Assembly (NCBI RefSeq): GCF_030384885.1
Contig: NZ_CP128614.1
DNA: 64,000 nt
Direction: 5' to 3' (one strand)
From: Escherichia coli
GTDB taxonomy: Bacteria > Pseudomonadota > Gammaproteobacteria > Enterobacterales > Enterobacteriaceae
Part shown: positions 1 to 64,000 of the stretch, piece after piece
Layout of the letters: each line of letters starts with the position of its first letter
Numbering within the stretch: the first letter of the stretch is position 1
Notes under the pieces: model-generated
What the model saw: the letters and a program-made list of their open reading frames with translations, nothing else
Database searches by the model: none
What the model was told of the DNA's origin: nothing
Translations under genes and position numbers: made by a program

Positions 1-187
1 TACAAAATACTGGATCAAGTGGAAGGAACGAAACCACCAAGAGATTAACCTTACCCGACATAGCAAAGTTCCAAAGAGGGAGTATCTGGGTTCTTACGCA
101 CCAAAAGTTGAGCTAATTGGTAATGCCAGAAAAGTAACGATCACTTGGCATCAGTTCAGCCCTTATAAAACAAGAGCGCCTAGTCAC

Positions 188-391
188 ATGTCAAAACGGG
201 TGCAACCAATGAAAAGTGGAAAATATTCTAAGAACTGTTTTGTAAACCATGCCAGCTGGGAATACGAAATGATTTCTGAAACGGAAGCATTGCTGGAGCC
301 TTACAGAGAAATGCTTGAGCTCTATCATTCAGCATATATCGAACTTGGACGAAAAATCCGTCAATACTCAAAAACTAAGGTGGCACAATGA
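188..391 (+). CDS. hypothetical small protein
   Basis: 67-aa ORF directly upstream of and co-directional with the transfer genes; no recognisable motif. Confidence 0.3.
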   Translation: MSKRVQPMKSGKYSKNCFVNHASWEYEMISETEALLEPYREMLELYHSAYIELGRKIRQYSKTKVAQ

Positions 392-1125
392 CCGACGCAA
401 TTATCACGGACAATGAGCGTATTAACATTGAACCAAAAGATGTAATGGTAAAAGGTTCAAATAAAAAGCAAGGCGTAAACGCTCAAACTTCTACTCAACG
501 TAGACCAGAGCACCAGGGTATGGCCAAAGTTATTATTAACCCCGGCACCCCAGATTTTAACCGGTTTTTAACTGCCAGAAATGGAGCAGTCATCAGAGGT
601 TTTGATGATGTGAGTATCGCTATTTCCTCTCTCTTTAAAACGGTTGATGCAGTTAAACATCCTGACCTTGTTCAGGCTATTCAGGATTGGTTCAACGAGC
701 TGCATGAAGAAAACAATAAGATGAAAGAAAATCTTGTTGCTTATATTAAGTCAATTGAGTTCGACAAGAATGACTCATTCATGTCATCAACTCAGTTTGT
801 ACCTTTCAGTTTTGAACCAGTACAACTCAACTTCAATAACCACAACACCATGAGGTTTTACAAGTACATCTTCGAGATGAACCAGCTCATGAACACAATG
901 TATGAGTACAACTCATTGGGTTTACTGGCTGTAAGCGACTATCCGGTTATGTCTCACAACATTATAAAGAGTATTAATTTATATGTTGAGAATGTGAAAA
1001 AGACTCTGAATGTTTCTCGCCGTAAGGATGGGCCATACAGTCCAGCAGAGTTCATCACCAAAGTAATGCAATATAAAAGTGTGCAGGCATACATTGCAGC
1101 CGAACTGTCAGGCAAACGTCGATAA
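388..1125 (+). CDS. conserved transfer-region protein, possible relaxosome accessory protein
   Basis: 245-aa ORF ending 4 bp before the relaxase ORF on the same strand; function not readable from sequence. Confidence 0.45.
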   Translation: MTDAIITDNERINIEPKDVMVKGSNKKQGVNAQTSTQRRPEHQGMAKVIINPGTPDFNRFLTARNGAVIRGFDDVSIAISSLFKTVDAVKHPDLVQAIQDWFNELHEENNKMKENLVAYIKSIEFDKNDSFMSSTQFVPFSFEPVQLNFNNHNTMRFYKYIFEMNQLMNTMYEYNSLGLLAVSDYPVMSHNIIKSINLYVENVKKTLNVSRRKDGPYSPAEFITKVMQYKSVQAYIAAELSGKRR

Positions 1126-1128
1126 GGT

Positions 1129-4100
1129 ATGATGATGAATTTCAGGGCGCTGTATTTATGTATTAAACGGATTTTGGGGATATTCTCATCTCAGGAGAAT
1201 GATGCAACCTCTGTAATGATTGAGGATATATCAAGCCTCTCTCCTTTTGCGCAGATTCTAGGAGATCAGAAGTACACTGTTCCTGATCATCCAAATCCAG
1301 AAGTCCTGAAATTCATCGAGTATCCAACTCGTCCGACGGGCATACAGACATTTAATGAACAGTCAATCCTGTCTCTGTATCGGGAAAAGCTGCACTCAAT
1401 TTCAATGATGTTAGCTATCAGCGATAGCGACATCAGGGACGATGCATATACATTTACTAATTTAGTATTAAAGCCCTTGGTTGAATATGTTCGCTGGATA
1501 CATCTTTTGCCAGCTTCCGAAAATCATCATCATAATGGTATTGGTGGGTTACTTTCTCACAGCCTGGAAGTGGCCATACTCTCTTTAAAAAATGCGCATC
1601 ACTCAGAACTGAGACCAATCGGATATCAAGATGAAGAAGTAGTCCGTAGAAAAGTATATCTCTATGCTGCGTTTATCTGTGGTTTAGTCCATGATGCCGG
1701 AAAGGTTTACGATCTCGATATTGTAAGCCTGAATTTAGCTAGTCCGATCATTTGGACGCCAAGCTCACAAAGTCTTCTTGACTGGGCACGTGAAAATGAC
1801 GTGGTTGAATACGAAATCCACTGGCGAAAGCGTATTCATAATCAACATAATATCTGGTCCAGCGTTTTCCTTGAGCGAATCCTAAACCCGGTATGTCTTG
1901 CATTTTTGGATCGGGTAAATAAAGAACGTGTTTATTCAAAAATGATCACCGCCCTAAACGTTTATACTGATGGGAATGACTTTTTGTCTAAATGCGTGAG
2001 GACCGCTGATTTCTATTCTACTGGTACAGACCTTAATGTTTTACGTGACCCTATCATGGGTCTGCGTTCTAATGATGCAGCAGCAAGGGCCATTAGTACC
2101 ATCAAGCACAACTTTACCAGTATCAATATCAACAATTACAATGCTAAGCCTATGCACATCATTATCGTAAATGGTGAGGTATACCTTAACGAGAACGCAT
2201 TCCTTGATTTTGTTCTCAATGATTTCGAATTACATAAATATAACTTCCCTCAGGGAGAGGCTGGTAAGACGGTATTGGTAGAATCCCTAGTTCAACGTGG
2301 TTACGTCGAGCCCTATGATGATGAGCGTGTCGTTCACTACTTCATTCCGGGTATCTATTCGGAAAACGAAATATCAAACATCTTTAGAAATGGGATAGGG
2401 AAACTAGAATTCTATAACCTTCTTAAGCTAAGGTGGATTGGTTTAATCTTTGATTCCTATAAAATCCCTGACTCAGTGCCGGGTCTTTTTAGCGTTAATG
2501 CCAATAAAGACTTTATTTACATTGACGAGCAAAAAACAGTTACTGAATACAGAAGACCAGTGCCCGGTCGGGACGCTATAACTAAAATTACTGATACTGT
2601 TGAGACGGCTGTTCTTAAGGTTAATGATTTAGGCCGCTCCACTGCCTCTATTGATGTTGATATACATTCTAAGAAAAATGAAGGCTCATCCGACGATTTT
2701 GAGAAGAAAGCCGAAAGTGATAATGAAATTGATAATGACACGCAGATAGTTAAATCTGAGGGTGAGGAAGCAGCTGATCCTGTCATTCCTGATATAGAAG
2801 AAAGTGAAGATGAATCGGCAAAGGACACGGAATCCCATGTCCTGGTCAACCAACTTCATGAACTCCTTTTAAGCGCTCCACTTTCCAATGACTATATAGT
2901 GTGTGTAGATGCTGTCCCCTACCTCAACATAGATGCCACTATGGCATTGCTGCCGGGATTAGATGAAAAAGCATTTAGTGAAGAGCCCTATTTCCAACTG
3001 ACATTCAGAGAAGGCTCTCTCGATGGAATGTGGATAGTAAGGGACATTGACGATCTGCGTTTAGTCCAGCTCGGCGATAACTGCGCCGGGTTCCAGCTCA
3101 CCTATCATGAGCCAAGAAGGCCAACAACTTTAAAGTCACTTTTCAATACTTCTATGTATCAGGCATTAGTGATTAATGATGAGTCTTCTGTTGAAAACTC
3201 TGCCCCACGTCCAAAGCAAACGCTTGAGCTGCCTCCCCCACGTGTAAATGCAGTCGAAGAACATTCTGGCGACGTGGAATATCATGGAACCGATAGTGCA
3301 TCCGCGACTGGTCCGCTGAAAACTGAGGCTGTGGAATATGAACATTATCAACATCTTTTTGAGGAAGAAGATGAAGAGCATGAGATCATTGATTATACCG
3401 ATTTCACACAGCTTAGTGTTTCTCGGCCAGAAGTCGGTAGTTGTGCAACAAGCTCTTCGGTCCATAATGAAAAGCTTCTCCCCGAGCCGTCAGAATTACC
3501 AGAACTTAACCGAGAACAGAACGCTGATCCCCAGGGTACGATTGAACGCTCTATGGATGTTTCTGTAGGACAAGAAAACTCAGAACCAGATACTGAGGGT
3601 AACTGCCCACCACCAGCTGAAGTTGTGTATTCCCAGACCGAAGCAGCCGCAACCAGTGTGATGGCAAGTGAAGAGCCCGCCTTACCTCCTGTACTTGAAG
3701 AATCAAATGGAGAGCATGCGCCCACAGACGCTAAGGGGCATCATCTTTCGCCAGCACTGGCCAGACTGTTCGCCCCAACAGCACCGGTAGAAAAACAAAA
3801 TCCCAAGCGCAACCGGAATAAATCATCGGACAAAGCAGAAGTACAAAAACCAGCATCACCTGTTTCTGGTCACAATCTGAACAGTAAAGTCTTTGCAACT
3901 ACTGAATCAGACCAAAATGGTGAATTCTCGCTTATAAGCGAAGGTGACGTTACAGAGCTTGAATTTGTAGAAATTGCGTCAGTACTGCATCAAATTCTGT
4001 CCAAAATGGAGGTGGCGTTTAAAAGAAAGCGCAAAAACAGATTTATGGTAAGTACTCCTAATACTCTCTATCTGACCCAATCTTGCGTGGAAAAATTTGG

Positions 4101-4281
4101 GTCGCAGTTAGAGGCTCAAGATCTTTTCAATAAGCTTCCTCAGTACCTCGTTAATTCTGGTGCTGTGATCAATACAAAATGCCATGCATTTAACATGCCT
4201 ACTTTGCTGGCCGCATCAGACCGGGCGAAAGTGGACATTGAACGAATTATCAATAACCTGAAAGAGGCTGGGAACCTATAA
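1129..4281 (+). CDS. traI: MobH-family (HD-domain) conjugative relaxase, TraI-like
   Basis: 1050-aa ORF; His cluster HHHNGIGGLLSHSLEVA and HD motif GLVHDAGK in the N-terminal part as in MobH relaxases; long acidic low-complexity C-terminal half; stop overlaps the next start (ATGA); true start may be an internal Met. Confidence 0.7.
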   Translation: MMMNFRALYLCIKRILGIFSSQENDATSVMIEDISSLSPFAQILGDQKYTVPDHPNPEVLKFIEYPTRPTGIQTFNEQSILSLYREKLHSISMMLAISDSDIRDDAYTFTNLVLKPLVEYVRWIHLLPASENHHHNGIGGLLSHSLEVAILSLKNAHHSELRPIGYQDEEVVRRKVYLYAAFICGLVHDAGKVYDLDIVSLNLASPIIWTPSSQSLLDWARENDVVEYEIHWRKRIHNQHNIWSSVFLERILNPVCLAFLDRVNKERVYSKMITALNVYTDGNDFLSKCVRTADFYSTGTDLNVLRDPIMGLRSNDAAARAISTIKHNFTSININNYNAKPMHIIIVNGEVYLNENAFLDFVLNDFELHKYNFPQGEAGKTVLVESLVQRGYVEPYDDERVVHYFIPGIYSENEISNIFRNGIGKLEFYNLLKLRWIGLIFDSYKIPDSVPGLFSVNANKDFIYIDEQKTVTEYRRPVPGRDAITKITDTVETAVLKVNDLGRSTASIDVDIHSKKNEGSSDDFEKKAESDNEIDNDTQIVKSEGEEAADPVIPDIEESEDESAKDTESHVLVNQLHELLLSAPLSNDYIVCVDAVPYLNIDATMALLPGLDEKAFSEEPYFQLTFREGSLDGMWIVRDIDDLRLVQLGDNCAGFQLTYHEPRRPTTLKSLFNTSMYQALVINDESSVENSAPRPKQTLELPPPRVNAVEEHSGDVEYHGTDSASATGPLKTEAVEYEHYQHLFEEEDEEHEIIDYTDFTQLSVSRPEVGSCATSSSVHNEKLLPEPSELPELNREQNADPQGTIERSMDVSVGQENSEPDTEGNCPPPAEVVYSQTEAAATSVMASEEPALPPVLEESNGEHAPTDAKGHHLSPALARLFAPTAPVEKQNPKRNRNKSSDKAEVQKPASPVSGHNLNSKVFATTESDQNGEFSLISEGDVTELEFVEIASVLHQILSKMEVAFKRKRKNRFMVSTPNTLYLTQSCVEKFGSQLEAQDLFNKLPQYLVNSGAVINTKCHAFNMPTLLAASDRAKVDIERIINNLKEAGNL

Positions 4282-6365
4282 TGTCAGATTCGAAGAGGAC
4301 TAACCTCCATGCACAAGAGAATTTTTATCGGCCTATTCTTGAGTATCGTAGTGCCTCAATACTTTTGATTTGTTCGGTTTCTATGCTTTATATGGGACTT
4401 TCTTCAGACGGACTGGACATCGCCCCAATAGTTCTGTTCACCTCAATATTGCTTTTTTTGCTGTGCCTTTATCGTTGCAAAACAGCAGCGCCATTCTTGA
4501 TGGCTCATTGGCGTGTATTCAAGCGACATTTCATGTTCGTTAGTCTTGATTCACTGCGTGTAATTAACAAAAGTAACTTTTTCTCCAATGAGCGAAAGTA
4601 TCGTCAACTGGTTCAGGATTATCAAAATAAAAATAAGGATATACCCGAGCGAAAGTCCTATTTTTGTGATGGGTTTGAGTGGGGCCCGGAACATGCGGAT
4701 CGGGCATATCAAATAGCTAACCTCTCCAGTGATAAACGTGAGATCGAGTTGCCATTCGTCTTCAACCCAATTAAGAGACATTTTGACGCAATGGCTCGTA
4801 AGATGGGCGGCAGCAATGCAATTTTTGCTGTGGAACGTAGGGAACCCATATTTGTAACTGAAGACAATTGGTTTGGTCATACTCTGATAACCGGAAACGT
4901 GGGTACCGGGAAAACGGTGCTACAGCGTTTACTAAGCATTAGCATGCTTCATCTTGGTCATGTTGTTGTTGTCATAGATCCAAAGAACGATGCAGAGTGG
5001 CGAGAATCTCTAATGGAAGAGGCTAAGACCCTCGGTCTTCCTTTCTATAAATTTCATCCTGGCCAGCCAGCATCTTCGGTCTGTATTGATGTCTGCAACA
5101 CCTATACTAATGTTTCTGACCTAACATCTCGTCTTTTGAGCTTGGTGACAGTTCCCGGTGAGGTTAACCCATTCGTTCAGTATGCCAAGGCTCTCGTTTC
5201 CAATGTGATTTCCGGGCTTTCTTACATAGAGAAAAAGCCTTCTATTTATCTGATTCACAAGAACATGAAAAGCCACATGTCTATTGTGAATCTTACAGTC
5301 AAGGTAATGGAGTCATGTTACGCGAGATATTATGGTTACGATGTCTGGACCGAAAAAGTTAAGTACGTCGCTAACGAAACCTTGCCGGTACGTTTCAAGC
5401 GTCTCGCTGAATGGTTTACGGCTCATTTCATGAATTACGAGGGGTCCGAACAAATAGACTGGTTAGATACTGTTTCCCAGCTTATTGATTACTCAATGTC
5501 CGACCCAGAGCATATGGCTAAAATGACCGCAGGTATTATGCCTGTTTTCGATATGCTCATTGAAAAACCTTTAAATGAGCTTTTATCTCCTAACCCGAAC
5601 TCAGTATCATCAAGAGAAATTGTAACAAGCGAAGGGATGTTCAGCACTGGCGGGGTGCTATACATTTCGCTTGATGGCCTTTCAAACCCCGATACAGCAG
5701 CTGCTATTTCTCAATTAATAATGTCAGATCTGACCTCCTGTGCCGGTAGTCGCTACAACGCTCAGGATGGTGATATGTCAGCTAATTCCAGGATAAGTAT
5801 TTTTGTTGATGAGGCACACTCAGCCATTAACAACCCTATGATTAACCTTCTGGCGCAGGGTCGTGCAGCGAAAATTGCACTGTTTATTTGCACCCAAACC
5901 ATCTCCGACTTTATTGCTGCGGCAAGTGTTGAAACTGCCAATCGAATTACGGGGCTCTGCAACAATTATATAAGCTTGCGAGTCAACGATACTCCTACTC
6001 AGACGCTTGTTGTAGAGAACTTTGGTAAGAGTGCGATAAGCACAAATATGGTCACTTATACGACCGGTTCAGAAACATCTTTGCCGCATAATAACTTCTC
6101 AGGTTCAATCTCAGAAAGAAAGCAGACAACTTTAGAAGAGAGTATTCCAAAGGATCTCTTGGGTCAGGTCCCTATGTTTCACATAGTTGCCAGGCTTCAA
6201 GATGGCAGGAAGGTTGTAGGCCAAATCCCTATTGCTGTTGCTGAGAAACAAATGAAGCCAAACACAACTCTGTCGGAAATGCTTTTCAAGAAGGCCGGAA
6301 AAGTTACTTTGCGTCAAAATCTCGATATCAAAAATCTTAATAAATTTCTAAGGAAGTTTCATTGA
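4281..6365 (+). CDS. traD: conjugative coupling protein (T4CP), TraD-like
   Basis: 694-aa ORF; N-terminal hydrophobic segments, Walker A GNVGTGKT and Walker B-like SIFVDEAH; translationally coupled to the relaxase gene. Confidence 0.8.
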   Translation: MSDSKRTNLHAQENFYRPILEYRSASILLICSVSMLYMGLSSDGLDIAPIVLFTSILLFLLCLYRCKTAAPFLMAHWRVFKRHFMFVSLDSLRVINKSNFFSNERKYRQLVQDYQNKNKDIPERKSYFCDGFEWGPEHADRAYQIANLSSDKREIELPFVFNPIKRHFDAMARKMGGSNAIFAVERREPIFVTEDNWFGHTLITGNVGTGKTVLQRLLSISMLHLGHVVVVIDPKNDAEWRESLMEEAKTLGLPFYKFHPGQPASSVCIDVCNTYTNVSDLTSRLLSLVTVPGEVNPFVQYAKALVSNVISGLSYIEKKPSIYLIHKNMKSHMSIVNLTVKVMESCYARYYGYDVWTEKVKYVANETLPVRFKRLAEWFTAHFMNYEGSEQIDWLDTVSQLIDYSMSDPEHMAKMTAGIMPVFDMLIEKPLNELLSPNPNSVSSREIVTSEGMFSTGGVLYISLDGLSNPDTAAAISQLIMSDLTSCAGSRYNAQDGDMSANSRISIFVDEAHSAINNPMINLLAQGRAAKIALFICTQTISDFIAAASVETANRITGLCNNYISLRVNDTPTQTLVVENFGKSAISTNMVTYTTGSETSLPHNNFSGSISERKQTTLEESIPKDLLGQVPMFHIVARLQDGRKVVGQIPIAVAEKQMKPNTTLSEMLFKKAGKVTLRQNLDIKNLNKFLRKFH

Positions 6366-7474
6366 TGGATGAAAAAATTGTCCTGACGCGCCAGCAAATT
6401 TTAAGCTCTGCACTAAAAGTCAGCAAATGTCGCTCGCTCGTAAAAAGGCGCTTTCAGTCTTTGGGTTTAAAGTACGCAGATTCTCAGGAAGTTCGAGATC
6501 GGCTAACTAAGATAGAAAAAAACGCGTTTCATCATTTGGGAAAATTTTGTCAGAGCAACGATATCGATTCCCTATTCTCCATGGCAAATACCCTGTCTGA
6601 GCTTTTCCTTTTAAAGGGAGAGTTGATCACGACTGATCCCTTTGGGGACCGTGAAACCAGCTACTGGTCGGTACCACAAGGTTCATGCCATGAATGGATT
6701 CAATCGCTGACCACCAGCGAAGGTCCTGAACGTAAATTCGTTAGTTTCCGTATTTCTTTCGATAACAATGACGAACGGTGTGATCTTGTAAAGAAGAATG
6801 CCCGTATGCTTGGTTGTTATCTTTTGCCTTATTTCGTCGATTTGACACGCACGGTGGGCGCATTCATTAATTTGCCAGGTAGTGTCTCTTTTAAACAAGT
6901 ACAGCGCATCAAACCCCAGATTCATCCAGAAACAACACATAGTCATATAGTTACTATTGAGGACTCTCCCTTTCTTTCTCGGTTAAAATTTAAAATCATT
7001 ACTGCCATAGATCGGCTTCCTGACCCTAATGGCCTTTATACAAACACCTTTAACAGCATTATTGACCGTGCACTGCTGACTCATCTCAAAACCGAACAGG
7101 AAAAAATAGATAGTCCAAGAGTCTGCAAAAATGTGATTTCGGCTTTTGCCGACTCAACTCTTTCTCTGCCGGTGTTTAACATCGGCCTAAACGAGCAGTA
7201 CAGATACTGGACGCCGTGGGGCATCAACTTTATAGAATTTTCCCGCCAGGCCGCAAAAGTAAGGACCGCTGTATTTGTTCCTGATGTGGGACAGATCGAG
7301 TGGAAAAGCGCAGAGCATAAAGAACTGGCGGAGTTAAGCCTCATCGACCAAATCATACCTAAACAGTACCACTGGCTCCTGGGTATCCCGACGATGTGGC
7401 GTAACAACTATTGCAATCACGATCAGAGGCTAGCTCTTTTTCGTGAATGGAGGGAAAGCAATGGCTGCGGATAA
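6362..7474 (+). CDS. hypothetical protein of the transfer module
   Basis: 370-aa ORF overlapping the traD stop by 4 bp; no motif recognised. Confidence 0.5.
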   Translation: MMDEKIVLTRQQILSSALKVSKCRSLVKRRFQSLGLKYADSQEVRDRLTKIEKNAFHHLGKFCQSNDIDSLFSMANTLSELFLLKGELITTDPFGDRETSYWSVPQGSCHEWIQSLTTSEGPERKFVSFRISFDNNDERCDLVKKNARMLGCYLLPYFVDLTRTVGAFINLPGSVSFKQVQRIKPQIHPETTHSHIVTIEDSPFLSRLKFKIITAIDRLPDPNGLYTNTFNSIIDRALLTHLKTEQEKIDSPRVCKNVISAFADSTLSLPVFNIGLNEQYRYWTPWGINFIEFSRQAAKVRTAVFVPDVGQIEWKSAEHKELAELSLIDQIIPKQYHWLLGIPTMWRNNYCNHDQRLALFREWRESNGCG

Positions 7475-8123
7475 TACAAGCAGAGCAGCAGTGCTCAGAA
7501 CAATGCTTTTTTTTGGCATGGTCATTTATTTTGGTTACAGCCTGGCTTTCCAGAATACTGAGGAGCTCAAATATCAGATTACTCAGGAGGTTAATGCAAG
7601 CCGGTCCATCATATCAAATGACCGTTGGAAGTCTGTTATTGCAAATAGTGAAGCGACTTTAAATTGGTTGGTACATGACTATAAGTTAATTGACTATCTG
7701 AATACTATTCTGATCCCTGACACCAAAAAACCAGCCAGAGGTATTAACATTGTTGCTGAAAAATTTACCTCTATTAATTACACTATGGCCAAAAACATAC
7801 CCCTCTTACTTTATCAGTCCATTTTCCGGTGGAACTTAATCCTGGGGTGGCTAATCGTTTTTCTGCCCTATCTATTTGCCATGCTAGCAGATGGAATGTA
7901 CCAGTGGAAATTGAAGAGGTACGTATTTGGTAAGGTTACAGTTCAGTTTTATCGTATTTGGTTTCGAGCATTTTGGGTGATCAGTGCTTTAACGATGGTC
8001 TACCTGGTCATGCCGAATATGTCACTATTTAACAATATCGCTCAACTTTTCCCACCAGTCGCTTTATTGATACTGGGAATTGCATTGAATCGCTTGTGGT
8101 CTAACTTTCAAAAACTCATGTAA
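7443..8123 (+). CDS. integral membrane protein
   Basis: 226-aa ORF with several long hydrophobic segments (e.g. LRTMLFFGMVIYFGYSLAF, LILGWLIVFLPYLFAML); overlaps the upstream gene. Confidence 0.5.
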   Translation: MNGGKAMAADNTSRAAVLRTMLFFGMVIYFGYSLAFQNTEELKYQITQEVNASRSIISNDRWKSVIANSEATLNWLVHDYKLIDYLNTILIPDTKKPARGINIVAEKFTSINYTMAKNIPLLLYQSIFRWNLILGWLIVFLPYLFAMLADGMYQWKLKRYVFGKVTVQFYRIWFRAFWVISALTMVYLVMPNMSLFNNIAQLFPPVALLILGIALNRLWSNFQKLM

Positions 8124-8133
8124 AGGTGGTCAG

Positions 8134-9315
8134 ATGTTAAGCAGTAAAAAAAGGAAGTCCCCTACAAATATCAAAGAATCGCTCAATGATAACGCTGACC
8201 GTTTTTATAAGATGTTTCGCATTCATACCACGGCAAAAGTTGCTATGTCGCTAATTGCCATGACCGCTGTAGGGTTTTCTTTCTACAATCTTTACGAACA
8301 ATGGCAGGACGCTGAAGGGAAGAAAGACCATATAGCTGTAATACGGATTTCTGGCGAGATGGGTACCGGCTCGGAAACGGGCGATGGAACAGTGATCGCA
8401 ACAGCTCTTGCCAAAGCTTACAATAATCCCCATGCCAAAGCAGTTATTATCGAGGCAGAGTCAGGTGGTGGTGGTCCCTCTGACGCCATCATTATTTACC
8501 GCCAGATAAACGCGCTTAAAAACCACCAGCCACAGATTGAACGCGTATCAGATGCCGGTTGCTCTCTTTCATCTGTAGCCGCTGACAAGAGTAACAAAAC
8601 CGGGAGCACAGAACGTGGCGATGAAGCACGGTCGAAGCAAAACTCCCTCGAAGTACTCTCCAGCGGTACCGGTCGTTTTTTCTCTGATATCGCAGACTCA
8701 TATAAACCAATCATCGTTAGTGTGAAAGGCATATGCGCATCCGCATGCTATTACGCGGTATCGCCCGCTGATGCAATTTATGCCGACAGTAATGCCCTGA
8801 TCGGTTCTATCGGTGTGCGTATGGACCACTGGAATCTGTCAGAGATCATGAGCACAGTAGGCGTCAAGAATGAGCCCCTTACGGCCGGTGAGTTCAAAGA
8901 TGCTCTTGACCCCTTCCACCCATTGTCCGATTCAACGAGGGAGTTCATGCAGAAGGAGATCCTGAACACGATGCATGAAAAATTTATAACTGATGTTGAA
9001 CTTGGACGGGGTAAAAAGCTTCTCTCGCGTCATGATGCCGATGCTGTTTCTCTCTATTCAGGCCGTGTATGGCCAACACCTCAGGCAGTTAAGTACGGCC
9101 TGGTGGATGGAGATCTTACGTCAGTAGAGATCCGTACACGTCTTTCAAAAATGTACTCCACTGACACGTTCAAAAACTACAATGAGCCTCATCGTAATCT
9201 CCGTTCTGCACTCGGCATGCTGATGAGCCTGTCTTCAAATATTGAGAGCCTTACCGGTACCACTACCCGCTTGGTAGAATCTGTTAATGCCACCAGCTAC
9301 CCCTCTGTGAGGTAA
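8134..9315 (+). CDS. S49-family (SppA-like) serine peptidase
   Basis: 393-aa ORF; N-terminal membrane anchor; segment GICASACYYAVSPADAIYADSNALIGSIGV resembles the signal-peptide-peptidase catalytic region. Confidence 0.55.
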   Translation: MLSSKKRKSPTNIKESLNDNADRFYKMFRIHTTAKVAMSLIAMTAVGFSFYNLYEQWQDAEGKKDHIAVIRISGEMGTGSETGDGTVIATALAKAYNNPHAKAVIIEAESGGGGPSDAIIIYRQINALKNHQPQIERVSDAGCSLSSVAADKSNKTGSTERGDEARSKQNSLEVLSSGTGRFFSDIADSYKPIIVSVKGICASACYYAVSPADAIYADSNALIGSIGVRMDHWNLSEIMSTVGVKNEPLTAGEFKDALDPFHPLSDSTREFMQKEILNTMHEKFITDVELGRGKKLLSRHDADAVSLYSGRVWPTPQAVKYGLVDGDLTSVEIRTRLSKMYSTDTFKNYNEPHRNLRSALGMLMSLSSNIESLTGTTTRLVESVNATSYPSVR

Positions 9316-9316
9316 C

Positions 9317-10048
9317 ATGGATGCTTTCAATCTGCTGTGGAGCATTACGGGGGTAGCTTTCATTATCCTTATTTTCGTCGTGTTGCTGTGTCTGTTGGGT
9401 TTTATGACCTCTGCCATAGCGGAACGGCGGACTGCAAAGGCAATTGAATCTGGGCTTCCTGAAGAAGCTCAGGGGCTACTTAGTGATCTCACCTTTCAGT
9501 TGTCGGCTCATAGCACTACTCAGGTTGATCACATTCTCGTAGCCCCACATGGTATATACGTCATAGAGCAGAAAAACTACGTAGGCAAGCTCTACGGTAC
9601 TCTGGAGGAAAGCCACTGGCGGAAATGGACTCAGTCCCGAACCCTCAAGTTGCAGAACCCGTTTAAGCAAAACCAGGGGCACATCAGGGCTATTCAGTCT
9701 GCTCTTAAGGCTAGAGAACTGGAATGTATCAATGTCGTCATCATAAACGGACGTTGTAAGTTTGATGGCATCAAGCCGGAATGGTTATGTATGGGGATGG
9801 ACGATTTTATCCATAAAGTCAAACAACGACGAGGGCTACGGTTGTTCACACCGGAGTCTGTTCAGCACATCTGTTCGGTGTTGAAGTCAACAAGGAAGTC
9901 GCCAGGGCTCTATACGGACCTTACTCATATTCACAACATAACGACAAAGTACAAAGCCCCGATGAAATTCGAGCAACGAGTAACATACATTCTGCTCAAC
10001 TTTATCCATTATCTGTGGGCAAGTCTGTTCACTAAGCAGAAGCCTTAG
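9317..10048 (+). CDS. NERD-domain protein (predicted nuclease-related)
   Basis: 243-aa ORF; N-terminal TM helix then HILVAPHGIYVIEQKNY...HWRKW, matching the NERD signature as recalled. Confidence 0.55.
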   Translation: MDAFNLLWSITGVAFIILIFVVLLCLLGFMTSAIAERRTAKAIESGLPEEAQGLLSDLTFQLSAHSTTQVDHILVAPHGIYVIEQKNYVGKLYGTLEESHWRKWTQSRTLKLQNPFKQNQGHIRAIQSALKARELECINVVIINGRCKFDGIKPEWLCMGMDDFIHKVKQRRGLRLFTPESVQHICSVLKSTRKSPGLYTDLTHIHNITTKYKAPMKFEQRVTYILLNFIHYLWASLFTKQKP

Positions 10049-10086
10049 CGCTCTATCATTGGTAAGGCTGTAAAATGTCTGCAAAA

Positions 10087-10120
10087 GGCCCCATCGGTAA
10101 ATTGTTGGGGCTTTTTCTTT
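10087..10120 (+). terminator. rho-independent terminator after the transfer operon
   Basis: GC stem GCCCCA...TGGGGC followed by TTTTTCTTT, about 40 bp after the NERD gene stop. Confidence 0.6.
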
Positions 10121-10334
10121 GCGTAGTTCTGATACGGTTTATCCTGTGGAGCATTATGGCCACCAGCCAGCTGGTGACTGGCCAACGCTTTGTATGACGT
10201 AGCCTACTCAGGGCAGGCTATTTTAGAGGGACCGATTTTTATCCGGGCTAATTTAGAAAGAGATAATTTGAACTTAGGCGGGCTGACCACCAGCAGAGAG
10301 GTAAATCACTAGCCGGTGATATTGACAGAAGTCG

Positions 10335-10697
10335 TCAGGGGTTTAACGCCGGAATATTTTGCCAGGCCTCCTGCAAGGTCTGCAAGACTTCTACAAGTGA
10401 TAGTGACGGCCACAGGACTGTTTCCGTCATTATCACTCCAGGTGGCTCGCACTCTACTGGTACCAGAATTAAAACAACACGAGTTCCTTTTACCTGGTAG
10501 GCAAGGTTTACTGCCGGTTGGCGGTAGGAGGCCAGTACACCCTCACCATATTGAGCAGGGTTACTTGCCCAGTTCCGCACCATTGCATACACCTGAGGCA
10601 TATACCGACTATCCAGATCCCCTTTGGGCCGTCTGAACGGCACGATTTCTTCTGAGCGGTAGGTGGTCGTTGTTGTATTGGTTGTCATCTTTGTCAC
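10335..10697 (-). CDS. hypothetical protein
   Basis: 120-aa ORF preceded by a strong RBS (GGGGAGGTG); Thr-rich N-terminus; likely start is the internal ATG. Confidence 0.4.
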   Translation of the reverse strand: MTKMTTNTTTTTYRSEEIVPFRRPKGDLDSRYMPQVYAMVRNWASNPAQYGEGVLASYRQPAVNLAYQVKGTRVVLILVPVECEPPGVIMTETVLWPSLSLVEVLQTLQEAWQNIPALNP

Positions 10698-10753
10698 CTC
10701 CCCTGTTCGTCCATTTAGAGTTTTAAGCTGCTTTACACATCACACTCAACTGA

Positions 10754-11038
10754 TTATTTAAGCTGGTCATCGTCTCTGGCCAGCATAGCCCAACCATTCG
10801 ACTGGTTTTCGCGGGAGTAAGGATTCATTTCAAAATAACTATCTACCGCGTCGCTGTCCGCAACAGAACTGTTGTTAGCTCTCTTTGAACCCTGAACCAC
10901 TACAGCATCAACCTCTGCGGCTTTCCCGTTGCGCTGTACCAGGATTTTAACCGTCTTGGGCTTACGTCTTGCGAGCAGTTTGTTGGCGATAAAAAGCACA
11001 ACAATCCAGGCCAAAAGCACGTATAAAAATTTATTCAT
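10754..11038 (-). CDS. small membrane-anchored protein
   Basis: 94-aa ORF with one N-terminal TM helix (FLYVLLAWIVVLFIANKLL) and a basic juxtamembrane patch; palindromic motif 164 bp upstream. Confidence 0.45.
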   Translation of the reverse strand: MNKFLYVLLAWIVVLFIANKLLARRKPKTVKILVQRNGKAAEVDAVVVQGSKRANNSSVADSDAVDSYFEMNPYSRENQSNGWAMLARDDDQLK

Positions 11039-11201
11039 AATGCCCTCCTTTGTATGTGATTATTATACCTGCTTCCATTGCAGGCCAAACAGGTTCGGTG
11101 TATGAAAAATAGACTTCTCTCCGGCGTATAGCAATCTACTTACTGATCTGTTTTCGTATCAAACTGTATGGCATAACCGAGGGGCGTACGTGGTGAGTCA
11201 G

Positions 11202-11212
11202 AAAGTTACTTT
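11202..11212. promoter_or_regulatory. palindromic motif AAAGTTACTTT, copy 1
   Basis: exact 11-bp palindrome, 164 bp upstream of the minus-strand gene starting at 11038. Confidence 0.55.
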
Positions 11213-11394
11213 TCCGTAATAGTTAATTTCAGATCCTTCTTCCAGTTACGCTTCAGTATAAAACCGATACCCTCTAATTCAGCATCCTTCACGTTTAATA
11301 CGCTTCACTTTAAGGCAGGGCTTTTCGGTTGATATGAATTCTTTTTCCGGTTGCTGGACATGGGTTTCATCCTGATAGTTAAAATTGCAGGCTA

Positions 11395-11697
11395 TCAGTC
11401 ACCACCACCACCTCCTCCTCCTCCTCCTCCACCGCCACCATCACAACCACCAGCTATGCTATTTTCACCATTACAATCACCTCCGAGGGGGTTCAAATGG
11501 CTGCTCCCCTGTAGATGGTGTCCTTGCCAGATCGAACCCGAACCAGCGCCTCCTGAGCGTCTTTGCTTGCCCTGAGGCAATTGTGCAGGCTCACCAGCAC
11601 CGGCGGTCCCAAAAATGTCCCGGGCAATTTTATAAAGAAGGTAAAAAGGTACGCCCAGCATCATAAAAAAGATTACTGAAAATATTACACGTTCCAT
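11395..11697 (-). CDS. small membrane protein with C-terminal poly-glycine tail
   Basis: 100-aa ORF; N-terminal TM helix then a Gly-rich tail ending GGCDGGGGGGGGGGGGGD, encoded by a (GGN)n / (CCT)6 triplet repeat; plus-strand ORFs over the same repeat read as poly-Pro or poly-His, so the coding strand is uncertain. Confidence 0.35.
   Translation of the reverse strand: MERVIFSVIFFMMLGVPFYLLYKIARDIFGTAGAGEPAQLPQGKQRRSGGAGSGSIWQGHHLQGSSHLNPLGGDCNGENSIAGGCDGGGGGGGGGGGGGD
11399..11440. repeat. triplet simple-sequence repeat, (CCA)3(CCT)6 on the + strand
   Basis: caccaccaccacctcctcctcctcctcctccaccgccacc read directly. Confidence 0.8.
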
Positions 11698-12129
11698 TGA
11701 TGATCTCCTGTCTTGTGAGAGACCAGTTATATCAGGGTGATTCAGTATTTCCGTTTAGAAAAGAGTACTAATTTGGCCCTGTTCGATCTTAATTTGCCAT
11801 CCGGGAAAAAGTCATAGGGATAGGCCTGCCAGAGTCAATAACTTCCAGTGATCTGGAGGAGACCCCGGCTCTCTGAGCCCTCATGGATGGTACGGCTTTA
11901 CCCCCTGTAAACAGATTCACGTTCCGCAGGACAAACATCGACTACTGACGTCTCATATTTGCTGACGCTAATCCGACGTCTCATTGCCGTCTGCTTGTTT
12001 TCTTTAAAGGGTGTATTAGACGAATATCAAATCGGAATGGTAGGGGATGTGTGGGCACCATGCCCGGCCCTCTTTGAGCATCTGAGAGATTGGAGACCTA
12101 GCCGGGTAAGATAGCTACTTTCTTACGGG

Positions 12130-12498
12130 TTACCCTTCAAATCCAAAGACGAAACGGACGCTGCCGTTCTCCACGTGGAGACGCTTTACTTCTTCGACAA
12201 ATTCCTGGATCACCTCTCCGGCGTTATCGGGTGGTATGGCTGACAAAATTTCTTCCGAAGTCAGCCATGAGTATGAATGTTCACCGAATAAATCATCATC
12301 TTCGGACGGTATATCATCAGGTAATCCGCGTAATGCGTGGATAAAAACTGCTGATGTGCTCGCCCTTTCACGATCTACATCAAATCCGAGCCAGGCAAAG
12401 TGGAGATATGATCGGTCCCCTTTATAATTGCTTGATAAATTAATCCATTTACCAGGCTTTTCTTCCCTTTGAAATCGCCAGCAGATATCAACGCCCAT
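12130..12498 (-). CDS. hypothetical protein
   Basis: 122-aa ORF, acidic, no motif recognised. Confidence 0.4.
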   Translation of the reverse strand: MGVDICWRFQREEKPGKWINLSSNYKGDRSYLHFAWLGFDVDRERASTSAVFIHALRGLPDDIPSEDDDLFGEHSYSWLTSEEILSAIPPDNAGEVIQEFVEEVKRLHVENGSVRFVFGFEG

Positions 12499-12662
12499 TA
12501 AGAAACTCCATTACTATCGTTCGTATGAGATAACTATCATTTCAGAATACTATGACTTCTTCCCGTATAGAACTAATCGCTCACGCCAACTGGGCGAAGC
12601 CAACCGGTTCCGCCACTTCGCTCATTGGTTTTTAGGCGTAAGCACTGAAGCCAGTCTCCATG

Positions 12663-13205
12663 CTAACTGGCGAGCCTGCGAAAGTCAGACTCGTTGTTAT
12701 AAAGCGGCATATCGTAAGCGGTGTCTGAAATGAACATGCGGATCTGCTCAAGCGTCATGCCACAATGAAAACGGTTTACGCTCACATTGGCCCGGGGGAA
12801 GTCAGCACAAAACGCATTCAAAACATTTTCATGGACAATGCCAATGTTGATCAACGCAGCTGGCCCGTTGTCACGGAAGGATACGACACGGAATCCCCCA
12901 TACCAGCCTGAATGGGAGAAAAATGAAAATGCGCCGGATGCCAGACCATTAGACAGGTCATAGCGCAATTTCCCGCACAGAGACTGGCTGTCTTTGCTGT
13001 ACACGCGATTAATGAAAATACCGGGACCAACTTCTACCGGCTGCTTGTTGCTTGCTAAACACGGAAAGCCCACCAGCGAAACCTCCCTTTCTCCTGACCA
13101 GTTTACCTGATACCCGGCAGTGAGAAAGTCCGTCAGTTCTACGCCAGAAAGAGCATTAATGGCCGCGATATCGGTAGTCAAAATATTTACGTTTTTCATA
13201 TTCAT
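12663..13205 (-). CDS. hypothetical protein
   Basis: 180-aa ORF; next gene downstream of 13267..13704 on the same strand. Confidence 0.45.
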   Translation of the reverse strand: MNMKNVNILTTDIAAINALSGVELTDFLTAGYQVNWSGEREVSLVGFPCLASNKQPVEVGPGIFINRVYSKDSQSLCGKLRYDLSNGLASGAFSFFSHSGWYGGFRVVSFRDNGPAALINIGIVHENVLNAFCADFPRANVSVNRFHCGMTLEQIRMFISDTAYDMPLYNNESDFRRLAS

Positions 13206-13266
13206 CTCATCTTTATTCTAAAGTGCGTTTTTTGTCTATCAGCCCGAGGATTGAAAATTTGAATAT

Positions 13267-13704
13267 TTAATGTGACAGATAAATACCTGTCACTTTTTCA
13301 AAAACAGCCTGTAATTGAATATCGAGAGAGTTCATTTTAAAATCCACCAGCTCAGCTTTATTATCGCAAACCAAATAAAAATAGGAGTCAAATGCGTCTG
13401 TATCTTCATCTTTAAAAATACGGAAGGAATTAATTTTATCATGCCCTTCAAATTCGGCATGAATACCATAGCGAACCGAGCCGTCATCGAACTGAACAAC
13501 CCGTCGTACAGAATTAATCCGGACGTACTGTTTTAAGGCCCTCGCGAAATCGGCATTTAACGCCAACGCTCGTAAGATTGAATCAGCGGTTTCATTCTGC
13601 TTTTTACGATCGTATTCAAATATCCCACAGCCGGTGTTACGAAAGACCGGCTGAAGAGCATTAACCAGGTTGAAGGAATCCACGTTTCTGTCGTTTCTGT
13701 ACAT
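13267..13704 (-). CDS. hypothetical protein
   Basis: 145-aa ORF. Confidence 0.45.
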   Translation of the reverse strand: MYRNDRNVDSFNLVNALQPVFRNTGCGIFEYDRKKQNETADSILRALALNADFARALKQYVRINSVRRVVQFDDGSVRYGIHAEFEGHDKINSFRIFKDEDTDAFDSYFYLVCDNKAELVDFKMNSLDIQLQAVFEKVTGIYLSH

Positions 13705-13748
13705 GAGATATCTCCTGCCCCTCCGCTATACGAAGGGGCTTGATAGGG

Positions 13749-14045
13749 TTACTGCCAGGCTGCGATCACTTCTTCGCACTGGAAATGAGATAAGCACTGC
13801 TGGAGTAGAAGAGCCAGCACCGCTGTGTTAGGGACGCGATTGTTACACCACGCGTTGAAAAGCAGCTGCCATGGACCGGCATAATACCCGGCCAGTTTCT
13901 TTTTTTGTTTAGCTGTACGGCAGCGGGAAATGGCCTGCTGATAAAGGCTTTCATTCTCATCACCAGCCCGTTTTTGCAGAGTGCGATAAATATACGAATA
14001 AAGACTGTCAGAACAGTTTGAAGCGTACGCCAGTTGTTTTTTCAT
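13749..14045 (-). CDS. hypothetical protein
   Basis: 98-aa ORF. Confidence 0.4.
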   Translation of the reverse strand: MKKQLAYASNCSDSLYSYIYRTLQKRAGDENESLYQQAISRCRTAKQKKKLAGYYAGPWQLLFNAWCNNRVPNTAVLALLLQQCLSHFQCEEVIAAWQ

Positions 14046-14165
14046 AATACCTCCTGTTTAGAAGTATTATATGTAAACAGCCTCAGCGGCTAATAACCCG
14101 TAGCAATATAATTTGCATTTTTTCTATTTCTGAAGACGCTTTTTAAATTAATATTTACTGAGTTA

Positions 14166-14444
14166 TCACAACTTATTATTCTTCCCGTCTGCTGTTTTAT
14201 TAATCCCCCAGTTAGTAATCACGCCAAGTCGGCGCAATTTTTCACGTTGTTCATAAATAAAAAAATCGCCAAGGCAGTCTTTTAAAACTTCACTATCCTG
14301 ATATTTTATTTTTTGAAGCATCCTCGCAACTATGGCGCGTTTCAGGAATATGGCTGCATCAGACTCAAGCATTTGTGAGGACTGTCTGACGGTCTCCTGC
14401 ATGTCGACGATACTGCTGAGCTTTCGTCTGACCACGCTTAGCAT
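14166..14444 (-). CDS. hypothetical protein
   Basis: 92-aa ORF. Confidence 0.4.
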   Translation of the reverse strand: MLSVVRRKLSSIVDMQETVRQSSQMLESDAAIFLKRAIVARMLQKIKYQDSEVLKDCLGDFFIYEQREKLRRLGVITNWGINKTADGKNNKL

Positions 14445-14628
14445 AGTGTCCGGGAACCGCTTAGCGGCTGAATGTAACCCGCAACAACGTTACGCATTGT
14501 TTTACTCACTGCAATTTTCCATTTAAGTCTGTTTGTTCCACCAGCTGCTAACATCAGCGTTATTCATCCTGAGGTTTCGCCCGCGATTGACAGATCAGAG
14601 GCAGCATGGATGAAATTGCCAGAGTAGA

Positions 14629-14910
14629 TCACTGCATACGCGAATAGTGGTTTGTATTCAGTTCTGCGTTTGCCTGCTTTTCCAGTGCTGTCATAACCCG
14701 GCGGAGCATCGCCAGAGCCTGAACAGGCGAGCTCCCAAACTGCACTTTCACTTCAGCCGTATCATGATCCTGAATCAGGTCGAGTATATTCACTTCGATC
14801 CCTGCCCCGTTTTCATCTTTTGCCGTGCACTGAATACTTACCCGGGTCACCGAATCCGTCAGGACTGGCAGTGGGTTAGTTTTGTCTACGTTGATAACAG
14901 CCTTCTTCAT
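14629..14910 (-). CDS. hypothetical protein
   Basis: 93-aa ORF directly downstream of the ParB-like gene. Confidence 0.45.
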   Translation of the reverse strand: MKKAVINVDKTNPLPVLTDSVTRVSIQCTAKDENGAGIEVNILDLIQDHDTAEVKVQFGSSPVQALAMLRRVMTALEKQANAELNTNHYSRMQ

Positions 14911-14975
14911 TGCCCTGTTTCCCCTTGTCCTGAAAAAGTTACCGACCCGTCCGGATGGAGGGGTCGGTCAGAAAA

Positions 14976-16160
14976 TCATGACTGTCCCTTGTTCATCTTA
15001 TCAGCATGCTTACGCAGGTACTCTTTCAGGTCAGCATGAGCGTTGATGATATCGTTCATTTCATCATTGGTCAGAACAAGCGTGTAAGTATCAGTACTGA
15101 CAGATTCACCTTCTTTAAGCTTGGCTTCTTCAGCAATACGTTCAAAAATCGGGATCGCGGTGTCTGCAATGACGGTCACAGTCTTTTTGTTCAGAACGCT
15201 GGACATGGAAGGTGCTTTACCTGCCGGGTTCTGTTTAGGAGCGCTGTCCTTTGGAGCTGGAGCCGGTTCCTGTACCGGTGGCGTATCCAGCGTCTCCGTA
15301 TTGCTTTCATCGTTCAGTTGATCCGGTACCGGGGTGTTATCGGTAGTATCATCTGCCGGTTGCTCAGCACCGATGTTTTCCGGAGTCTGCGGATCTGCCA
15401 TGCGCTCTTCTACCTTGGCAGCTTTGACGAATTTCAGCGTGTTTTTCGTCGCCTTGCCATAGATGGAGATCGCTTTGTTGATGTTATCTACCGCATCCTC
15501 ACCGCTGTACATATACTCGTCCAGTGCAACGTACATGCTCACCTGATCGCTCACAAGCATGGTCTGTAGTTCAGAAGGCAGGTCCAGTACGCGAACCATC
15601 TGGCGAAGATGCTGCTCTGATTTACCACGTTTTTTTGCCAGTTCCGCAAAGGTCTTAGGCTCTTCTTTATCTTCAACCAGACGCTTAATTGAAAGCGCTT
15701 CAGCTACGACAGACAGCGCCAGGTTGGAGTTGCCGGTCAGGGTGAAGAGTTCTGCTTTTGAAGCGCTACCGCGAAACTCTTCGCAGCGAATACGAGTAAT
15801 GCGTTCACGCCCTTCTGCTTCCAGCTGGCGGTTTGCAATAGCGATGGAACGGATACGGCAAGCCCCCTGACGCAGTACAGGTACGCCATTAACCATCTGA
15901 ACAACGATAGGCGTCACGCTGAACGGGTCTTCCATGTAGGCATCGGCCAGGCTGTTCAGGTGTTCCACAACGTGAGGCATTGAATAGTAGAGCTCGCCCA
16001 TACCGGCCGTGCGGGTGTTAAAGCCTTCCTGCTCTACAACAACCGAAGGGTCAATGATAAGGCCGTTGCCTTTACGGGCACCGTTACCAGTGCGTTCCAG
16101 GTAACCACGAAGGCTGATTTCGTTGCTGTTGTTTTTTACTTCAGTTTCGATTGCGGACAT
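14976..16160 (-). CDS. ParB-like protein with an acidic, Pro-rich linker
   Basis: 394-aa ORF; N-terminal region with GFNTR and RIRSIAIANRQ resembles a ParB/Srx-type domain; central low-complexity acidic/Pro-rich segment; two copies of the palindromic motif upstream. Confidence 0.5.
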   Translation of the reverse strand: MSAIETEVKNNSNEISLRGYLERTGNGARKGNGLIIDPSVVVEQEGFNTRTAGMGELYYSMPHVVEHLNSLADAYMEDPFSVTPIVVQMVNGVPVLRQGACRIRSIAIANRQLEAEGRERITRIRCEEFRGSASKAELFTLTGNSNLALSVVAEALSIKRLVEDKEEPKTFAELAKKRGKSEQHLRQMVRVLDLPSELQTMLVSDQVSMYVALDEYMYSGEDAVDNINKAISIYGKATKNTLKFVKAAKVEERMADPQTPENIGAEQPADDTTDNTPVPDQLNDESNTETLDTPPVQEPAPAPKDSAPKQNPAGKAPSMSSVLNKKTVTVIADTAIPIFERIAEEAKLKEGESVSTDTYTLVLTNDEMNDIINAHADLKEYLRKHADKMNKGQS

Positions 16161-16250
16161 TTTTGTTCTCTTTTTTGGTTGGTTGTTTAACTGCGCTACA
16201 ACACAACAATACCAGGTTCGACATTTTTCCTAATAGGTTGCGGAGAAGAA

Positions 16251-16261
16251 AAAGTAACTTT
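16251..16261. promoter_or_regulatory. palindromic motif AAAGTAACTTT, copy 2
   Basis: 91 bp upstream of the ParB-like gene start. Confidence 0.55.
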
Positions 16262-16376
16262 TTTTAAAAATTTTCCTGAGGCAATACTACTCGATCCGTC
16301 CGTTTTAAATCTTCACAACAGTGGGCCGTTTTTACGTTTAAGCAAAATAACTGGTTCAGAAGGTGACTCAGAGAGA

Positions 16377-16387
16377 AAAGTTACTTT
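16377..16387. promoter_or_regulatory. palindromic motif AAAGTTACTTT, copy 3
   Basis: 217 bp upstream of the ParB-like gene start; extended context GAAAAGTTACTTTTCCGGTTG. Confidence 0.55.
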
Positions 16388-17261
16388 TCCGGTTGTCTGG
16401 GCCAGTGATGGGAGAGTGGCAGGACAGGAATGGCTAAACCGGTGCGGGTCTCTTGTAAGTCGCAGGGGATTCAGGAGATATAGAGGTAAACTGGTACGTT
16501 CAGTTTTTGGATTGAGCCGGGCTTTTGGCCCGGGCTTAAGGAAGCAGAAATTTGAACGAACTGGCAGGTAATGCTTTATGCCGCCGACAGCTGGCCGTCA
16601 GTGCTTTGCTGTTCTGGTTTGACAGTTGGGGGATAACCGGCAGTTAGCCGCTGGCATTCCGCATCACAGAAAGCCCTGAGGTTGCTGAAGACGGACTCCA
16701 TGAAATCAGCATGAGCATACGAGTCTACAGGACGTGTCTTGTTATCTTTCATCTTGTTCTCCTCAATCATTATTAAAACCAGCGGATTTAGTTTCTGGCG
16801 CTCCATCTGCTGACCGGCTTTCCCAGAGAGCAGCGATGTGTCGGGTTCTTTTTCTCATTTTATCGTTTTCATCGGGCCCATCCGGGCGTATAAGAGACCG
16901 ATTTGGCATGTTTAGGAAACGTACTGGCGTAATTAAAAGCTGAGGTTGGATTTGGAATAAAAGGATGCTTTTCCCGTTTGTCGGGTCTTTCGCCACCGCT
17001 GCACGATGATTCTGTCAGGCATTCTGCGCCCTCCCAGGCTGCACATCTGGAAACAAGCGTTGGGATGTTCCCTTCCCCTGCTCACCGTAGAAAGATCGGC
17101 AAGTCCCGACGGTCGTTCCGTACGAGCCGGGTCCAAATAATGAATAAATAAAACGCCGCTTCAATTGTATTGACAATAGAAGTCAGGAGGATCATAGTGT
17201 CATTCATGGTGCGGCTTTCGCACCACCGCCCCGGCGGTACCGGGCAGAACTGGAGTACCTC

Positions 17262-18206
17262 ATGAAACTTTCCCGTCAGACGACTTCTGATACTTCTGTT
17301 GATGGCCGTTCACGCGCATATGCCTGGGGCCGTGTCCATTATTTCATTATCGAACATGCACCAATGGCTGAGCTGGTCGCTATTGACGAGCTGCTGGAAA
17401 AAGCTGGCTGGAGCAATGACGGCTGTCCGAACTATGAGAAAGATGACGAGTTTGGTAATGCTGGTTACAGCTGTGGTTACTGGATCGATATTGACAGCGT
17501 GGGAAGCTTCAAGGCTGACTACAAACGTCTTAAGGGGGAGATTAGTGCGCATATCGCCTCAAAGGCGGCAGAGGTGGAGATCCGCGTACTGGACTCGATG
17601 TCCGACAAAGAATGTAAAGATGTTGCCTCGGTGGCATCTACTGTTCGCCGTGACTTACGTACGCAGTCCGAATCGCTTCATTCACTGCGTACAATCGTAA
17701 CGGTTGATCATTACAATCCCTATGTGACCACCAGCCGCCCGCTGAGCATTTCCGCCTGGACACTTATCCACGACTGTCTGAAAACAGGCACCATCAATGA
17801 CGTCTGTTCACGGTTGAGTTCATTAATCCTGCACTCTGAAGCCGCGATTGCCCGTTGTAAGGGAAGCTCCGACTACTCTTCGGAACACGCTCAGCTATCG
17901 TTTTTTGCTGGTAACGACTATGTCACCAGACGCACCCTTGTTGATGCAGCTCACGAAGAGGCTCTGCGAATGAACCGCCGCTTTGATGAACGCATTGCAA
18001 TGAACGCGGATTCTGATGCCAGAAGGCTCCAGTGCGAATTCAACCTTAGCAACCATGTCGTACAGCGTAGGACCGTTGAATCTGCTCATATCCAGGCACT
18101 CAATGAAGACGTCACCCGTTCACAGGCGGAACCACGCTGCCCTGGAAAGCTTCTTCTGAATATGACCAGTCATGAGGAAGTGCGGGACTCACTGAGCGCC
18201 TGTTAG
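17262..18206 (+). CDS. hypothetical protein
   Basis: 314-aa ORF, first gene of a short plus-strand block; no motif recognised. Confidence 0.5.
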   Translation: MKLSRQTTSDTSVDGRSRAYAWGRVHYFIIEHAPMAELVAIDELLEKAGWSNDGCPNYEKDDEFGNAGYSCGYWIDIDSVGSFKADYKRLKGEISAHIASKAAEVEIRVLDSMSDKECKDVASVASTVRRDLRTQSESLHSLRTIVTVDHYNPYVTTSRPLSISAWTLIHDCLKTGTINDVCSRLSSLILHSEAAIARCKGSSDYSSEHAQLSFFAGNDYVTRRTLVDAAHEEALRMNRRFDERIAMNADSDARRLQCEFNLSNHVVQRRTVESAHIQALNEDVTRSQAEPRCPGKLLLNMTSHEEVRDSLSAC

Positions 18207-18302
18207 TCCAGCGACACCCCCTGCGGCTCTACTACCGGGCCGCAGTCTGCTCCTGCCCAGATGGTGCCAGTGGTGTAATGAATTTGTTTAATAAGGCTAA
18301 GT

Positions 18303-18905
18303 ATGATGAATAAAGAACAACTAATCGACAAACTGGAACGCGTGGTATGTGGTCAGTACTCCTACGAAATGCAGGAGCTTGCGTATTCGGCCCTCTGCTG
18401 CATTAAAGGCACCCCGGACGACTGCGCTAAGTTCCCTGTTACGCGTCCGCTGCCTGACACCTTAGTGGACGTATGGGACGAAATCGGGCAATACCTTGGC
18501 ACAGGCAAAGCCATTGAAACTCGCAGTTGCGGCGTTTCGCTTCTGCTTCATGGACACTGCTACGATTCAAATCATGTGCTTTACTGGCGCAATGCTGGCG
18601 CACTTCCAGCAGCTTGCGATACGCCACTGGCTGGTGGGTCTCGCAAACTGTTCACCTGCTCAGCCTGTGGAGTGGACGGTCTGGATGAACCACCTGAAAC
18701 CAGTTGCCACTGCTGCACAGAGGGGGCCCACTGGGTTGAGAGCAGGCTCTTCACCTCCGGGCAGGCAGACCCTGAAGAATTTAGACCCGTGGCGGTCGTG
18801 AAAGAGTGTGCAGGCTCAACGCCGGATGATCGGCTCATCTGGAGTGTGATTGAACAGCTCAACGGCGAACTGGCGGAAGGCGATAAACTATTTAAGCGAC
18901 GCTGA
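18303..18905 (+). CDS. hypothetical Cys-rich protein
   Basis: 200-aa ORF with clustered Cys (CSACGVDG...CHCC), possibly metal-binding. Confidence 0.45.
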   Translation: MMNKEQLIDKLERVVCGQYSYEMQELAYSALCCIKGTPDDCAKFPVTRPLPDTLVDVWDEIGQYLGTGKAIETRSCGVSLLLHGHCYDSNHVLYWRNAGALPAACDTPLAGGSRKLFTCSACGVDGLDEPPETSCHCCTEGAHWVESRLFTSGQADPEEFRPVAVVKECAGSTPDDRLIWSVIEQLNGELAEGDKLFKRR

Positions 18906-18958
18906 CAGATCACGGCAGCATTTATAACAGACGAACTCCAGAATAATTTAAAGCAACC

Positions 18959-19315
18959 ATGAACATGAAAAAGCCCAAAGCTGCATTACAGAATGCCATG
19001 AAAGAAGATGTGCCAGCTGTGACACAGATTCAGATGCGATCTACGGTTTCCAGAAAGGTTCGCTATGTAAAACAGGCAAATCGAGAGGGTCTGAAATTAT
19101 CTGAGTGGATGTCGCGGCATCTCGACGCTGTCTGTGATACCGCAGATGAGATTCATAAAGGCAAACGCTCAACTCCGGTTGCGCCTGGGAAGATTCCCCC
19201 AGAGGTATACCAGGTGATATACGATCAGTGCGGCGGGTTCGTGGAGTGTGATGCTAATGCCCAGGTTATCTGGGAAGCCTGCCGTAATGCCATTCTTAAC
19301 GGAGACAAAGGGTAA
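18959..19315 (+). CDS. hypothetical protein
   Basis: 118-aa ORF. Confidence 0.4.
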   Translation: MNMKKPKAALQNAMKEDVPAVTQIQMRSTVSRKVRYVKQANREGLKLSEWMSRHLDAVCDTADEIHKGKRSTPVAPGKIPPEVYQVIYDQCGGFVECDANAQVIWEACRNAILNGDKG

Positions 19316-19345
19316 ACGGCAGGTATCGCCTGTCATTTTACCCTT

Positions 19346-19564
19346 GTGAGGACAATACTGATGAACCATGAGAGCCGAACTGTATACCTGAACACGGCCA
19401 TTGAGGCCCTGCTGAAAGCTGAGGCGGCTCTGAACGATCTGGCATTAGCCTATGAGCTTAAACCTGATGAAAAGGCAAGCGCATGCCATCCCAGAACCGG
19501 CACACTTTCCACTGCGTCCCAGGTAAAAAAACTCCGCCGTGTCCTTGAGAAGCAGAAGGTATGA
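19346..19564 (+). CDS. hypothetical small protein
   Basis: 72-aa ORF. Confidence 0.35.
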   Translation: MRTILMNHESRTVYLNTAIEALLKAEAALNDLALAYELKPDEKASACHPRTGTLSTASQVKKLRRVLEKQKV

Positions 19565-19573
19565 AGGGCTGCA

Positions 19574-19876
19574 TCAGCCAGGCCCGGATATAAATACATG
19601 CTCTGCCAGGTGAGTACCACTGCCCGGTAGCCGAATGATAAGTTTTGATTTCACGGTTGCAATTTCTCCCTCTGGCATCACTGCTCCACGATGCACCCCG
19701 ATCAGCTTAGCGTCTGAAAATGAAGATGCACCGGACCTGCATGAAGCGGAACGGTGCCCAGCTGAGTGTTTGTGGGCACAATGAACCGCAATTTCATGAT
19801 GGGAATGAAAGATGGCTGGTGGCCCGCTGATATGAACGCTTACCCTGCATAACGTTACTAACCACAATCTTTTCAC
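19574..19876 (-). pseudogene. possible degenerate RadC-like (JAB/MPN) remnant
   Basis: 100-aa ORF with VH...AHKHSAG, reminiscent of the RadC AHNHPSG region but with the HxHx7Sx2D signature not intact; weak. Confidence 0.2.
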
Positions 19877-19913
19877 TAAAAGAAAAAAGGGTTCCTCCGC
19901 TTTAGAGGAACCC
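19876..19913 (-). terminator. rho-independent terminator (minus-strand sense), probably the displaced hok terminator
   Basis: stem GGGTTCCTC...GAGGAACCC followed on the minus strand by a U-run (plus strand AAAAAA at 19883-19888); adjoins the IS186 insertion site. Confidence 0.5.
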
Positions 19914-19969
19914 TTTCAAAAGGTGCCGATGGCATACTAATCCACACCCTGAAAAGAGGGGGGTTGCCC

Positions 19970-21309
19970 CCATAAGCGCTAACTTAAGGGTTGAACCATC
20001 TGAAGAATGCGACGCCTCGGTGCCTCGTTAAGACGATGCCTCGCGTTCTTCAATTGCGTTTTGTAGGCTGTCAGGGATACTGTCCCACGAATGGCCACCT
20101 GTAAGCTCCAGATGACCATTTTTGTTATTCTCCACAACGAGTTAGTTCTTCTTTTCGGATCCGGCACTTCTGGGGGGGAAATCCAGCGATGGCTGGATTA
20201 TGTCGTCAATTAAAAATGCGGCGAGTAGATTAGCAAATATCCACGCTTTCGCGAGTTCAGGTTCCTTTGCACGCAAAGCATCCAGGTGCAGCAAACTTTT
20301 GAGCCGCTTAAAAGCCAGTTCAATTTGCCATCGCAGACGGTAACAATCAGCCACTTGCTCTGCTGAATATTCATCTTCCGGTAATGATGTTAGCAATAGC
20401 ACATGGCCCGCTGCTTCCAGCGTTTCCGCCTGAACTACTCGTCCTTTTCGACGATTCTCGCTGAGCAGTCGGGTTTTACTGATTAATGCTTTTTCGGGAG
20501 GAAGTGATACGGCAATGAGACGTGCCGGAAAGGGAGCTCCGGCTTTTTTATTACCTGAATTGCCTATCATTACAGTGGTTTCACCGTTCTTACCGCAATC
20601 CAGCCCGCGCAGAAAACCCATCATGTCAAAGCGCATTCCTTCTGCAGTTAACCAGCGCAATCCTCGCCAGTGAACCCGGACGATATAATCAGCTTCTCCA
20701 AAAGCAAGTGAGCGGATACATTCGGGACGCGAACCGAATCCCCGGTCAGCAATGCGTATCTCGTCTGCCGTTTGCGCAAATCGGTCCAGCCGTTCAGCGT
20801 CTCTGCTGTCGGTTAGCTCAAAATCAGTGAACTGACAGGTATGAGGATCATATCCCATATGTAGTCGCCATTCAGCGCTGCCGCCCCCGGGCGCACTGAT
20901 TGCTGTTCCATCGACAAGACGCAATCTCTTTCCGCTTGTACAACCCGTAACTGCGGCGCGTACAGCAAGTGTTTGTGCGGCAAGTATGCCAAACCAGTCG
21001 GCGGCATTCCGCAGCCGCTTCAGGAGAGCCACGTCAGATAATGTTGCAACGTCATGGAGCTGAGCCCATGCAGTGACTTCACGTAATGACATCCCCCCGG
21101 GGCCGTAAGCCAGCCCCAGACGTAGCAGAGTTGCAGCATCACGAATTTCGCGGCGGCGGGTTAGAGCCCCGGCATTACGTGCCGAAGTATCCAGTTCTTC
21201 GGGCTTACCAATATGGGCCAGAATTGCTGACCAGTTATCGTGAGAGTAATTCATCGGCACGTTAAATCATATCAGGCGTAATACCACAACCCTTAAGTTA
21301 GCGCTTATG
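19970..21309 (-). mobile_element. IS186 (IS4 family) insertion sequence
   Basis: about 1340 bp bounded by perfect inverted repeats CATAAGCGCTAACTTAAGGGTTG (19970-19992) and its reverse complement (21287-21309); flanked by a direct duplication of about 12 bp (GGGGGTTGCCCC) within a GC-rich palindromic target. Confidence 0.85.
20142..21260 (-). CDS. insL: IS186 transposase (DDE, IS4 family)
   Basis: 372-aa ORF filling the IS; N-terminus MPMNYSHDNWSAILAHIGKPEEL recognised as IS186 transposase from memory. Confidence 0.85.
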   Translation of the reverse strand: MPMNYSHDNWSAILAHIGKPEELDTSARNAGALTRRREIRDAATLLRLGLAYGPGGMSLREVTAWAQLHDVATLSDVALLKRLRNAADWFGILAAQTLAVRAAVTGCTSGKRLRLVDGTAISAPGGGSAEWRLHMGYDPHTCQFTDFELTDSRDAERLDRFAQTADEIRIADRGFGSRPECIRSLAFGEADYIVRVHWRGLRWLTAEGMRFDMMGFLRGLDCGKNGETTVMIGNSGNKKAGAPFPARLIAVSLPPEKALISKTRLLSENRRKGRVVQAETLEAAGHVLLLTSLPEDEYSAEQVADCYRLRWQIELAFKRLKSLLHLDALRAKEPELAKAWIFANLLAAFLIDDIIQPSLDFPPRSAGSEKKN

Positions 21310-21332
21310 GGGGTTGCCCCCCTCTTTGTCAG

Positions 21333-21491
21333 CTACTTACCGGATTCGTAGGCCAGGATAGCAAATACCTCCCTTGTTCCGTCTTTCATCCGCAACTCGC
21401 AAAGCGAGTTTCGTGTGAGCCAGGTGAATATCAACAGCGTTAAACAAACTATTAATATGCACAAAACAATGGGTTGGTTCGGCATTTTCAT
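21333..21491 (-). CDS. hok: Hok/Gef-family type I toxin
   Basis: 52-aa product [52 protein letters not shown], close to plasmid R1 Hok as recalled; the listed 71-aa ORF is an upstream extension. Confidence 0.7.
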
Positions 21492-21589
21492 GGCCTTCTT
21501 CTCCTTGCATTTAAGCAGGCAAGAGGCTACGCTGTGTGTGACTAGCATACAGGGGCCTCGGGTTGTACTGACCCCAGAAAGTTGGACAG

Positions 21590-22441
21590 TTAAACACGAG
21601 GCATATAGGTCTGATTCCGATATTCAATTGGAGTCAGACCTTTTAATTTCAGGCTAATTCTTCTGCTGTTGTAGTATTCAATATATTCCGTAACAGCATC
21701 CTTCAGCTCGCTTATATTACTGAACTCATCAAGATAAAAACACTCCGACTTTAAGGTTCCAAAGAAACACTCCACCACAGCATTATCCAGACAATTGCCT
21801 TTTCTGGACATGCTTTGTTTAATACCATGTTCTTTAAGGATATTTTGATATCTTCTCATACGATACTGCCATCCCTGGTCAGAGTGCAGAACAGGATGCT
21901 CGTGAGGATTAAGCTTTTTGAATGCCTGATCGAGCATATTCTCGACCATGTTCATCACTGGTCTTTCCGAAAGGCTGTAAGAAATAACTTCGTTGTTGAA
22001 GAGATCTATTACTGGAGACAAATACAGCTTGCGCCCATTGACTGCAAATTCAGTAACATCGGTAACCCACTTCTCGTTTGGCCGCGTAGCCTTGAAATCT
22101 CTTTGGAGAACATTGGGGGCGGTTTGCCCTACCTCTCCTCTGTAAGAGCGGTATCGCTTGACCTTAATCGCTGCCTTCAGTGAGAGGATTCCCATCAGGC
22201 GCTGAACAGCTTTATGGTTAATCTGTTTCCCTTCTCGATGAAGAGACAGCGTTACCCTACGGTATCCGTATCGGCCTCTATTCTCATGATAAATCTCACC
22301 AATACGCTTTTTAACGTCCGCATACTTGTCAGGCTTGCTGAGAGCCTTTAGATGGTAATAAAACGTACTGCGCGGTATCTCCGCAGCCCTGAGAAGCTCA
22401 TCAAGAGGATAAAACTGCCTTAGCTCGTTGAGTACTTTCAC
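21590..22441 (-). CDS. insK: IS150 transposase OrfB (DDE catalytic domain)
   Basis: 283-aa ORF overlapping orfA in the -1 frame; integrase-core motifs ([16 protein letters not shown]) typical of IS3 OrfB. Confidence 0.85.
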
Positions 22442-22959
22442 TTTTTCGTGGGATGAGCTAAGGCTTTCAGCTTTTTTAGATACACAAGCCGCGTTTCAAG
22501 AAATCGAACTTGCCTTTCAAGATCCTCAATGCGTCGGTCTTTTGACAGCTCCAATGCTGATGCCGCTTTTTCTGGATCAACTGATATTGCAATGTTTCTT
22601 TTGGTGCCAATCTTGAGCGCGCGTAAACCAGCTTCTCCGCGCTCTTCATAAACCTTCAGCCACCTGGCTACAGAACCACTACCAGCAAGCATAAAGTGAG
22701 CAGCAGCCTGATTAAGGGACATGTGCTGCTCGATCACCGCTTTCACGACCTTAATACGCAACTCAGGATCAGCACTAACACCTTTAGGTTTGGGAATTAA
22801 ACCTTTTTCTCCATGTTTTTCATAGAGGGCAACCCATGTCCTGACCTGGGTTCGGGGGACACCAAAACGTGCCGAGATGATCCTGTAACCATCATCAGTA
22901 GTGAAGTAGTGATTCACGACTTCAAGGCGCTTTTCAAAAGGGTATTTTGGCTTTGACAT
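22438..22959 (-). CDS. insJ: IS150 transposase OrfA (HTH)
   Basis: 173-aa ORF MSKPKYPFEKRLEVVNHYF... recognised as IS150 InsJ from memory. Confidence 0.85.
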   Translation of the reverse strand: MSKPKYPFEKRLEVVNHYFTTDDGYRIISARFGVPRTQVRTWVALYEKHGEKGLIPKPKGVSADPELRIKVVKAVIEQHMSLNQAAAHFMLAGSGSVARWLKVYEERGEAGLRALKIGTKRNIAISVDPEKAASALELSKDRRIEDLERQVRFLETRLVYLKKLKALAHPTKK

Positions 22960-23291
22960 ATCAGGGGCTATTCCATTTCATCGTCCAACAAAATGGGTGC
23001 AGTACAGGTTAATTGAAAAATTACTCGGGGCTTTCTGCTTTTACCACAGTCAAACAGTGTTACCGCTGGCTGGGGCAAAAGCCTCCAGCACCAGCGTCAT
23101 TATATCACTCTGCCCTGATCAGCCAAACACCCTGCCTGCATAAATCATTGATTTATAATTTATTTGACATGAGTCACTTCCGGTTGTCGGAGACAGTCTT
23201 TTTACACTAAAGAAAAGGGTAACGGGCAGCTGCTTGGTCGGAACATACAGTGCAGTTCCTGCCCGTTTAATTTCCGGATGCAATGGTAGGA

Positions 23292-23897
23292 TCAGGAGGC
23301 ACTGGTTCCGTTGATTAGGGAAAGCTTATGTGCCTGAATACGGCTGTATTCGAGATGGGATGGAATATTACAGATGCGCTCCAGTCGATCATGCAGCCTC
23401 GTGTAGGTCAGTCGATGAATACCGGACATTTCATCAAGTAGCCAGCGCTTGATGTAAGGGTTACAGGAAAGCCGGGCAAGATCGTCGTCATCCACTTCGT
23501 CAAAGAACCAGTACTGCTCCATCGGGACTACCTGAAATATCCACGGCCGGGGATAGTCCCCTGTGACAACCAAAAACCATGCGAGAAAGCATAGACACAG
23601 CTCAACGATCATCAGCATCGAAAATTGCGAATAACTTAGACCAGGCACATAGGGTGAACTATCCGCAACATACCCCCTGAACAATTCCGCCACAAGGTAG
23701 CCCAATAGCGACAAGGCCAGCATCAGGGTCAGGATTAATCCCCCATTAAACGCTACCGAAGCCTTTTGAACCCGATCAGGTGCTGTCCGGCTGCGATAGT
23801 TGGTCACTACTCTTTCTACAAGTGCCCTTATGGCAGCCTGTTCTTTACTGACATCAGCTCCGGAAAAACCGGACGGGCTTTTATTTAATTCAGTCAT
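23292..23897 (-). CDS. membrane protein, unknown function
   Basis: 201-aa ORF with two or three TM helices (GLILTLMLALSLLGYLVAELF, MLMIVELCLCFLAWFLVVT). Confidence 0.5.
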   Translation of the reverse strand: MTELNKSPSGFSGADVSKEQAAIRALVERVVTNYRSRTAPDRVQKASVAFNGGLILTLMLALSLLGYLVAELFRGYVADSSPYVPGLSYSQFSMLMIVELCLCFLAWFLVVTGDYPRPWIFQVVPMEQYWFFDEVDDDDLARLSCNPYIKRWLLDEMSGIHRLTYTRLHDRLERICNIPSHLEYSRIQAHKLSLINGTSAS

Positions 23898-24112
23898 ACC
23901 CCACTCCTGTTATGTGCTCTACTGAACAAACACGTAGATCATACAGAGCTCACGGACGCACTCCTGCCAGATAAAGGAGGGAATTTGGCTGTAAGACGGT
24001 TAGCCAACAGTTCAGGTTATGCGTGGGATCCGGCCAGTCAGAAAGGATTCCGTTATTAACAGGCAAGGTTAAAGGCAGATGGACGTTGAAATTGTGGATG
24101 CTAAAAGGGGTA

Positions 24113-24394
24113 TTACTCTTTTTCCTGCATAGCGGCTTTTTCAGCCCGGGTGGCCAGGCGAGCATTTCCGAAAGGTTCACGGACAAGCAGGGGCTTCTCC
24201 TTCTTCCAGCCCCTGATAGCCGTTTCTCCAAAACGACGTGGTGCATTGCCGTTCCAGCGAGCAATCACATGATTATCATGAATTTCTATAATGACAACGG
24301 GGTGGACAATGACCGTTGTAATGGTGGTATTTCCCATTTTGGTACGGGTTACAGACCAAACCTGCATCCCGGATTCCAGCTGGCTGATTTTCAT
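24113..24394 (-). CDS. hypothetical protein
   Basis: 93-aa ORF. Confidence 0.4.
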   Translation of the reverse strand: MKISQLESGMQVWSVTRTKMGNTTITTVIVHPVVIIEIHDNHVIARWNGNAPRRFGETAIRGWKKEKPLLVREPFGNARLATRAEKAAMQEKE

Positions 24395-24768
24395 ATTATA
24401 TCCTTAAGCCAACACGAACTGCGCCACAAAAATTAATGTGGCGCAATTTACCATAAACAATAAACATCAGATACCCGTGAAGAGATTTCCCTTTATTTTA
24501 AAATTCTTCTGGAGAAAAAATGATATTTCCAGAAGAAGTCAGCGAAATTCAGAAACGGCCATCACAATGGTGCTGCGCTGACGCTGGCGTTCTGCCTTGC
24601 GCTGCCTGCGGCGATAGATCTATTTTGCGCTGACGTAAGGGCAGTCCTCACGGGTATACCAGCAGCAGCCGCAAGGTTCGGGCCGGGGTTTTCCGGCAAG
24701 TCCAAATGGTTTCATCAAGTCACCTTTTTAATATTTTTAATGGCAAGATACTTCCCTAACACATTGTT

Positions 24769-25080
24769 TTATCGCATATAACGCTGTTGCATAAACAGAT
24801 ACAGATAACCCTCAGGAGAAAACATGCAAAGGTTATCAGTGATAACCGCATCCAGATACCGAGTGTCAGTCTGTAAACGTTTTATCACCAGAAAATGTGC
24901 TGCCGCAGCCTTAATGCCAGAACTACCGTTTACAACATTATGTATACCCGCTTCGAATAACGAACGAGCATGAATTACCTTTTCCCGGGCCGCTTCGATC
25001 TCCGCATTAATAACGCATTGCCGCGCCTGGATGACTGCCTCTCCGGTTAAATCGCGGAAATTCATTAGAGATGTGATCAT
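24769..25080 (-). CDS. hypothetical protein
   Basis: 103-aa ORF. Confidence 0.4.
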   Translation of the reverse strand: MITSLMNFRDLTGEAVIQARQCVINAEIEAAREKVIHARSLFEAGIHNVVNGSSGIKAAAAHFLVIKRLQTDTRYLDAVITDNLCMFSPEGYLYLFMQQRYMR

Positions 25081-25302
25081 GATTAACTCTCCAGATTATG
25101 TGGAATCATTATAACAACTGGCATCCCGCCACAAATAACCTGAGAAAAATTCTTTGAAATATTCCTATATATAAGGAATTACAGTCGGAAAAGAAACGAT
25201 GAAATAGCGCCGACCGCTTAAAATCGATAAATTAAAATGGACGGCACTGGAATGAAAAACTGAAAGTAGTAAGACCGTAATTATCCTTCACGGATGTAAG
25301 CT

Positions 25303-25503
25303 TTATAAGAGGAGTACTGGCAAAGCTTTGCCAAGTACTTCGGCGGTTGTGTCTACGATTTTACGGATGTCATCGATCTGCGAAGGCTTATTCAACACCA
25401 CCGTAAAAAGCTCTCCTTCGTTATCAGCCTGCTCGCAGTTTCCGTATCGGCTCCCGTCGTACAGCTGCACAATACGTGACATAGAAGACTTTGTTTGTTT
25501 CAT
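25303..25503 (-). CDS. hypothetical small protein
   Basis: 66-aa ORF immediately downstream of 25543..25767. Confidence 0.4.
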   Translation of the reverse strand: MKQTKSSMSRIVQLYDGSRYGNCEQADNEGELFTVVLNKPSQIDDIRKIVDTTAEVLGKALPVLLL

Positions 25504-25542
25504 GGCTTTGCACCTGCTTTTAGGCAGTTTGGTTACTGGTTA

Positions 25543-25767
25543 TCAGAAGCTGGTTTCATGCGCTTCCGGCTGGGACACGAACTGGTATTTGACGCCGCCA
25601 GGCACACCTACTGCTTCGGCAATAGAGTCGCAAAGCCGCGATAAATCATTTAGTGTCATCGGATATTCAATATCTACAGAATATAAAGCACCTGCATTTT
25701 CAGCATCTTCGATGTTTTTATACTGGGCACTAAATATAGCAATGGTCTGAATTTCGTGGTTATGCAT
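25543..25767 (-). CDS. small acidic protein, paralog of 30732..30971
   Basis: 74-aa ORF sharing the block PMTLNDLSxLCxSxAxAVGxPGGxKY with the 79-aa ORF about 5 kb away. Confidence 0.5.
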   Translation of the reverse strand: MHNHEIQTIAIFSAQYKNIEDAENAGALYSVDIEYPMTLNDLSRLCDSIAEAVGVPGGVKYQFVSQPEAHETSF

Positions 25768-25821
25768 GAACCGGTCCTTATTAAATTATAAAAGCCACCC
25801 GAGAGTGGCCTGAGTTGAAAC

Positions 25822-26025
25822 TTAAATCTGTGAAGTATTTTTGAGAGATTTTTTGCGATCCAGATGCCGGGCAACAATGGTTCCGATAACAAGTAGCATG
25901 ATGACCGCACTGAAGAAGGTGCTGTCAGGGACGCCCTGGAAAAAATCACTGAAACTGTAAACAATAAAAATCAATGCGCAAAAATAGAAAACGATACGAA
26001 CATAAGGGGTAAAAAACATTTTCAT
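25822..26025 (-). CDS. small membrane protein
   Basis: 67-aa ORF with two hydrophobic helices; palindromic motif 141 bp upstream. Confidence 0.45.
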   Translation of the reverse strand: MKMFFTPYVRIVFYFCALIFIVYSFSDFFQGVPDSTFFSAVIMLLVIGTIVARHLDRKKSLKNTSQI

Positions 26026-26165
26026 CGGTTGCCTTCCATTCAGGGAGAATTCTCAGTAATTACATCACACCTGAAGAGAAACTATTTTCGTATAAATGAG
26101 CATTTTCGACATATCAGAGGGGGGGTTTACTCATAAATGAGGTAGTAAGGGTCACACTTGAGGTG

Positions 26166-26176
26166 AAAGTTACTTT
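26166..26176. promoter_or_regulatory. palindromic motif AAAGTTACTTT, copy 4
   Basis: 141 bp upstream of the minus-strand gene starting at 26025; context AAAGTTACTTTCCTGGCTG. Confidence 0.55.
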
Positions 26177-26204
26177 CCTGGCTGCGAACGAACTATCTCA
26201 AATG

Positions 26205-26498
26205 TTAGAGGTGTGCGTTCGCCTTGAGAGCCTCATGCCCTGAGGAGCTCAACTTGAGCCGATAGTATAAACCTGGCTCCAGATGGCTTGCTGGCTGGCA
26301 TAACTCCACGAGGCCGAGCCGGAACAGGACCGGAGAGCTCCTGCACGTCACATCATCAGGATTCCCCATAAACGTACGCCGTTCTCTGGCCCGTCTGAAA
26401 TTGCCAGAGATATCATAGACCGTGCCGGATGCCATCCGTCGTAACACGTAAATCTGTGCCATTGTAAGCTTCTGGGCGGAACTGCTTAAACCTGACAT
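26205..26498 (-). CDS. hypothetical protein
   Basis: 97-aa ORF. Confidence 0.4.
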   Translation of the reverse strand: MSGLSSSAQKLTMAQIYVLRRMASGTVYDISGNFRRARERRTFMGNPDDVTCRSSPVLFRLGLVELCQPASHLEPGLYYRLKLSSSGHEALKANAHL

Positions 26499-26577
26499 AC
26501 CTTCCCCTCCTTATATAAAACAATCCGCCAGCAGCTCGACTGGCGGACAATGTTTGACTGGCAACAGCAAGGACATA

Positions 26578-27069
26578 CTATTTAGTGACAAGTTTGATCT
26601 TGGTTTCACTCATTCGAAGTCGAAACTCCTGAAAACCCTGCTCTACCGCTAACTCCAGCCACTCAACGGGAATGGTATAGCTACAATCAGACCCACCCAA
26701 AGCGGCATCACAAGCGTAATCCCAGTCCTCATCCAGTTTTGGATTCATCCCCTGGGCGTAAGCCACAGTATCGCGGGATGCGGGAGAGCCCTCAAGCTCA
26801 GCATTAGTGATCAGGTATACACCATGACTGTGCGCGAGAAGCACTTTTGGCACCAGATGTGTGCTGGCAATTTTTGAGGATGAGGGAAAGAAAACCCTAC
26901 CAGCTTTACGCGCCTCTTCTTCAGTCTGTCCCTCAGCGTTAAGGAGGGCTCCCCCCGGATAGCATGCCGGGTCATAGATCTGATCTGCGGTGACCGAAAA
27001 CGTTTTTGCGGTGCGAATTTCTTCGATCAGTTTATTAATATCCGCCATTTCAAATACGAGAGTGGTCAC
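26578..27069 (-). CDS. hypothetical protein
   Basis: 163-aa ORF. Confidence 0.45.
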   Translation of the reverse strand: MTTLVFEMADINKLIEEIRTAKTFSVTADQIYDPACYPGGALLNAEGQTEEEARKAGRVFFPSSSKIASTHLVPKVLLAHSHGVYLITNAELEGSPASRDTVAYAQGMNPKLDEDWDYACDAALGGSDCSYTIPVEWLELAVEQGFQEFRLRMSETKIKLVTK

Positions 27070-27073
27070 AGGC

Positions 27074-27421
27074 TTACTCTCCCTCTTCAGTGGACAACAT
27101 CAGATACTTTGTTGCCAGCAGAAGCTCTCCCACATCCTTGAGGGACAATTCAGCTTTGCCTTCTACGGCAAGCTGCAAGCGCTGTCGAATTGCATGAACA
27201 GAATCTGAAGATAAAGATGCCATTTTGCGCAAAACGGCATTAGCCTTTTCTACAGCAGGATACAGAATTTCTGAGTTGGTATTATCTTCGTCATTATCAA
27301 AGATAATTTCAGAATCCATATTGATGTTATCTTCAAGCCAGCTTGAAAGCACTTCAAGTAATGACATCACCTTTTCAATTTGCATATCGCCTCCTCTGTT
27401 AATGTGAAACAAATATAACAA
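27074..27421 (-). CDS. hypothetical acidic protein
   Basis: 115-aa ORF, 5 bp downstream of the previous ORF. Confidence 0.45.
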   Translation of the reverse strand: MLYLFHINRGGDMQIEKVMSLLEVLSSWLEDNINMDSEIIFDNDEDNTNSEILYPAVEKANAVLRKMASLSSDSVHAIRQRLQLAVEGKAELSLKDVGELLLATKYLMLSTEEGE

Positions 27422-27900
27422 AGTGGCTTACCCGGCTAATAACCTGAGCAGAAAGTTTTCGCACTTTGTTTGAAAACAACTTTTCTGCTCAGGTTAATGT
27501 TAAAGTCGCTGTGTAAAAGATAAAGGGCACTAAAGATGATTTAAGCATCAAACAGACTAAATCGGATTCCGTCTTTTATATCGCTTTTAAAATAGAATGA
27601 ATGAAATATAAATTTAGCGTTTATGATTGAACGCTGTAGAGGTTGATTTATCCAGTGATATTCAGTTTGGGGCCTTAAAAAGGTTTTATTTTGGATTCGA
27701 ATTACAAAGGGAGCACCGACATTTTTCTGGGGGCTCCCGCAGAGAAAAAGCGGTGAGGCTATGAAGACGAAGAGGAGGTATTCGACGAAATACTGTATGG
27801 CCACAGGAGAGCTTCAGCACCCATATCCTGCCGTCTCGCTCGCCTGTAATGATTTCAACATGTACAACGTCATACCACGTAGTTGTATTTCTCACTTTGT

Positions 27901-28221
27901 TTATGCTTCCTGACACCGTGTGAACGCAATCTTCGTCTGGATGCGTTCATAGATGGAAAACTGCCTTTCAATGGAACCGGCATTAGACAGTAATTCATGA
28001 AGCTCAGCAGAGTCTGTATCGGGAACGATAGCTACAGAAACTCCATATCTCCGTCCAATTTTGATTAGGTGCGCAAGCTGTTCTTTTTCGGATTCTGTGA
28101 GCATTGCCAGATCTCTTCCGGACACCTGCTCTATAAACGAACCAAGGTTTTTGGGAAAAAAGGGTTCGGCATCAGAGTTATGTGCTGGGCGCGTCTGCGG
28201 CTTATCGAAGCTATTGGGCAT
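27901..28221 (-). CDS. hypothetical protein
   Basis: 106-aa ORF; palindromic motif 152 bp upstream. Confidence 0.45.
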   Translation of the reverse strand: MPNSFDKPQTRPAHNSDAEPFFPKNLGSFIEQVSGRDLAMLTESEKEQLAHLIKIGRRYGVSVAIVPDTDSAELHELLSNAGSIERQFSIYERIQTKIAFTRCQEA

Positions 28222-28372
28222 GAATAGAACCTATACAGTTAGAGAACTGGAGAATGGATAAAGACTCTATGAAAATCAGTTGTGCTACACTCGAATGCTA
28301 ATCAAGCTTTATGATGGCTTTAGTAGGGATGGCCGTCAACTTAAACCGATAAGAAGGGAGCCATTTATCGTT

Positions 28373-28383
28373 AAAGTAACTTT
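28373..28383. promoter_or_regulatory. palindromic motif AAAGTAACTTT, copy 5
   Basis: context AAAGTAACTTTCCCGGATG; 152 bp upstream of the gene starting at 28221. Confidence 0.55.
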
Positions 28384-28400
28384 CCCGGATGATGCTCTTT

Positions 28401-28628
28401 TTACGAAATAAGTTTCTCACACTCCTGTATAAGAGTCGCCCTGGAACGAGATCGACTGGCTTTGCTTAATGAAGAGCGTAGTTGATGTTCATCAACCCCA
28501 TCAGCGATAAACTGACCGATTTTTGTTTCAAGCCGCTGCATTGCCTCGTAAAGCTTGGCATCCGCATTATTTTTAAGAAACCTCAGTATATAATCAGCAA
28601 TAATTTGGACGGGAGTGAACTTATACAT
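28401..28628 (-). CDS. hypothetical small protein
   Basis: 75-aa ORF. Confidence 0.4.
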   Translation of the reverse strand: MYKFTPVQIIADYILRFLKNNADAKLYEAMQRLETKIGQFIADGVDEHQLRSSLSKASRSRSRATLIQECEKLIS

Positions 28629-28855
28629 TATGTATCCTTAAGACGTTGTGTTAAATGATTCAAAAAAATTTATAACCAGACGTAAATTATTATACATAAG
28701 TAAGCACTTTAGCTAACAAGCTGGAGGAGTGAATTTCGGTTAGCAACTATATTTTAGAAGCTGATTGCTGAATAGACAAAGCCCGGCTTACCGGGCATTC
28801 ATTTAATTAGATGCTAGAAATCTGACCCGTCGTCTGACTTTTATTCCAGGCAGAG

Positions 28856-29467
28856 TTAGGAACTAATAATGATGGCCTGGTCAGTTTGAGGAAGCCGGTT
28901 TCCTCTGATAAATGCAGGGTGGTTTAAACGAGAAGAAGAAATGGTCATCGCCAGAAATGTCTCTTCACGCGAACGCAGAAATTCCCCCCATGAATAGGTT
29001 TCCCATACGTCGTGAGAAAGGTCGGATTCCTTTATGTACCGGGATTGCATTGTTGGCTCAAAATCGACAGGGGCTAAACTGTCATAGGATGGATGAACAC
29101 GGTACCCCAATCCCTCCTCCGTCTGATGGTATGCATGTGCCAAAAGGACATCGTGGGAGACCAGGTCATAGTCGTTGTCCTGAACGAGCGTTTTTACGGT
29201 ATGACTAATTTCCCCAAAGCCGTCTATTTCCCAGAGCGTTATCATTGTGAACTCAGCTAAAGTTCGTGGGCTCTTTACCAGAAAGCCATTTAATGCTCGT
29301 CGCCCCTTCAGCATGCCAACGTGGTAGGTCTTGTTGGGATAGGGTTTCATTGCCACCAGCGAATCAGCTTTAAGCTCAAGTGACAATTCAGGGACAGACA
29401 CGGACATGAGAGTACACTTGTTTTTCATATGGTGAAGAATACGTGGCACAAGATGCAGATACATCAT
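28856..29467 (-). CDS. hypothetical protein
   Basis: 203-aa ORF. Confidence 0.45.
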   Translation of the reverse strand: MMYLHLVPRILHHMKNKCTLMSVSVPELSLELKADSLVAMKPYPNKTYHVGMLKGRRALNGFLVKSPRTLAEFTMITLWEIDGFGEISHTVKTLVQDNDYDLVSHDVLLAHAYHQTEEGLGYRVHPSYDSLAPVDFEPTMQSRYIKESDLSHDVWETYSWGEFLRSREETFLAMTISSSRLNHPAFIRGNRLPQTDQAIIISS

Positions 29468-29578
29468 TTTCTCCTTTTATGGATATAACTGGCAGATCCT
29501 CAGCAGCATCAAAATAGTTAATAGACTTTTTTAATTGGTTAACCACTGTTGATTGACTTGTTTTATGTCTCTGAGAAA

Positions 29579-30145
29579 TTATTCGTTTTGTTTCTGTTCG
29601 TTATACTGCTCAAACCAGAAGACGACCGGTTTTACTACAATATGAAGCAAACCAAAACGTTCTGCGGTACGGAAATTCACGCTATATGCGCGAGCCCGTT
29701 CAACCTGTTTGGTAATTTCATTTCTCATTCCTTCAACACTAAAAGCTCCTTTAAAAAGGTTGCAGGGAGCGCATGATGGAAATAAGTTTTCTATTGCATG
29801 CAGTTCAGGGTGCATAACCTTACCCGTACTTCGGGCAACATGAGTTACGCCGCTGCCGACCGGGGCTCTCACCAGTTCAAAGTCGCGTCGAACAGGCTCA
29901 ACATGATCGGCATGCCACCCTTTTTCAGGAAGCTTGCAACCACAATAGGCACAACGCCCCCCAAATTTCATTCGCAGCTCAGCTCGCTGTATTTTAGAGA
30001 TCTTATTTTTAGGTTTTGAGAACCTACCATCAGGTGATTCCGCTTTGGATAACTTTGCTGAGGGCTCAGGTAACTCAACTAAATTCCCGTTGATATTTAT
30101 CACCTTGACCATATCATTTTCCGCCTTTACTAATCTCACGGGCAC
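29579..30145 (-). CDS. HNH endonuclease
   Basis: 188-aa ORF with CAYCGCKL...WHADHVEPV...NLFPSCAPCN (CxxC, H-x-DH, CxxCN), a classical HNH motif arrangement. Confidence 0.6.
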   Translation of the reverse strand: MPVRLVKAENDMVKVININGNLVELPEPSAKLSKAESPDGRFSKPKNKISKIQRAELRMKFGGRCAYCGCKLPEKGWHADHVEPVRRDFELVRAPVGSGVTHVARSTGKVMHPELHAIENLFPSCAPCNLFKGAFSVEGMRNEITKQVERARAYSVNFRTAERFGLLHIVVKPVVFWFEQYNEQKQNE

Positions 30146-30172
30146 AGGAGCTGGCTTAAGTAACCGCTGAAG

Positions 30173-30361
30173 TTAACAGCCACTGACTGCCTCTACCCAG
30201 ACCTTCTGTTTATACTCAATAGGCCACCCCTCTTTATCTGCCCGGATGACGCAATCATTTACCGTGGTGCGTGACCGGATACGAACATCAAGCGGAAGCG
30301 AATCGTTATCCACACGAGCCTGTGCCTCATTTAAAATGCGTAAAAACATCTCTTTGGTCAT
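30173..30361 (-). CDS. hypothetical small protein
   Basis: 62-aa ORF overlapping the next gene by 4 bp. Confidence 0.35.
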   Translation of the reverse strand: MTKEMFLRILNEAQARVDNDSLPLDVRIRSRTTVNDCVIRADKEGWPIEYKQKVWVEAVSGC

Positions 30362-30669
30362 TCAGATACCCCCTCAACTTTGCGAATTTTGATCAGATGA
30401 GGGCGATTCAGTTTACAAAGTTGTTCTGTCGCTTCATCAATCGAATTGAACCGATGAGCCTCTTCGATATTTAAAGTCCAGTATTTCGCTTTCCCTTCTC
30501 CCAGATCGGACTCAAAATAATTTCGCTTTACATCCATTTTTTTAGGCCTGCCATTTATCTTGACGACATTATGTCTGTCATCAAAAAGAAATTCGTCCCC
30601 CTCAAAAGTGATTAATACAAATGGCCCCTCAGGCTTGGAAGTCCGGGGACTTCCCATTTTCAAAGTCAT
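30358..30669 (-). CDS. hypothetical protein
   Basis: 103-aa ORF. Confidence 0.45.
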   Translation of the reverse strand: MTLKMGSPRTSKPEGPFVLITFEGDEFLFDDRHNVVKINGRPKKMDVKRNYFESDLGEGKAKYWTLNIEEAHRFNSIDEATEQLCKLNRPHLIKIRKVEGVSE

Positions 30670-30731
30670 ACTTCAGCCTCTCGATAGAACTCATGAAACC
30701 TCAAATTAAAATGGACTCACACCACACTGAT

Positions 30732-30971
30732 TCAGTATTCCTCCTGAACCCCATTAGGCTCTGTTGTGATTTCATATTTAATACCGCCAGGTGCTCCCAC
30801 AGCGTCCGCGACCGACTCACACAGCAGCGAGAGATCGTTGAGGGTCATTGGGTGTTCAATGTCCAGCGTGAAGAGTTTCCCGGCTTGCTTGGCGGCTGTC
30901 TTGTCAGCATGTTCAGCATTAAAAAGGTATACGGTGTGTTTTTCCTGAGCGGGGGTATTTTGATTTTGCAT
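30732..30971 (-). CDS. small acidic protein, paralog of 25543..25767
   Basis: 79-aa ORF with the shared block PMTLNDLSLLCESVADAVGAPGGIKY; palindromic motif 133 bp upstream. Confidence 0.5.
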   Translation of the reverse strand: MQNQNTPAQEKHTVYLFNAEHADKTAAKQAGKLFTLDIEHPMTLNDLSLLCESVADAVGAPGGIKYEITTEPNGVQEEY

Positions 30972-31103
30972 TGATGATCCTTTTGTTTAGTTCCCCGATT
31001 CCGGGGGTGAGTGAATTAATTTAAATTTATATTTGTCTGGTTTAATTAGAACGTTTCCAGGCTATGCGTAAACAGGTAATGCAAAGGCTGTATCAACAGG
31101 ATT

Positions 31104-31114
31104 AAAGTTACTTT
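31104..31114. promoter_or_regulatory. palindromic motif AAAGTTACTTT, copy 6
   Basis: context AAAGTTACTTTTCTGGATG; 133 bp upstream of the gene starting at 30971. Confidence 0.55.
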
Positions 31115-31220
31115 TCTGGATGCAGCAACGCTTGGACATGATGTCCACATTACATCACGATCAAAGCTAAGTTTTTTTTGTATAACCCCTTCATTTTCGT
31201 GTGTTTCGCGTTTCAGACGC

Positions 31221-33176
31221 TTATACGACCTGCCTGACCATCCTCATCAGAAGGCGGTTTAACAGTCCTTTCGCTGTCGGGCGATTGCTATCGACATAGT
31301 AAAAACCTGTTTTGGTCGTACCGTGAGCACTGCTCAGCACCCTCAGTTCCCAGATAACGTCACGGATAACGCCGCCATTTTCTGGCTTAAGGCATTCAGA
31401 TAAATGGCGCATGAAACGAGCTCTTACGGCACGGTAATAGCGGAACTCCTCTGGCTGGTTAGTATTTTCTTTCACCCGGAGTCGCTGGTTACACAGAGTT
31501 AGAACTGCATCCATCATTCCCGCCTTCAGCTTCGCCTGGATCGCACCTTGTTGCTGTTCCCTCTCACCTTCGAGTAACGTTAAGATTCTTTCTCCGAGTG
31601 CCGTCTTGTTGTGTACGTGCAACTGTACACAGGCAGCTACGCATGCCCAGAATCTGAACTTTTTTATCTGTCCACGCAATTTCCGGGCTACAACCTGACG
31701 GTATGCAGTATCGCTGAGTATTTTAAAACGCCGACTGGCAACCAGCTCTGGAAGCGACACTCTTTCGCCTATCCCCAGGCGGGAAAAGGTTTGTCCCCGT
31801 TGTGCGAGACGATGATAGACAGCGCCCTTCCCTTTTGAAATTCGGACCGCGCCATAACGAAGAAGATACTGAGCAGCAGTCGTTGGAGTAAACTCACCGT
31901 CAGCGATGCTCTGGCGTAACCCGTCGTATTCATGCCAGATAATCCAGGACGCCGTATCTTCTTCAACAGTCAGCTCATCCTCTTCCTCGAATGCCACGAC
32001 GACAGAACTGCTCTCTCCGGTCTTTAGGCTACGTGAAGCCCTGGGGTCAGCCTGCCCGTCAAAATAGGTCATCAGCGGCAACGTATCAGTCAGTCCATCA
32101 TAAGCTGTACCGAACCGGCCTCCGGGCAGTTTCATCCAGAGTGGAGCTGGCATTGGTGTACGGGCCACAGGCAGCATGTCAGGCTCATCCTCAAGAAGGT
32201 CCAGATCGGCCTCTTCCCAGACTCTGCGATAGATCTCAATTGCCCGAAACGGGCGAGGGTTGAAACAGTGCAACGACCAGAGGAAATCAACGTGGATCAC
32301 GTTTGCTTCATGTACAAGCCGAAATTGTGGCTCAGCCATACGACGGTTATAAGCCGTATCGTCCACCTCGCCGGAAAGTAGCTTTCTGCGATGCTTTGCC
32401 GCACGTCTGGCTTCAACATAATCAAGGCTGCAACAGACATGAAAAAGACGTTCAGTCAGGGACGAAGAAAAGATATTGGGTTGAAGACGCACATACCCGC
32501 CTTCGAACACTTTACGACCGATATAATCCCGCAGGCTCCAGTCGTACTGGATCTTAGAAAGAAATCGCTGAAGACGACTTAGGCCTGCCTGATAACCATA
32601 TTTCTCAGGGTCAGTGCGAAGGAGCGTTTCCATTGAATGGTCAACCCCTACGGCTGTGCAAAGCGAGCACCCATATCTAGCCCCACAAGCTGAGGTTCGC
32701 GTGGGTTTCTCCGGCGACCAGATACACTCTCCGGTGGCGTCTTTATAAAGCGTTGCCAGGCTGAAGTTATCCGGCATAAAGCTTGGTAAAGGGAAGCGGG
32801 ATTCGGAACCACAGGCCATTAGAAAAGACCAGATGTCCTGAGTGCGCCACTCCTTTACTGGATAGAGTTCACCACCGTGCTCAGTCAGGGTTACTTTCCT
32901 CGCCTGCCCTCCCATTTTGAGGATATTTCCGGCCCTTCGGGCACTTTCATCATCCCTGGAGCCCAGCATCAGGCATACCCTGCTTCGTACGGATGCCGGG
33001 GCGTTTTTTAGATAACGAGCTTTGGCCTTGCGCAGGGGGGCGATTTTGTAGTCACAAACTACTACCACACTGTTACAGTGTAGAAATTCTGGAAGGCGGT
33101 GCCAGTGTTGGTTTAGGATAATGTTAACAATTTTTCCAGAGTTTTCAGAGAAAAGAGATTTTGAGTGACAAACCAC
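31221..33176 (-). pseudogene. PAPS-reductase-family (DndC/IbrA-like) gene lacking its N-terminal P-loop region
   Basis: 651-aa ORF with GSRDDESARR, EWRTQDIW and CGARYGCSLC motifs of the PAPS-reductase fold but no SGGKDS P-loop; in-frame stop 6 codons upstream of the annotated GTG start (read directly), so the N-terminal part is not encoded here. Confidence 0.5.
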
Positions 33177-33418
33177 TGATGTTTTCCAGAATCACTTTCT
33201 CTTAGAAGATCGATAAAGTCTGTCTATGGGGAGGATCGTCTCCCAGGGTGAAGTCAGTCCACTTCACCGAGTTGCTTCCCCATCGGTGGGTTCTTCAAAA
33301 GGGCAACATGGCCGCCCTCCAGAGGTGAACGTACCTTATGCCTATGTACCAAGCCTTAGATTCCTGATAGTTCTAAGGGCGAGAAATAGCAAACTTACTT
33401 GAAAATTGACTCTGAAAT

Positions 33419-34525
33419 TCAAGCTTCAGCTAGAATAAACTTCCGTTGCTCATCTTCGCATTTATAACATGCGAAATATTTGATTGTTTCCATATCACCA
33501 GTCACATACTCATCACAATGTGGACAGTTAACTGCTGACCATCCTCTATCAAAGCATGAAACACAACTCCACTGACCTTCAATATAGAAAACTGAATTTG
33601 GAGCGTGCTGACATACGTGACAACCAGCGACACATTCGCCACCTTCCTCCCACCAATCATCACCCGTTACATATATGTCGCGACACAATTTTATTAAGAT
33701 ATTTGTGGTGATCTCATGAGCACATTGTGGACATTTATTGATGTCAGGACTGAAAAATTCGAATGGTACTTTACAGTTTGGGCAAGGCAAAGTATCAGTG
33801 ACTTGCTCTACCGCAACGCCCTGCGATTCGCAAACAAGACATTCATAATCATCTCCCCATTTATGAGTATCATTAACTTTACCGGCTTCAAGGCCACATT
33901 GACGGCACTTAACTATTTTAATTTTTTTTAATCTTAAGACGTCAATTTCCTTTGAAAGCTCATTGAATCGGGTGCTGAGGAACTCTTTTTGTTGCAGCAT
34001 TCTCTTATGCACACGCTCAAACTCTTCCTTAAATTTAATAAATTCATCTTTCCATTCAATAGTGAGTAAATTATATAAATGGTGCCATGAAGACCATTGT
34101 TGAGCTACAACCCCTGCTTTATTAGCTTGAGCGCTTGAATATCCAGTGTGTGCAAAGTGAACAATTTGGTTCCTATGCGCACCTAACGTTCTGAACTCAT
34201 CAAGGATACTGTCATCAAGTTTAATGCCAATAACAGTTTTAAGACGTTGAACAGCGTCACTAAAATACACAGAATTAAAGTCACCAACGCTAAATTTTTG
34301 TTTATTAGCTTTGCCAGGATCATCTAATATTAAAGTCCAATGTTCGAGCATTAACCTTGCTTTTAAGAAAAGTTCAATGGCTGTATAGAAATCAACAATC
34401 GAATTTTTGGGTCTTATATTTAAATCATCAATTGACGACTCAAGAAAATCTATAGCATTTATCACTAAAGAATCAAAAAGTTGTTCATTGCTCTGTACTG
34501 TTTGCTTAATGTATGTGCGTGCCAT
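33419..34525 (-). CDS. multi-Cys zinc-ribbon protein, unknown function
   Basis: 368-aa ORF; helical N-terminal half; C-terminal half has at least six CxxC pairs (CRQC, CLVC, CPNC, CPQC, CHVC, CVSC, CPHC, CYKC); very AT-rich coding sequence. Confidence 0.5.
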   Translation of the reverse strand: MARTYIKQTVQSNEQLFDSLVINAIDFLESSIDDLNIRPKNSIVDFYTAIELFLKARLMLEHWTLILDDPGKANKQKFSVGDFNSVYFSDAVQRLKTVIGIKLDDSILDEFRTLGAHRNQIVHFAHTGYSSAQANKAGVVAQQWSSWHHLYNLLTIEWKDEFIKFKEEFERVHKRMLQQKEFLSTRFNELSKEIDVLRLKKIKIVKCRQCGLEAGKVNDTHKWGDDYECLVCESQGVAVEQVTDTLPCPNCKVPFEFFSPDINKCPQCAHEITTNILIKLCRDIYVTGDDWWEEGGECVAGCHVCQHAPNSVFYIEGQWSCVSCFDRGWSAVNCPHCDEYVTGDMETIKYFACYKCEDEQRKFILAEA

Positions 34526-35023
34526 AATGCCTCTTGATTATATTGCCCTTCGAATGTTGAACATTATATCTTTAGAGGCAATATTTTGTCACATCCCACG
34601 ATATTTTGGAGCTGAATTATTTGATCAGGCTTACACAATCTTTCTTCTCTATCCCCATTTACCTTTTGCTCTGTTACCTGCGTTGAAATGGTTGATGACC
34701 CACTAATACTGTACTCTGCCTCTTGTATAAATACATTTCAACATAAGATTGGCAAAGTAATCCTCCATAGTAGCTGCTTGAGTGGTTGATTGTCGGAATA
34801 GTGCATAGCCATTTTGGTCAGCAGAAAGCGCTGTTACCGAATGACTTGATCGTAGTACGTGTCTACTCGCCTACCAGAACTGCTGTCCTCTCATCAACTA
34901 TCTGTATAGGACCATTTGAAACATCAGATATATTTTCAGAAATCTCCTGTTAGCGTGATGGTGACTATCTTAGCTGAGAAGGATTACGAATATATTCTTA
35001 CATCATATTCTTTGAGGTGAAAG

Positions 35024-36247
35024 CTATCTATAATTTTCCAGATAGCAAGTGTCTTTGAATGCATTATAATTGCCAATTTCTTGGTTTATTTCAATTTCAT
35101 AATCTAAGCTGACAATAGGTATTTCAACACCATTTAATAAAAGAGACTCTTGATTTTTCTTCCATTTTTTGTTTTCATTCCATGCTAATTCACTTTTGTT
35201 CTCGGGGTCTCCCATTACTTCAATTTTGATACCTTTTAAAGTAAATGTACAATAAAATGATTTGATGTTTTCTGATGTGGTTTTAAACAACTCCCCTTTG
35301 ATACCAGGGTTGATTAACTTGCATATTTCATTAGCCCCTTTCTCCGTTGTTATGATATCAATATCATTTGCATAAATTTGAACGCCTTGTAAGTACCTAT
35401 TAGCCCCACCAGTTATACTCCAATCCTCCTCAATCGGTTGGAGTAATAATGTTAATTCTGTAATTGCGTCGATCAATTGTTTGCTTTGAAAGTTATTTTT
35501 ATTATAAAGCCGTTGAGCCCAGGTTTGTTTTATTTGCATACTGTGTTTTAAATAAATTGCATTATTAATGCTTGGAGCTGTAAATATCTCATGTTCGTAT
35601 TTAGAATATATGTAAGATAGATATTCTGGTGCTTTGCGATTATTAATCTCTATGAATCCATCTATTTTTTTCATCTCATTGTGGGCGTTGAAAAAACCTG
35701 ACACTTCTGAGAATAAATTATAGAAATTATTTATGACTAGCATCCCAAATATGGCGCGGCTATACTGAAAATCTAAATTATCAGTCAGCGTGGTATACAT
35801 AATAATAATTATACTAACTAGTAGTAGTATTGTTAGTAATAAATAGAATAACTTCTGCTGGAAAGCTTTAATATATAAGATAGAGTTCCAGTATGCATTC
35901 TCTTGTATGAGTGTTATTAACCTCTCTGCACGAAAGCCATTTTTATTTTCCGCATTACCATCAATGTAGAGTCGCTCTCGGTAAAAATTTTCCTCGCCTA
36001 TAATACCTCTCAGCATTTCTAATCTTTTTGTTTCTATAGCCTTAGCTGCATACGAAGTTTTAAAATGCATTGCAAACCAAGTGAGGAGTTGTATTATAAA
36101 CGTGAGGGTTGCAATACCGTAGAGCCAATGAGAATTCAAAAAAATCCCGACGATCGATAAGCAGGAAATCATTAATGTTGAATAACTGATAGACTTAGAT
36201 AAAAAGTCAACTCTATCAAAATAAAAACTACTGTTTTTTGATTCCAT
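35024..36247 (-). CDS. membrane-anchored predicted nucleotidyltransferase (4TM N-terminal domain fused to a Pol-beta-like NTase)
   Basis: 407-aa ORF; about four TM helices in the N-terminal 180 aa; C-terminal ITGGANRYLQGVQIYANDIDI fits the minimal nucleotidyltransferase motif hG[GS]-x(9-13)-DhD; AT-rich. Confidence 0.5.
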   Translation of the reverse strand: MESKNSSFYFDRVDFLSKSISYSTLMISCLSIVGIFLNSHWLYGIATLTFIIQLLTWFAMHFKTSYAAKAIETKRLEMLRGIIGEENFYRERLYIDGNAENKNGFRAERLITLIQENAYWNSILYIKAFQQKLFYLLLTILLLVSIIIIMYTTLTDNLDFQYSRAIFGMLVINNFYNLFSEVSGFFNAHNEMKKIDGFIEINNRKAPEYLSYIYSKYEHEIFTAPSINNAIYLKHSMQIKQTWAQRLYNKNNFQSKQLIDAITELTLLLQPIEEDWSITGGANRYLQGVQIYANDIDIITTEKGANEICKLINPGIKGELFKTTSENIKSFYCTFTLKGIKIEVMGDPENKSELAWNENKKWKKNQESLLLNGVEIPIVSLDYEIEINQEIGNYNAFKDTCYLENYR

Positions 36248-36582
36248 TTCTCTATCTTGCTCACTTTTTTTTGTATTTTTACATACGAATTGACAATGTC
36301 AAGATGTAGGGGGAATAATTTGTTCATAACGCATGGGGAGTAAATAGTTCCTATGAACCAATCATGTCATGATTTTCCACATAACGTGGTGTCAACTACA
36401 AGGCATAATAATCTCAGACATTAGTTCGGATGCTTGTCTCGTAAACTCGAGCTTAAACTTTTAATACTTTAATTGTTATGGCTCAGTCGTTACTGAGAAA
36501 GCTAATTTTGTAAAATAACCACCTACCTTACAGGTGCTAACGGATGCGCAAGCCATTGAATTATCTGGAAAATTCAATGAGT

Positions 36583-37053
36583 TCAATGATTATTTTTTTC
36601 TTCTAATTTTTTTATGACATTCCCATGCTTTTTACCACACCATGCTTGTTTCCTACCCATAATAAGCAAAACCATTGGCTCGGTCGCTTTCAGTCCGGTT
36701 CGCCAAGACCTTAGATCAGTACTTGATGGCTGTGGGAAATCTTCGGGATGCGTATGCCATTCGCCCAAATAGACTAGAAAACCGTCTGATTGCTGAAATA
36801 AGTCATCCACTTTTTGCTGGTGATGTTTGCTTTTTCTTTCTATTCGTAATCGCGATCTTATATCACCTGCGCCTGGTTCTGATATGTGGGTGATGACAAT
36901 GTGTTTCCCACGACGTTCTCCAATAAGGATTCCTCCTGCCTCGGTACTGGCATGATGTAATTGACGATATAAATACAACCGCTGCACAACATCACTCATG
37001 ATGACGACATGATTGTAATCATCATCGATAAAAACTAACTCAGTTATGTTCAT
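36583..37053 (-). CDS. cap3: CBASS Cap3 (JAB/JAMM isopeptidase)
   Basis: 156-aa ORF with EWHTHPEDFPQPSSTD (HxHx7Sx2D JAMM motif); overlaps the cap2 stop by 14 bp. Confidence 0.75.
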   Translation of the reverse strand: MNITELVFIDDDYNHVVIMSDVVQRLYLYRQLHHASTEAGGILIGERRGKHIVITHISEPGAGDIRSRLRIERKSKHHQQKVDDLFQQSDGFLVYLGEWHTHPEDFPQPSSTDLRSWRTGLKATEPMVLLIMGRKQAWCGKKHGNVIKKLEEKNNH

Positions 37054-38809
37054 TGCAGATAGGACAGTTAGGCTGATGTGGCAAAAACTGAGGTTTCAGT
37101 GAACGTCCACCTTCTAACATATGCTCGTTGTAAGTCCATTTGAGGTCAGGCTCAAGAGTACTCAAGACTGCCTGTTGAGCCAAAGATGCCGTTATATTAC
37201 TCACCGCCGCATCATAAGATGTGTATGTGCTACCACAACTTTTATTTTTTTCACTTGAGATATCGAGGTTGTAAAATCGGGAATCGATACCATTATGGTA
37301 TTTTGCTGGATTAGTAACCATACATCCATAGCAGCTTCGGCCATCATCGATTAAAACTTTGGATGCTCGTCCATTACCATCATTGAAGGCGTGGATAATA
37401 ATAGGTCTTTGCTCACAGGGAATCTGTCTTACGATAGCCGCAATACGCTTGGAAACAGGAGGTCGACCTGTTGCATCGATAATAATGTCATATTTTTTCA
37501 TAACATCAATACTGATGGGGAATTGCTTATAAAATCCTTCTACTCTGGTCTGTAAATGCACAGAGTCTTGAAGTTTTGTTGCGAGTGAGAGCGCTTTGGA
37601 CCACCCAAAATCATGTGAAGGTAAAATGTGACGACCAAAATTACTAGGACGGTAGATATCATCATCAAATAAATGCAGTAAACCTTTCCCACAACCGGCA
37701 CCGTTTCGGAGTAACAATTCTGCAATATACCCACCAATGGTTCCGCAACCAACTAAAGCTATACGCTTATCGGATAAGCATTCTTTGCTTCTCCTTTGGG
37801 CATTTCGGCTAAGGAGGGTTGCCATATCAGCGCGAACCACACCCAATCGTTTATATGAGGCGCATACATTTTTACCAGCTAACAATGTGGCAAGTTTGGA
37901 CGTTGATTTTTTAGCTGATCTCTTGTGCCTTCTGAAATCAACAGCGTTAGTATTTAACTCAATATAGATGGCAAATATATCTTGATTGAAAATGTCGAAT
38001 AAAAAAATATATCTTTTCTTCCCCTCTGTTGTGATGTAGTGAACCACTCTGTCCCTGGCATTATGGTCCGCATTTTCTAGCCAGTCCAGTAATTCGCGGA
38101 ATGAAGTCGGTGGCCATTTCATCCCAGCAAGACGATTAGGGTTTACAGAAATATAATGAGTGTTGATAGAATAATTTTTCAAAGATTCTTGACGAAGGTA
38201 TCTTTGATTAAGCCATTTTTTTAAAATGGTTTCAGAGTCCTCGGGAGAGGATTCTTGGACAGTTATATATTCTAGCCTGGGAGAACCATCAGGAAATGTT
38301 GACTCTGAAAACAGTGTCTTAAGTCTGATCCCGCGGCTTGCTTTTGATAAAATATATAAACTATCACTAGGTCGCCAGTAAGTTGCAAATTCACCTTCGA
38401 GTTCTCTCTTATCATTCAGGCCATTAGTAGCGGCTAAAACTGAATTAATCAGTGTTCGGTGAATCTGGGCATCGACTTCTTTGTACGTACCCTCAAGGTT
38501 GTTTGGATCCCAATCAGCTTCCAACTGCTCTACATAACAGAGAATTCCTTCTTGGCTTATGTGAGGCATAAGGCGATCTCTGAACTTTTCAGGCAGATCA
38601 ACTATGCAAGCTAATGGCAGTTCCGTAAAAGGATCTGGCCGAATAACTAGTGCTACATTGAAATTTCCGGCTTCGGTTTCATATTCTTTCGTATAATAGC
38701 CTTTCAGGCGTTCCTGACTGTGTAGGAACGCCTTTTCAGGAAGTTTGCGGGCTAGCGTATAGCGATACCCGCACTCTATCATCATTTTATGGAGCCTTCC
38801 TTCCTCCAT
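37040..38809 (-). CDS. cap2: CBASS Cap2 (E1/E2 ubiquitin-like conjugation enzyme fusion)
   Basis: 589-aa ORF; Rossmann/ThiF-like ALVGCGTIGGYIAELLLRNGAG in the C-terminal half; start overlaps the CD-NTase stop. Confidence 0.75.
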   Translation of the reverse strand: MEEGRLHKMMIECGYRYTLARKLPEKAFLHSQERLKGYYTKEYETEAGNFNVALVIRPDPFTELPLACIVDLPEKFRDRLMPHISQEGILCYVEQLEADWDPNNLEGTYKEVDAQIHRTLINSVLAATNGLNDKRELEGEFATYWRPSDSLYILSKASRGIRLKTLFSESTFPDGSPRLEYITVQESSPEDSETILKKWLNQRYLRQESLKNYSINTHYISVNPNRLAGMKWPPTSFRELLDWLENADHNARDRVVHYITTEGKKRYIFLFDIFNQDIFAIYIELNTNAVDFRRHKRSAKKSTSKLATLLAGKNVCASYKRLGVVRADMATLLSRNAQRRSKECLSDKRIALVGCGTIGGYIAELLLRNGAGCGKGLLHLFDDDIYRPSNFGRHILPSHDFGWSKALSLATKLQDSVHLQTRVEGFYKQFPISIDVMKKYDIIIDATGRPPVSKRIAAIVRQIPCEQRPIIIHAFNDGNGRASKVLIDDGRSCYGCMVTNPAKYHNGIDSRFYNLDISSEKNKSCGSTYTSYDAAVSNITASLAQQAVLSTLEPDLKWTYNEHMLEGGRSLKPQFLPHQPNCPICNEHN

Positions 38810-40110
38810 CAGCCGCTTACCATCGTGGTGTTAATTTTTACAGGCGCCTGCTCCTTAGACGGGGAGATTTGAAATGCAGGAGCCGCAGCAATTGAAGTTA
38901 TTAACGAGGCATTAGTTACTCGTTTTCCAAACGCATTGTTTATCTTACGTAATGCTTCTTCCCTGCTACTTGAACTCTCTGCATCAAGCAAAATCCCCTC
39001 TAAATTTCTCATGGTTTCAACGATGGTTCTCTGATGTACGTTATGATCGCATTCGGCAGGGAAAAGTAACTTTTCATCAGTATCGTCGGGACTTTCCAGA
39101 CCGCGACAGAATTCATTAGGTAGTAATCTTGCAACTAGTTTCATCGTCCCTGTGAGGTCTGAACCATTATGTGCTTCTCTGTCGAGGATGTTTACAACTG
39201 CAGCCATCAGGCTAATAGATGAAGGACCTCCCACTTCCCATTGGGCATCTCTCCAGGCCTTCATAAAGCGGCAAATTGAACGGAGATGACCGCCAATACG
39301 CTTGCAACTATCATTAAACCAATCTTCAACAATTTTGGGGTCGCTGATCGACCACCTTCTTGCACCCTGACGCAGCGCTAAATTAACTTTGTCAGGTTCT
39401 ACTAGATATGCCTCGCGCATATCCATGTTTGCTGATAAAGACTCGAACATGGAGTCGGCACTTTTTATGATGTGTGCTGAATCGGCTGCAGTTTGTTTGG
39501 TCTGAAATTGCTCTTTGGGGATCGCATACATCGGTACGTCGATGTGTGTTTTCTCGTGAGGAATTTTGATGCGTCCGCAGGTGTTTTTTTCTTCATATAC
39601 CCATCCATCGTTTTCAGCCTCTAACGATTTCAGTGACGTATCAACGAGCAGAAGAAGTAAGGTGTGCCCAATACTGGGTTCGGATTCAAAGACCGTCATT
39701 GGCATGTAGGTGCCGTCATCGATATCCATTTCCTGACCCGGGTGAAAAGGTCTGTTTAACGTATCGTATTGAAAACTCCCTTGGGTCCAGAAGCGAGGTT
39801 GAAATTTGATGAAGTCATCACGAGCTACATCTTCCATTTCAAAAATGAGTCGAGCGAGAGTCTCACGGTCTGAGGGAGAGAGGTAGCGAACATTAGTTTG
39901 CTCCAGTTTAAATCTAACGCTTTCAAGCGTCAGAGTTTGCTTTCTGGCGTCTGTAGCAATTTGACGAGCTTCTTTAAACACATCCCTCGTTCTTTCACGG
40001 ACTTTCTGGCGAAGTGCTTTCAGTTTGTCGGATTCAGTCTTACCCAATTTTAGTTTACTGATTAAGCCATCCACACTATGGCTGTAGTAATTGTTAAAAT
40101 CCCAACGCAT
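38809..40110 (-). CDS. dncV: CD-NTase, DncV-like cyclic dinucleotide synthase
   Basis: 433-aa ORF; NTase motif QGSFQYDTLNRPFHPGQEMDIDDG; long stretches match Vibrio cholerae DncV as recalled (MRxxWNFxxYY N-terminus, RFWTQGSFQYDTLNRPF, C-terminal NxAFGxRVTN...STMVSG). Confidence 0.85.
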   Translation of the reverse strand: MRWDFNNYYSHSVDGLISKLKLGKTESDKLKALRQKVRERTRDVFKEARQIATDARKQTLTLESVRFKLEQTNVRYLSPSDRETLARLIFEMEDVARDDFIKFQPRFWTQGSFQYDTLNRPFHPGQEMDIDDGTYMPMTVFESEPSIGHTLLLLLVDTSLKSLEAENDGWVYEEKNTCGRIKIPHEKTHIDVPMYAIPKEQFQTKQTAADSAHIIKSADSMFESLSANMDMREAYLVEPDKVNLALRQGARRWSISDPKIVEDWFNDSCKRIGGHLRSICRFMKAWRDAQWEVGGPSSISLMAAVVNILDREAHNGSDLTGTMKLVARLLPNEFCRGLESPDDTDEKLLFPAECDHNVHQRTIVETMRNLEGILLDAESSSSREEALRKINNAFGKRVTNASLITSIAAAPAFQISPSKEQAPVKINTTMVSG

Positions 40111-41180
40111 CAGTGGATCTCCTGCGCATTCATGCGCTTAAAGGGTTTTGCGGGAGTAGTGAAAAAATTCTTAAGCTTCTGATCTTGAGCGAACTCAACA
40201 TTGGCGAGCTGCCTTCCCCTTGCGCTTAAATTTTCAAGGGAACTCTTCGTGGCATTATCCAGGGTGATATCACTGGCTGCTTCATTGGGGATAATTTCAT
40301 CCAGGTAGATGTAGTTATCCACCGCGTCATGGAGCATAAGCTCACGCTGTAGCATATTTTTATGAAGATGCTGGTTAGCTGTCATGGTTGTAAGCACCAG
40401 CCGTTTTCCCATACCCCAGAGACGACAGTAGCCATTCCACCATGTTTTGCTCAACAACTTTGGACTAAGTGAATACTCTTCACCAACAGTACCGATATTA
40501 AGTATATGTATGTCTTTATGGGTGACGCTGAAGTCAGAATTCATATCCCTGAAAACTTCCAGAAGTCCTATGTAGCTGGGGTTGTTTGCGACCAGACCAC
40601 CATCGGCAAAATATGCGCGGAGATCCTCACAATAGTGTGGGGAAAAATACGTTGGCGCGGCTGAGGTTGCCAGTGCGGCATCTATCAATTTAAGAGGCCC
40701 ATCACGAGTAAAATCTGGGTTGTGTGGTGTCTTGAAAAACTGCGGTTTTCCTGTTGAAAGGTTTACTGCCGGGATCATTACTCGCCGGGTTAGGTCATTG
40801 AATGTGGTTTCAGCCCCAATCATTTCTTGAATTGTTTCGCGAAGAGGATGGCTGCGGTAGATAGGAGCACAAAGTGATCTAAGCAAGTTGGTCAGGGACC
40901 ATCTTTTGGGAAAAATGTCATTCGCCCTATCGAAGAACACTCGTTCCAGCTCACGGGCACTTTTTCCTGTAGCAAGGCCGAGAGCTAATATGCCGCCTAT
41001 TGATGTCCCTGTAATGAGGTCAAAATAATCGCCAATTTTAATATCCTGATTAGGGTATTTGCTGGCAAGTATCCTCTCAATCTCAGAAAGGACACTGATC
41101 GTAAACATTCCCCTGGCCCCCCCGCCATTAAGACTTAGTATCCGCACGCCATAGTGATTTCCTGCACTTATGTCAGACAT
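40110..41180 (-). CDS. capV: CBASS effector CapV (patatin-like phospholipase)
   Basis: 356-aa ORF with patatin motifs GGGARG (oxyanion), GTSIGG (GxSxG nucleophile) and DGG; stop overlaps the dncV start. Confidence 0.85.
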   Translation of the reverse strand: MSDISAGNHYGVRILSLNGGGARGMFTISVLSEIERILASKYPNQDIKIGDYFDLITGTSIGGILALGLATGKSARELERVFFDRANDIFPKRWSLTNLLRSLCAPIYRSHPLRETIQEMIGAETTFNDLTRRVMIPAVNLSTGKPQFFKTPHNPDFTRDGPLKLIDAALATSAAPTYFSPHYCEDLRAYFADGGLVANNPSYIGLLEVFRDMNSDFSVTHKDIHILNIGTVGEEYSLSPKLLSKTWWNGYCRLWGMGKRLVLTTMTANQHLHKNMLQRELMLHDAVDNYIYLDEIIPNEAASDITLDNATKSSLENLSARGRQLANVEFAQDQKLKNFFTTPAKPFKRMNAQEIH

Positions 41181-41630
41181 AGCCAGCTCCCCTCGGAAAG
41201 ATAGCTATAAGATATGTCCGCTTTTGTAGTTTTCAATGTACAAATAACCAGCAAATTTGAAATATGGTTAAAATAACTGCGTTATGGAAATTAATTGAAT
41301 ATTAATTCTTATTTTTGTTTTCCTGATGGAATTAAAATCTAAGTATGTCATTTTCTGGCTAATTTTACGAAAGGAAAATCCATGGCACATGCAGCCATCA
41401 CCTCACTCAGTCTTGGCTACATGAAACAATCTTGGTGTTATCACCGGTGAGCAAGGAATTGAGAGCTAAGCCTTGAAACAGAGGCATATGTGGGAAAGTC
41501 AGTGGAAAAAATGATGGATCCTAATCTCCCTGTTCAATCGTAACGAATTATCGCCCTTTACTCTTTTCCAGATCCGACTTGGATGTTGTTCATCCAGGCC
41601 GCTAAACGTTGCTGTCGCCGGGCCATCTCG

Positions 41631-41927
41631 TCACCATTTCTCCTGTCTGGCGGGCAAATTTTCCAAAGATTTATTCTCTCCCGACGGCATCATTTCTGAT
41701 GAATTTGCCATCGATGAAAGGCTGATTTCTACTCCCAGCACGGTAAACACTTTGAACAGGCGTTCAATACTCGCACTGGCTGGATTGGCCTCCAGACGAG
41801 CATAGGTTTGCTGGGTCACACCTAACCTTTCAGAGACGTCTTTTTGCGTCAGCCCATTCGCTTTACGAAAGCCAAGCAGCATTGGACGCAATTGGGTAAG
41901 TATTTTTATCGGATAAACATTTTTCAT
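41631..41927 (-). CDS. HipB-like XRE-family HTH regulator
   Basis: 98-aa ORF; LGFRKANGLTQKDVSERLGVTQQTYARLEANPASASIERLFKVFTVLGVEISL aligns with E. coli HipB as recalled; no hipA-like gene follows; lies 450 bp upstream of capV on the same strand. Confidence 0.6.
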   Translation of the reverse strand: MKNVYPIKILTQLRPMLLGFRKANGLTQKDVSERLGVTQQTYARLEANPASASIERLFKVFTVLGVEISLSSMANSSEMMPSGENKSLENLPARQEKW

Positions 41928-42201
41928 CGTGGGTAGGCCTCTATATGGTTTGATACACCCTGTAAGCTGTGTTTACATAATTACACCTTAAAAGCTGTTA
42001 AATCAAGATTACAGCTTAAAAGCTGTTCAAAAGTCATAACAGCCTGTTGCTATTAATATGGACAGGAAGAATACGTAGCACTGGCAGACGCAAACCAGAC
42101 TTGGATTGATAACGGCCACTGCTGTTTATTGTTGAATCCGTCTAACCTAATTCCAGTTCAACTATTGAAATAGAACCGGCATAGCGGATACATTACGCAC
42201 G

Positions 42202-42600
42202 TTGTTACCTTGTATCATCAGGATGCCGTTGACTGTGTTTATCAGCCGTGAAGTCATTTCCAGAATCGTGCTTATCATCATGGCTGTTGCCGTGCTGAGC
42301 AGTTCGCTTATGGTAAAACCACAGGCTGTCTACAATCTCCAGGATACAACATCCATCAGTGACCATCAGCACGACAGCGATGAACCGCTGAATGAGCACG
42401 ATCCGTTACAGTTCCACTCGCACGGTAATGTGCATCACCTCAATGCCGATCATTCCCACGATCTGAACAAACTCTTCACGCTGACTGCTTTGCAGGCCTG
42501 GAACGCAGGCATGCGGGCGACGTTCGCGCTAAGTTCAGAACAAATCCTGCGGGTCCCCCAGGCGACCCCCGAACGCCCTCCGAGATCCCTGATTGCGTAA
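42202..42600 (+). CDS. His-rich secreted or membrane protein (possible metal binding)
   Basis: 132-aa ORF with a hydrophobic N-terminus and His/Asp-rich segment HQHDSDEPLNEHDPLQFHSHGNVHHLNADHSHD. Confidence 0.35.
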   Translation: MLPCIIRMPLTVFISREVISRIVLIIMAVAVLSSSLMVKPQAVYNLQDTTSISDHQHDSDEPLNEHDPLQFHSHGNVHHLNADHSHDLNKLFTLTALQAWNAGMRATFALSSEQILRVPQATPERPPRSLIA

Positions 42601-42643
42601 TAACTTCCGTTAATTCGTTATTATTCAATTTGTAAGGGTTTTT

Positions 42644-43043
42644 ATGAATACCAGCCTCGATATACAGGGCCGGTTGAACGGTGGCCTGCTTTCAGCTCAG
42701 GCGCGTTCGGCTTGTCTGTTTTTCCTGTTGTTACTGCTTTTCTACAGCCAGGGCGCGTATGCGCACGACGTGGCGGAGGGCGACAAAGGGTACATCCAGG
42801 AAATCACCGGGATTATCGTCAATGCACAAAGGAGCGTGGGTAACGCTGGAAGGTAATGTTATCAGCCAGCAGGATGAGTGGTACACCTTCCGTGATCCAA
42901 CCGGCACCATCAAAGTGCGCATTCCTCAGAAGGTCTGGAACGGGCAGCACTTCGATGCTCAGGATTTGGTGCGGGTGAGTGGGCAGGTAATTCATGAGAA
43001 TGGTGCTACGAGCCTTGATGTAGGTGTGATTAGCAAGCCCTGA
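42644..43043 (+). pseudogene. YgiW/YdeI (BOF, OB-fold) family periplasmic protein, frameshifted
   Basis: signal peptide in frame 1 (42644..42856) and the OB-fold body (AWVTLEGNVISQQDEWYTFRDPTGTIKVRIP...) in another frame (to 43043); frames switch near 42820-42850. Confidence 0.5.
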
Positions 43044-43235
43044 ATTCCATCAAAACAAGCGGTACTTATAATAACCTTCATCCCGAGCGTGATAGCGCAT
43101 CACAACTTCGAGACTTTCTTCAAGGAATATATACGTCTGGGCATAGGACTCTCCATTATGAGAGTCCAACTAATGAGGGCAATGTATCGATCTGAGTATG
43201 AGATTGCTTTGTGGACTAAGGCAGAAATGAGCCTT

Positions 43236-43547
43236 CTAAGGCTGATCCTTCTTCAAGATTTTGATGAGTTCGATTTGCTGTTGTTCAGACATGTTAGCGA
43301 TCAGGCGAGCTAACTCTGCAGTCGTTTCGTTCTCGCAAAAGAAGTAGTTGATCGGTACCCCAAGTTCATCAGCCATACGCTTAAGAGTATCAATGTCAGG
43401 AGTATGTCTCCCCTTCTCGTAGTGGTTCATGCGGCCACTCGCTGAACTTGGTTCCATGCCAATTCGGATACCCAATTCTTTCTGAGTGATCCCGGCATAC
43501 GTTCTGGCAGCCTTGAGCCTGTCAGGTATCGGATTTGGGTGAGCCAC
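43236..43547 (-). CDS. XRE-family HTH transcriptional regulator
   Basis: 103-aa ORF with HTH LKAARTYAGITQKELGIRIGMEPSSASGRMNHYEKG; divergent from the helicase operon. Confidence 0.6.
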   Translation of the reverse strand: MAHPNPIPDRLKAARTYAGITQKELGIRIGMEPSSASGRMNHYEKGRHTPDIDTLKRMADELGVPINYFFCENETTAELARLIANMSEQQQIELIKILKKDQP

Positions 43548-43572
43548 GAAGTCATCATCATTGCCTTAGAGT

Positions 43573-43623
43573 ACTTAGATTGTCTAAGTTTCGTTGGTTT
43601 CTGTATACTTAGCAATTCTAAGT
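43573..43623. promoter_or_regulatory. two 17-bp palindromic operators in the divergent promoter region
   Basis: ACTTAGAttgTCTAAGT (43573-43589) and ACTTAGcaattCTAAGT (43607-43623), same half-sites, 17 bp apart, between the XRE gene and the helicase-operon start. Confidence 0.6.
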
Positions 43624-43646
43624 TTACTGATTTGGAAGTTTTAACA

Positions 43647-44216
43647 ATGAAGTCTGCAGTGAAGTTGCACCCTTATATTTATAATTTGTTGATAGAAAGA
43701 GATTTTGATGAGTTCGGTGCTATCCATCTCAGGGACGCTTTGCTGAAGATTACAGATTCATATGCTGATGTAACTGAAGCCAGAAAATTCATCCGCCGAC
43801 AACTTATCCGGCTGGAGGCATTGGGCTTCATTTTTAAAATTGAAAATAGCAGTGGGCGTCCGAAGATCCTGTACAAGAAAACGGAAAGCTTCTATTCAAC
43901 GACTTTCATACCAAGAAAATTGCCAAGTAACTCGCGCCTGGCTGCTGTGCCCGAAAATGTGAAACTACACGTTTTGGATGTCGATCTGTTCTTAATGGAC
44001 CTGACAAAAGAAAAAACTGTCCATGAGGCCAAACTTGCCGTCATTCTGAGTGAAATTGAAGAGTACCAGTCTCTTATGGAGCGTTTTCCCAGTAGACGGA
44101 GCTGCTTTATTGAACTCCATCAGCACGCAAAAAATCAGTCCGCCGCTTTGCTTGGCAGGGTTACTGCTTTATCGAAAGTGCTAGGTCAGCTTAGCGATGG
44201 GGATTGCGCATGCTGA
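43647..44216 (+). CDS. hypothetical protein, first gene of the helicase operon
   Basis: listed ORF 43539..44216; likely start is ATG at 43647 (MKSAVKL..., RBS-like GGAAG upstream) since the upstream part overlaps the divergent XRE gene; no catalytic motif recognised; 13-bp overlap with the helicase gene. Confidence 0.5.
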   Translation: MKSAVKLHPYIYNLLIERDFDEFGAIHLRDALLKITDSYADVTEARKFIRRQLIRLEALGFIFKIENSSGRPKILYKKTESFYSTTFIPRKLPSNSRLAAVPENVKLHVLDVDLFLMDLTKEKTVHEAKLAVILSEIEEYQSLMERFPSRRSCFIELHQHAKNQSAALLGRVTALSKVLGQLSDGDCAC

Positions 44217-45598
44217 GGGAGTGGCAGAAAGAATGCTCTGAAGCAGCGCTAGAAAAATATCAATCTGGATCGCCGCACTTTCTATGTCTTGCCAGTCCTG
44301 GTGCAGGAAAAACCGTGATGGCTGCTGAAGTTGCCAGGAAAATGCTGGAGCTGAAACTAGTAGATCTCATCCTATGCTTTGCACCTTCATCTGTGGTGGT
44401 TGCATCCATTGAAAGTACTTTCTCCCATATTCTTCAAAGGAACTTTAATGGTGGTCTTGGTGCAGTAGGTGCTGCGTATACTTATCATAGCTTGATGTAT
44501 TTCGATAAAAGCTTCTGGAAGTCTTTGCAGATGCATCGGGTATTAGTTATTTTCGACGAAATCCATCATTGTTCTGGCGATTCGCTGGATAATGCTAATG
44601 TGTGGGGCGGGGAAATCCTTTCTCAAGTTCAGCAATGTGCCAGTTACTCTTTGGCACTAACAGGGACTCCATGGCGAACTGATAGTACTCCTATAGTGCT
44701 CTCAAATTACACTGATCCGGATGGGGAGATCTGTTGTGACTATGTATATGGACTACATGAGGCTATTGTCGATGGTGTTTGTCGTAAACCTAAAATCGCC
44801 TTGATAAACAGCAATAATTTAGTATATTCATCAAAGGATAATGTTCAGTTTTTTGGTTCCATCACAGATTTCCTGAGTGAAACCGTTGCTTCGTATCAAT
44901 CAATAATTTGGCATCCAGAAGCAATGAAGTATGTACTAGAAGCTGGATGTAAAAAACTTAACGAAATACGCAAAGTTAATTCTGATGCGGGTGGTTTAGT
45001 TGTTGCTTCTTCAGTCGAGCATGCATATAAGCTACTGAATATTTTGGAAAAAGAGTTTGACCAAACAGCGATAATTGTGACGTACCACGATCGAGATGCT
45101 TTGGCTAAGATTGGATATTATCGGCAATCAACTACAGAATGGATTGTTAGCGTTGGTATGATTAGTGAGGGCACAGATATCCCCAGGCTACAGGTCTGCT
45201 GCCATTTGAGTTCTGTCAAAACAGAACTTTACTTCAGACAAGTATTGGGCAGGATATTACGGGTGAATCAGAGTGAAAATCAGGAAGCCTGGTTATTTAC
45301 AATGGCTACAAATGAACTGACATTATTCTCAAACAGATTGGCCGAAGATTTACCTGAAGATTATAAAGTTATGCAACAACAATCTGATGATTGGTCATTC
45401 CCTACAATTGATTCTCAGTCTATGCCTCCAGAGTTTGTGCGGAAAAATGGTATATCTAAAATAAAAGAGATTGATTTAGAAATGGATATTGGTGAAATAA
45501 CTACATCGTCACCTACGATTTCAAGTCAAACAAAACAACTAAAAATGGGCTCAATGCATCAACAAGTGATAGATGCATTTTTATTTTCAATTATTTAA
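44204..45598 (+). CDS. SF2 DExH-box helicase
   Basis: 464-aa ORF with Walker A ASPGAGKT, motif II IFDEIHH, LTGTPWR, and motif VI FRQVLGRILR. Confidence 0.65.
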   Translation: MRMLREWQKECSEAALEKYQSGSPHFLCLASPGAGKTVMAAEVARKMLELKLVDLILCFAPSSVVVASIESTFSHILQRNFNGGLGAVGAAYTYHSLMYFDKSFWKSLQMHRVLVIFDEIHHCSGDSLDNANVWGGEILSQVQQCASYSLALTGTPWRTDSTPIVLSNYTDPDGEICCDYVYGLHEAIVDGVCRKPKIALINSNNLVYSSKDNVQFFGSITDFLSETVASYQSIIWHPEAMKYVLEAGCKKLNEIRKVNSDAGGLVVASSVEHAYKLLNILEKEFDQTAIIVTYHDRDALAKIGYYRQSTTEWIVSVGMISEGTDIPRLQVCCHLSSVKTELYFRQVLGRILRVNQSENQEAWLFTMATNELTLFSNRLAEDLPEDYKVMQQQSDDWSFPTIDSQSMPPEFVRKNGISKIKEIDLEMDIGEITTSSPTISSQTKQLKMGSMHQQVIDAFLFSII

Positions 45599-45654
45599 TT
45601 TTTTATCGTATGCCGTAAACGGTTTGAAGAGTGAATTAACGGCATTGATTCAAG

Positions 45655-45975
45655 TTAAAACTGGCTAGTTACGGCCAGTTTCCCTAGGGAACTATAGTTT
45701 TTATCTATACAACGTGAAGCTAAAGAAGAGTGAATGATTGCCTTTTTTGTAACTAATTTTATTTTTAACTCCTCAAGCTTGTCTTTTAATGATTTATTTT
45801 CCTCTTCAAGAAATGATATTTTTACTAGTGATGCCCTTAATAAGTCATTGAGCTGGTGATGTTCTGAAGCCATTTGACGGAGTCTTTTTCGAGGGGGCTG
45901 AAAGCGTTCTGCAGGCACTGTTAGTGGTATAAAATATGCCCACGACTGTATTCCTGTTGTGTGGTAATTCCTCAA
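45655..45975 (-). CDS. small coiled-coil protein (partial paralog of 45993..46433)
   Basis: 106-aa ORF; MASEHHQLNDLLRASL...EEENKSLKDKLEELK parallels MAAEHHQLSHALRVARSRIEALEQEIKALK in the neighbour. Confidence 0.4.
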   Translation of the reverse strand: MRNYHTTGIQSWAYFIPLTVPAERFQPPRKRLRQMASEHHQLNDLLRASLVKISFLEEENKSLKDKLEELKIKLVTKKAIIHSSLASRCIDKNYSSLGKLAVTSQF

Positions 45976-45992
45976 TGAAAAGAAGTGAATGC

Positions 45993-46433
45993 TTATTTTA
46001 TTCTTACTATCTGGCCTTGTTTTAAAGCTTTTATCTCTTGTTCCAGCGCTTCAATACGTGAACGTGCAACCCTCAGCGCATGGGAGAGCTGATGATGTTC
46101 AGCCGCCATCACTTCCAGACGACGTTTCATATCAGATGCTTTTACACGGTACTGAATTTTCACTTTACGCTCTTGGTTAAATTTATGTCGCAGGGCTTCC
46201 TGTGACTGATGAGTTAGCCTGCCCTGAGGGGATATTTTTAACCGCAGAATTTCCTCCTGGACGCGTGACTTAAATGCCCCGTAGTAGTAACAGGTTCCGT
46301 TTCCCAGCCCGGCCTCCTCTTCAACAGCACGCACCGACAACTTTCGGTTGTCAGGGATACGTTTTGTCTGACCATCAAGGATCCGTTGTAGTGCAGCTTC
46401 AAGTTTAAGGAGTGTATTTTCTGATTTGCTCAT
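45993..46433 (-). CDS. small coiled-coil protein downstream of the recombinase genes
   Basis: 146-aa ORF overlapping the stop of the 720-aa gene by 4 bp. Confidence 0.45.
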   Translation of the reverse strand: MSKSENTLLKLEAALQRILDGQTKRIPDNRKLSVRAVEEEAGLGNGTCYYYGAFKSRVQEEILRLKISPQGRLTHQSQEALRHKFNQERKVKIQYRVKASDMKRRLEVMAAEHHQLSHALRVARSRIEALEQEIKALKQGQIVRIK

Positions 46434-48592
46434 ACGCCTGTCACCTTAATGGGATGTTCATATGTGTCATAGCCAATCCCATGATCCTGCATAACCCGTT
46501 CCGCAGCCCGGATTTGAGTGATACAGTGGGCATACTCACTGATGCTTAGATCCGTCTGTTGCTGAAGATACATTATCAAAGCATTATGACGTTGCTGCCA
46601 CCACATGGCCTTATCCGTATCGATAATGCTTCCACCGCTACGACAATCCACGCAGAATGCAGGGTTGACCACACCATCCATATCGCAGTCATAGCCGTTT
46701 TTGCAGTAACTATGTAGCGTTCCATGCAAAGTAAGTCGTTTTTCCCTGACCAGTCGATAGAGATTATCCCAGCTACTGTAGATCACAGGCTTATCATTAC
46801 GCATAGCTAGAATGGCTTTGCCAAAACTTCCGCTGAGTTGACTATCCCCGTTAAACCAGCTGTCAAAAAGACTAGTTGTCTGTTCGAGCCTTGCTTCATT
46901 CAGTAATTTAATCAGTTCGCTGTCCACCTGTATTGATTGTAGCCGTGCTTCAACAGCACCGTTCCCATACCATTCACTCATTCGCAGGCTGAGGTGTTTA
47001 AACTGTTGTTTGATTGCGATGGGGTGTCCGAGCTGGTTACGTACGGCAAAGCAGGCGAAAGTTCTTCGAAACTGATGGGTTAAAAGGGGCCAGGCCTCTC
47101 CTGTTCTGATCTTATCTTCTATAGCCCCCCTGTCCCGAGGGTTAAGCTGACGGCACTCTGCGAGTGCCTGTTTATCAACAATAGCACCCACATGTCTGGA
47201 AAAATTTTTTAAACGGTCGTTCCACTTGCTGCGTGAAATGAGGACAGGCAGGTTTTTTCTTTGGTACTGGCTGAGCCACAGATTTCCTGCTGTCTCAGTA
47301 AGCGTATCAGACTGCCCTGGGTCGTTGCTGTGAACCGCTATTTTTAACAGCTGTTCACGAGCACACGCGCTGAGAGCCGTCGCAAGCGATATGGCTTTTT
47401 CAACAATAGGGCTTGCCAGCCATTCTTCATTTTTTTTCCCGGCAGCCAGTTTGTGGGTTGCTGCGCTTACCGAGTGAAAATCCTGTCCATTAATGGTGTA
47501 GGTGTGAAAACTGTCCACATGCAATTCAAATATTTCGCTGACTCTCATTCCTGTGAAAGCACCACAACAAATAAAACAGGCTGCCTGAAGTTGAGCACGA
47601 AAACTGACGAGCCAGTTACCGTCTGCTGCGCTACTGGGCAGGAGTCCTGTTCCGGTGAGATGGTTTTTGATTAGGGTATTTTGCGACCGGGGTGTCGCTT
47701 TATTAATTTCTTCTACATATTCTTTTGAACATAATTTCCCCTGTCCGTTAGTCAGCCATGTCCACTTACCTGTAAGTATTTTATAGTCAACAACGGCACG
47801 CCCGATATCATAATTAGACTGCAGTTCACGTTCTAGCTGGGCTAGTGTTTCTCTGTGGGGCCATGCAAGCTCGACAAGTCTAACGGCTTCTCCATAGAGT
47901 ATATTTGCTATTGCCTGGGGGATGGCCAGGGTTTGCCTGTGTTCTGCTTTATTTTTAGCTGACAGTTTTTTGGCTGTCTGTTTGTAGTTCAGCTGTGGCA
48001 GGTCAAGCTGGAAAGGAAGCCATGAATTTAGTCTTTCGACTGACTGTAGTGCAGAGAAAATCAATTCAACAGTTCGCTTACTAAAGGCTTCACGTTCGAT
48101 ATCGTTTTGTAGCTTTTGCCATATCTCGGGTTTATTGAAGTCAGACAGGCACGTGCTGCCACTATGCAAAAGCGTTAATAAACTCTTTTTTAACCCTAAA
48201 TTGAATCGGGAGGTCAGTGTTGACAGCTTGCAGTCTTTTCCGGAGTGATAATTTTGCTCAAATATCCATCCATATACGATAAGCTTCGCCTGAAGGAGAA
48301 GCGCCGGAGCGGACTCCAAATAGGTAAAGTTAAATTCACGCTGGTTTTTATCCGTTCCCTTATCTGAAGCAAAGGGGCTACAGTCCCAGCAATTTTGACC
48401 AAAATATGCTCGCGTGATGTTATGTTTATCGATACATATTGGGAGCTTATCGAGCGCAGACCAGTTTTTGTTTTTTATCAGAAGTAAAATATCTTCTGTG
48501 GCTCCATACGTCAGAGCGTCTTTATGAAATGAGTTCAACAGAATAGCCATAGTGATCCTTATGTCATATCTGTGCTTTGCACATCTGACCAC
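46430..48592 (-). CDS. tyrosine-recombinase-like protein (third of three tandem genes)
   Basis: 720-aa ORF with AFTGMRVSEIFEL (box I Arg) and LTHQFRRTFACFAV (HxxR) in the C-terminal half. Confidence 0.55.
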   Translation of the reverse strand: MVRCAKHRYDIRITMAILLNSFHKDALTYGATEDILLLIKNKNWSALDKLPICIDKHNITRAYFGQNCWDCSPFASDKGTDKNQREFNFTYLESAPALLLQAKLIVYGWIFEQNYHSGKDCKLSTLTSRFNLGLKKSLLTLLHSGSTCLSDFNKPEIWQKLQNDIEREAFSKRTVELIFSALQSVERLNSWLPFQLDLPQLNYKQTAKKLSAKNKAEHRQTLAIPQAIANILYGEAVRLVELAWPHRETLAQLERELQSNYDIGRAVVDYKILTGKWTWLTNGQGKLCSKEYVEEINKATPRSQNTLIKNHLTGTGLLPSSAADGNWLVSFRAQLQAACFICCGAFTGMRVSEIFELHVDSFHTYTINGQDFHSVSAATHKLAAGKKNEEWLASPIVEKAISLATALSACAREQLLKIAVHSNDPGQSDTLTETAGNLWLSQYQRKNLPVLISRSKWNDRLKNFSRHVGAIVDKQALAECRQLNPRDRGAIEDKIRTGEAWPLLTHQFRRTFACFAVRNQLGHPIAIKQQFKHLSLRMSEWYGNGAVEARLQSIQVDSELIKLLNEARLEQTTSLFDSWFNGDSQLSGSFGKAILAMRNDKPVIYSSWDNLYRLVREKRLTLHGTLHSYCKNGYDCDMDGVVNPAFCVDCRSGGSIIDTDKAMWWQQRHNALIMYLQQQTDLSISEYAHCITQIRAAERVMQDHGIGYDTYEHPIKVTGV

Positions 48593-50334
48593 AGGGGATG
48601 TCGTCCTTCATCAGCAAGTTTTCGACGGGCATGTTGTAGTGTTTTTTGATTCAGTAATTTCAGCCTGCTATCAATGTTTACGATGGTCTGGCCAAAGTTT
48701 TTTGTGTAATGGGCTTTATCCAGGTGAAGGTATTGTGATTCTTCCAGATATTCACGGAAGCTTAACACGCACCATAAATCCGTTACTGATTCGACCAGAA
48801 CCTGATGTTTGCAACTCCAGCAGTTTAACAGGTCAGCACAAGCCAGCGTTTCTTCCGGGGGGATCAGCCCGTTTCTCCTGGCCCGGGAAGTGAACATCGT
48901 GGCCATTGTACCAGCCGTGTCGTTACAATAACTTCCATGGGAGTTTCGTACGGGAGGCGATGCTCTTCTGACATAGGCCTCATATGCCAGCACGCTGACC
49001 TTTTGTGCTTCACGTACTTTCTGTTTTGCAGATTCAATACTCTGCCTGTCCCGGACAACCTGTTCCAGTGTCTGGCTGGTATCCCGGTTCATTTGATTGT
49101 TCTCGTAGGGGTTACCATCAGAATATGCCTGACGGATAGTTTCGGGGGTATTATCAAGCAGTAGTGCAGCCTCGACCGGGCCCTTCAGCGCCAGTGTCAG
49201 ATGACTGCCGGTGGCCCGAAAGCGCCTGGTGACCGGCCACAGCCTTTGCCCTAAGTCGTCTGTCATGGGGAAGTGTACAGAGAGCCAGCTACTTTTGAAG
49301 TCATTCAGCAGGCAGGAACTCATCATCTGGACGCTTTTTTTCCGATGACTATAGGTCGGTAAGAGCAGGCCATCCGGGCCGGGGTCTAACAACGTTGACG
49401 CAGTAATGAGCTGGTCAAAAAACTGTGTTGCGTATTTGGGTATTTCCAGCCGATTGTTGTCACCTATCTCAACAGAGATTGTTTTAAATGCCCGGCGCTT
49501 AAAGGCTGGCATCTGATGCCAGTTATCTGATGGTGTATGGCTGCTGAGTGTCGGTCTTTTTAATGTGTACAGGATGGAGCTGTTGCTCCATGTGTAATAA
49601 CTGAGCAGGTATGCGGCTGCATAAAATAATTTTGATACACCGCTGCGTACAGGATACGTTTTCCCTTTCCAGCAAAAAGTCATTGTTGCTGTGATACCGC
49701 TGGCTTTGATATGTGAATCTGGGTCAAGAATAAACTGGGAGTAAAGTTGCCTGAACAGTCCTCTTAGTAAAGGGAGTAATTTTTTCAGGTCACCATCGCT
49801 ATATCCTCGTGTGGGCTCTGATTGTGTATTTCCCGGGTTTTTAAACCCTGACGTAAACTTTGTACTCCGCCCCATCCAGTTGTATAAGGTTGTCAGGTCT
49901 GCCTTTATCCTGGAGGCTGTGCTGTCTTTGATTTCGCCCCTCCTTTGACGAAGTAAATGACATTTCAACTCTCTGATGAACGTGCTCTCAGACAGGGGGA
50001 TAAGTGCTGGCACCTGACTGTCACAGAAAGTAAAATGCTTTCTTGCAGCATTAAAAATATTATACTTTGTTGCAGGTGTGACATCTTCATGGCCAGTAAT
50101 TGCAATAAACAGTGACTGTACAATGTCATCCCGTGCCAGTAATTGCTCATCCCCCTGTTTTATCAGGTTGGTTTTGGGTATGCCCTTATAGCGAAAGCGG
50201 TTAAAATCTAACAGGGTATGAGCATTGGCGCCATTGCGTATTGGTATACAGAGGTGTTCAACCCAGGGCGTTGTGAGTTTTAATTTGCTGCTCATACTTT
50301 CACTCCAGTAGTGCTCTGTGCATAATTTCATCAA
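48559..50334 (-). CDS. recombinase-module protein (second of three)
   Basis: 591-aa ORF overlapping both neighbours; catalytic motifs not clearly readable. Confidence 0.45.
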   Translation of the reverse strand: MMKLCTEHYWSESMSSKLKLTTPWVEHLCIPIRNGANAHTLLDFNRFRYKGIPKTNLIKQGDEQLLARDDIVQSLFIAITGHEDVTPATKYNIFNAARKHFTFCDSQVPALIPLSESTFIRELKCHLLRQRRGEIKDSTASRIKADLTTLYNWMGRSTKFTSGFKNPGNTQSEPTRGYSDGDLKKLLPLLRGLFRQLYSQFILDPDSHIKASGITATMTFCWKGKTYPVRSGVSKLFYAAAYLLSYYTWSNSSILYTLKRPTLSSHTPSDNWHQMPAFKRRAFKTISVEIGDNNRLEIPKYATQFFDQLITASTLLDPGPDGLLLPTYSHRKKSVQMMSSCLLNDFKSSWLSVHFPMTDDLGQRLWPVTRRFRATGSHLTLALKGPVEAALLLDNTPETIRQAYSDGNPYENNQMNRDTSQTLEQVVRDRQSIESAKQKVREAQKVSVLAYEAYVRRASPPVRNSHGSYCNDTAGTMATMFTSRARRNGLIPPEETLACADLLNCWSCKHQVLVESVTDLWCVLSFREYLEESQYLHLDKAHYTKNFGQTIVNIDSRLKLLNQKTLQHARRKLADEGRHPLWSDVQSTDMT

Positions 50335-51679
50335 GCATAGAGATTTTTTCTTTCAGGGCTTCTTTAGTTTTTAGATAGCGTAAATACTTCCATGTTGTTG
50401 ATTCATTTTTATGCCCCATCCATTGCATCAGCAGGCTGAGTGCATCGGCAGGCTCTATGCCCGCAGTAAGTAGACTGTACAGGCGATACGTTGCATAACT
50501 GCACCTCAGGTCATGAAACTTATGGTCAAATGCGATCCCTGAATTAATCATTTTTTTTCGCAATTCACCAAATCGGGCACCCGTGCTCTGTGGGGTACAG
50601 GGGGAGCCCTGCTGACTAATAAATAAGGGTTCATTTTGAATGGCAGAAACTAAAGATTCAGATCTGATTTTGTCTGAAAAGAGTGTTCCGGGTACGGTTT
50701 TTATTTCTTGCTGACCCATTTTTAACATCGCTTTAATACGCATCTGTAATTTATCAAAGCGGGTCATTCTTCTTTCGCTAATGGCATAGTGCTGTAATTT
50801 ATCTAAAAGAGTATTAGTTATTTCAATCGTTCTTGTTTTATTATATTTAGTGGGTACACCGTTACTAGGTCCAATAGTGATTTCGTAGTGGGTACGTGAT
50901 TCGGTTCTTTGTACAGCCTGATTTAACGCAGTTAAGGTAAATCCTGTGGCTTCTTCAATTCTGAGCCCACATTGTGCTGCCAGCAGACAAATAAGCTGCA
51001 TTTCAACTGAGGTCTGGCTAAGATGGATTGCAAATTCTGTAAGCATTGTTTGCGAAAGTGGTGATAATCTGCGAATATTCAGACTGTTAGAGTCTTTAGG
51101 GACCCTGATACGTAAATCCGTTGTCTGTACGAAAAATTTTGGCTTCATATGTGCCAGTATGTCGTTATTTCTGAATCTGACAAATTCTATGTCAAAGGGT
51201 TTGTTTGTTTCCGTTACCGGAAAGTAGTGCTCATACGCTGCCCAGAGATAGAACTGTACAAGATGACATATATAGGTATTAGCCGTGGAAAAAGCGATTT
51301 CTCCAGTTTTGACCTTTTTTAGCAGCCCATCATTACGGTAGCGATAGGCAGGTTTTAATGCTTTTACTGCAGGAAAGTTATCCCATGCAAGTTCTTCAGA
51401 CTCCAAAAAGCACCAGTAAAATTTTAACGCTCTTGCATAAGAGCTAAGGTTTTCCAGTCTTTTTTCAGCTTTGAGATGTATAAGCCATTGATTTACAGGT
51501 TCTATATAATTACCATCATAACCATACAATGTAGGAAGTGGACCCACATTTCGTCCCCCCCTGAATTCAATCGATTCATCTGTAGTAATGATATCACCAC
51601 CAATAAATACATCTGCTGAGTTGAGTAAATAAGCCAAGAATGCAGACCTCCAATGGTTGTAAACTTCTGCCATGCTCAT
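50300..51679 (-). CDS. tyrosine recombinase / integrase (first of three)
   Basis: 459-aa ORF with CGLRIEEATG (box I Arg), HKFHDLRCSYATY (HxxR) and C-terminal WKYLRYLK Tyr region. Confidence 0.65.
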   Translation of the reverse strand: MSMAEVYNHWRSAFLAYLLNSADVFIGGDIITTDESIEFRGGRNVGPLPTLYGYDGNYIEPVNQWLIHLKAEKRLENLSSYARALKFYWCFLESEELAWDNFPAVKALKPAYRYRNDGLLKKVKTGEIAFSTANTYICHLVQFYLWAAYEHYFPVTETNKPFDIEFVRFRNNDILAHMKPKFFVQTTDLRIRVPKDSNSLNIRRLSPLSQTMLTEFAIHLSQTSVEMQLICLLAAQCGLRIEEATGFTLTALNQAVQRTESRTHYEITIGPSNGVPTKYNKTRTIEITNTLLDKLQHYAISERRMTRFDKLQMRIKAMLKMGQQEIKTVPGTLFSDKIRSESLVSAIQNEPLFISQQGSPCTPQSTGARFGELRKKMINSGIAFDHKFHDLRCSYATYRLYSLLTAGIEPADALSLLMQWMGHKNESTTWKYLRYLKTKEALKEKISMLDEIMHRALLE

Positions 51680-52783
51680 TCTCCAAAGCCTGATGCTGTT
51701 TCCCCGGAAGATAACAAGAAAAGACCGGGTGTGTGGCTATGAAGAAGATCCTGTATAACTTGAAGAACATGTCCCCGGACATTATATTTCAGTGACATAC
51801 CTTAGTTATGTTTAGCTCATCTTCAGCGAAAAGCCAGTACCAGATTAATCATCTGGAAGAGGTGAGCATCTGTTAAGTTTAGACAATATTTCCCGGAACG
51901 AGAAACTAGCTGGAAAAATGGAAGAGGAAGGTATGAATCAGCGTTTCATCTGGTTTGCGGAAAACAGAGACAAAAAGTATAGGGAGGATATCGATGCTAA
52001 CATATTTTCTCAATGAGATAATGTGTGATAGTAATTTAATGCTTATGTAAAATTGGGCTACCCATTGAAAGAACCAAGAATCAATATAACTGGATAGATG
52101 TTTTGGATGAATTGTTCCTTCAGAAATAAGTGGGGTCTACATACTTTATCAGGTTCAACAGTCTGATACAAAAGATAGTACAACCTCAGTGCCTGGCTGT
52201 TTAGCGCTGGTTTTAAAAGGTTAATCAAAGGTTTTGAAGGAAGGATGATTGAGCAGTAACAGCCTTATGAAGGTTGTATACATTGATACTGCGTGCCCGG
52301 AGAGAAAATGAGAGGGTGAGGCATCGGTTTCACCCTCTCATCAGCCGCTGATATGCTGATGGAAATAAACCACTAGGGCGTACTACTGTATGCTAGATCC
52401 CTTTTAATTTAATCATCTTCTGATTTGTATACAACAACTTTGATTGAGATTTTATTTTTGACAGACGTAACTTATTTTGGCTGAAAAGTTGTATTCGCTA
52501 CCCTCATGAAATTAAAATATGCGGAGTACTTTCTGCCCTGAAAAAGACGCTTCCGTGAAAAGCAGATAAACCCTGATGAGAAAAGATGGTGATCACTAAC
52601 TGACTAGTAGTGATGTTAATTCACGTTTTTTGATTTTTAAGTTCGATACAACTACGTGATAATTTATAGTTTTTATGGGAAAGTGATGCGTTTTACTGAG
52701 GGGTGGCATTCTTCAGTAGGGTAAAAATTAATCTTCCTACAAATTAGTTCTTATATATTGAGATGCTTGGAAAGAATCCGGAC

Positions 52784-53032
52784 TTATGAGTATACGCCAT
52801 GCTCTAAACGCAAAATTAATGATACGACCATTAAACCTCCCTCTTCAGGGTCAATGGCTTCAGTGGGTGTTTTCCAGGCTAATGCTCTGTTAGAGGTATT
52901 GCACCATTTCAAAGCAGAATCTCTGTTCCCCTCAAAAAGCGCTAACGCTTTTAGATGTAGAACACTTTTGGTCATCATCTGTGATCCTGAATGACTTTTT
53001 AGTACTTCAAAAAGGTTGCTTCGTAGAGTCAT
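52784..53032 (-). CDS. DUF2384-like protein (toxin-binding domain of Xre/ParS/MbcA-type antitoxins)
   Basis: 82-aa ORF; DSALKWCNTSNRALAWKTPTEAIDPEEGGLMVVSLILRLEHGVYS fits the recalled DUF2384 consensus (W..P.ALGG.P..L..T..G...V...L.RIEHG); no RES-type partner ORF downstream; palindromic motif 115 bp upstream. Confidence 0.5.
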   Translation of the reverse strand: MTLRSNLFEVLKSHSGSQMMTKSVLHLKALALFEGNRDSALKWCNTSNRALAWKTPTEAIDPEEGGLMVVSLILRLEHGVYS

Positions 53033-53146
53033 TGTTTCGGGTCGTTACGAACTCAACTGTGGCAACCTTGCTTGTCATGATTTCCGAACCTACCTGTCGG
53101 GGCACAGATAATGCCAGCAAAGATACTATTCCATACGCTATCCCAA

Positions 53147-53157
53147 AAAGTTACTTT
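53147..53157. promoter_or_regulatory. palindromic motif AAAGTTACTTT, copy 7
   Basis: 115 bp upstream of the gene starting at 53032. Confidence 0.5.
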
Positions 53158-53396
53158 TCTATAGCAACCTAAACCAGTGTGGTTGTGACCAGTCCCCGGT
53201 ATTAAACACCATAGTCAGTTAGTAATATCAGTTTTCTTTCTTTATCCCATTTTGCCAGTCTATTGCAAACTCCGCTGGCGTCAGAAAATTCAGTGAGGAA
53301 TGAGGCCGACATGCTCTGCACTCTGACCTGATAGCATAAAAAAACTGGCTTTTTAGGCCAGTTTTACAGAGTTGCAAAGGTGTAGGTATAGTTTTT

Positions 53397-53969
53397 CTAC
53401 ACTAACGTGTCATGGTAGGTTGAGCACTGACGGGTTGAAGAATTAGTCCAGGTCGGAAGTCCACGTCCAGTCAGAATGCGGCCTACCCAGCTCTGCGTAA
53501 GAGACGGTTGGGCGACAAGGACTGTGACCGGTAGCTGGTGTTCAGCAATGAACATTCTAAGCTGGTTGAGAACCTGTGAAGCCTGATAGTGCATCTCAGG
53601 GTTTTCGATCAGCGTATCGGACATCTGAATGAAATGATGTTCGCTGATATTTGTGCCGTTACGTACTGCCCTGATCAATGCCATCAGAAATAGGTGAAGA
53701 AGAGAATGGGAGTCTTTACCGCCACTGTATCCCACGCACATCGTCCATCCGTCCGTAATAGCCTGATAAATAGCAGATGTGGCTGACGTGACCAGAGAAG
53801 AAAGACTCACAGTCTCCTTTTCATCGGTATAGTTCAGATCGGCATCGGTTGTCAGGGTCTCCCAAACATCAGCCCATTTATCATGTTTCAAAATGGCAGC
53901 ATTAGCCGCCTCAGGAAAAATAACTTCTGAGGGTAATTCAAGGAATGAGTCACTTTTTTCAATAAACAT
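53397..53969 (-). pseudogene. N-terminal fragment of a PAPS-reductase-family (DndC/IbrA-like) gene
   Basis: 190-aa ORF with P-loop YSGGKDS and DT/PE motif (SDTLIENPE) but none of the downstream fold motifs; those are found in the 31221..33176 ORF. Confidence 0.5.
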
Positions 53970-54141
53970 ATATTTTCCTGAACCACGGCATATGCTGCAT
54001 CACTGATATTTTTATTAGAACTTTAAAATAACTACAGCGCAACCATTTAGCGAAATTATATTAAATCAAAATCACGCAAATTTAATTCTTAAATAGATTT
54101 AAAATAAAAACCCATTGTAATTTAATCTCCCAGCACAGCTA

Positions 54142-54591
54142 TTAGATATAGGTTGGTGGTGTAATAAAAGCCGTGACATTTGTTTTCAACTCAGACAGCG
54201 GAATTGAAGGAGTGTTAAGAGTCATGTCATCACCACAATGGCGTGGTAGAGCAGAAAGCTGAAATGAATCTTTCATCACCCTAATAACCGGGCATTCCGT
54301 ACGTGCTGATGGCATTACTTCCCGCAGCATCGCTTCCTGCCTTGTGCTATCGCTATGCTTATATTCATCCTGGTCTGTTATTTCTTGAATTTCATCTTCA
54401 CCACAAAATGACCAGTTAGCGTCATAGAAGTAAAACTCAGTTAACTGAAGATCGTTTTTTTTCACGTATGTCGCCAATTTGCGGATACGCTGTTCAAGCA
54501 TTGTATCTATCCGTAAGGAAACACTTTGCGGAACATCACTTGCAAAGTCATTGATGCAAACAACGGTAGATACTATGAATTTATTGGTCAT
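54142..54591 (-). CDS. hypothetical protein
   Basis: 149-aa ORF. Confidence 0.45.
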   Translation of the reverse strand: MTNKFIVSTVVCINDFASDVPQSVSLRIDTMLEQRIRKLATYVKKNDLQLTEFYFYDANWSFCGEDEIQEITDQDEYKHSDSTRQEAMLREVMPSARTECPVIRVMKDSFQLSALPRHCGDDMTLNTPSIPLSELKTNVTAFITPPTYI

Positions 54592-54642
54592 GGCAGGCTC
54601 CAGGCCACCGGGGGAACCGGTGGCTACGGTTATCAGGCAGGC

Positions 54643-55434
54643 TTATGCGCCGCAAAGGGTGTCAAGGGAAGGAAGAAGCTTGCTCAGCTTGTCGTAATCG
54701 AGCGGAGACAGTTCTGTAACGAGTTCGACCGAAAGACTGGTGTTGTCTTCTTCACTCAGAATATAGATTCCGTCTTCTGGCTCTTTTCCGGCACATGCCT
54801 TCAGTCGTCTGTTAACGACCTCCTGGGCTGAATCCGCTACGTCGCAGCTCAGGACATAGCTTGCCACATAGCTGCTCTCACCGTGGTAATGCGTCACTTT
54901 ACACAGAGCATACTGGATACCGGCTTTGTGAGCCTCATTCATGAGACGAGAAAACTGACAGCCATCCTGGTAATAGTGGGTATCCTTTGTGACCAGAATA
55001 GTCATACCCCCAAATTCATCTGTCCGGCTTTTACTGCATGTAAATGCAGCAGTAATTGTTACCATTTCCGGGAGGTCGAATACCGACAGCACGGCAGTTG
55101 TGAGGCAAATTGCATGGTCAAGATCAATAGTCTCTCCATGAAAAACTGACAGCCCACTGCTGTTAACTTCTGTTGCGAACGACAGTTCATAATTACAGTC
55201 TGGGCAGGATGGTTGCCCAAAGCTCGGCTCTGAAGGGTCATACTCAGGGTGGTTCTCAATAATACTGAGAATCAGCTTCTCAGTCAGAGAACAATCTGCC
55301 AGTGGCTTATCAATCAAACGCTCACCTTCTGCAATTTCTGCTTCGGTAACGAATGTGATTGCTTCTTGTGCCATTTTAGCCTGCTCCTGAGTGCAGGGAA
55401 TAATAAACGACGCCAGAGTATAATTATCTGCCAC
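54643..55434 (-). CDS. hypothetical protein
   Basis: 263-aa ORF, acidic. Confidence 0.5.
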   Translation of the reverse strand: MADNYTLASFIIPCTQEQAKMAQEAITFVTEAEIAEGERLIDKPLADCSLTEKLILSIIENHPEYDPSEPSFGQPSCPDCNYELSFATEVNSSGLSVFHGETIDLDHAICLTTAVLSVFDLPEMVTITAAFTCSKSRTDEFGGMTILVTKDTHYYQDGCQFSRLMNEAHKAGIQYALCKVTHYHGESSYVASYVLSCDVADSAQEVVNRRLKACAGKEPEDGIYILSEEDNTSLSVELVTELSPLDYDKLSKLLPSLDTLCGA

Positions 55435-55660
55435 AGTTGACTCCTTGATTATTTAATTAATGTATTTGATGAGAAGATCATAACAAACACACTACTACCA
55501 ACTAATAACCTGAAGTCGTTTTTTTAGAAAAAATATTAAGAAGAATATGAACACCACCTCATCTTAAATTAATATTGTTCAGGATTAATATTCATTTTTG
55601 CAAATAAAATCCGCCAGACGGCGGCTTTTATAAAGAGGGAAATATCATTGGAAGCTGAAA

Positions 55661-55918
55661 TTACTTCACGGCAGGCCGACAAATTACGCGACTGCTGTGA
55701 GCTGAAGCGAAACTTGTAGAGGAAACTATAATCACCTTTTCTAAGTCGTCGGCACTGTCGGCAATATGATGCCGAAAAGCCTCCTCTGCATCACCAGGGG
55801 AATCGGCTTCGACCGGGTAGGCCTGATCATCATCATCAAACATAATGCGCCCGGAAATGAGATAAAGTCGGCTCAAATCTGGCGTCGCTGCGCTCGTGCT
55901 TCGTTCGTTCAGATTCAT
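55661..55918 (-). CDS. hypothetical small protein
   Basis: 85-aa ORF. Confidence 0.35.
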   Translation of the reverse strand: MNLNERSTSAATPDLSRLYLISGRIMFDDDDQAYPVEADSPGDAEEAFRHHIADSADDLEKVIIVSSTSFASAHSSRVICRPAVK

Positions 55919-55983
55919 TTTTTCTCCGTCTGTTGCTCGTAAAAAGAATGACGCCGGTTTAAAAGGCGTCGCCAGGGTTCAGG

Positions 55984-56310
55984 CTAAAACGCAGGGTTGC
56001 CATCGAGGAAGCTCATTGGCTGGCCAATAGCGGATGCCACCCTGAGAATTTCACCTGGTGTGGCATAGCGCAGCATTTCTGAGCGTCCAAATTTCTGATA
56101 CTCATCTACTGACATCTTTCTCCACTCGGGGTGAGGATCTTTTCCGCACAGTGACCAGTTGCTTTCAGAGGAATCACGACGGAGAACGTACACATCAAGC
56201 GAGGCTGTAAGCCCGCTTCCATATCCCCGCTGCGCTACAATACGAACCTGAGAACCATCGTCGCGTTGCAACGTCTGGGTTAATTTCGTGATAGGATCCT
56301 GAGAATGCAT
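55984..56310 (-). CDS. hypothetical protein
   Basis: 108-aa ORF; palindromic motif 207 bp upstream. Confidence 0.45.
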   Translation of the reverse strand: MHSQDPITKLTQTLQRDDGSQVRIVAQRGYGSGLTASLDVYVLRRDSSESNWSLCGKDPHPEWRKMSVDEYQKFGRSEMLRYATPGEILRVASAIGQPMSFLDGNPAF

Positions 56311-56516
56311 GCCATTTACCTCGTTTTTAAAAGAATTACCGTAAGTAAATGATACCGAATCGAGAATTCTGGCTAATAGGTCAGAAGAAAAAATATTGCA
56401 TATTTTTGAAGTGTAGGATAATGATTAGAATAAAATGGCCTGAATAAATCGTTAGCTTTAACTCTGCTTATTTCAGAAAAACTCTGAATTAGTAGTGATG
56501 GAAAACGACGCGGTGA

Positions 56517-56527
56517 AAAGTAACTTT
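56517..56527. promoter_or_regulatory. palindromic motif AAAGTAACTTT, copy 8, with extended arms
   Basis: GGTGAAAAGTAACTTTTACACC is a 22-bp near-perfect inverted repeat centred on the core. Confidence 0.55.
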
Positions 56528-57152
56528 TACACCGCAATTCAGAAAAAAGTTTCAGTTAGTCACATTACGAATAACCCGGCTTACTTTCGCATGTGCGTTC
56601 CCCTGCATGTTAAAGTAAAGCCCTCCGGGCAGACTCGTCGCCCACTTAACGCCTCGCTCAGCCATACGCTTCGGTGTTTCCAGCCAACCACGAGGAATAT
56701 TGCCCGGAACGTTACCGATAACCCGTCAAATGCATGCTGCTACCCGGATGCCGCCGGGAATATCGCATTTGGATTCAACAATATGCATGACCTCAGATAA
56801 AGCACCATGCCGCTGGACATGATCGCCAATGTGCAACTCGATAGGAGAAGCCATTTCTGAATCTGACTTCATATCTGTCCACCTTTAATTTAGAAACCGT
56901 CTAAATTACCAAATTAGTTAATCCAACAACATCTGTATCACAACCATCAATTTGTTTTTGTTGGGTCTATATCGTAGAAACAAGTGAATAATGAATACAC
57001 TCGTTAATACAGACAACCGGAAATGAATGACTACCTGATTATCTCAGCGGTATATGCTAAGCCGTTAATATTGCCATTCTCTGGTGGAACCACTGCTAAA
57101 TGAATAAACCGTTTGTCGCTTCAAACCACTTTATCAAAACCGTTAACTTGCA

Positions 57153-58403
57153 TTAAGTCCGATACAGTTCGGCGAGCTCATCCAGCATGGGGTTACTCTT
57201 ATATCCCGGTGCGGCCGTAAAAAGGTTTCGGGAAATCGCCAGCCACTCCATGATTTTGTCCGTCGCCAGCCAACGTCTGCCAAGTCGCTCGGCTGCGATG
57301 GGGACTTTATGCAAGCCAGCGAAGGGATCTACAACAAGATCTCCCGGCTCTGTCAAAAACTCAATCAGAAACGCTGCAAGCCTGGTAGGAGACGTTGCAC
57401 CGTGCAGCGGAAAACCGAGCTCGCGGGCAATGGAATGGCAAAATCTCGTATCAGCGCAGCTATTGCCGTAAAACAAAGTATTCTTGGGGATCGTTCCTTC
57501 TGTTTTATTTCCAAAGGAACCGCTTTTAAGCTGGTACGCCCCATCACCATAAAAGGTCGTGCGATTTTCACCGCCTGCTGCCTGCAATTTTAGATGCTGG
57601 TCTGAATGCGGTTGTAGTACACGTAAGTTGTTTGAACGAACCTTACTCGCATCATTGGTAAACCACAGCACAGGCTCATACGATGAGCAGAGCTGCACCC
57701 GTTGCTTACATGCCCAGTGCGTTGGCGATGGGGGCTTACTGCGATTCACCCACTGAAGCCTGTCCATGAGCTCAAGCCCCAGCTTGTCACATAATGCCAG
57801 TGTCAGACGCTCCAGATACAGAGAACGTGAAGGCCTACCCCTATTAAAGCTATCTTGAGTGATATTCAATGCCACACTTGCGCCCGGTACAAGCTGTTTC
57901 ACGATCGGTTCGAGGATACGCAGAAGCCAGTCAATATAAGCCTGCTCGCCACGCCCCCCTCCGTGCCCGTAGTCTCTTGAATTTCGAAGGAGGTAAGGTG
58001 GCGAGGTCAGGCAAAGATGAATTTGCTCGGTGATATTGCTGAAGAAGGCATAGGCGTTTCCAAAAACCGATGCCCCAAGAGAAGTTGAGAAACCGACAAC
58101 ACAGAGCTTTTCCCATGACTCATGCAGGTTTGTTTTCGTCTTAGAGGCGTATCTCCAGACGCCCCGTTTTTCTGGAACGCGTTCGATGACCCCGGCCTGA
58201 CGGAGAGTCTGCTGAAACCAGCGAACCTTATGTTTGACGCCGCTGGTTCTGGTTTTATCTGACCCAAATTCTTTCAGTTCGTGCAATTCGGCATCCGACA
58301 TGCCAGTTTTACGCTGCACTTCGCGATAAAGCTCGTCGTTGGTCAACGGCGATTCGGAGGCAGCGTAGATATGCGCAATTAAGTCCGTATTAATCGTACT
58401 CAT
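57153..58403 (-). CDS. DNA methyltransferase (N6-adenine or N4-cytosine class)
   Basis: 416-aa ORF with catalytic motif IV LCLTSPPY preceding SAM-binding motif VVDPFAGLH (beta-class order). Confidence 0.7.
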   Translation of the reverse strand: MSTINTDLIAHIYAASESPLTNDELYREVQRKTGMSDAELHELKEFGSDKTRTSGVKHKVRWFQQTLRQAGVIERVPEKRGVWRYASKTKTNLHESWEKLCVVGFSTSLGASVFGNAYAFFSNITEQIHLCLTSPPYLLRNSRDYGHGGGRGEQAYIDWLLRILEPIVKQLVPGASVALNITQDSFNRGRPSRSLYLERLTLALCDKLGLELMDRLQWVNRSKPPSPTHWACKQRVQLCSSYEPVLWFTNDASKVRSNNLRVLQPHSDQHLKLQAAGGENRTTFYGDGAYQLKSGSFGNKTEGTIPKNTLFYGNSCADTRFCHSIARELGFPLHGATSPTRLAAFLIEFLTEPGDLVVDPFAGLHKVPIAAERLGRRWLATDKIMEWLAISRNLFTAAPGYKSNPMLDELAELYRT

Positions 58404-58571
58404 CAGCCATCCTAATGGGGATACAGTTATTATATCGGCCTGATGGTTGGAAGTGAGATTACTAAATCAGACCGATCTGGTTTGTTGAAGACTTTGCCAA
58501 ATCATGCAGCACAGCTGGGCTTGCACAGAGCGAGCCGGGCTCCTTTAGCGGAGACACCTTCGCAAGTTGGA

Positions 58572-59192
58572 TTAATCAGCCTCAAGATTCTGGAACTCAA
58601 TGAGCTTTTGCTCACACTCCTCCCTGCCCCACGATCCCTGCCAGTCACAGATGTCCCGGTACTTACTTTCCAGCTTATCCATCTGTGCGAGATTAGCTGT
58701 TGCGAAGTCTGTCCATATGTCATGCCAGCAAGCGTTGTACGTAACGCCAGCTGGTGGACAATACTCCATTGCATCAGCATTAATAATTTCAACGCGAAGA
58801 TCGGTTGCAAACGAGGCTGCAACGAGGTTAATAACATCCTGTTCTTTTTCGATTACCGTGACATGGGTTACATCGTCTTTCTGAAGAATGGCGTGGAGCA
58901 CCATACCAAGACCAAGACCATTAATGAGCACCCGCCCGGTGGCTCGCTCTATAAAATCCTGGCAGGTTCGGATCTCCATCGGGGTATTGGACATCACCAC
59001 ATCCCAGCCGTTGGACAAGCGGCGATATCTACCGGGCGGGATAAACTCATCTGTATTACCAGTACACTCGGCACGAAGGGCGAGGGTCAGCGCCTTATCT
59101 GTGGTAATTTCGAAAGTGTCCAGTTTCCAAGTTCCGGACTTGCCGTCTTTAACGGGTAAATCAGAAAAGCAGCTCTTCATCGAGGCAACCAA
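58572..59192 (-). CDS. SAM-dependent methyltransferase-like protein
   Basis: 206-aa ORF with Gly-rich VLINGLGLGMVLHAIL resembling class I MTase motif I; substrate unknown. Confidence 0.5.
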   Translation of the reverse strand: MVASMKSCFSDLPVKDGKSGTWKLDTFEITTDKALTLALRAECTGNTDEFIPPGRYRRLSNGWDVVMSNTPMEIRTCQDFIERATGRVLINGLGLGMVLHAILQKDDVTHVTVIEKEQDVINLVAASFATDLRVEIINADAMEYCPPAGVTYNACWHDIWTDFATANLAQMDKLESKYRDICDWQGSWGREECEQKLIEFQNLEAD

Positions 59193-59335
59193 AATTCCAG
59201 TAGTTTTGTTACGCTGAACCTACCACAAACCCGCTCTTAATGAAGGCATCAGGAGCGATAGCGATCTTTGAGGCATCGTTTAAAACAGCGGCATCCTGTA
59301 ACAGACACCCGATATTTTTTTTAATGCCGCAGGTG

Positions 59336-59593
59336 TTAAAGGTAGCGTTGCAAAGTTGCAACATCTTCAGGGGCAACCTCCACGCAGCTCCTGACACTGT
59401 AGTGATTTTCGCCGTTGTAGTCATAAACCCCACCGTCTTCAAAACTCAGCTGTTCAACCTCGCCAGCACACTCGGAAATCAGTGCCGTCTGGCAAGCATT
59501 TTTCTCACAATCGCTGACGAGTATACGAACATAGCTTTTCTCATGGTCGCCGTTACGGTTCTGGATCTTTACGATAAAGTGTTTTTCAGACAT
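59336..59593 (-). CDS. hypothetical small protein
   Basis: 85-aa ORF. Confidence 0.4.
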   Translation of the reverse strand: MSEKHFIVKIQNRNGDHEKSYVRILVSDCEKNACQTALISECAGEVEQLSFEDGGVYDYNGENHYSVRSCVEVAPEDVATLQRYL

Positions 59594-59657
59594 TTGTGCC
59601 TCCAGCTCAGGTTGAGGTTAATTTAGCGTTGCCCCGGTTCACCGGGGCAAGAATAAA

Positions 59658-60086
59658 TCAACCCTTAATGAAATTGTGCCCCCAGGTGTTAGGCTTAAAT
59701 GCCTGCTCTTTGATATATGTTTTCATTACCTTGCAGGTTTTTTTCAGGGCTTTGGTATTGGCATCGGTTACTGGGATAAAATGGCGAGAATGACGGTTTT
59801 CCCGGTACTGCTTATCAGCGTTTGGGTCAATTGCTTCGCTTTGCAGGAGCCCTTCGTGCCTGCCAATTACTATTACGTAGTTCATTTCACCTGAAACACG
59901 ATCCGTGAGTAATTGAAGGGAAATATCAGCTGCTCGCGTGGCCTGGCTTGCAGATATTTTTGCATGCAAGAAAGCCCCCTTTCTGAATTTGGCCGGAGTT
60001 AGCCCTGTAATATCCTCAACACTAAAATTAAGTGAGGAAAGAATTGAAAATAAGTCGCAGCTAATGACTTCAGTATTATTAGGCAT
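59658..60086 (-). CDS. hypothetical protein
   Basis: 142-aa ORF. Confidence 0.45.
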   Translation of the reverse strand: MPNNTEVISCDLFSILSSLNFSVEDITGLTPAKFRKGAFLHAKISASQATRAADISLQLLTDRVSGEMNYVIVIGRHEGLLQSEAIDPNADKQYRENRHSRHFIPVTDANTKALKKTCKVMKTYIKEQAFKPNTWGHNFIKG

Positions 60087-60180
60087 TTTACCCGTCCCCG
60101 TCCATATTCATGATACGGTAATGATACCAGGTCGATATCATTACCTAATAACTTGGTGAAAGAAAATCTGTAATTTTTAG

Positions 60181-60558
60181 TTAACTAAAATTAATAGTCT
60201 CAATACTGCTCAAGAATTCTTTTTTTACGTCCGGTGTAAAAGGTATACGTTCAATGTATTTATAAAGTGTCGCAAATGTTTTGGGTTCAATGTTTCGGGA
60301 GATAATGTCATCAATCGGATCTTCGAACATATTGATAAAGATATCGACATGCTGCTCTCCGCTTTCTGATGCCTTTGAAAGAAGACTGACCACTTCAATG
60401 TAGCGATTATCCTGCTCTGCAATGAACAACCAGTGCCCTTCGTTAAAGGCGGGTGCAGCGCTGTAGCGTTTAACAACAATTTCTGAAAGATTATATCCTG
60501 CCTGATTCAGCAGATTATTAAAGTTGAGTTGAGTTGAAATCACGTCTAACGTTTTCAT
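60181..60558 (-). CDS. hypothetical protein
   Basis: 125-aa ORF; palindromic motif 171 bp upstream. Confidence 0.45.
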   Translation of the reverse strand: MKTLDVISTQLNFNNLLNQAGYNLSEIVVKRYSAAPAFNEGHWLFIAEQDNRYIEVVSLLSKASESGEQHVDIFINMFEDPIDDIISRNIEPKTFATLYKYIERIPFTPDVKKEFLSSIETINFS

Positions 60559-60728
60559 AAAACCTCCTTTTCATCTGTACTTATTATACTGTTACCCAAC
60601 CCCCAGCTAATAACCTCCCAGCAAATTTTCAGAAAAAAAACACCGCCTTTTATTTAAGATTGAACACATCCTTTTTTAATACCAACAATGATTATGAAAC
60701 CACAATGTAAGTGAAGCGCCATTATGGA

Positions 60729-60739
60729 AAAGTAACTTT
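60729..60739. promoter_or_regulatory. palindromic motif AAAGTAACTTT, copy 9
   Basis: 171 bp upstream of the gene starting at 60558. Confidence 0.5.
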
Positions 60740-60965
60740 TGTGCAGCTCATAAATTTTATTTATTAGTTACGTTCCTTTGTCTTGTGGTCGAAGTTCATC
60801 AGGCGAGGCCTAAGAAGAATATGTGTGGTTTCAGCCAATGCGGTGATCGGGCATTATAATTTGGTCGGGCTATTATACGTGGGTAAAGGTAGTGGTAGGG
60901 AGAGGATCAGGTTAAATTGCATTTTCCCGGTTGCCTTCCCTGGCCTACCGGTTTCAGGTCAGACG

Positions 60966-62009
60966 CTAAGACCAGCGGTAATACTTAAAGTAGTCCTCAT
61001 TTACAGCCAAAAACTCCCTTAAACCGTTCATTAATCCCTTTTCAAACGCTGTAACGATAAACCGGTATCCGTCCAGTGTTTCAATGTAGTAGATCCCGCC
61101 CGGTGTTATTCCAACATGCAACACCTCGGCTGTCATCATAAACTGGCCTTCCGGAAAATCATGCGACAGGTATATAAAACCCGTCGTGGCCGGTGCGGGT
61201 GTGGCATTCACTAAGACACCGTTAAACTGCTGCCCGTGCCTCGCCGGTACAAGCTCACTTCCCCTGGTTGACTTATCGAGCAGCCCCTTAACATCTTTTT
61301 GCTCTTTAGATGAGGTATAGCCCCGCACATCACTCCCATCACCTGGGCGAGAGCCGGTGCCGACATGTGCAAGACGACGGTAAGCGCTGCGCATATTGAT
61401 GTGGCAGGATGCCCCGGCTCTACCCTGAAGCCTTACGCCAAAATCTTCGCAAAGTAATAAAATCTGACGTAGCTGGTGTTCATACACGGACGCAGAAAGT
61501 GAAAGGTTGAAACTGGAAAAGGTCAGTTCTAAAACCTTTTCCCGTTTGTCATTGAAATGTGCTTCCAGCCTGATGATTGGCTTTTCCGACATTGCAAAAG
61601 CTTTGTCCGTTGCTCTGTACCGGCATTCATCTCCGAAACATTCTTCAACAACGCTGGCTATAACCGTGTCGTGATCGCCATCTTCCGGAGCTGGCACAAA
61701 GATTTCAAATTGTGCCGGTGTCTCCGGCTCCAGCAGAACGGGATATAAACGCGGAGAATTAAGCAATGCGCATTCAGAATTAATGAGCTTAACCCAGGCG
61801 CTTTTGTCGTCCGGATCCTTAAGCTGCTGTCCAAGGTTATCGCAAAAGTCTACTATCTGACGGGTATGCTCATCCGTGACTGCACAGATCAGGTTAAGAC
61901 CATGCGTGGCCATACTCAATTCCCGGGTTCGGGACTGGGAATTGATCGACCAGGGGTTAAGTGAAAGCGAAATAGGGCTTATGGAAGGGACGACCGTCTC
62001 ATTCTGCAA
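60966..62009 (-). CDS. hypothetical protein downstream of the HigB-like gene
   Basis: 347-aa ORF, 146 bp downstream of the HigB-like toxin gene on the same strand; no HTH recognised. Confidence 0.5.
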   Translation of the reverse strand: MQNETVVPSISPISLSLNPWSINSQSRTRELSMATHGLNLICAVTDEHTRQIVDFCDNLGQQLKDPDDKSAWVKLINSECALLNSPRLYPVLLEPETPAQFEIFVPAPEDGDHDTVIASVVEECFGDECRYRATDKAFAMSEKPIIRLEAHFNDKREKVLELTFSSFNLSLSASVYEHQLRQILLLCEDFGVRLQGRAGASCHINMRSAYRRLAHVGTGSRPGDGSDVRGYTSSKEQKDVKGLLDKSTRGSELVPARHGQQFNGVLVNATPAPATTGFIYLSHDFPEGQFMMTAEVLHVGITPGGIYYIETLDGYRFIVTAFEKGLMNGLREFLAVNEDYFKYYRWS

Positions 62010-62155
62010 ATCTGTAAGCTGGCAGTTCGCAGTAGGCTTCGGGGAAAGGGTACTAAATATGTAACTTGCCTATTGTTTAGTACTGGCCTGGATATAAAAC
62101 ATCGCGTCCATGCTTGTATCCCGGGATGAAATTGAAAATAGCTTCATTTTTAACC

Positions 62156-62452
62156 TTAATGGATGAGCGATTTATAGTCATGTGCTGACAAATGGACATT
62201 ATGTGCGCCATCATTCCATTCAAAGAATAATCGATACTTAGAGTTTACTCGAATGGAGGAATAACGGTTTGACGTCATTCTTAAGCGTTCATAACGCAAG
62301 CTGTTGGATAATAACTCCCGCTCACTCTGGACATTATCCAGCGTTTCGAGTCGACACAGAATCGCGTTAATAATTTCAGAAGGAATACCTGCCGTTGTTT
62401 TTCCATTACGGAAGAACTTTTCAAGCCGTCTGTCTTTAAATGAATGGATCAT
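62156..62452 (-). CDS. HigB-family (RelE/ParE superfamily) toxin-like protein
   Basis: 98-aa ORF; pattern MIxSFKDxxLEKFFxxGxxxGIP...YSSIRVNxKYRLFFEWxDG...HDY matches the recalled killer-protein HigB family. Confidence 0.55.
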   Translation of the reverse strand: MIHSFKDRRLEKFFRNGKTTAGIPSEIINAILCRLETLDNVQSERELLSNSLRYERLRMTSNRYSSIRVNSKYRLFFEWNDGAHNVHLSAHDYKSLIH

Positions 62453-62501
62453 AGTTCCTCCGTAATAATTGACCTTAAAATTAAATTAAAAGGGCTTTGA
62501 A

Positions 62502-62972
62502 TTAATGAATCCCTAAAATGCGGGCGGCGACTGCCAGCTGCTTATCACTTAACTGACGCTGGTGGGTTAAAGAAGACTTAAGGCTTTCCAGAAAATTATT
62601 ACTGCTGGATTGCTGGGTGATTGCATCAACCATTTTTTGATGAGATCTGCACCATGCATTGAACGCAGAGTTGTGGGCGTTTTCAGTCCTCAAACGCTCG
62701 TTTTGCAAGGATGCTGACACTTTGCGGGCAGCTTGAGCATTAATGCGGTACAGCGCATTCAGCGTGTAAGCAGTGCGGGTCGTTTCGAGGCTGTAACCCG
62801 TGGCTTTACAAGCCATACAGCGACTTCTATAAAAATGCTTACGCTCTCCCCGACCATTGCATTTATCGCAAAGAATACGAAAAGTATATTCCGCAGTACC
62901 TTTTACAGAATCAACACAGCGGATTTTTGCGCTGGAGATTTCAATTCCACTGCGATCATAATATTTGGTCAT
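62502..62972 (-). CDS. hypothetical protein with a CxxC zinc-ribbon-like motif
   Basis: 156-aa ORF with CDKCNGRG...CMACKATG. Confidence 0.45.
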   Translation of the reverse strand: MTKYYDRSGIEISSAKIRCVDSVKGTAEYTFRILCDKCNGRGERKHFYRSRCMACKATGYSLETTRTAYTLNALYRINAQAARKVSASLQNERLRTENAHNSAFNAWCRSHQKMVDAITQQSSSNNFLESLKSSLTHQRQLSDKQLAVAARILGIH

Positions 62973-63406
62973 AATGTGATTCCTCCGGTTAGTTCTGGAG
63001 TAATCATGACAGAATGAATCTACTGGCTAATAACCTGAGAGTAAATATTTTAAAAAAACATTGAGAGAGGGTCTGCAAATTTATACACGAAGGATTCAAA
63101 TATAATTTTGTTTAAAAAATTAAGAGCATTCTGAAGTAAAAGTGCATCAAAAAGCATTCATGGATAAATCATGTACTGGTGCCAGCCATTTAAACGCGGG
63201 CATTGTTCCGGAGTGATTAAACGGTTTAGCATCATAGATTAAAACCAAAAGGAAGGCGTCCTTCCCGTCTCGGGAATATTACTTTCCCGTTTGCAATTTA
63301 AGAGCCACTTAATGAGAAAGTAATAATTAAGTCATGCTCAACTCTACATATTACATTGAGGATGGCGTAACAGGGTACGGCATACTACCGCACCCTTCTG
63401 AAGAGC

Positions 63407-63814
63407 TTATGTTTGAGGGAATTCTATAGCAAATGTGGCCGTGCCAGATTGACCACTTACAGCGGGAGTAACGGGATACGTGCGCTCTTCACCATTACCA
63501 AGATCCAGTGACAGCGATTTAGTTTCACCAGGCTGGACCGTAACTCCGGCAACCGTAACGCCGAACTGGGCATTTTTCTGAACAGTCAGGGTTCCGTTTA
63601 ACTGTCCGGTAATGATAGAACCGTCCTGACGCCGCAACACACTGGTTCGGATGATGGCCAGCGGCGTGTTGTCCGTTGCTTTCAGTGCTACGGCTGTGGC
63701 CAGCGTCTTGAGATTATCCAGCATAATCAGATTCGCAGGCTGGTAGGTAAAATTAAGCGTTTTAGTGGTCCGGTTACCTGATTCGTCAATAGCCAGTGCC
63801 TCCAGATGATACAT
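63407..63814 (-). CDS. C-terminal part of a larger Thr/Gly-rich beta-type surface or tail-like protein (partial)
   Basis: 135-aa ORF rich in T, G, V and Q; an overlapping minus-strand ORF in another frame (63727..63921) suggests the gene extends toward the window edge or is frameshifted. Confidence 0.3.
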   Translation of the reverse strand: MYHLEALAIDESGNRTTKTLNFTYQPANLIMLDNLKTLATAVALKATDNTPLAIIRTSVLRRQDGSIITGQLNGTLTVQKNAQFGVTVAGVTVQPGETKSLSLDLGNGEERTYPVTPAVSGQSGTATFAIEFPQT

Positions 63815-64000
63815 CTGTCCCGATTCGTCAGTGTTGGGGAAGATTCTGGGGTATTCCGGAATAAAGACATCCTTGGATAACGGCGTGAATGCCAGGGTGA
63901 CCTTTTCAGAGTTAGGTCCACCAGCGAGCTGAAGCGATGTCAGGGAAGCATCCCCAGAGGCATCAGTAACGCTTATGCGAAGGTTCTCAAGCCCTTTAAC

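Follow-up and report, generated by a model that had tools for sequence, protein, structure and literature searches.

A complete copy of IS186 was found immediately 3' of a hok-family toxin gene on a conjugative IncHI2 plasmid of Escherichia coli, within the stretch of 64,000 nucleotides analysed here and referred to below as the window. The best explanation, which we consider almost certain, is that the element transposed into its target motif at the stem-loop that follows the hok gene of the IncHI2 plasmid. The copy is an ordinary intact IS186 in a G/C palindrome of the preferred type, a situation already known from E. coli K-12 and from plasmid R478. What is new here is limited to the exact length of the duplication, 11 bp on a seven-nucleotide core, the identification of the palindrome with the 3' stem-loop of hok, and the evidence for a recurrent hotspot occupied in two orientations among IncHI2 plasmids. 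The sequence-only reading of the window, which had proposed an IS186 insertion in a GC-rich palindromic target, is supported with small corrections: the duplication is 11 bp long, and the palindrome is the stem-loop just 3' of hok on an IncHI2 plasmid. The coordinates of all features are given in Table 1.

Table 1. Features of the IS186 insertion site, the surrounding hok locus and a CBASS-like operon elsewhere in the window (window coordinates)
Feature	Position	Strand	Evidence and remarks
Intrinsic terminator predicted for the full-length hok mRNA (14-pair stem, then T-run)	19885..19917	-	Terminator scan of the empty allele (L001 3447-3415, minus) and fold
fbi-like element predicted in the hok mRNA (minus-strand sequence GCCAUCGGCACC)	19922..19933	-	MFE fold; GCACC-type boxes of K-12
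Original palindrome, left arm, AAAGAGGGGGG	19953..19963	.	Exact reverse complement of the right arm; fold
Target-site duplication, left copy, GGGGTTGCCCC	19960..19970	.	Present only once in the empty allele L001
IS186 (= IS421/IS186B), complete, 1339 bp	19971..21309	- (strand of the transposase)	Identity with K-12; absent from the otherwise identical locus L001
IS186 terminal inverted repeat, end distal to the transposase start, followed by GAACC...	19971..19993	.	Matches the reverse complement of 21287-21309 at all 23 positions
insL transposase gene, DDE type, 370 aa (371 codons with stop)	20142..21254	-	Pfam PF01609 DDE_Tnp_1, E = 1.6e-26
IS186 terminal inverted repeat, end proximal to the transposase start	21287..21309	.	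Repeat comparison
Target-site duplication, right copy, GGGGTTGCCCC	21310..21320	.	Present only once in the empty allele L001
Original palindrome, right arm, CCCCCCTCTTT	21317..21327	.	Exact reverse complement of the left arm; fold
hok-family toxin gene, 52 aa, MKMPNQ...ESGK	21333..21491	-	Pfam PF01848 HOK_GEF, E = 6e-18; annotated in related plasmids
IS150, 1443 bp, splitting the hok leader and sok region	21564..23006	-	3-bp duplication GGT at 21561-21563 and 23007-23009
5' part of the hok mRNA leader, detached by IS150	23007..23092	-	Reconstruction; -10 box TATAAT just upstream, ~23099-23104
E2/ThiF fusion like Cap2	37040..38809	-	CBASS-like operon
DncV-like cGAMP synthase	38809..40110	-	CBASS-like operon
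Patatin phospholipase	40110..41180	-	CBASS-like operon

The IS186 element

The element is identical to both IS186A and IS186B of E. coli K-12 MG1655 (1339/1339 positions), including the ends, where a difference from the reference would have spoken against the sequence-only reading. The interval 19957-21323, originally proposed for the insertion, covers the element together with both G/C runs. The terminal inverted repeats, CATAAGCGCTAACTTAAGGGTTG, are perfect over 23 bp at both ends. The sole long reading frame, on the minus strand, encodes the insL transposase; the protein starts with MNYSHDNW and is the same as WP_001300563.1, annotated by NCBI PGAP in two related plasmids (L002 and L006) as 'IS4-like element IS421 family transposase'. 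Judged by identity, ends, gene, duplication and target motif, that is, by every defining feature open to testing, this is IS186 of the IS4 family. We observed nothing that contradicts the identification of the element as IS186 at the hok hairpin, and regard it as confirmed.

The copy is complete and presumably active; its reading frame and both ends are intact and the site is occupied recurrently in two orientations, which is consistent with activity. No other IS186 ends were observed in the 64-kb window, and thus the element does not form a composite transposon with another IS186. The length of IS186 in the literature is 1338 bp, compared to 1339 bp between the repeat ends here. The boundary is ambiguous by one nucleotide at each end (terminal C/G), so that 11 bp and 13 bp are both valid readings of the duplication.

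The target site and its duplication

IS186 is known for G/C-rich palindromic targets and duplications of 10-13 bp, the length of which, as Sengstag is said to have noted in 1986, is variable. The 11 bp measured here fall within this range. That one and the same string flanks the element on both sides was noted from the sequence alone, and a 12-mer, GGGGGTTGCCCC, is indeed present at 19959-19970 and 21309-21320; however, the first G of its right copy is the last base of IS186, and the duplication comprises 11 bp rather than 12. With the terminal C/G of the IS186 repeats included, the longest string common to both junctions has 13 bp, because IS186 begins with C and ends with G. A repeat search also found a 41-nt inverted repeat, 93% complementary, which consists of the IS186 repeat plus flank; the 64-kb window has no other inverted repeat that reaches 40 nt.

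The length of the duplication was established by comparison with an IS-free allele. In plasmid pMCR_W5-6 (L001), the locus, ...CCCTGAAAAGAGGGGGGTTGCCCCCCTCTTTGTCAGC..., coincides base for base with the window from which IS186 and one 11-mer have been removed, and the uninterrupted site in related IncHI2 plasmids is GAAAAGAGGGGGGTTGCCCCCCTCTTTGT. Since L001 has no IS186 and a single copy of the 11-mer, the latter is a target-site duplication, and the target was a single palindrome whose arms of 11 bp enclose a 3-nt loop. No IS-free allele with two copies of the 11-mer was seen among the alleles examined. The outer flanks had been described as reverse complements of each other, and the arms of the palindrome are so exactly. 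The target had also been taken for a hairpin-forming sequence; as RNA, the uninterrupted palindrome folds into an 11-bp stem with a 3-nt loop, the energies being -24.6 kcal/mol (minus strand) and -23.9 kcal/mol (plus strand).

The target motif of IS186 is 5'-GGGG(N6/N7)CCCC-3'; it was derived from the 59 sites that were reconstructed among 68 de novo insertions (Lee et al. 2016, PMC5009759). According to the same study, there are few such sites per genome, and single sites are hit repeatedly and in either orientation, one of them in 16 independent events. The site considered here, GGGG(GGTTGCC)CCCC, fits this motif with an N7 core, in agreement with the preference for GC-rich palindromes named in the sequence-only reading. 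The duplication consists of the core and two bases of each run, giving 11 bp. The IS-free 64-kb window contains only one site of the form GGGG(N6/7)CCCC, with ~0.4 expected per pattern from base composition.

A likely course of events may be outlined. A complete IS186 would have transposed into the large conjugative IncHI2 plasmid while the latter resided in an E. coli-type host. Its transposase would recognise the short palindromic GGGG(N6/N7)CCCC motif, here the top of the 11-bp G/C stem-loop 5 nt past the hok stop codon, and presumably make a staggered cut, symmetric about the centre of the motif. Repair of the stagger would double the 7-nt core together with two nucleotides of each G/C run, producing the 11-bp GGGGTTGCCCC.

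The hok locus around the insertion

The gene directly to the right of IS186 is annotated in related plasmids as 'type I toxin-antitoxin system Hok family toxin', and its stop codon is separated from the duplicated target by 12 nt. On the minus strand, the hok stop codon is followed by 5 nt, the G/C stem-loop, a spacer of ~20 nt, the GCCAUCGGCACC box, and the 14-pair hairpin with its T-run. The hok mRNA was rebuilt by removing both insertion sequences, IS186 and the IS150 of the leader, which yields 419 nt from the predicted start after TATAAT to the T-run, and an MFE fold of this single sequence was computed. In the predicted structure, nucleotides 1-8 pair with nucleotides 368-375, the G/C hairpin occupies nucleotides 320-344, and the terminator hairpin is found at the end.

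The hok mRNA of plasmid R1 has its 5' end paired with a 3' fbi element, and its processed, active form ends at a stable stem-loop; the predicted fold shows this classical layout. By analogy, the 3'-processed hok mRNA of the IncHI2 plasmid may end at the G/C stem-loop. IS186 sits between the hok reading frame on one side and the predicted fbi element and terminator on the other, as a spacer of 1.35 kb. Such a spacer should abolish the stable, inert full-length hok mRNA that is needed for post-segregational killing. Thus, judging by the single-sequence MFE fold and the analogy with R1 and K-12, IS186 on an IS150-free plasmid would be expected to cause loss of the inert full-length mRNA and hence of the killing. 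Insertion sequences close to the K-12 genes hokA, hokC and hokE are considered to have inactivated them (Pedersen & Gerdes 1999, cited after PMC6733600 and PMC12214031), and the fbi element and mRNA processing of hokC are thought to be disrupted by IS186 (PMC3562002). A preprint on hok diversity (10.1101/2025.08.07.668861) addresses IS near hok in general terms only, with no IS150, IncHI2 or terminators.

In the window, the hok leader had already been split by IS150 before the arrival of IS186, which probably has no further effect on hok there, as the hok promoter and the leader's first ~86 nt have been cut off by IS150. When the leader is rebuilt with a single GGT, it is the same as in IS150-free plasmids (100% over 300 bp). 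One plasmid with such an IS150-free leader is pAPEC-O1-R (NC_009838), which was also among the matches to the left flank. Two matches to the Rfam family RF01794 (sok/hok leader) flank IS150, at 22930-23093 (46.7 bits) and 21489-21643 (34.4 bits); neither reaches the gathering score of 59. At gathering thresholds, nothing passed in the whole window; at E-value thresholds, these two sub-threshold matches were accompanied by one chance match to mir-15. IS150 is inserted 20 nt past the AAAGCCCC box of the hok leader, and in K-12 hokA/sokA it lies 21 nt past the same box. IS150 insertions beside hok/sok loci recur in evolution experiments with E. coli B (PMC5419217). IS150 seems to have a preferred spot of its own in hok leaders.

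Occupancy of the site in IncHI2 plasmids

The flanks of the element match ~240-kb conjugative E. coli plasmids at 100%. The window begins with a MOBH TraI_2 relaxase gene and a coupling protein gene, and the two related plasmids for which typing was retrieved, L005 and L006, are IncHI2A with a MOBH relaxase. PLSDB was searched with 320-bp junction queries, and records were counted at >=80% coverage (Table 2). The counts with IS150 come from junction searches, and those without IS150 are the totals less these counts. In most PLSDB plasmids that have the locus, the hok leader is split by IS150. In pCFSAN061772_02 (L002), IS186 is inverted relative to the window; its insertion point and 11-bp duplication are those of the window, and the two IS186 copies differ by one base.

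Table 2. States of the IS186 site in PLSDB plasmids and individually checked representatives
IS186 at the site	Plasmids	With IS150	Without IS150	Checked, with IS150	Checked, without IS150
None (empty)	401	387	~14	L001	NZ_CP022165.1
Window orientation (A)	69	57	~12	Window, L006	NZ_CP026933.2
Opposite orientation (B)	70	68	~2	L002	NZ_CP023143.1, NZ_CP025402.1

All six combinations of IS150 (present or absent) with IS186 (none, A or B) exist. Six combinations of two neighbouring insertions require at least five events, barring recombination or precise excision, and therefore the site has been hit repeatedly. So it is a recurrent hotspot of IS186 among IncHI2 plasmids, occupied in two orientations.

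In two records, NZ_CP031547.1 and NZ_CP022735.1, the flank matches are 1 bp closer than predicted from the 1339-bp element and the 11-bp duplication. This could be due to a 1-bp indel in the IS, a variant duplication length or an assembly error. The IS186-occupied allele was observed also in plasmids of Salmonella, Klebsiella, Citrobacter and Kluyvera besides Escherichia (PLSDB H64, H65, H103, H125, H128, H137). If IS186 is an element native to E. coli, the IS186-bearing plasmids in the other four genera suggest earlier residence in E. coli.

Comparison with known systems

The closest parallels are the K-12 loci hokC (gef), with IS186A, and hokE, with IS186B. In both of them, as in the window, IS186 is inserted into a G/C stem-loop ~9-12 nt past the hok stop codon, at a target of the form GGGG(N)CCCC. 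The orientation of IS186 relative to hok in the window is that of hokE, and the other orientation found in plasmids is that of hokC. On the hok strand, the K-12 targets are GGGG(AGTGAT)CCCC at hokC and GGGG(AGTAAT)CCCC at hokE; their cores have six nucleotides, and the 10-bp duplications consist of the core plus two bases on either side. Unlike these, the window site has a 7-nt core and an 11-bp duplication. Besides, the K-12 sites are chromosomal, whereas the site described here is located on a conjugative IncHI2 plasmid and is polymorphic, with existing empty alleles.

All of K-12 hokA, hokB, hokC and hokE have a G/C hairpin in this position, followed by a GCACC-type box. Only hokC and hokE contain GGGG(N6)CCCC together with IS186. 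The corresponding sequences are GGGG-N5-CCCC in hokB and GGG-N8-CCC in hokA, and both the motif and IS186 are absent. The lon promoter, too, is reportedly an IS186 hotspot, described by SaiSree and co-workers in 2001. The hotspots of Lee et al. 2016 (PMC5009759) share with the present site the palindromic GGGG(N6/N7)CCCC motif, repeated hits and both orientations, but they are chromosomal (fimA, menC and others).

Among plasmids, the IncHI2 reference R478 was described as carrying IS186B 'between orf321 and ldrB' and IS150 in the backbone (PMC5955447). This arrangement, as described in the literature, is that of the window and L006. However, the R478 paper names the toxin gene 'ldrB' and gives 5-bp IS150 repeats (PMC5955447), whereas the window contains a Hok/Gef gene and a 3-bp IS150 duplication. 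Other comparisons of IncHI2 plasmids list IS186B as a variable element.

A more distant relative is L005, an IncHI2A plasmid of Citrobacter freundii from a divergent lineage. At its locus 1500-2400, only the hok gene and its 3' region are common with the window (98%). The hairpin has one C fewer, G6-CAA-C5, and still conforms to GGGG(N6)CCCC. Where the window has the hok leader and promoter, L005 has a relBE module, and for this reason it was rejected as a pristine comparator for the leader. The presence of relBE fits the published loss of the relE-orf612 region from R478 at the IS150 site (PMC5955447).

Alternative explanations

The two flanking copies of GGGGTTGCCCC might be an older repeat of the backbone or a chance match within G/C runs, rather than a product of the insertion. 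Indeed, homopolymer runs of G and C easily give short repeats, and the position of the IS186 boundary is uncertain by one nucleotide. However, the empty allele L001 contains the 11-mer just once and agrees with the reconstruction at every base, the empty junction is found in 401 PLSDB plasmids, and K-12 hokC and hokE have the same geometry around unrelated core sequences. As the empty site is single-copy, a pre-existing repeat was rejected, and its probability is negligible. Another possibility is that both orientations stem from one insertion, after which IS186 flipped in place via its inverted ends, so that no hotspot would be needed. The IS186 repeats and the palindromic flank do form the 41-nt, 93% complementary inverted repeat, and the duplication is the same 11 bp in both orientations. 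On the other hand, 23-41 bp is very short for homologous inversion, each orientation is found both with and without IS150, which already demands extra events, three different hok loci are occupied, and repeated hits by IS186 at single sites in either orientation are documented, with 16 independent events in one case (PMC5009759). Given this documented hotspot behaviour, flipping in place is much less likely than repeated transposition, and we consider it very improbable.

A different question is why the insertion is so common. It could have been selected, if loss of hok killing or of its cost benefits the plasmid or the host. IS186 is present in ~14/28 of IS150-free plasmids against 125/512 of IS150-bearing ones (~50% vs 24%; Fisher p = 0.006), although the plasmids are not independent samples and the p-value is only indicative; moreover, both K-12 and evolution experiments provide repeated cases of IS elements inserting at hok loci. 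However, 125 of the 139 IS186 insertions occurred where IS150 had split hok, and no further benefit is expected from them, whereas target specificity alone explains the location, as this is the only motif in 64 kb. Selection is thus an unlikely explanation of the frequency of the insertion. A broader version, in which the G/C stem-loop after hok is a general trap for IS186, occupancy is predicted by GGGG(N6/7)CCCC, and insertions are selected because they disarm post-segregational killing, is similarly doubtful. It would explain the occupancy of 50% with hok unbroken against 24% with hok broken by IS150, and the motif and IS186 do occur together at hokC, hokE and on this plasmid, with neither at hokA and hokB. 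The higher occupancy in plasmids that lack IS150 is no more than a hint of selection for hok inactivation, and it comes from non-independent samples.

Significance and other features of the window

Beyond annotation, the importance of this insertion is small. It provides a fully verified example of target choice by IS186, with an empty site, both orientations and a duplication on an N7 core, and it connects the target motif known for IS186 with an RNA structural element conserved among hok loci. The combined IS186 and IS150 states of the locus are typing markers for IncHI2 plasmids carrying mcr-1 and other multidrug-resistance determinants.

Two further regions of the window, both on the minus strand, deserve mention. 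An operon at 37040-41180 resembles a type II CBASS anti-phage system (Table 1). A DNA methylase with an Mrr_N domain is encoded at 57153-58403, and a recombinase of the phage integrase family at 50300-51679. Beside the methylase and the recombinase, at 46430-50334, there are two large ORFs, for which no Pfam match was found. The methylase, the recombinase and the large ORFs may constitute another defence or accessory island.

What the first reader, a model, noticed from the sequence alone, without database searches (positions are those of the whole stretch)
25543..30971. Two paralogous small acidic proteins 5 kb apart
ORFs 25543..25767 and 30732..30971 share the block PMTLNDLSxLCxSxAxAVGxPGGxKY, and the second has a palindromic motif upstream. 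Duplicated small acidic proteins in a transfer-element cargo region are candidates for anti-defence or DNA-mimic functions.
Basis: seen in the sequence. Interest (0 to 1): 0.38.

Follow-up and report, generated by a model that had tools for sequence, protein, structure and literature searches.

The report
Orphan small-protein paralogues on IncHI plasmids

Summary
ORFs 25543..25767 and 30732..30971, both on the minus strand, encode proteins of 74 and 79 aa that are 50% identical (BLASTP E 2e-26), with pI 4.4 and 4.6. The shared block is kept by selection, not gene conversion: 14 of its 20 identical residues use different codons.

A third, near-neutral paralogue lies at 25303..25503, right after the first.

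Orthologues in IncHI1 and an IncHI1B-type plasmid keep the same gene order and show dN/dS of 0.06-0.32. AlphaFold gives a compact β-α-β-α-β domain (pLDDT 78-80) with a disordered acidic tail.

Best guess, at low confidence: soluble protein-binding factors of the plasmid's establishment gene array, acting through the invariant loop and second helix. The DNA-mimic idea is weakly supported. Interest is modest.

The parts
25543..25767 (-). Paralogue A: 74 aa, pI 4.4, net charge -8 (WP_000551490.1)
   Evidence: ORF and translation. Annotated CDS. BLASTP against B gives E 2e-26. AlphaFold gives β-α-β-α-β with pLDDT 80 and a disordered tail at residues 67-74. dN/dS between the IncHI1 and IncHI1B-type orthologues is 0.06.
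30732..30971 (-). Paralogue B: 79 aa, pI 4.6, net charge -7 (WP_001180999.1). It is the first gene downstream of the PAPS-reductase-family gene.
   Evidence: AlphaFold gives pLDDT 78 and the same topology as A. Orthologue dN/dS is 0.23-0.32.
25303..25503 (-). Paralogue C: 66 aa, pI 5.2, net charge -1 (WP_000814954.1).
   Evidence: hmmsearch of all window ORFs gives E 3.2e-7 with the A/B-type profile and 9.5e-25 with the broader profile; no other window ORF scores. Its counterpart in locus L005 scores 3.5e-15.
25822..26025 (-). Small basic membrane protein with two transmembrane helices (67 aa, pI 9.7). It is the conserved upstream neighbour of A-type genes.
   Evidence: Homologues lie directly upstream of the A-type gene in IncHI1, the IncHI1B-type plasmid, L005 and L003 (BLASTP E 1e-4 to 9e-15). 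pI.
25792..25811 (-). GC-rich stem-loop followed by a T-run, between the membrane-protein gene and A. It looks like an intrinsic terminator or attenuator, 24 nt before A's ATG.
   Evidence: Terminator scan. Stem-loops occupy the same place in IncHI1 and the IncHI1B-type plasmid with changed sequence (z -3.1 and -3.5).
30993..31006 (-). Stem-loop of 5 bp (CCCCG GAAT CGGGG), 22 nt before B's ATG.
   Evidence: Sequence and RNA fold at -9.7 kcal/mol. IncHI1 and the IncHI1B-type plasmid have a different 6-bp stem (GCCCUG/CAGGGC, GUCCUG/CAGGGC) at the same position.
31221..33053 (-). 3' part of the PAPS-reductase-family gene (about 794 aa when intact), the conserved upstream neighbour of the family in every lineage. 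In this window it is cut at 33053/33054 by a 20.4-kb insertion.
   Evidence: Intact CDS in L002 at 31221..33605, with a PF01507 hit at E 1.3e-5. Break point. The same adjacency is seen in L003 and L005-L008.

Best explanation
A, B and C are three real protein-coding genes of one orphan family. The domain is about 60 residues, soluble and α/β. The family is confined to the backbone of IncHI-type (MOBH relaxase, F-type pilus) megaplasmids of Enterobacterales.

Shown here:
- The paralogy is ancient.
- All three copies are under purifying selection.
- Constraint is extreme on the loop and second helix (E-[YH]-P-M-T-L-N-D-L-S-x-L-C-[ED]-S-[VI]-A-x-A).
- The predicted fold is a compact β-α-β-α-β domain, with a disordered acidic tail in A and B.
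- Gene order is fixed, downstream of a PAPS-reductase-family gene.

Inferred: these are cytoplasmic protein-binding factors. They would dock onto one conserved partner, or closely similar partners, through the invariant loop-helix face. The diverged N-terminal half and the tails would give each paralogue its own specificity.

They belong to the long, almost unidirectional array of small accessory genes next to Tra1, which also holds orphan methyltransferases, Hok, RelE/ParE, HNH, DUF3085 and DUF957. The most likely job is therefore to modulate or inhibit a host protein when the plasmid establishes itself in a new cell. That is an anti-defence or host-takeover type of inhibitor, not a DNA mimic.
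For: - **Paralogy and selection.** BLASTP E 2e-26. In the shared block, 14 of 20 identical residues use different codons, and synonymous sites between A and B are saturated. Orthologue dN/dS is 0.06-0.32.
- **Third paralogue.**
- **Fold.** Two independent AlphaFold runs give the same topology at pLDDT 78 and 80, with low-confidence termini. There is no signal peptide or transmembrane segment (sequences).
- **Context.** The array holds methyltransferases, Hok, RelE/ParE, HNH, DUF3085 and DUF957, almost all on one strand. Distant relatives sit in similar arrays with an Mrr_N-methyltransferase, Hok, Lar_restr_allev and GmrSD_N.
- **Distribution.** 1,299 PLSDB plasmids with about two detected copies each, all large Enterobacterales plasmids, 1,209 typed conjugative and 90 non-mobilizable; MOBH/MPF_F in the records examined; none in 50,697 phage records. 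Only 21 hits among 1.84 billion representative proteins.
- **Analogy.** Small size, acidity, orphan status and several paralogues per element are typical of known small protein inhibitors carried by mobile elements (general knowledge).
Against: - There is no functional evidence. No match was found to any Pfam, NCBIfam or PHROG family, and none to PDB sequences (best E 0.21).
- Strong conservation is not what an arms race with host defences usually leaves. A is 80% identical between IncHI1 and IncHI2 although synonymous sites are saturated.
- No classical leading-region marker (ssb, psiB, ardA, klcA) is annotated in the array.
- oriT lies left of mobI, outside the window. By the usual rule that the relaxase enters last (PMC11541004), this array would be on the lagging side and on the wrong strand for expression from single-stranded DNA. 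I could not find the direction of IncHI transfer in the papers I could search.
- Folding the intergenic DNA as single strands gave no convincing Frpo-like structure (z -1.4 to -2.6).
Confidence: 0.35

Rival explanations
1. A membrane-associated module. The basic 67-aa membrane protein (two transmembrane helices) and the acidic A protein, with C, work as a pair. The soluble protein would bind the basic cytoplasmic tail of the membrane protein. The pair could be a small-membrane-toxin and antidote addiction module, or an exclusion or immunity device.
For: The order membrane protein, A, C (or membrane protein, A) is conserved in five diverged lineages, and the membrane proteins are homologous. 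The charges are complementary: pI 9.3-10.1 against 4.1-4.5. In the IncHI1B-type plasmid, B is also preceded by an unrelated 164-aa protein in which I read two hydrophobic, probably membrane-spanning, segments. Other addiction genes (hok, relE/parE) share the array.
Against: In IncHI2, B has no membrane-protein partner; the 164-aa gene is a pseudogene in IncHI1 and absent in IncHI2. A terminator-like hairpin separates the membrane-protein gene from A. The adjacency may simply be inherited backbone order among related plasmids. Toxicity of the membrane protein has not been tested.
Confidence: 0.2
2. DNA-mimic anti-restriction proteins of the Ocr, ArdA or Ugi type, which occupy the DNA-binding groove of a nuclease or restriction enzyme.
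For: A- and B-type members are acidic: pI 4.0-4.6, net charge -7 to -13. The genes lie near methyltransferase genes and, in relatives, a Lar gene.
Confidence: 0.08
3. Accessory subunits or substrates of the adjacent 794-aa PAPS-reductase-family enzyme, for example a carrier or specificity factor in a DNA- or RNA-modification pathway.
For: A family member lies within one or two genes downstream of this enzyme in every lineage examined. A cysteine in the second helix is conserved in nearly all A and B types.
Against: The cysteine is Val in C types and Ser in P0044. A and C lie 5 kb away from the enzyme gene in IncHI1 and IncHI2. There is no C-terminal Gly-Gly and no β-grasp fold of the known sulfur carriers. 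In this window the enzyme gene is destroyed by an insertion while A, B and C stay intact, though that event looks recent.
Confidence: 0.1
4. Plasmid housekeeping modulators, for example small regulators of transfer, partition or copy number that act on a plasmid-encoded protein.
For: The genes are strict backbone genes with slow protein evolution, next to Tra1.
Against: No DNA-binding motif or family was detected. I found nothing in the papers I searched that links these ORFs to transfer.
Confidence: 0.15

Closest known systems
Small protein inhibitors carried by mobile elements, such as phage T7 Gp2 (RNA polymerase inhibitor, 64 aa) and phage T4 Dmd (antitoxin, 60 aa)
   Same: Similar size (60-80 aa). 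Each is a compact sheet-plus-helix domain. Both appear as weak Foldseek matches: 4lk0_M with TM 0.41/0.52 and 5hy3_B with TM 0.37/0.45. From general knowledge rather than a test here: they are acidic and act by binding a host protein.
   Different: The matches are not significant (E 1.5-3.5, probability 0.13-0.25). hhalign of the family profile against T7 Gp2 gives probability 0.1%. From memory, not tested here, Gp2 has one helix fewer. The family is absent from phage records.
Leading-region anti-defence islands of conjugative plasmids (Samuel et al. 2024, PMC11541004)
   Same: A long, nearly unidirectional array of small genes, mostly uncharacterised, mixed with orphan DNA methyltransferases and toxin-antitoxin genes, close to the transfer origin.
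   Different: The array is on the relaxase side of oriT, separated from it by about 10 kb of Tra1 genes. No ssb, psiB, ardA or klcA is annotated. No single-strand promoter was recognised. The direction of IncHI transfer is not known to me.
DNA-mimic proteins (Ocr, ArdA, Ugi)
   Same: Small and acidic, encoded on a mobile element.
   Different: Much lower charge density. One paralogue is neutral. There is no structural or sequence similarity.
Ferredoxin-like (RRM-like) small domains such as Cas6/Csf5, Cas2, PurS and HMA domains
   Different: The model has three strands, not four. All scores are below significance, and sequence identity is 6-13%.

Membership tests
DNA-mimic proteins (Ocr / ArdA / Ugi type) | Very high density of surface Asp/Glu arranged like a DNA backbone | tested here: inconclusive
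   A and B have 15% Asp+Glu and net charge -8 and -7, part of it in a disordered tail. Paralogue C has net charge -1. No coordinates were available to compute a surface.
DNA-mimic proteins (Ocr / ArdA / Ugi type) | Sequence or fold similarity to a known mimic | tested here: not met
Known anti-restriction families (ArdA, KlcA/ArdB, ArdC, Lar/Ral) | Match to the family profile | tested here: not met
   Pfam, NCBIfam and PHROGs scans at E up to 1 returned nothing, apart from one PHROG of unknown function at E 0.16.
Leading-region anti-defence island | Located in the first-transferred DNA next to oriT, on the side away from the relaxase | tested here: inconclusive
   oriT must lie in the 758-bp gap left of mobI. 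The array is on the relaxase side, 10-45 kb away. The direction of IncHI transfer was not found in the papers I could search.
Leading-region anti-defence island | Genes share one orientation and sit with methyltransferase and toxin-antitoxin genes | tested here: met
   In L002 coordinates 10335-45663, all but four genes are on the minus strand. The array includes DNA methyltransferases, Hok and RelE/ParE.
Leading-region anti-defence island | Single-strand (Frpo-like) promoters | tested here: inconclusive
   Folding three intergenic regions as single-stranded DNA gave z -1.4, -2.2 and -2.6, with no long promoter-like hairpin recognised.
T7 Gp2-like RNA polymerase inhibitors | Profile or fold similarity to Gp2 | tested here: not met
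   hhalign probability 0.1%. Foldseek E 3.5.
Toxin-antitoxin pair (small membrane toxin plus soluble antidote) | Conserved adjacency of the two genes | tested here: met
   The membrane-protein gene and the A-type gene are adjacent in five lineages. B lacks such a partner in IncHI2.
Toxin-antitoxin pair (small membrane toxin plus soluble antidote) | Toxicity of one partner, neutralised by the other | not testable with these tools
   Needs expression experiments.

The most novel reading that the evidence does not exclude
A, B and C are a previously unrecognised family of anti-defence or host-takeover proteins specific to IncHI megaplasmids. All three would dock through the same invariant loop-helix face. 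The diverged halves would aim them at different recipient immune or DNA-processing proteins, or couple them to the neighbouring PAPS-reductase-like enzyme. This would also imply that the 35-kb unidirectional array next to Tra1 is the functional early-expressed region of MOBH plasmids, even though it lies on the relaxase side of oriT.
Probability: 0.2. Interest if true: 0.6.

Novelty: new member of a known kind. Interest (0 to 1): 0.3.

Why it matters
IncHI1 and IncHI2 plasmids are major carriers of multidrug resistance. The records matched here include an mcr-named plasmid and carry sul3, cmlA1, aadA and aph(3')-Ia.

Roughly 35 kb of their conserved backbone next to Tra1 consists of small genes with no known function. 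This work shows that three of those genes form one strongly constrained family with a clear candidate interaction surface. That gives a concrete handle for asking what this array does, and a small target set for deletion, pull-down and multimer-prediction experiments.

If the family proves to be an establishment or anti-defence factor, it would help explain how these very large plasmids enter new hosts. It could also help settle which side of oriT is functionally "early" in MOBH plasmids. If not, it remains one of many orphan plasmid families.

Tried and rejected
**Gene conversion as the cause of the shared block.** Rejected. Most identical residues use different codons, and synonymous sites between A and B are saturated.

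**Spurious ORFs.** Rejected. dN/dS is 0.06-0.32, gene order is conserved in three IncHI subgroups, and each gene has a ribosome-binding site.

**Known families.** Pfam, NCBIfam, PHROGs and PDB sequence searches all came back empty.

**T7 Gp2 homology.** This was suggested by a motif resemblance (xTLxD...VPxG) and a weak Foldseek hit. hhalign gave probability 0.1%.

**More paralogues in the window.** A profile search of all ORFs of at least 35 aa found only A, B and C.

**A remnant of the 164-aa membrane-protein gene upstream of B.** None found by tblastn.

**The shared 10-mer GTGATGTAAT.** It occurs upstream of the membrane-protein gene and upstream of B. These are the only two exact copies, and the enrichment is marginal: 11 matches with up to one mismatch against 4.5 expected. 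I did not pursue it.

**Single-strand promoters in the intergenic DNA.** Inconclusive.

**Literature.**
- No paper cites the protein accessions.
- The R27 Tra1 paper (PMC134963) is not in the paper library I could read.
- No source for the direction of IncHI transfer turned up.
- The early-conjugation transcriptome paper covers only IncI1 and F.
- DUF3085 is reported only as enriched in broad-host-range plasmids and adjacent to RadC.

**tblastn of the most distant member (P0044) against plasmids.** No hit at E of 1e-3 or better.


Full report
**What the window is**

The 8 kb around the finding is 100% identical to hundreds of large conjugative plasmids of E. coli, Salmonella, Enterobacter and Klebsiella. 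PLSDB types the two records I examined as IncHI2A, MOBH relaxase, MPF_F. Window positions 1-33053 are base-for-base identical to NZ_CP031850.1 (pKP121-1-mcr) from record position 168653.

The window starts inside mobI. It runs through the Tra1 relaxase operon (mobH, traD and others, plus strand, to about 10 kb). It then enters a long run of small genes, almost all on the minus strand. Most are 'hypothetical'. They are interspersed with Hok, DNA methyltransferases, RelE/ParE, an HNH protein, DUF3085, DUF957, DUF6012 and a 794-aa PAPS-reductase-family protein.

The transfer origin must lie in the 758-bp gap just left of mobI, outside the window. The trh pilus genes diverge on its other side.

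**Checking the observation**

Both ORFs are real and lie on the minus strand. RefSeq annotates them as hypothetical proteins WP_000551490.1 (A, 25543..25767, 74 aa) and WP_001180999.1 (B, 30732..30971, 79 aa). BLASTP gives 50% identity over 64 residues with no gaps, E 2e-26.

The 30 residues before it are only 10/30 identical. Both proteins are acidic, with pI 4.40 and 4.62 and net charge -8 and -7.

**A third paralogue**

A profile built from the family was searched against every window ORF of at least 35 aa. It also picks up 25303..25503 (-), a 66-aa annotated gene only 39 nt downstream of A. The score is E 3e-7, rising to 1e-24 with a broader profile. Nothing else in the window scores. This copy (C) is nearly neutral, with pI 5.2 and net charge -1.

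**Are these real genes, and why is the block so alike?**

IncHI1 (L009) and an IncHI1B-type Citrobacter plasmid (L010) carry orthologues of A, B and C in the same order. Between these two, dN/dS is 0.06 for A, 0.23 for B and 0.16 for C. Against IncHI2, synonymous sites are saturated or nearly so (dS about 1 or more), yet A keeps 80% amino-acid identity.

Within one plasmid, A and B share the block at the protein level, but 13-16 of the identical residues use different codons. The similarity is therefore an old duplication held by strong purifying selection, not recent gene conversion. The constrained segment is E-[YH]-P-M-T-L-N-D-L-S-x-L-C-[ED]-S-[VI]-A-x-A.

**Fold**

I ran AlphaFold2 on B with 8 sequences and on A with 22 sequences. 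Both give the same compact β-α-β-α-β domain, with pLDDT 78 and 80 and pTM 0.60. The ends are low-confidence, including the acidic C-terminal tail of A and B. The invariant block is the loop after strand 2 plus the whole of helix 2.

From the helical periodicity, both the buried face (L44, L47, L50, V54) and the exposed face (N45, D46, S48, E52, S53) are conserved between A and B. This is an inference from the sequence, and it points to a functional surface.

**Relatives and distribution**

- No Pfam, NCBIfam or PHROG family matches, and no solved structure matches by sequence.
- The exhaustive profile search of 1.84 billion representative proteins returns 21 hits, mostly fragments or frameshifted copies of A and B.
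- The indexed search of 5.8 billion proteins returns 32, and 103 with a broader profile. Those with a source name are called 'hypothetical'; every organism named is an Enterobacterales species.
- tblastn finds the family in 1,299 of 72,556 PLSDB plasmids, at about two places per record. All are 170-410 kb plasmids of Enterobacterales; 1,209 are typed conjugative and 90 non-mobilizable. It is in none of 50,697 phage records.

**Conserved neighbourhood**

Two distant members (P0043 and P0044, 35-42% identical to A) lie in metagenomic and genomic contigs. There the order is: PAPS-reductase-family gene, a 67-68-aa protein with two transmembrane helices, the family member, and in L005-L008 a C-type member. 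These sit in one-directional arrays that also hold an Mrr_N-methyltransferase, Hok, Lar_restr_allev and GmrSD_N genes.

The small basic membrane proteins (pI 9.3-10.1) are homologous across lineages (E 1e-4 to 9e-15). In the window this protein is encoded at 25822..26025, directly upstream of A.

In IncHI1, the IncHI1B-type plasmid and IncHI2, a block of about 5 kb separates the enzyme gene from the membrane-protein, A, C module. The block begins with B and contains HNH, DUF6012, DUF957 and DUF3085. The simplest history has the order enzyme, membrane protein, A, C as ancestral, with B arriving by duplication or import together with that block. This is inference.

In the IncHI1B-type plasmid, B is preceded by an unrelated 164-aa protein with two hydrophobic, probably membrane-spanning, segments (my reading of the sequence). 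That gene is a pseudogene in IncHI1 and absent in IncHI2.

**The 'palindromic motif'**

Upstream of B there is a 5-bp GC stem-loop (30993..31006), 22 nt before the ATG. IncHI1 and the IncHI1B-type plasmid have a different 6-bp stem at the same position.

A is preceded by a terminator-like stem-loop plus T-run (25792..25811). This is again conserved in position, with changed sequence, in IncHI1 and the IncHI1B-type plasmid. L003 has a 9-bp stem there.

These look like ordinary intercistronic hairpins, acting as partial terminators or mRNA-stability elements. They do not look like operator sites.

**What it most likely does**

No tool gave a functional link, so the mechanism is inferred from anatomy and context. 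My preferred reading rests on these features:
- The protein is small, soluble and strongly constrained.
- One face is invariant while the rest has diverged.
- There are two or three paralogues per plasmid.
- A and B carry flexible acidic tails.
- The genes reside in an array rich in methyltransferase, toxin-antitoxin and nuclease-related genes.

I read these as protein-binding factors that act on a conserved partner during plasmid establishment, that is, an anti-defence or host-modulating inhibitor. Confidence is about 0.35.

Against this, the slow protein evolution is unlike a typical arms-race gene. No classical leading-region marker is annotated nearby. By the usual rule that the relaxase enters last (PMC11541004), the array would be on the late-entering side. 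If transfer instead runs from oriT through Tra1, the array would have exactly the orientation expected for expression from the transferred strand. I could not find the direction of IncHI transfer in the papers I could search, and scans for single-strand promoters were inconclusive.

**Rivals**

1. A functional pair with the basic membrane protein, as a toxin-antidote or immunity device. Conserved adjacency and opposite charge support it. B's lack of a partner and the hairpin between the two genes weaken it.
2. A DNA mimic. This is weak: acidity is moderate, part of it sits in the tail, C is neutral, and no mimic-like fold was found.
3. A partner of the PAPS-reductase-family enzyme. Adjacency and a mostly conserved cysteine support it, but no carrier-protein features are present.
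4. A plasmid housekeeping modulator.

A motif resemblance to phage T7 Gp2 was tested and not supported.

**Verdict**

The 'cargo' label is wrong. 'Anti-defence candidate' remains a reasonable but untested guess, and 'DNA mimic' is unlikely. This is an uncharacterised, lineage-restricted backbone family of clinically important plasmids. It is a useful lead for experiments, but not surprising in itself.

Noticed in passing
window 33054..53414: A 20.4-kb insertion relative to the common IncHI2 backbone splits the 794-aa PAPS-reductase-family gene. Window 1-33053 equals L002 1-33053, and window 53415-64000 equals L002 33051-43626. Only one PLSDB plasmid (NZ_CP053569.1, Enterobacter cloacae from chicken, 381 kb) holds the whole insert. 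Parts are 94% identical to Klebsiella plasmid regions annotated as CBASS (cGAS/DncV-like nucleotidyltransferase, cGAMP-activated phospholipase, E2/UBC), a DEAD/DEAH helicase, an HTH regulator and others. NZ_CP053569.1 itself is annotated with a diguanylate cyclase, an HTH regulator and an MbcA/ParS/Xre antitoxin. It looks like a defence-island-like cargo inserted just upstream of paralogue B. The 3-bp overlap at the junction could be a target-site duplication; I did not check.
   Followed up: partly
window 27440..27496: A strong, nearly perfect long hairpin (stems of 15 and 6 bp: AACCTGAGCAGAAAGTTTTC...GAAAACAACTTTTCTGCTCAGGTT) lies in the 515-nt gap upstream of the DUF957 gene. It dominates the single-strand fold of that region (z -2.6). 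It could be a terminator, an operator or a single-strand DNA signal.
   Followed up: no
window 26059..26068 and 31149..31158 (minus strand): The 10-mer GTGATGTAAT occurs exactly twice in the window. One copy is upstream of the small membrane-protein gene that precedes A; the other is in the region upstream of B. Allowing one mismatch gives 11 sites against 4.5 expected, and 1 of 100 shuffles reaches this. It may be a shared promoter or regulator site, or chance.
   Followed up: partly
window 24113..24394 (minus strand): PLSDB's resistance-gene prediction (rgi) labels this 93-aa hypothetical backbone protein as 'Brucella suis mprF, defensin resistance, 100% identity'. From memory, MprF is a much larger multi-pass membrane enzyme (not checked here), and Pfam finds nothing in this protein. 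The label looks like a database artefact.
   Followed up: partly
window 10335..33053 and 53415..64000; L002 10335..45663: About 35 kb of IncHI backbone next to Tra1 is an almost purely one-directional array of about 45 small genes. These genes converge on the relaxase operon. Most have no family assignment. Whether this is the early-entering region of MOBH plasmids appears not to have been settled in the papers I could search.
   Followed up: partly
window 26205..26498 (minus strand): An unannotated 97-aa ORF sits in the 550-nt 'intergenic' gap between the DUF3085 gene and the small membrane-protein gene. IncHI1 has an annotated 86-aa gene at the equivalent place (L009 9870..10130). I did not compare the two.
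   Followed up: no

Follow-up and report, generated by a model that had tools for sequence, protein, structure and literature searches.

A known type of strand-biased circularizing integrative element interrupts a DndC-like gene of an IncHI2 plasmid and bears scars reciprocal to those at chromosomal gor

The window, by which we mean the whole 64,000-nucleotide stretch of Escherichia coli DNA that was analysed, contains two pieces of one gene on the minus strand. The 5' fragment (53418..53969) comprises codons 1-184 of a 794-aa PAPS-reductase-family/DndC-like protein with the PP-loop GYSGGKDS, and the 3' fragment (31221..33053) comprises codons 185-794 and the stop codon. The open reading frames as called run past these limits into the element described below: the last 6 codons of ORF 53397..53969 (to 53397; C-terminal end ...RQCSTYHDTLV and stop) are element-derived, and so are the first 41 codons of ORF 31221..33176, whose start, at 33176, falls 123 nt within the element. 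In the initial annotation the former ORF was taken to encode only the N-terminal P-loop part of the fold, and the latter only the downstream motifs. Both statements were confirmed: GYSGGKDS is present in ORF 53397..53969, which matches the DndC profile TIGR03183 only partially, while ORF 31221..33176 contains GSRDDES, W..DIW and CGARYGCSLC and, as had also been noted, is preceded by an in-frame stop 6 codons 5' of its GTG start.

The two fragments cover complementary positions of TIGR03183 (7-112 and 135-289). When positions 33054-53417 (20,364 bp) are removed, both ORFs fuse into a 2,385-nt gene, and the joined segments 53969..53418 and 33053..31221 form a 794-codon ORF that agrees with the intact gene of pMCR_W5-6 at every nucleotide (0 mismatches), which places the clean split exactly between codons 184 and 185. 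Homology to the plasmid backbone reaches 33053 on the left side and begins again at 53418 on the right. The intact 794-aa gene, named "PAPS reductase family", is found on about 240 E. coli IncHI2 plasmids, which match each flank at ≥99% and lack the insert; related genomes thus supply both the intact gene and the empty site. The clean break, the exact fusion and the empty sites together bear out the proposal that a DndC/IbrA-like gene had been split by a recombinase-bearing insertion, and the window itself represents one intact gene recently interrupted by a known type of element.

The name "DndC-like" needs to be qualified. The fold is as proposed, but membership in the DndC family is not supported, since the intact protein reaches 117.6 bits with TIGR03183, below the curated cutoff of 290.4, and no dnd partners (dndBCDE context) are found among the neighbours of the gene, which encode hypothetical proteins, an HNH endonuclease and a DUF6012 protein. 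The protein also has an additional C-terminal region of about 430 aa. An adjacent IbrB/YbdM-type ParB-like partner was sought by profile search, and none was recognisable: neither Pfam nor NCBIfam profiles matched the 263-aa protein encoded upstream, and no NCBIfam profile matched a 149-aa neighbour. The target is thus DndC-like in its PAPS-reductase fold only, and not DndC proper. Our literature search returned nothing relevant tying IncHI2 to this 794-aa gene.

The interval between the fragments holds what was initially listed there, namely recombinases, a helicase module, CBASS and an AT-rich pair. At one end lie four tandem co-directional genes on the minus strand, intA-tfp-intB-srap, encoding proteins of 459, 578, 706 and 146 aa. 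The product of intA (50300..51679) is a tyrosine recombinase with GLRIEE, HDLRCS and GH...KYL, and that of intB (46430..48550, length as called) is a large tyrosine recombinase with GMRVSE, HQFRRT and KH...EWY; in both, the R/HxxR/H..Y motifs were identified by visual inspection. IntA matches Pfam and PHROG integrase models, IntB matches a PHROG integrase model, and Tfp (48559..50295, length as called) matches none, showing no integrase signature by comparison with Pfam, PHROGs and PDB and about 37% identity to Vibrio-plasmid homologs. In PDB sequence searches, neither IntB nor Tfp retrieved anything but noise. The fourth gene, srap, is located at 45993..46433, and its exact product is widespread in the Enterobacter cloacae complex.

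An orphan Xre/MbcA/ParS (DUF2384-type) antitoxin-like gene is located at 52784..52978 on the minus strand (64 aa as called; 82-aa ORF to 53032). Its presence had been raised as an objection to a simple insertion; it lies inside the element and occurs in every chromosomal copy of the element that we examined, and therefore it provides no argument of that kind. The remaining genes are cargo. Among them, the helicase module (43236..45598) consists of an XRE-type HTH gene (43236-43547, minus strand), a gene for a 225-aa protein of unknown kind (43539-44216, plus strand) and a DEAD/DEAH helicase gene (44204-45598, plus strand). It is neighboured by the remnant of a nickel-resistance cluster (42202..43043, plus strand), with a HupE/UreJ-like ORF and a gene for a YgiW/NcrY-like OB-fold protein. 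The minus-strand CBASS region (36583..41927) is of type II, having a CD-NTase, Cap2 (E1/E2), Cap3 (JAB) and an effector: capV phospholipase (40110-41180; CapV lipase model 366.1 bits, cutoff 200), cGAS/DncV-like cyclase (38809-40110; cGAS 331.7 bits, cutoff 150), cap2 (37040-38809; PADLOC E1-E2 model, 910 bits) and cap3 (36583-37053; 259.7 bits, cutoff 200), with an HTH gene upstream (41631-41927). In the AT-rich pair (33419..36247, minus strand; HEC-08/NTase-like), a 407-aa protein (35024-36247), which the sources name a nucleotidyltransferase-domain protein and which has a weak 4TM-effector match, is accompanied by a 368-aa HEC-08/DUF3644 candidate defence protein (33419-34525). Nothing relevant connecting CBASS to this island was found in the literature.

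The ends of the insert identify it as a strand-biased circularizing integrative element (SE; Idola et al. 2023, PMC10214605). At the intA-proximal end, motif C, TACACTAACGTGTCATGGTA (53398..53417, plus strand), and at the other end motif C', ACTGTAACAGTGTGGTAGTA (33060..33079, minus strand), each agree at 20/20 positions with the termini of SE-EasCA1043 given in the supplement of that paper (Additional files 6 and 8). Aligned with each other, the two ends form an imperfect inverted repeat. The size and GC content (20,358 bp, 42.0%) are close to the published 20,288 bp and 42.02%, and with 578 and 146 aa the published Tfp and Srap are as long as those called here. The six central base pairs of the target are kept beside motif C at attL as the "fingerprint" (53418..53423; GGTTGA, or TCAACC in element orientation), and beside motif C' lies a 6-bp "footprint" (33054..33059; ACAAAC, or GTTTGT in element orientation). 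The insertion is exact, with neither duplication nor loss of target sequence, as the gene fuses once the element and 6 bp are deleted. We therefore assign a probability of about 0.9 to the reading that 33060-53417 is an SE, essentially SE-EasCA1043, with its footprint at 33054-33059, inserted in the IncHI2 DndC-like backbone gene at codons 184|185. The type of element is already catalogued; its site in a plasmid gene is new.

GTTTGT is also the 6-mer natively present at the chromosomal gor target, and the footprint was, as far as its sequence tells, brought along from the element's previous site. The chromosomal left junctions (attL) in our sample, nine in number, all lie beside the 3' end of gor, with GTTTGT as the 6-mer in eight and ATTTGT in one, and the scar at ten chromosomal right junctions is TCAACC in 6/10 and TCTACC or TCTACG in 4/10. 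Hosts with different flanks carry the element at 100% or nearly 100% DNA identity. The plasmid copy thus bears the 6-mer of gor and most gor copies bear that of the plasmid gene, a reciprocity, new here, which implies that the element shuttles between chromosome and plasmid. Some of the chromosomal copies may be clonal, and it is therefore uncertain how many independent transfers they represent. When TCTACC and TCTACG were sought at codons 183-184 in seven plasmid alleles, only TCAACC, TCTACA and GCTACA were found. The plasmid target resembles the gor target weakly, and targets of SE-EasCA1043-type elements (n=3) gave no convincing sequence consensus. An exact-motif scan of species-representative genomes returned zero matches, and one of metagenomes returned three loci only, one at gor and two in other elements that have motif C' as well.

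The same plasmid gene has received further insertions. The window's element occupies the identical site in pMY490-mcr-9, L020 and L005, whose target allele differs by about 3% from that of the window and whose footprints are GTTTGT and ATTTGT; the same nucleotide position has thus been used recurrently, in two alleles. A second, unrelated SE displays a reciprocal 6-mer pattern between ygiQ and nt 947 of this gene, with GCTCCT, GTTCCT and GCTCAT each occurring both as a ygiQ allele and as a plasmid scar, and it disrupts the DndC-like gene in about a quarter of the gene-carrying PLSDB plasmids. Moreover, in the IncHI1B-type ortholog an SE-EasCA1043-like variant has inserted at codon 118, pointing the opposite way. 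The pattern of the second SE and the codon-118 insertion are both reported here for the first time.

One could suppose, in line with an alternative named in the initial annotation, that the two ORFs, which lie 20 kb apart and have a start or stop each, derive from paralogs truncated independently or from a complex rearrangement, with the island merely between them. We give this practically no credence: the fragments are contiguous, non-overlapping and undiverged, joining them preserves the frame and yields the intact gene with 0 mismatches, and both flanks are collinear with insert-free plasmids. It is also very improbable that the insert belongs not to the SEs but to the GInts (ginABCD), the RIT elements or the conventional integrase islands. 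Three tyrosine-recombinase-like genes and a small fourth one at one end do resemble a GInt, but the published descriptions of SEs and GInts and the position of the protein devoid of an integrase signature speak against this reading. In GInts the degenerate recombinase is the third protein, GinC, and 10-11-nt imperfect direct repeats flank the element (PMC5385486); here the signature-less protein is the second, like Tfp of SEs, and neither insert junction has such repeats. Moreover, the termini and the Tfp and Srap lengths are those of the published SE, and SE proteins cluster apart from GInt proteins.

The shuttling of the SE can be questioned as well, if the reciprocal 6-mers are a coincidence or if the element has a fixed target-selecting spacer, with no traffic between the sites. 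The junctions sampled number a few tens, and the scars TCTACC, TCTACG and GTTCAC lack a matched donor. On the other hand, a 6-mer would match by chance about once in 4096, yet both directions agree; a fixed spacer predicts an equal 6-mer at both junctions, which was not observed; and allelic variants track, ATTTGT occurring as a gor allele and likewise as a plasmid scar, and the ygiQ 6-mers of the second SE behaving in the same way. We thus find an explanation without traffic unlikely.

Following published SE work, IntA and IntB, together with Tfp and Srap, would recombine attL with attR so that a circle is copied out, whose 6-bp spacer would be the bases adjoining motif C. Upon integration, the target's own 6 bp would be kept at attL and the old spacer left at attR. 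In the window plasmid the target gene is probably inactivated, because the PP-loop is cut off from the remainder of the fold, while the conjugative plasmid would acquire CBASS and further candidate defence genes. As the element has no transfer genes, the plasmid would serve as its vehicle. The 3' end of gor would be the chromosomal home, where the element's own end presumably restores the Gor C-terminus.

Several known systems share parts of this behavior. SE-EasCA1043, from the Enterobacter asburiae CAV1043 chromosome (PMC10214605), has the same 20-nt termini, size class, GC content, core module and home beside gor, and cargo proteins named in pMY490-mcr-9 belong to the same accession block as its published Tfp and Srap. 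However, the window copy resides on an IncHI2 conjugative plasmid within the DndC-like gene, its scar is GTTTGT instead of TCAACC, and it probably inactivates its target, whereas SE-EasCA1043 would rebuild its own. The experimentally characterised SE-6283 and SE-6945 (Vibrio alfacsensis, plasmid pSEA1) share the gene order intA-tfp-intB-srap and the 6-bp fingerprint/footprint rule, end in imperfect inverted repeats and likewise occur on a conjugative plasmid as well as on the chromosome, but their proteins are only distantly similar, their hosts and targets are different, and they carry a beta-lactamase rather than defence genes. GInts (Bardaji et al. 2017, PMC5385486) likewise combine a four-gene recombination module at one end with variable cargo, site-specific insertion in genes and a 6-nt staggered exchange moving flanking bases; they differ in the order of catalytic and non-catalytic proteins, their flanking direct repeats and their protein families.

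The window element would also share the two-target lifestyle of Tn7 and has, like Tn916, six travelling bases that mark its history. Tn7 inserts harmlessly at the 3' end of a chromosomal gene, its safe site, and enters conjugative plasmids for spread, relying on a DDE transposase with the dedicated target selectors TnsD and TnsE, whereas the window element uses tyrosine recombinases and its plasmid target is one specific gene. In Tn916, coupling sequences of six bases from the previous site travel along and record the element's history; unlike the window element, it is a self-transmissible ICE with one integrase and Xis.

SEs were described only in 2021-2023 and thought to be non-mobilizable, their spread from cell to cell being an open point. 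The junction scars provide sequence-level evidence that one backbone gene of IncHI conjugative plasmids acts as an inter-chromosome stop-over for two different SEs, one of which bears CBASS and other candidate phage-defence genes, and the 6-bp scar is a simple genomic marker by which SE transfers can be traced. Repeated loss of this uncharacterised gene may be meaningful. A tentative and rather doubtful extension is that the gene is a non-accidental way-station with three insertion positions, shared by two or more unrelated SE lineages, either through converged target specificities or because its loss is advantageous to the element or the plasmid. If so, transfer-deficient SEs would gain a Tn7-like two-target life cycle, consisting of a chromosomal safe site and one conserved, dispensable gene of conjugative plasmids.

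Both minus-strand reading frames that the initial annotation had described as complementary parts of one PAPS-reductase-family gene were present: ORF 53397..53969 carries the PP-loop motif GYSGGKDS, and ORF 31221..33176 carries GSRDDES, W..DIW and CGARYGCSLC; 6 codons ahead of its GTG start there is a stop. Their complementarity was borne out by profile alignment, in which the N-terminal fragment covers positions 7-112 of the DndC profile TIGR03183 and 15-133 of PRK06850, and the C-terminal fragment 135-289 and 153-305, respectively, without overlap. The search of related genomes for an intact gene and an empty site was also successful. Searches with each flank found about 250 E. coli records at 99-100% identity, large plasmids in nearly every case, and in these records the left and right flanks are contiguous, without the insert; in pMCR_W5-6, for example, they form one CDS of 2,385 nt (794 aa) annotated as "phosphoadenosine phosphosulfate reductase family protein". 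By junction alignment and direct reading, backbone sequence ends at 33053 and resumes at 53418. When 53969..53418 is joined to 33053..31221, a 794-codon ORF is restored that matches the intact gene with 0 mismatches; T184 and D185 of the target protein are exactly the residues that the break separates (RQCST|DYK), and no bases of the target site were duplicated or lost. This makes the insertion a simple and precise event, and a recent one. The insert itself supplies the opening 41 codons of the "C-terminal" ORF and the closing 6 of the "N-terminal" one. The preferred earlier reading, a DndC/IbrA-like gene split by a recombinase-bearing element, was thus correct, as the exact rejoining demonstrates. 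A DUF2384-like gene had been raised against a simple insertion, but it is no objection, since it lies inside the element and is kept in all chromosomal copies examined.

The recombination module of the insert runs from 51679 to 45993 and codes for four proteins (459, 578, 706 and 146 aa). Integrase models of both Pfam and PHROG match the first, and those of PHROG the third, R / HxxR / H..Y motifs being visible by eye in both; no match was obtained for the second and fourth. Our initial suspicion was a GInt. This was replaced by a strand-biased circularizing integrative element (SE), on the grounds of exact SE-EasCA1043 termini, matching Srap and Tfp lengths and the 6-bp rule of this class. The published termini of SE-EasCA1043 are C = TACACTAACGTGTCATGGTA and C' = ACTGTAACAGTGTGGTAGTA (PMC10214605, Additional file 6); motif C occurs exactly at 53398-53417, and C' exactly as the reverse complement of 33060-33079. 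The element in the window measures 20,358 bp with 42.0% GC, the published one 20,288 bp with 42.02% GC (PMC10214605), and both have a Srap of 146 aa and a Tfp of 578 aa (PMC10214605). Full-length Tfp homologs of about 37% identity are found on Vibrio plasmids. According to the published rule, the central 6 bp of the target stays beside C and the 6 bp of the previous site lies beside C'. Here, the target's TCAACC stands beside C, and beside C' there is a foreign GTTTGT (33054-33059; ACAAAC on the plus strand) and not the target bases once more, so that the junctions, as read from sequence, fit the rule exactly. The spacer was 6 bp at all junctions that we read. In the PDF extract of Additional file 6, item 7 (PMC10214605), the attR of SE-EasCA1043 has 7 nt (TCAACCC) between C' and the sequence shared with attB; the attB given there, taken from a different strain, is shorter by 1 nt. 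By these comparisons, the insert is a copy of an element that had been catalogued before, in a class defined only recently, and not a new kind of system.

Its cargo includes a complete type II CBASS (capV, a cGAS/DncV-like cyclase, cap2 and cap3, each scoring above its curated cutoff, with an HTH gene upstream) and a helicase group made of an HTH protein, a 225-aa protein without assigned family and a DEAD/DEAH helicase. A fragment at 42160-43050 shares 88-93% identity with the nickel/cobalt-resistance (ncr) clusters that many plasmids of Klebsiella and Enterobacter carry, and looks like the remnant of a nickel-resistance cluster, with HupE/UreJ-like and NcrY-like OB-fold ORFs. At the C' end lies an AT-rich gene pair (33419-36247, GC 32-38%), kept in all copies of the element: a 368-aa candidate defence protein (HEC-08/DUF3644) and one of 407 aa to which sources give the name nucleotidyltransferase-domain protein, with a weak 4TM-effector match. 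They are possibly an uncharacterised defence pair. In every copy, the DUF2384-like gene (Xre/MbcA/ParS-type antitoxin domain; 52784-52978) has motif C on one side and intA on the other, lacks a RES toxin partner, and might regulate the SE module.

Only one PLSDB plasmid, pMY490-mcr-9 (E. cloacae, IncHI2A), carries the whole element, at the same site as in the window, and no complete E. coli genome contains it. Exact-protein look-ups gave about 20 further junctions, the majority of them chromosomal, with rsmJ-gor on one side and treF on the other; a score of 785.6 bits (cutoff 480) confirmed that the gene is gor. At the chromosomal attL (comparison loci L014-L023, ~2740-2790), the left end of the element rebuilds the Gor C-terminus as ...EEFVTMTR* versus the native ...EEFVTMR*; the gor 3' end would thus be a neutral home site, whereas at the plasmid site the insertion destroys the gene.

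By the published rule, an element copy brings along 6 bp from the centre of the site it last occupied, as in the coupling-sequence logic of Tn916. Copies at gor keep its own GTTTGT (ATTTGT in one allele) beside C; beside C', 6 of the 10 right junctions have the scar TCAACC, and the remaining 4 have TCTACC or TCTACG (attR of L006, L010, L013 and L025). Plasmid copies keep the plasmid gene's own TCAACC beside C, and their scars are GTTTGT (window, pMY490) or ATTTGT (L005). Under the SE rule, and equally under Tn916-like logic, these reciprocal 6-mers imply that the plasmid copies came from gor and most chromosomal copies from the plasmid gene. At residues 183-184 of the plasmid gene, the three chromosomal scars would all read Ser-Thr in synonymous codons, which hints at diverged donor alleles behind the minority ones; none of the seven plasmid alleles read has TCTACC or TCTACG (they gave TCAACC, TCTACA and GCTACA). 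Plasmid copies sharing one site might also have spread by recombination rather than by separate insertions. This is less favoured than independent insertions at one and the same nucleotide, as the gene allele of the window departs from that of pMY490, L005 and L020 within 10-25 nt of either junction. Such differences, together with 100% or nearly 100% identity of the element DNA across hosts with differing flanks, support recent and repeated traffic between the sites.

The same plasmid gene has taken up other SEs as well. In K. oxytoca NZ_CP115680.1 (IncHI1B type; L003 15001-34099), and also in K. michiganensis CP124767.1, an SE-EasCA1043-like variant sits at codons 118|119 of a 793-aa ortholog in opposite orientation. 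Compared with the window element, it has cargo of 89-96% identity, a core module of different, diverged genes and near-identical termini; it contains an ISKpn26 insertion, its scar is the gor GTTTGT, as in the window, and many plasmids match its reconstructed empty site at 100% identity. Another, unrelated SE, about 38 kb long, occupies nt 947 (ARYGCSL|CCAVG) in p56322CZ_VIM4 and in IncHI2 plasmids, L037 among them; its loci are L031 4766 to L032 ~2630 (NZ_CP091812.1), L037, L051 and L052. This second SE encodes IntA WP_007897923.1 and Srap WP_017384060.1, carries frmRAB, a uvrA paralog and a KAP NTPase among its cargo, and has a tfp-srap pair that appears in Additional file 3 of the SE paper (PMC10214605). 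With a 401-nt probe (gene nt 750-1150), ~341 of 1,264 matching PLSDB plasmids (~27%) had no single match covering 80% of the probe, and the partial matches listed begin at ~nt 934. The chromosomal home of this SE is a YgiQ-type radical-SAM gene, at the Cys-motif coding sequence MRGCFGGCS|FCS. The two targets are clearly alike (G[G/A]TGCTC..T.TG), both encoding G-C-S-F/L-C. Plasmid copies keep GCTCGC beside C and have the scars GCTCCT, GTTCCT or GCTCAT, all three being ygiQ alleles at chromosomal left junctions, and the chromosomal scar is GCTCGC in 8 of 9 copies; judged from these 6-mers, the scars are reciprocal here too. A fourth SE lies near trhU on an IncHI2A plasmid, E. kobei pCTX-M_SCLZS19 (L036 ~9000-24200), outside the DndC-like gene; the annotations of adjacent genes read caspase-family, EAD1 and GTPase-associated (GASH). 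The DndC-like gene is thus a favoured SE site, though not the sole one. Such clustering might stem from target mimicry, from convergence on a gene that is dispensable, or from selection for loss of the gene.

The target protein has a PAPS-reductase/PP-loop domain (Pfam E = 3.7e-5; DndC-type PADLOC models ~1e-38) and scores far below the DndC equivalog cutoff; domain searches gave no match for the ~430 aa that follow, and neither dnd genes nor a recognisable ParB-like partner were found in its neighbourhood. Its assignment reaches "DndC-like fold" and no further. The neighbours (28856-30669, 54142-56310; L001) are conserved IncHI backbone, an HNH endonuclease, DUF6012, DUF957 and DUF3085, with a DNA methyltransferase upstream, and several E. 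coli plasmids have IS1203, IS21 or IS5 insertions nearby. The literature searched gave no link between this gene and IncHI2. What goes beyond that literature is a plasmid target site for an SE-EasCA1043-type element, the repeated use of one IncHI backbone gene by SEs, and reciprocal scars that, for two SEs, record shuttling between chromosome and plasmid.

Follow-up and report, generated by a model that had tools for sequence, protein, structure and literature searches.

The window (the whole 64-kb stretch of DNA analysed here) is, judged from its sequence, an IncHI2 plasmid; the flanking 8.6 kb shared 99-100% identity with hundreds of IncHI2 plasmids from Escherichia, Salmonella, and Enterobacter, and in nearly all of them this similarity halted abruptly at 33053. 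A 20.36-kb insertion (33054-53417), composed of a strand-biased circularizing integrative element (SE) and a 6-bp footprint, split a 794-aa PAPS-reductase/DndC-like gene (Table 1). The called PAPS-reductase open reading frame (ORF) reached 33176 through element DNA, and its first 41 codons (33054-33176) did not belong to the gene. The initial annotation had described 230 bp of non-coding DNA beside this truncated ORF: the non-coding character held, but the extent did not, since gene homology ended at 33053 and the non-coding stretch was truly 33054-33418 (365 bp).

Table 1. Coordinates of the features in and around the inserted element (window positions)
Feature	Position	Strand	Description
PAPS-reductase/DndC-like gene, C-terminal part	31221-33053	-	100% identity to the intact gene until 33053; DndC/PRK06850 NCBIfam matches
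SE footprint	33054-33059		ACAAAC (GTTTGT in element orientation); between target DNA and C'; missing from the empty site
Motif C', intA-distal terminus, attR core	33060-33079	-	minus-strand read ACTGTAACAGTGTGGTAGTA; equal to C' of SE-EasCA1043 (PMC10214605, Additional file 6)
Box 1	33082-33094		AGAAATTCTGGAA; minus-strand TTCCAGA at 33088-33094; invariant, at equal distance from the terminus in the pPSV and pNDM-116-14 SEs
Box 2	33133-33140	+	TTTCCAGA; invariant in four aligned attR ends
Box 3	33182-33190	+	TTTTCCAGA; invariant; last conserved block of the arm; overlaps the first base of 33190-33420
Lineage-specific non-coding filler	33196-33370		175 bp; holds the first four hairpins below and the 5' half of the fifth
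Hairpin	33229-33244		GGGAG-GATCGT-CTCCC
Hairpin, 8-bp stem	33247-33268		GGTGAAGT/ACTTCACC; longer form of GTGAAGT/ACTTCAC
Hairpin	33265-33288		CACCGA-N12-TCGGTG; overlaps the hairpin at 33247-33268
Hairpin	33300-33318		AGGGC-N9-GCCCT
Hairpin	33354-33378		CCTTAGA-N11-TCTAAGG
3' flank of HEC-08-like gene	33371-33418	-	similarity to two homologues elsewhere runs ~48 nt past the stop codon
HEC-08-like zinc-ribbon cargo gene	33419-34525	-	368 aa; DUF3644-type N-terminus, C-terminal zinc ribbons
Further cargo	35024-41180	-	407-aa nucleotidyltransferase-like membrane protein and type II CBASS operon (Pfam, PADLOC)
SE core operon	45993-51679	-	identified by gene order and sizes
srap	45993-46433	-	146 aa
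intB	46430-48592	-	720 aa; R...HxxR...Y-like motifs read by eye
tfp	48559-50334	-	591 aa
intA	50300-51679	-	459 aa; Pfam Phage_integrase match (tyrosine recombinase)
Motif C, intA-proximal terminus, attL core	53398-53417	+	TACACTAACGTGTCATGGTA; equal to published C of SE-EasCA1043
Target 6 bp beside motif C	53418-53423		GGTTGA (TCAACC in element orientation)

E. coli plasmid pEC21Z147-274K, which carried the intact 794-aa gene, was used as the empty-site reference. The empty site of this plasmid was GATTTTGTAGTC|GGTTGAGCACTG, and the IncHI2 attB for the element was GATTTTGTAGTC|GGTTGAGC; in the window, the left junction was GATTTTGTAGTC-ACAAAC-TACTACCACACTGTTACAGT..., the right junction was ...TACACTAACGTGTCATGGTA-GGTTGAGCACTG, and backbone homology to pEC21Z147-274K returned at 53418. 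This comparison of junctions and empty site therefore gave an insertion of 20,358 bp plus 6 bp, with target duplication absent. A 3-bp target duplication, considered from a 3-bp overlap at the junction, was ruled out, since the termini as published, together with the hexamer that varies between copies, exactly accounted for the junction. The left end of the element lay at 33060, and the hairpins, which did not occur at the attR ends of related SEs, are not the att site. The initial annotation had supposed an element end or an attachment-site remnant here; an end of a mobile element was indeed nearby, but not at the supposed coordinates, the true end lying ~130-170 bp left of the hairpins, and a remnant was not supported: the junction was an intact attR, and the element was complete, with its attL at 53398-53423.

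The SE class and its member SE-EasCA1043, found in the chromosome of Enterobacter asburiae CAV1043 at 2990132-3010419 of NZ_CP034336.1, have been described (Idola et al. 2023, Mob DNA 14:7, PMC10214605). By its termini and gene content, the insertion is a complete SE and effectively SE-EasCA1043; it displayed (i) imperfect terminal inverted repeats C/C', with both 20-mers identical to those of SE-EasCA1043, (ii) the gene order intA-tfp-intB-srap at one element end, and (iii) a variable 6-bp footprint without target duplication. The identity of this already published element and its exact ends, 33060 and 53417, were thus established here. Tfp and IntB gave no Pfam, NCBIfam, or significant PDB sequence match, and the exact Srap and IntA sequences were present on many Enterobacter contigs.

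The element and SE-EasCA1043 shared the C/C' termini, the core gene order, the presence of a 6-bp footprint beside C', and nearly the same G+C content (42.0% here and 42.02% as published); moreover, the cargo accessions of the pMY490 copy (WP_0233095xx) neighboured the published Tfp/Srap accession numbers. They differed as follows: (i) the published length was 20,288 bp, 70 bp shorter than the 20,358 bp found here; (ii) SE-EasCA1043 was chromosomal, while the present copy was inserted in an IncHI2 plasmid gene; and (iii) the footprint was TCAACC in the former and GTTTGT in the latter. The experimentally studied SEs, namely SE-6283 and SE-6945 (Vibrio alfacsensis) and SE-Pda04Ya311 (Photobacterium damselae plasmid), had in common with the present element the four-gene core, the imperfect terminal inverted repeats, and the footprint beside C' without target duplication, but their proteins were distant: tblastn with IntB gave 24.7% identity (E=2e-36) against a V. 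alfacsensis plasmid and 45% identity over the C-terminal 284 aa (E=1e-79) against a 204-kb P. damselae plasmid. Members of the class are characterised by recombination of a single strand between attL and attR, which yields a circle but no empty site (PMC10214605). Further plasmid-borne SE-like operons were also matched by IntB in tblastn.

GInts (PMC5385486) and Tn554 resembled the element in being integrative elements whose movement depends on a pair of tyrosine recombinases and one small auxiliary protein, and Tn554 additionally leaves a 6-bp footprint. Identity as a GInt was ruled out: the catalytic motif of GInts is found in the second gene and is lacking from the third, while catalytic-type motifs were found here in the third gene (720 aa), as in the SE order, and the termini were those of the published SE; SE and GInt proteins also fall in separate clusters. 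Tn554 differed in having no Tfp counterpart.

The cargo of the element is defence-related. Besides the genes in Table 1 it contained an HTH-helicase module, and its CBASS operon was complete (JAB, E1/E2, DncV-like cyclase, and patatin phospholipase). The HEC-08-like protein matched HEC-08, a candidate defence family in PADLOC (E=5.7e-70), and DUF3644 (E=1.7e-44), together with a weak match to Pfam Zn_ribbon, and it had 130 homologues, those examined being located in varied islands. Zinc-ribbon homologues in unrelated islands showed 78-88% nucleotide identity, and this similarity ended at ~33371. The 'defence island' itself gains a fixed boundary: it makes up the cargo carried by a complete, published element spanning 33060-53417, and its edge is not ragged.

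Conservation of the attR end was assessed against distant SEs of C. freundii pPSV (IntB 38% identical) and V. cholerae pNDM-116-14 (IntB 70% identical); the attR ends of two more IncHI2-plasmid SEs were not located by a terminus-pattern search. The attR ends of the distant SEs aligned with the window only from 33053 to ~33195, which established how far conservation extends. Within this arm, C' and three TTCCAGA boxes were invariant and had the same spacing across the four aligned attR ends; TTCCAGA occurred 23 times in the 64 kb, with three occurrences inside 103 bp of the arm. The boxes are putative accessory binding sites for IntA/Tfp/IntB/Srap, as their conservation suggests. A comparable layout is that of the arm-type sites in the att regions of lambda-like phages, which likewise consist of short repeated boxes that occupy one arm in either orientation, each at a fixed distance from the core; the proteins, however, have no sequence relation, and binding is putative in the present case. 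The conserved map of the attR arm (C' plus three boxes) thus offers candidate sites at which the four proteins of a poorly understood recombination system may bind. The TTCCAGA boxes have no mention in the main text of PMC10214605.

Inward of the arm, both hairpins named in the initial annotation were present: GGGAG-GATCGT-CTCCC at 33229-33244 and GTGAAGT-CAGTCC-ACTTCAC at 33248-33267, the latter being the inner part of a hairpin with an 8-bp stem. Both are real but ordinary. With loops of 3-12 nt, the 64-kb window contained 61 perfect hairpins with stems of 7 bp or longer and 26 with stems of 8 bp or longer; nine neighbouring pairs of perfect hairpins lay at most 130 nt apart, and the perfect-stem score of the segment was matched by 4% of equal-length windows. 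The description of the segment as hairpin-rich was therefore not borne out, its content being no greater than chance. The G+C content and the hairpin density of the filler were somewhat higher than those of its neighbours.

Folding, RNA-family, terminator, and promoter analyses were then considered for the same DNA. After regression on G+C content, 6% (plus strand) and 14% (minus strand) of same-size windows were equally stable or better. Dinucleotide shuffling gave z-scores of -1.47 (plus) and -1.33 (minus) for 33206-33380, and of -1.04 (plus) and -2.72 (minus) for the wider 242 nt of 33177-33418. No Rfam covariance model matched anywhere in the 64-kb window at gathering thresholds; at E<=10, the region 32900-33700 gave just eukaryotic snoRNA/lncRNA models plus the bacterial sRNA Hrs1, all far under threshold and none a credible family. 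No tRNA or tmRNA was found by scanning. One weak promoter-like match was presented at 33165-33192, within chance expectation. The sub-threshold Hrs1 match was located at 32947-33009, outside 33190-33420. There is no structural signal in 33196-33370 beyond composition.

The sole diverged copy of the segment, carried by Klebsiella oxytoca, was 95.6% identical and had nine substitutions in the segment: four at unpaired positions; two adjacent ones turning CTCCC into TCCCC, so that the first hairpin (33229-33244) kept a 5-bp stem shifted by one register; one unpairing the outermost bases of the 8-bp stem; one giving a G-T pair, with A-C on the opposite strand; and one breaking a single pair in the 7-bp stem. 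No compensatory double changes were found in this single copy, and its folding z-scores were -0.26 and -0.25, the excess stability being lost. The register shift of the first hairpin could be read as maintenance of structure. The whole comparison is a weak test of structure conservation and covariation, because only one diverged copy exists. From the z-scores, the stem losses, and the amino-acid changes (see below), it follows that there is no evidence of selection on structure or protein. The earlier suggestion of a small structured RNA was thus not sustained: no Rfam family was matched, the stability was not significant, and the structure was not kept in the K. oxytoca copy.

These results bear on an explanation from the neighbouring gene, by which the hairpins would form a structured 3' untranslated region, a terminator, or a small RNA of the HEC-08-like gene on the minus strand, stabilising its transcript or blocking read-through into attR. 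All hairpins were located directly 3' of the stop codon of this gene on the minus strand, the stem 33300-33318 was followed by UUUUGAAG on that strand, and the 242-nt minus-strand fold reached a z-score of -2.7. Against this, a scan of 32900-33700 for intrinsic terminators (G+C-rich stem followed by at least five T in eight positions) found none in 33177-33418 on either strand; the U-run at the stem mentioned above had four bases and lay partly inside the stem; the K. oxytoca variant weakened three stems; and homologous genes elsewhere shared 48 nt of 3' flank with zero hairpins, none being found downstream of the five zinc-ribbon gene homologues inspected. Such a role is accordingly unlikely, although it fared best among the alternatives.

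The distribution of the filler was determined by similarity and pattern searches. By blastn, it was found in 3 of 72,556 plasmids, as near-identical copies of the SE, with one additional distant match to the terminus; blastn/megablast found none in 5,426 E. coli genomes and none in 50,697 phages. When 100,044 species genomes were scanned for the pattern of the second hairpin (33247-33268) with a free loop, two chance matches came up (an alphaproteobacterial MAG and Gordonia), with no resemblance outside the pattern, and a metagenome pattern scan with a 24-mer of the filler yielded one extra copy of the same SE. The filler therefore occurred only in this SE and in a K. oxytoca/K. michiganensis plasmid relative, and it was 100% identical in every retrieved copy of this SE; neither the filler nor its hairpins occurred at the attR ends of related SEs (V. 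cholerae and C. freundii). The V. cholerae SE had no counterpart of the hairpins because the stop codon of its cargo gene lay ~20 nt beyond box 3. Since the filler was invariant within the lineage, its dispensability can be argued only from this absence in related SEs.

It is very doubtful that the clustered hairpins serve the transposition machinery in cis, whether as extra arm sites or as a folded single-strand signal for second-strand synthesis. The cluster lay less than 360 bp from the terminus and was perfectly kept in all retrieved copies of this SE, and SEs exchange one specific strand (PMC10214605). However, it was missing from related attR ends that do have the terminus and the three boxes, there was no room for it in the V. 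cholerae SE, its folding as DNA or RNA was unexceptional, and the SE intermediate is, according to Idola et al. (PMC10214605), a double-stranded nicked circle.

The borders of the segment recall a decayed repeat fragment (MITE, REP-type palindromic unit, or integron attC) caught between arm and cargo: the G+C content jumped at both of them (51.5% for 33206-33370 vs ~37% on each side), and an imperfect inverted pair, TTTCTCTTAGAA at 33196-33207 and TTCTAAGGGCGAGAAA at 33370-33385, flanked the segment. This origin is disfavoured, and judged highly improbable, because a repeated element should recur, but the segment was single-copy in the window, and no other copy was found beyond the same SE in the plasmids, E. 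coli genomes, and phages or by the pattern scans. A similarly slim chance is given to a bolder pair of proposals, namely that this SE acquired 33229-33378 as a lineage-specific cis element, either a folded single-strand signal acting in the strand-biased copy-out/copy-in cycle or a regulatory sRNA complementary in sense to the 3' part of the HEC-08-like defence gene transcript (antisense), and, separately, that the boxes are undescribed accessory sites setting the asymmetry of attR and attL; the proposal about the boxes ranked as the more plausible one. The initial annotation had seen no ORF, but a 58-aa ORF (33226-33402, plus strand) and a 32-aa ORF (33254-33352, minus strand) were listed, and coding of a small protein by the former is hardly credible: it was open in the window and in the K. 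oxytoca copy, but it was rejected because eight of the nine base substitutions between the two altered the amino acid, indicating no coding constraint, and moreover no ribosome-binding site was seen before its ATG and it was restricted to the lineage-specific filler.

The reading that we prefer, and hold to be probable, is that 33190-33420 lies on the attR side of a complete SE, as the inward, variable portion of its non-coding end, and that the hairpins there have no dedicated function. The attR-side end would then consist of three layers: (i) 33054-33195, the working end, comprising the footprint, the 20-nt C' at which strands would be exchanged, and the three boxes; (ii) 33196-33370, the G+C-richer filler, which is most likely a scar left when cargo was acquired; and (iii) 33371-33418, a 3' flank imported with the HEC-08-like gene. 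As the SE literature and the conservation of the arm suggest, IntA, Tfp, IntB, and Srap would assemble on C' and the boxes and swap one strand at the boundary of C' and the footprint; the filler would serve as a spacer between this recombination arm and the first cargo gene, and the most that the hairpins may do is to impede, weakly and incidentally, transcription heading from the cargo toward the element end. The hairpins would accordingly matter very little, and a false lead is removed.

Movement of the element was traced by its footprints. In the SE model, the six donor-site bases adjoining motif C are copied and placed beside C' at the new site (PMC10214605). Ten further copies at other insertion sites were retrieved via the exact zinc-ribbon protein, and one metagenome copy was added. 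Across all 359 nt between 33060 and the stop codon of the cargo gene, the ten copies were 100% identical to the window, and the metagenome copy, which started at 33060, was 99.85% identical over 33060-35750; in all 12 copies of the SE lineage (these 11 plus that of K. oxytoca), similarity was lost exactly past 33060. Five kinds of hexamer were found beside identical C': GTTTGT, ATTTGT, TCAACC, TCTACC, and TCTACG. These footprints illustrate how a non-conjugative, defence-carrying element spreads through transport by conjugative plasmids. The published CAV1043 copy and five retrieved ones had TCAACC as their footprint. Because the same TCAACC stands beside motif C in the window, where a copy leaving the site would take it along, these chromosomal Enterobacter copies probably descend from an ancestor in the same position on an IncHI2 plasmid.

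The hexamer adjoining the intA-proximal terminal motif C of the strand-biased circularizing integrative element (SE) in the window (53418-53423) was TCAACC in element orientation. The same TCAACC was present as the attR footprint (the 6 bp that lie beside the intA-distal motif C' and are brought from the donor site) in five further copies of this SE (L016, L019-L021, and L023 among the retrieved loci L016-L025; footprint at about 3967-3972), and also in the published SE copy of E. asburiae CAV1043 (PMC10214605). Because the hexamer beside motif C equaled the attR footprint of all these copies, an IncHI2 plasmid copy at exactly the window's site was probably the donor of the CAV1043 copy and of the five further ones. 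The footprint of the window SE itself, GTTTGT (33054-33059), was also present in SEs on one K. oxytoca plasmid and one C. freundii plasmid.

The SE of K. oxytoca plasmid NZ_CP115680.1 (L003/L005) had terminal motifs nearly the same as those of the window SE, and it was inserted in the opposite orientation into a homologous PAPS-reductase gene of this IncHI1B plasmid. Across their attR ends and CBASS/HEC-08 cargo the two SEs shared 94-96% nucleotide identity, whereas their IntB proteins were only 45% identical, so that a swap of core module and cargo must have taken place between SEs.

SE-like core operons were additionally observed between trhU and trhN on IncHI2 plasmids of E. kobei (L026) and C. 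koseri (L027). Their IntB proteins were about 41% identical to that of the window, and no element ends were found for either operon when attR ends were sought with the terminus pattern; the defence-type genes next to them differed, one set being of caspase/GASH type and the other of multiubiquitin-ThiF-DUF6527 type.

The region between intA and motif C (51680-53397) was unusually long (1.7 kb) and had few ORFs. One small ORF therein appears, by coordinate transfer alone, to be the counterpart of a pMY490 CDS annotated as an MbcA/ParS/Xre-type antitoxin, which had no adjacent toxin gene. In the attL arm of the K. oxytoca SE (L005, 5497-5590), two TCTGGAAAAC/GTTTTCCAGA boxes in inverted arrangement lay at distances of about 45 and 72 nt from motif C; the matching positions were degenerate in the window arm (53335-53400; TCTGTAAAAC and GTTTTTTTAT).

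Coordinates of features within the window SE
Feature	Position	Strand	Description
Small ORF	about 52784-53032	-	inside 51680-53397
Terminator-shaped hairpin	about 53340-53367		AAAACTGGCCTAAAAAGCCAGTTTTTTT; inside 51680-53397
'Zn-ribbon gene'	33419-34525	-	match to PADLOC candidate defence family HEC-08; N-terminal domain DUF3644

The core genes of the pMY490-mcr-9 copy (L015; NZ_CP053569.1) were annotated as several short fragments, with the intB match in 4 pieces, and this could reflect frameshifts or assembly errors in the record; the copy was otherwise 99.7% identical to that in the window.

Within the attR arm, 33159-33177 (TTTTGAGTGACAAACCACT) was 79% identical to the junction 33045-33063 (TTTGTAGTCACAAACTACT), a span reaching from target DNA across the footprint into the beginning of C'. 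This likeness may be due to chance or mark a secondary site. In islands of Rahnella, Ewingella, and E. coli type, the examined homologues of the HEC-08-like gene had integrases, toxin-antitoxin genes, and further genes of defence type as neighbours.
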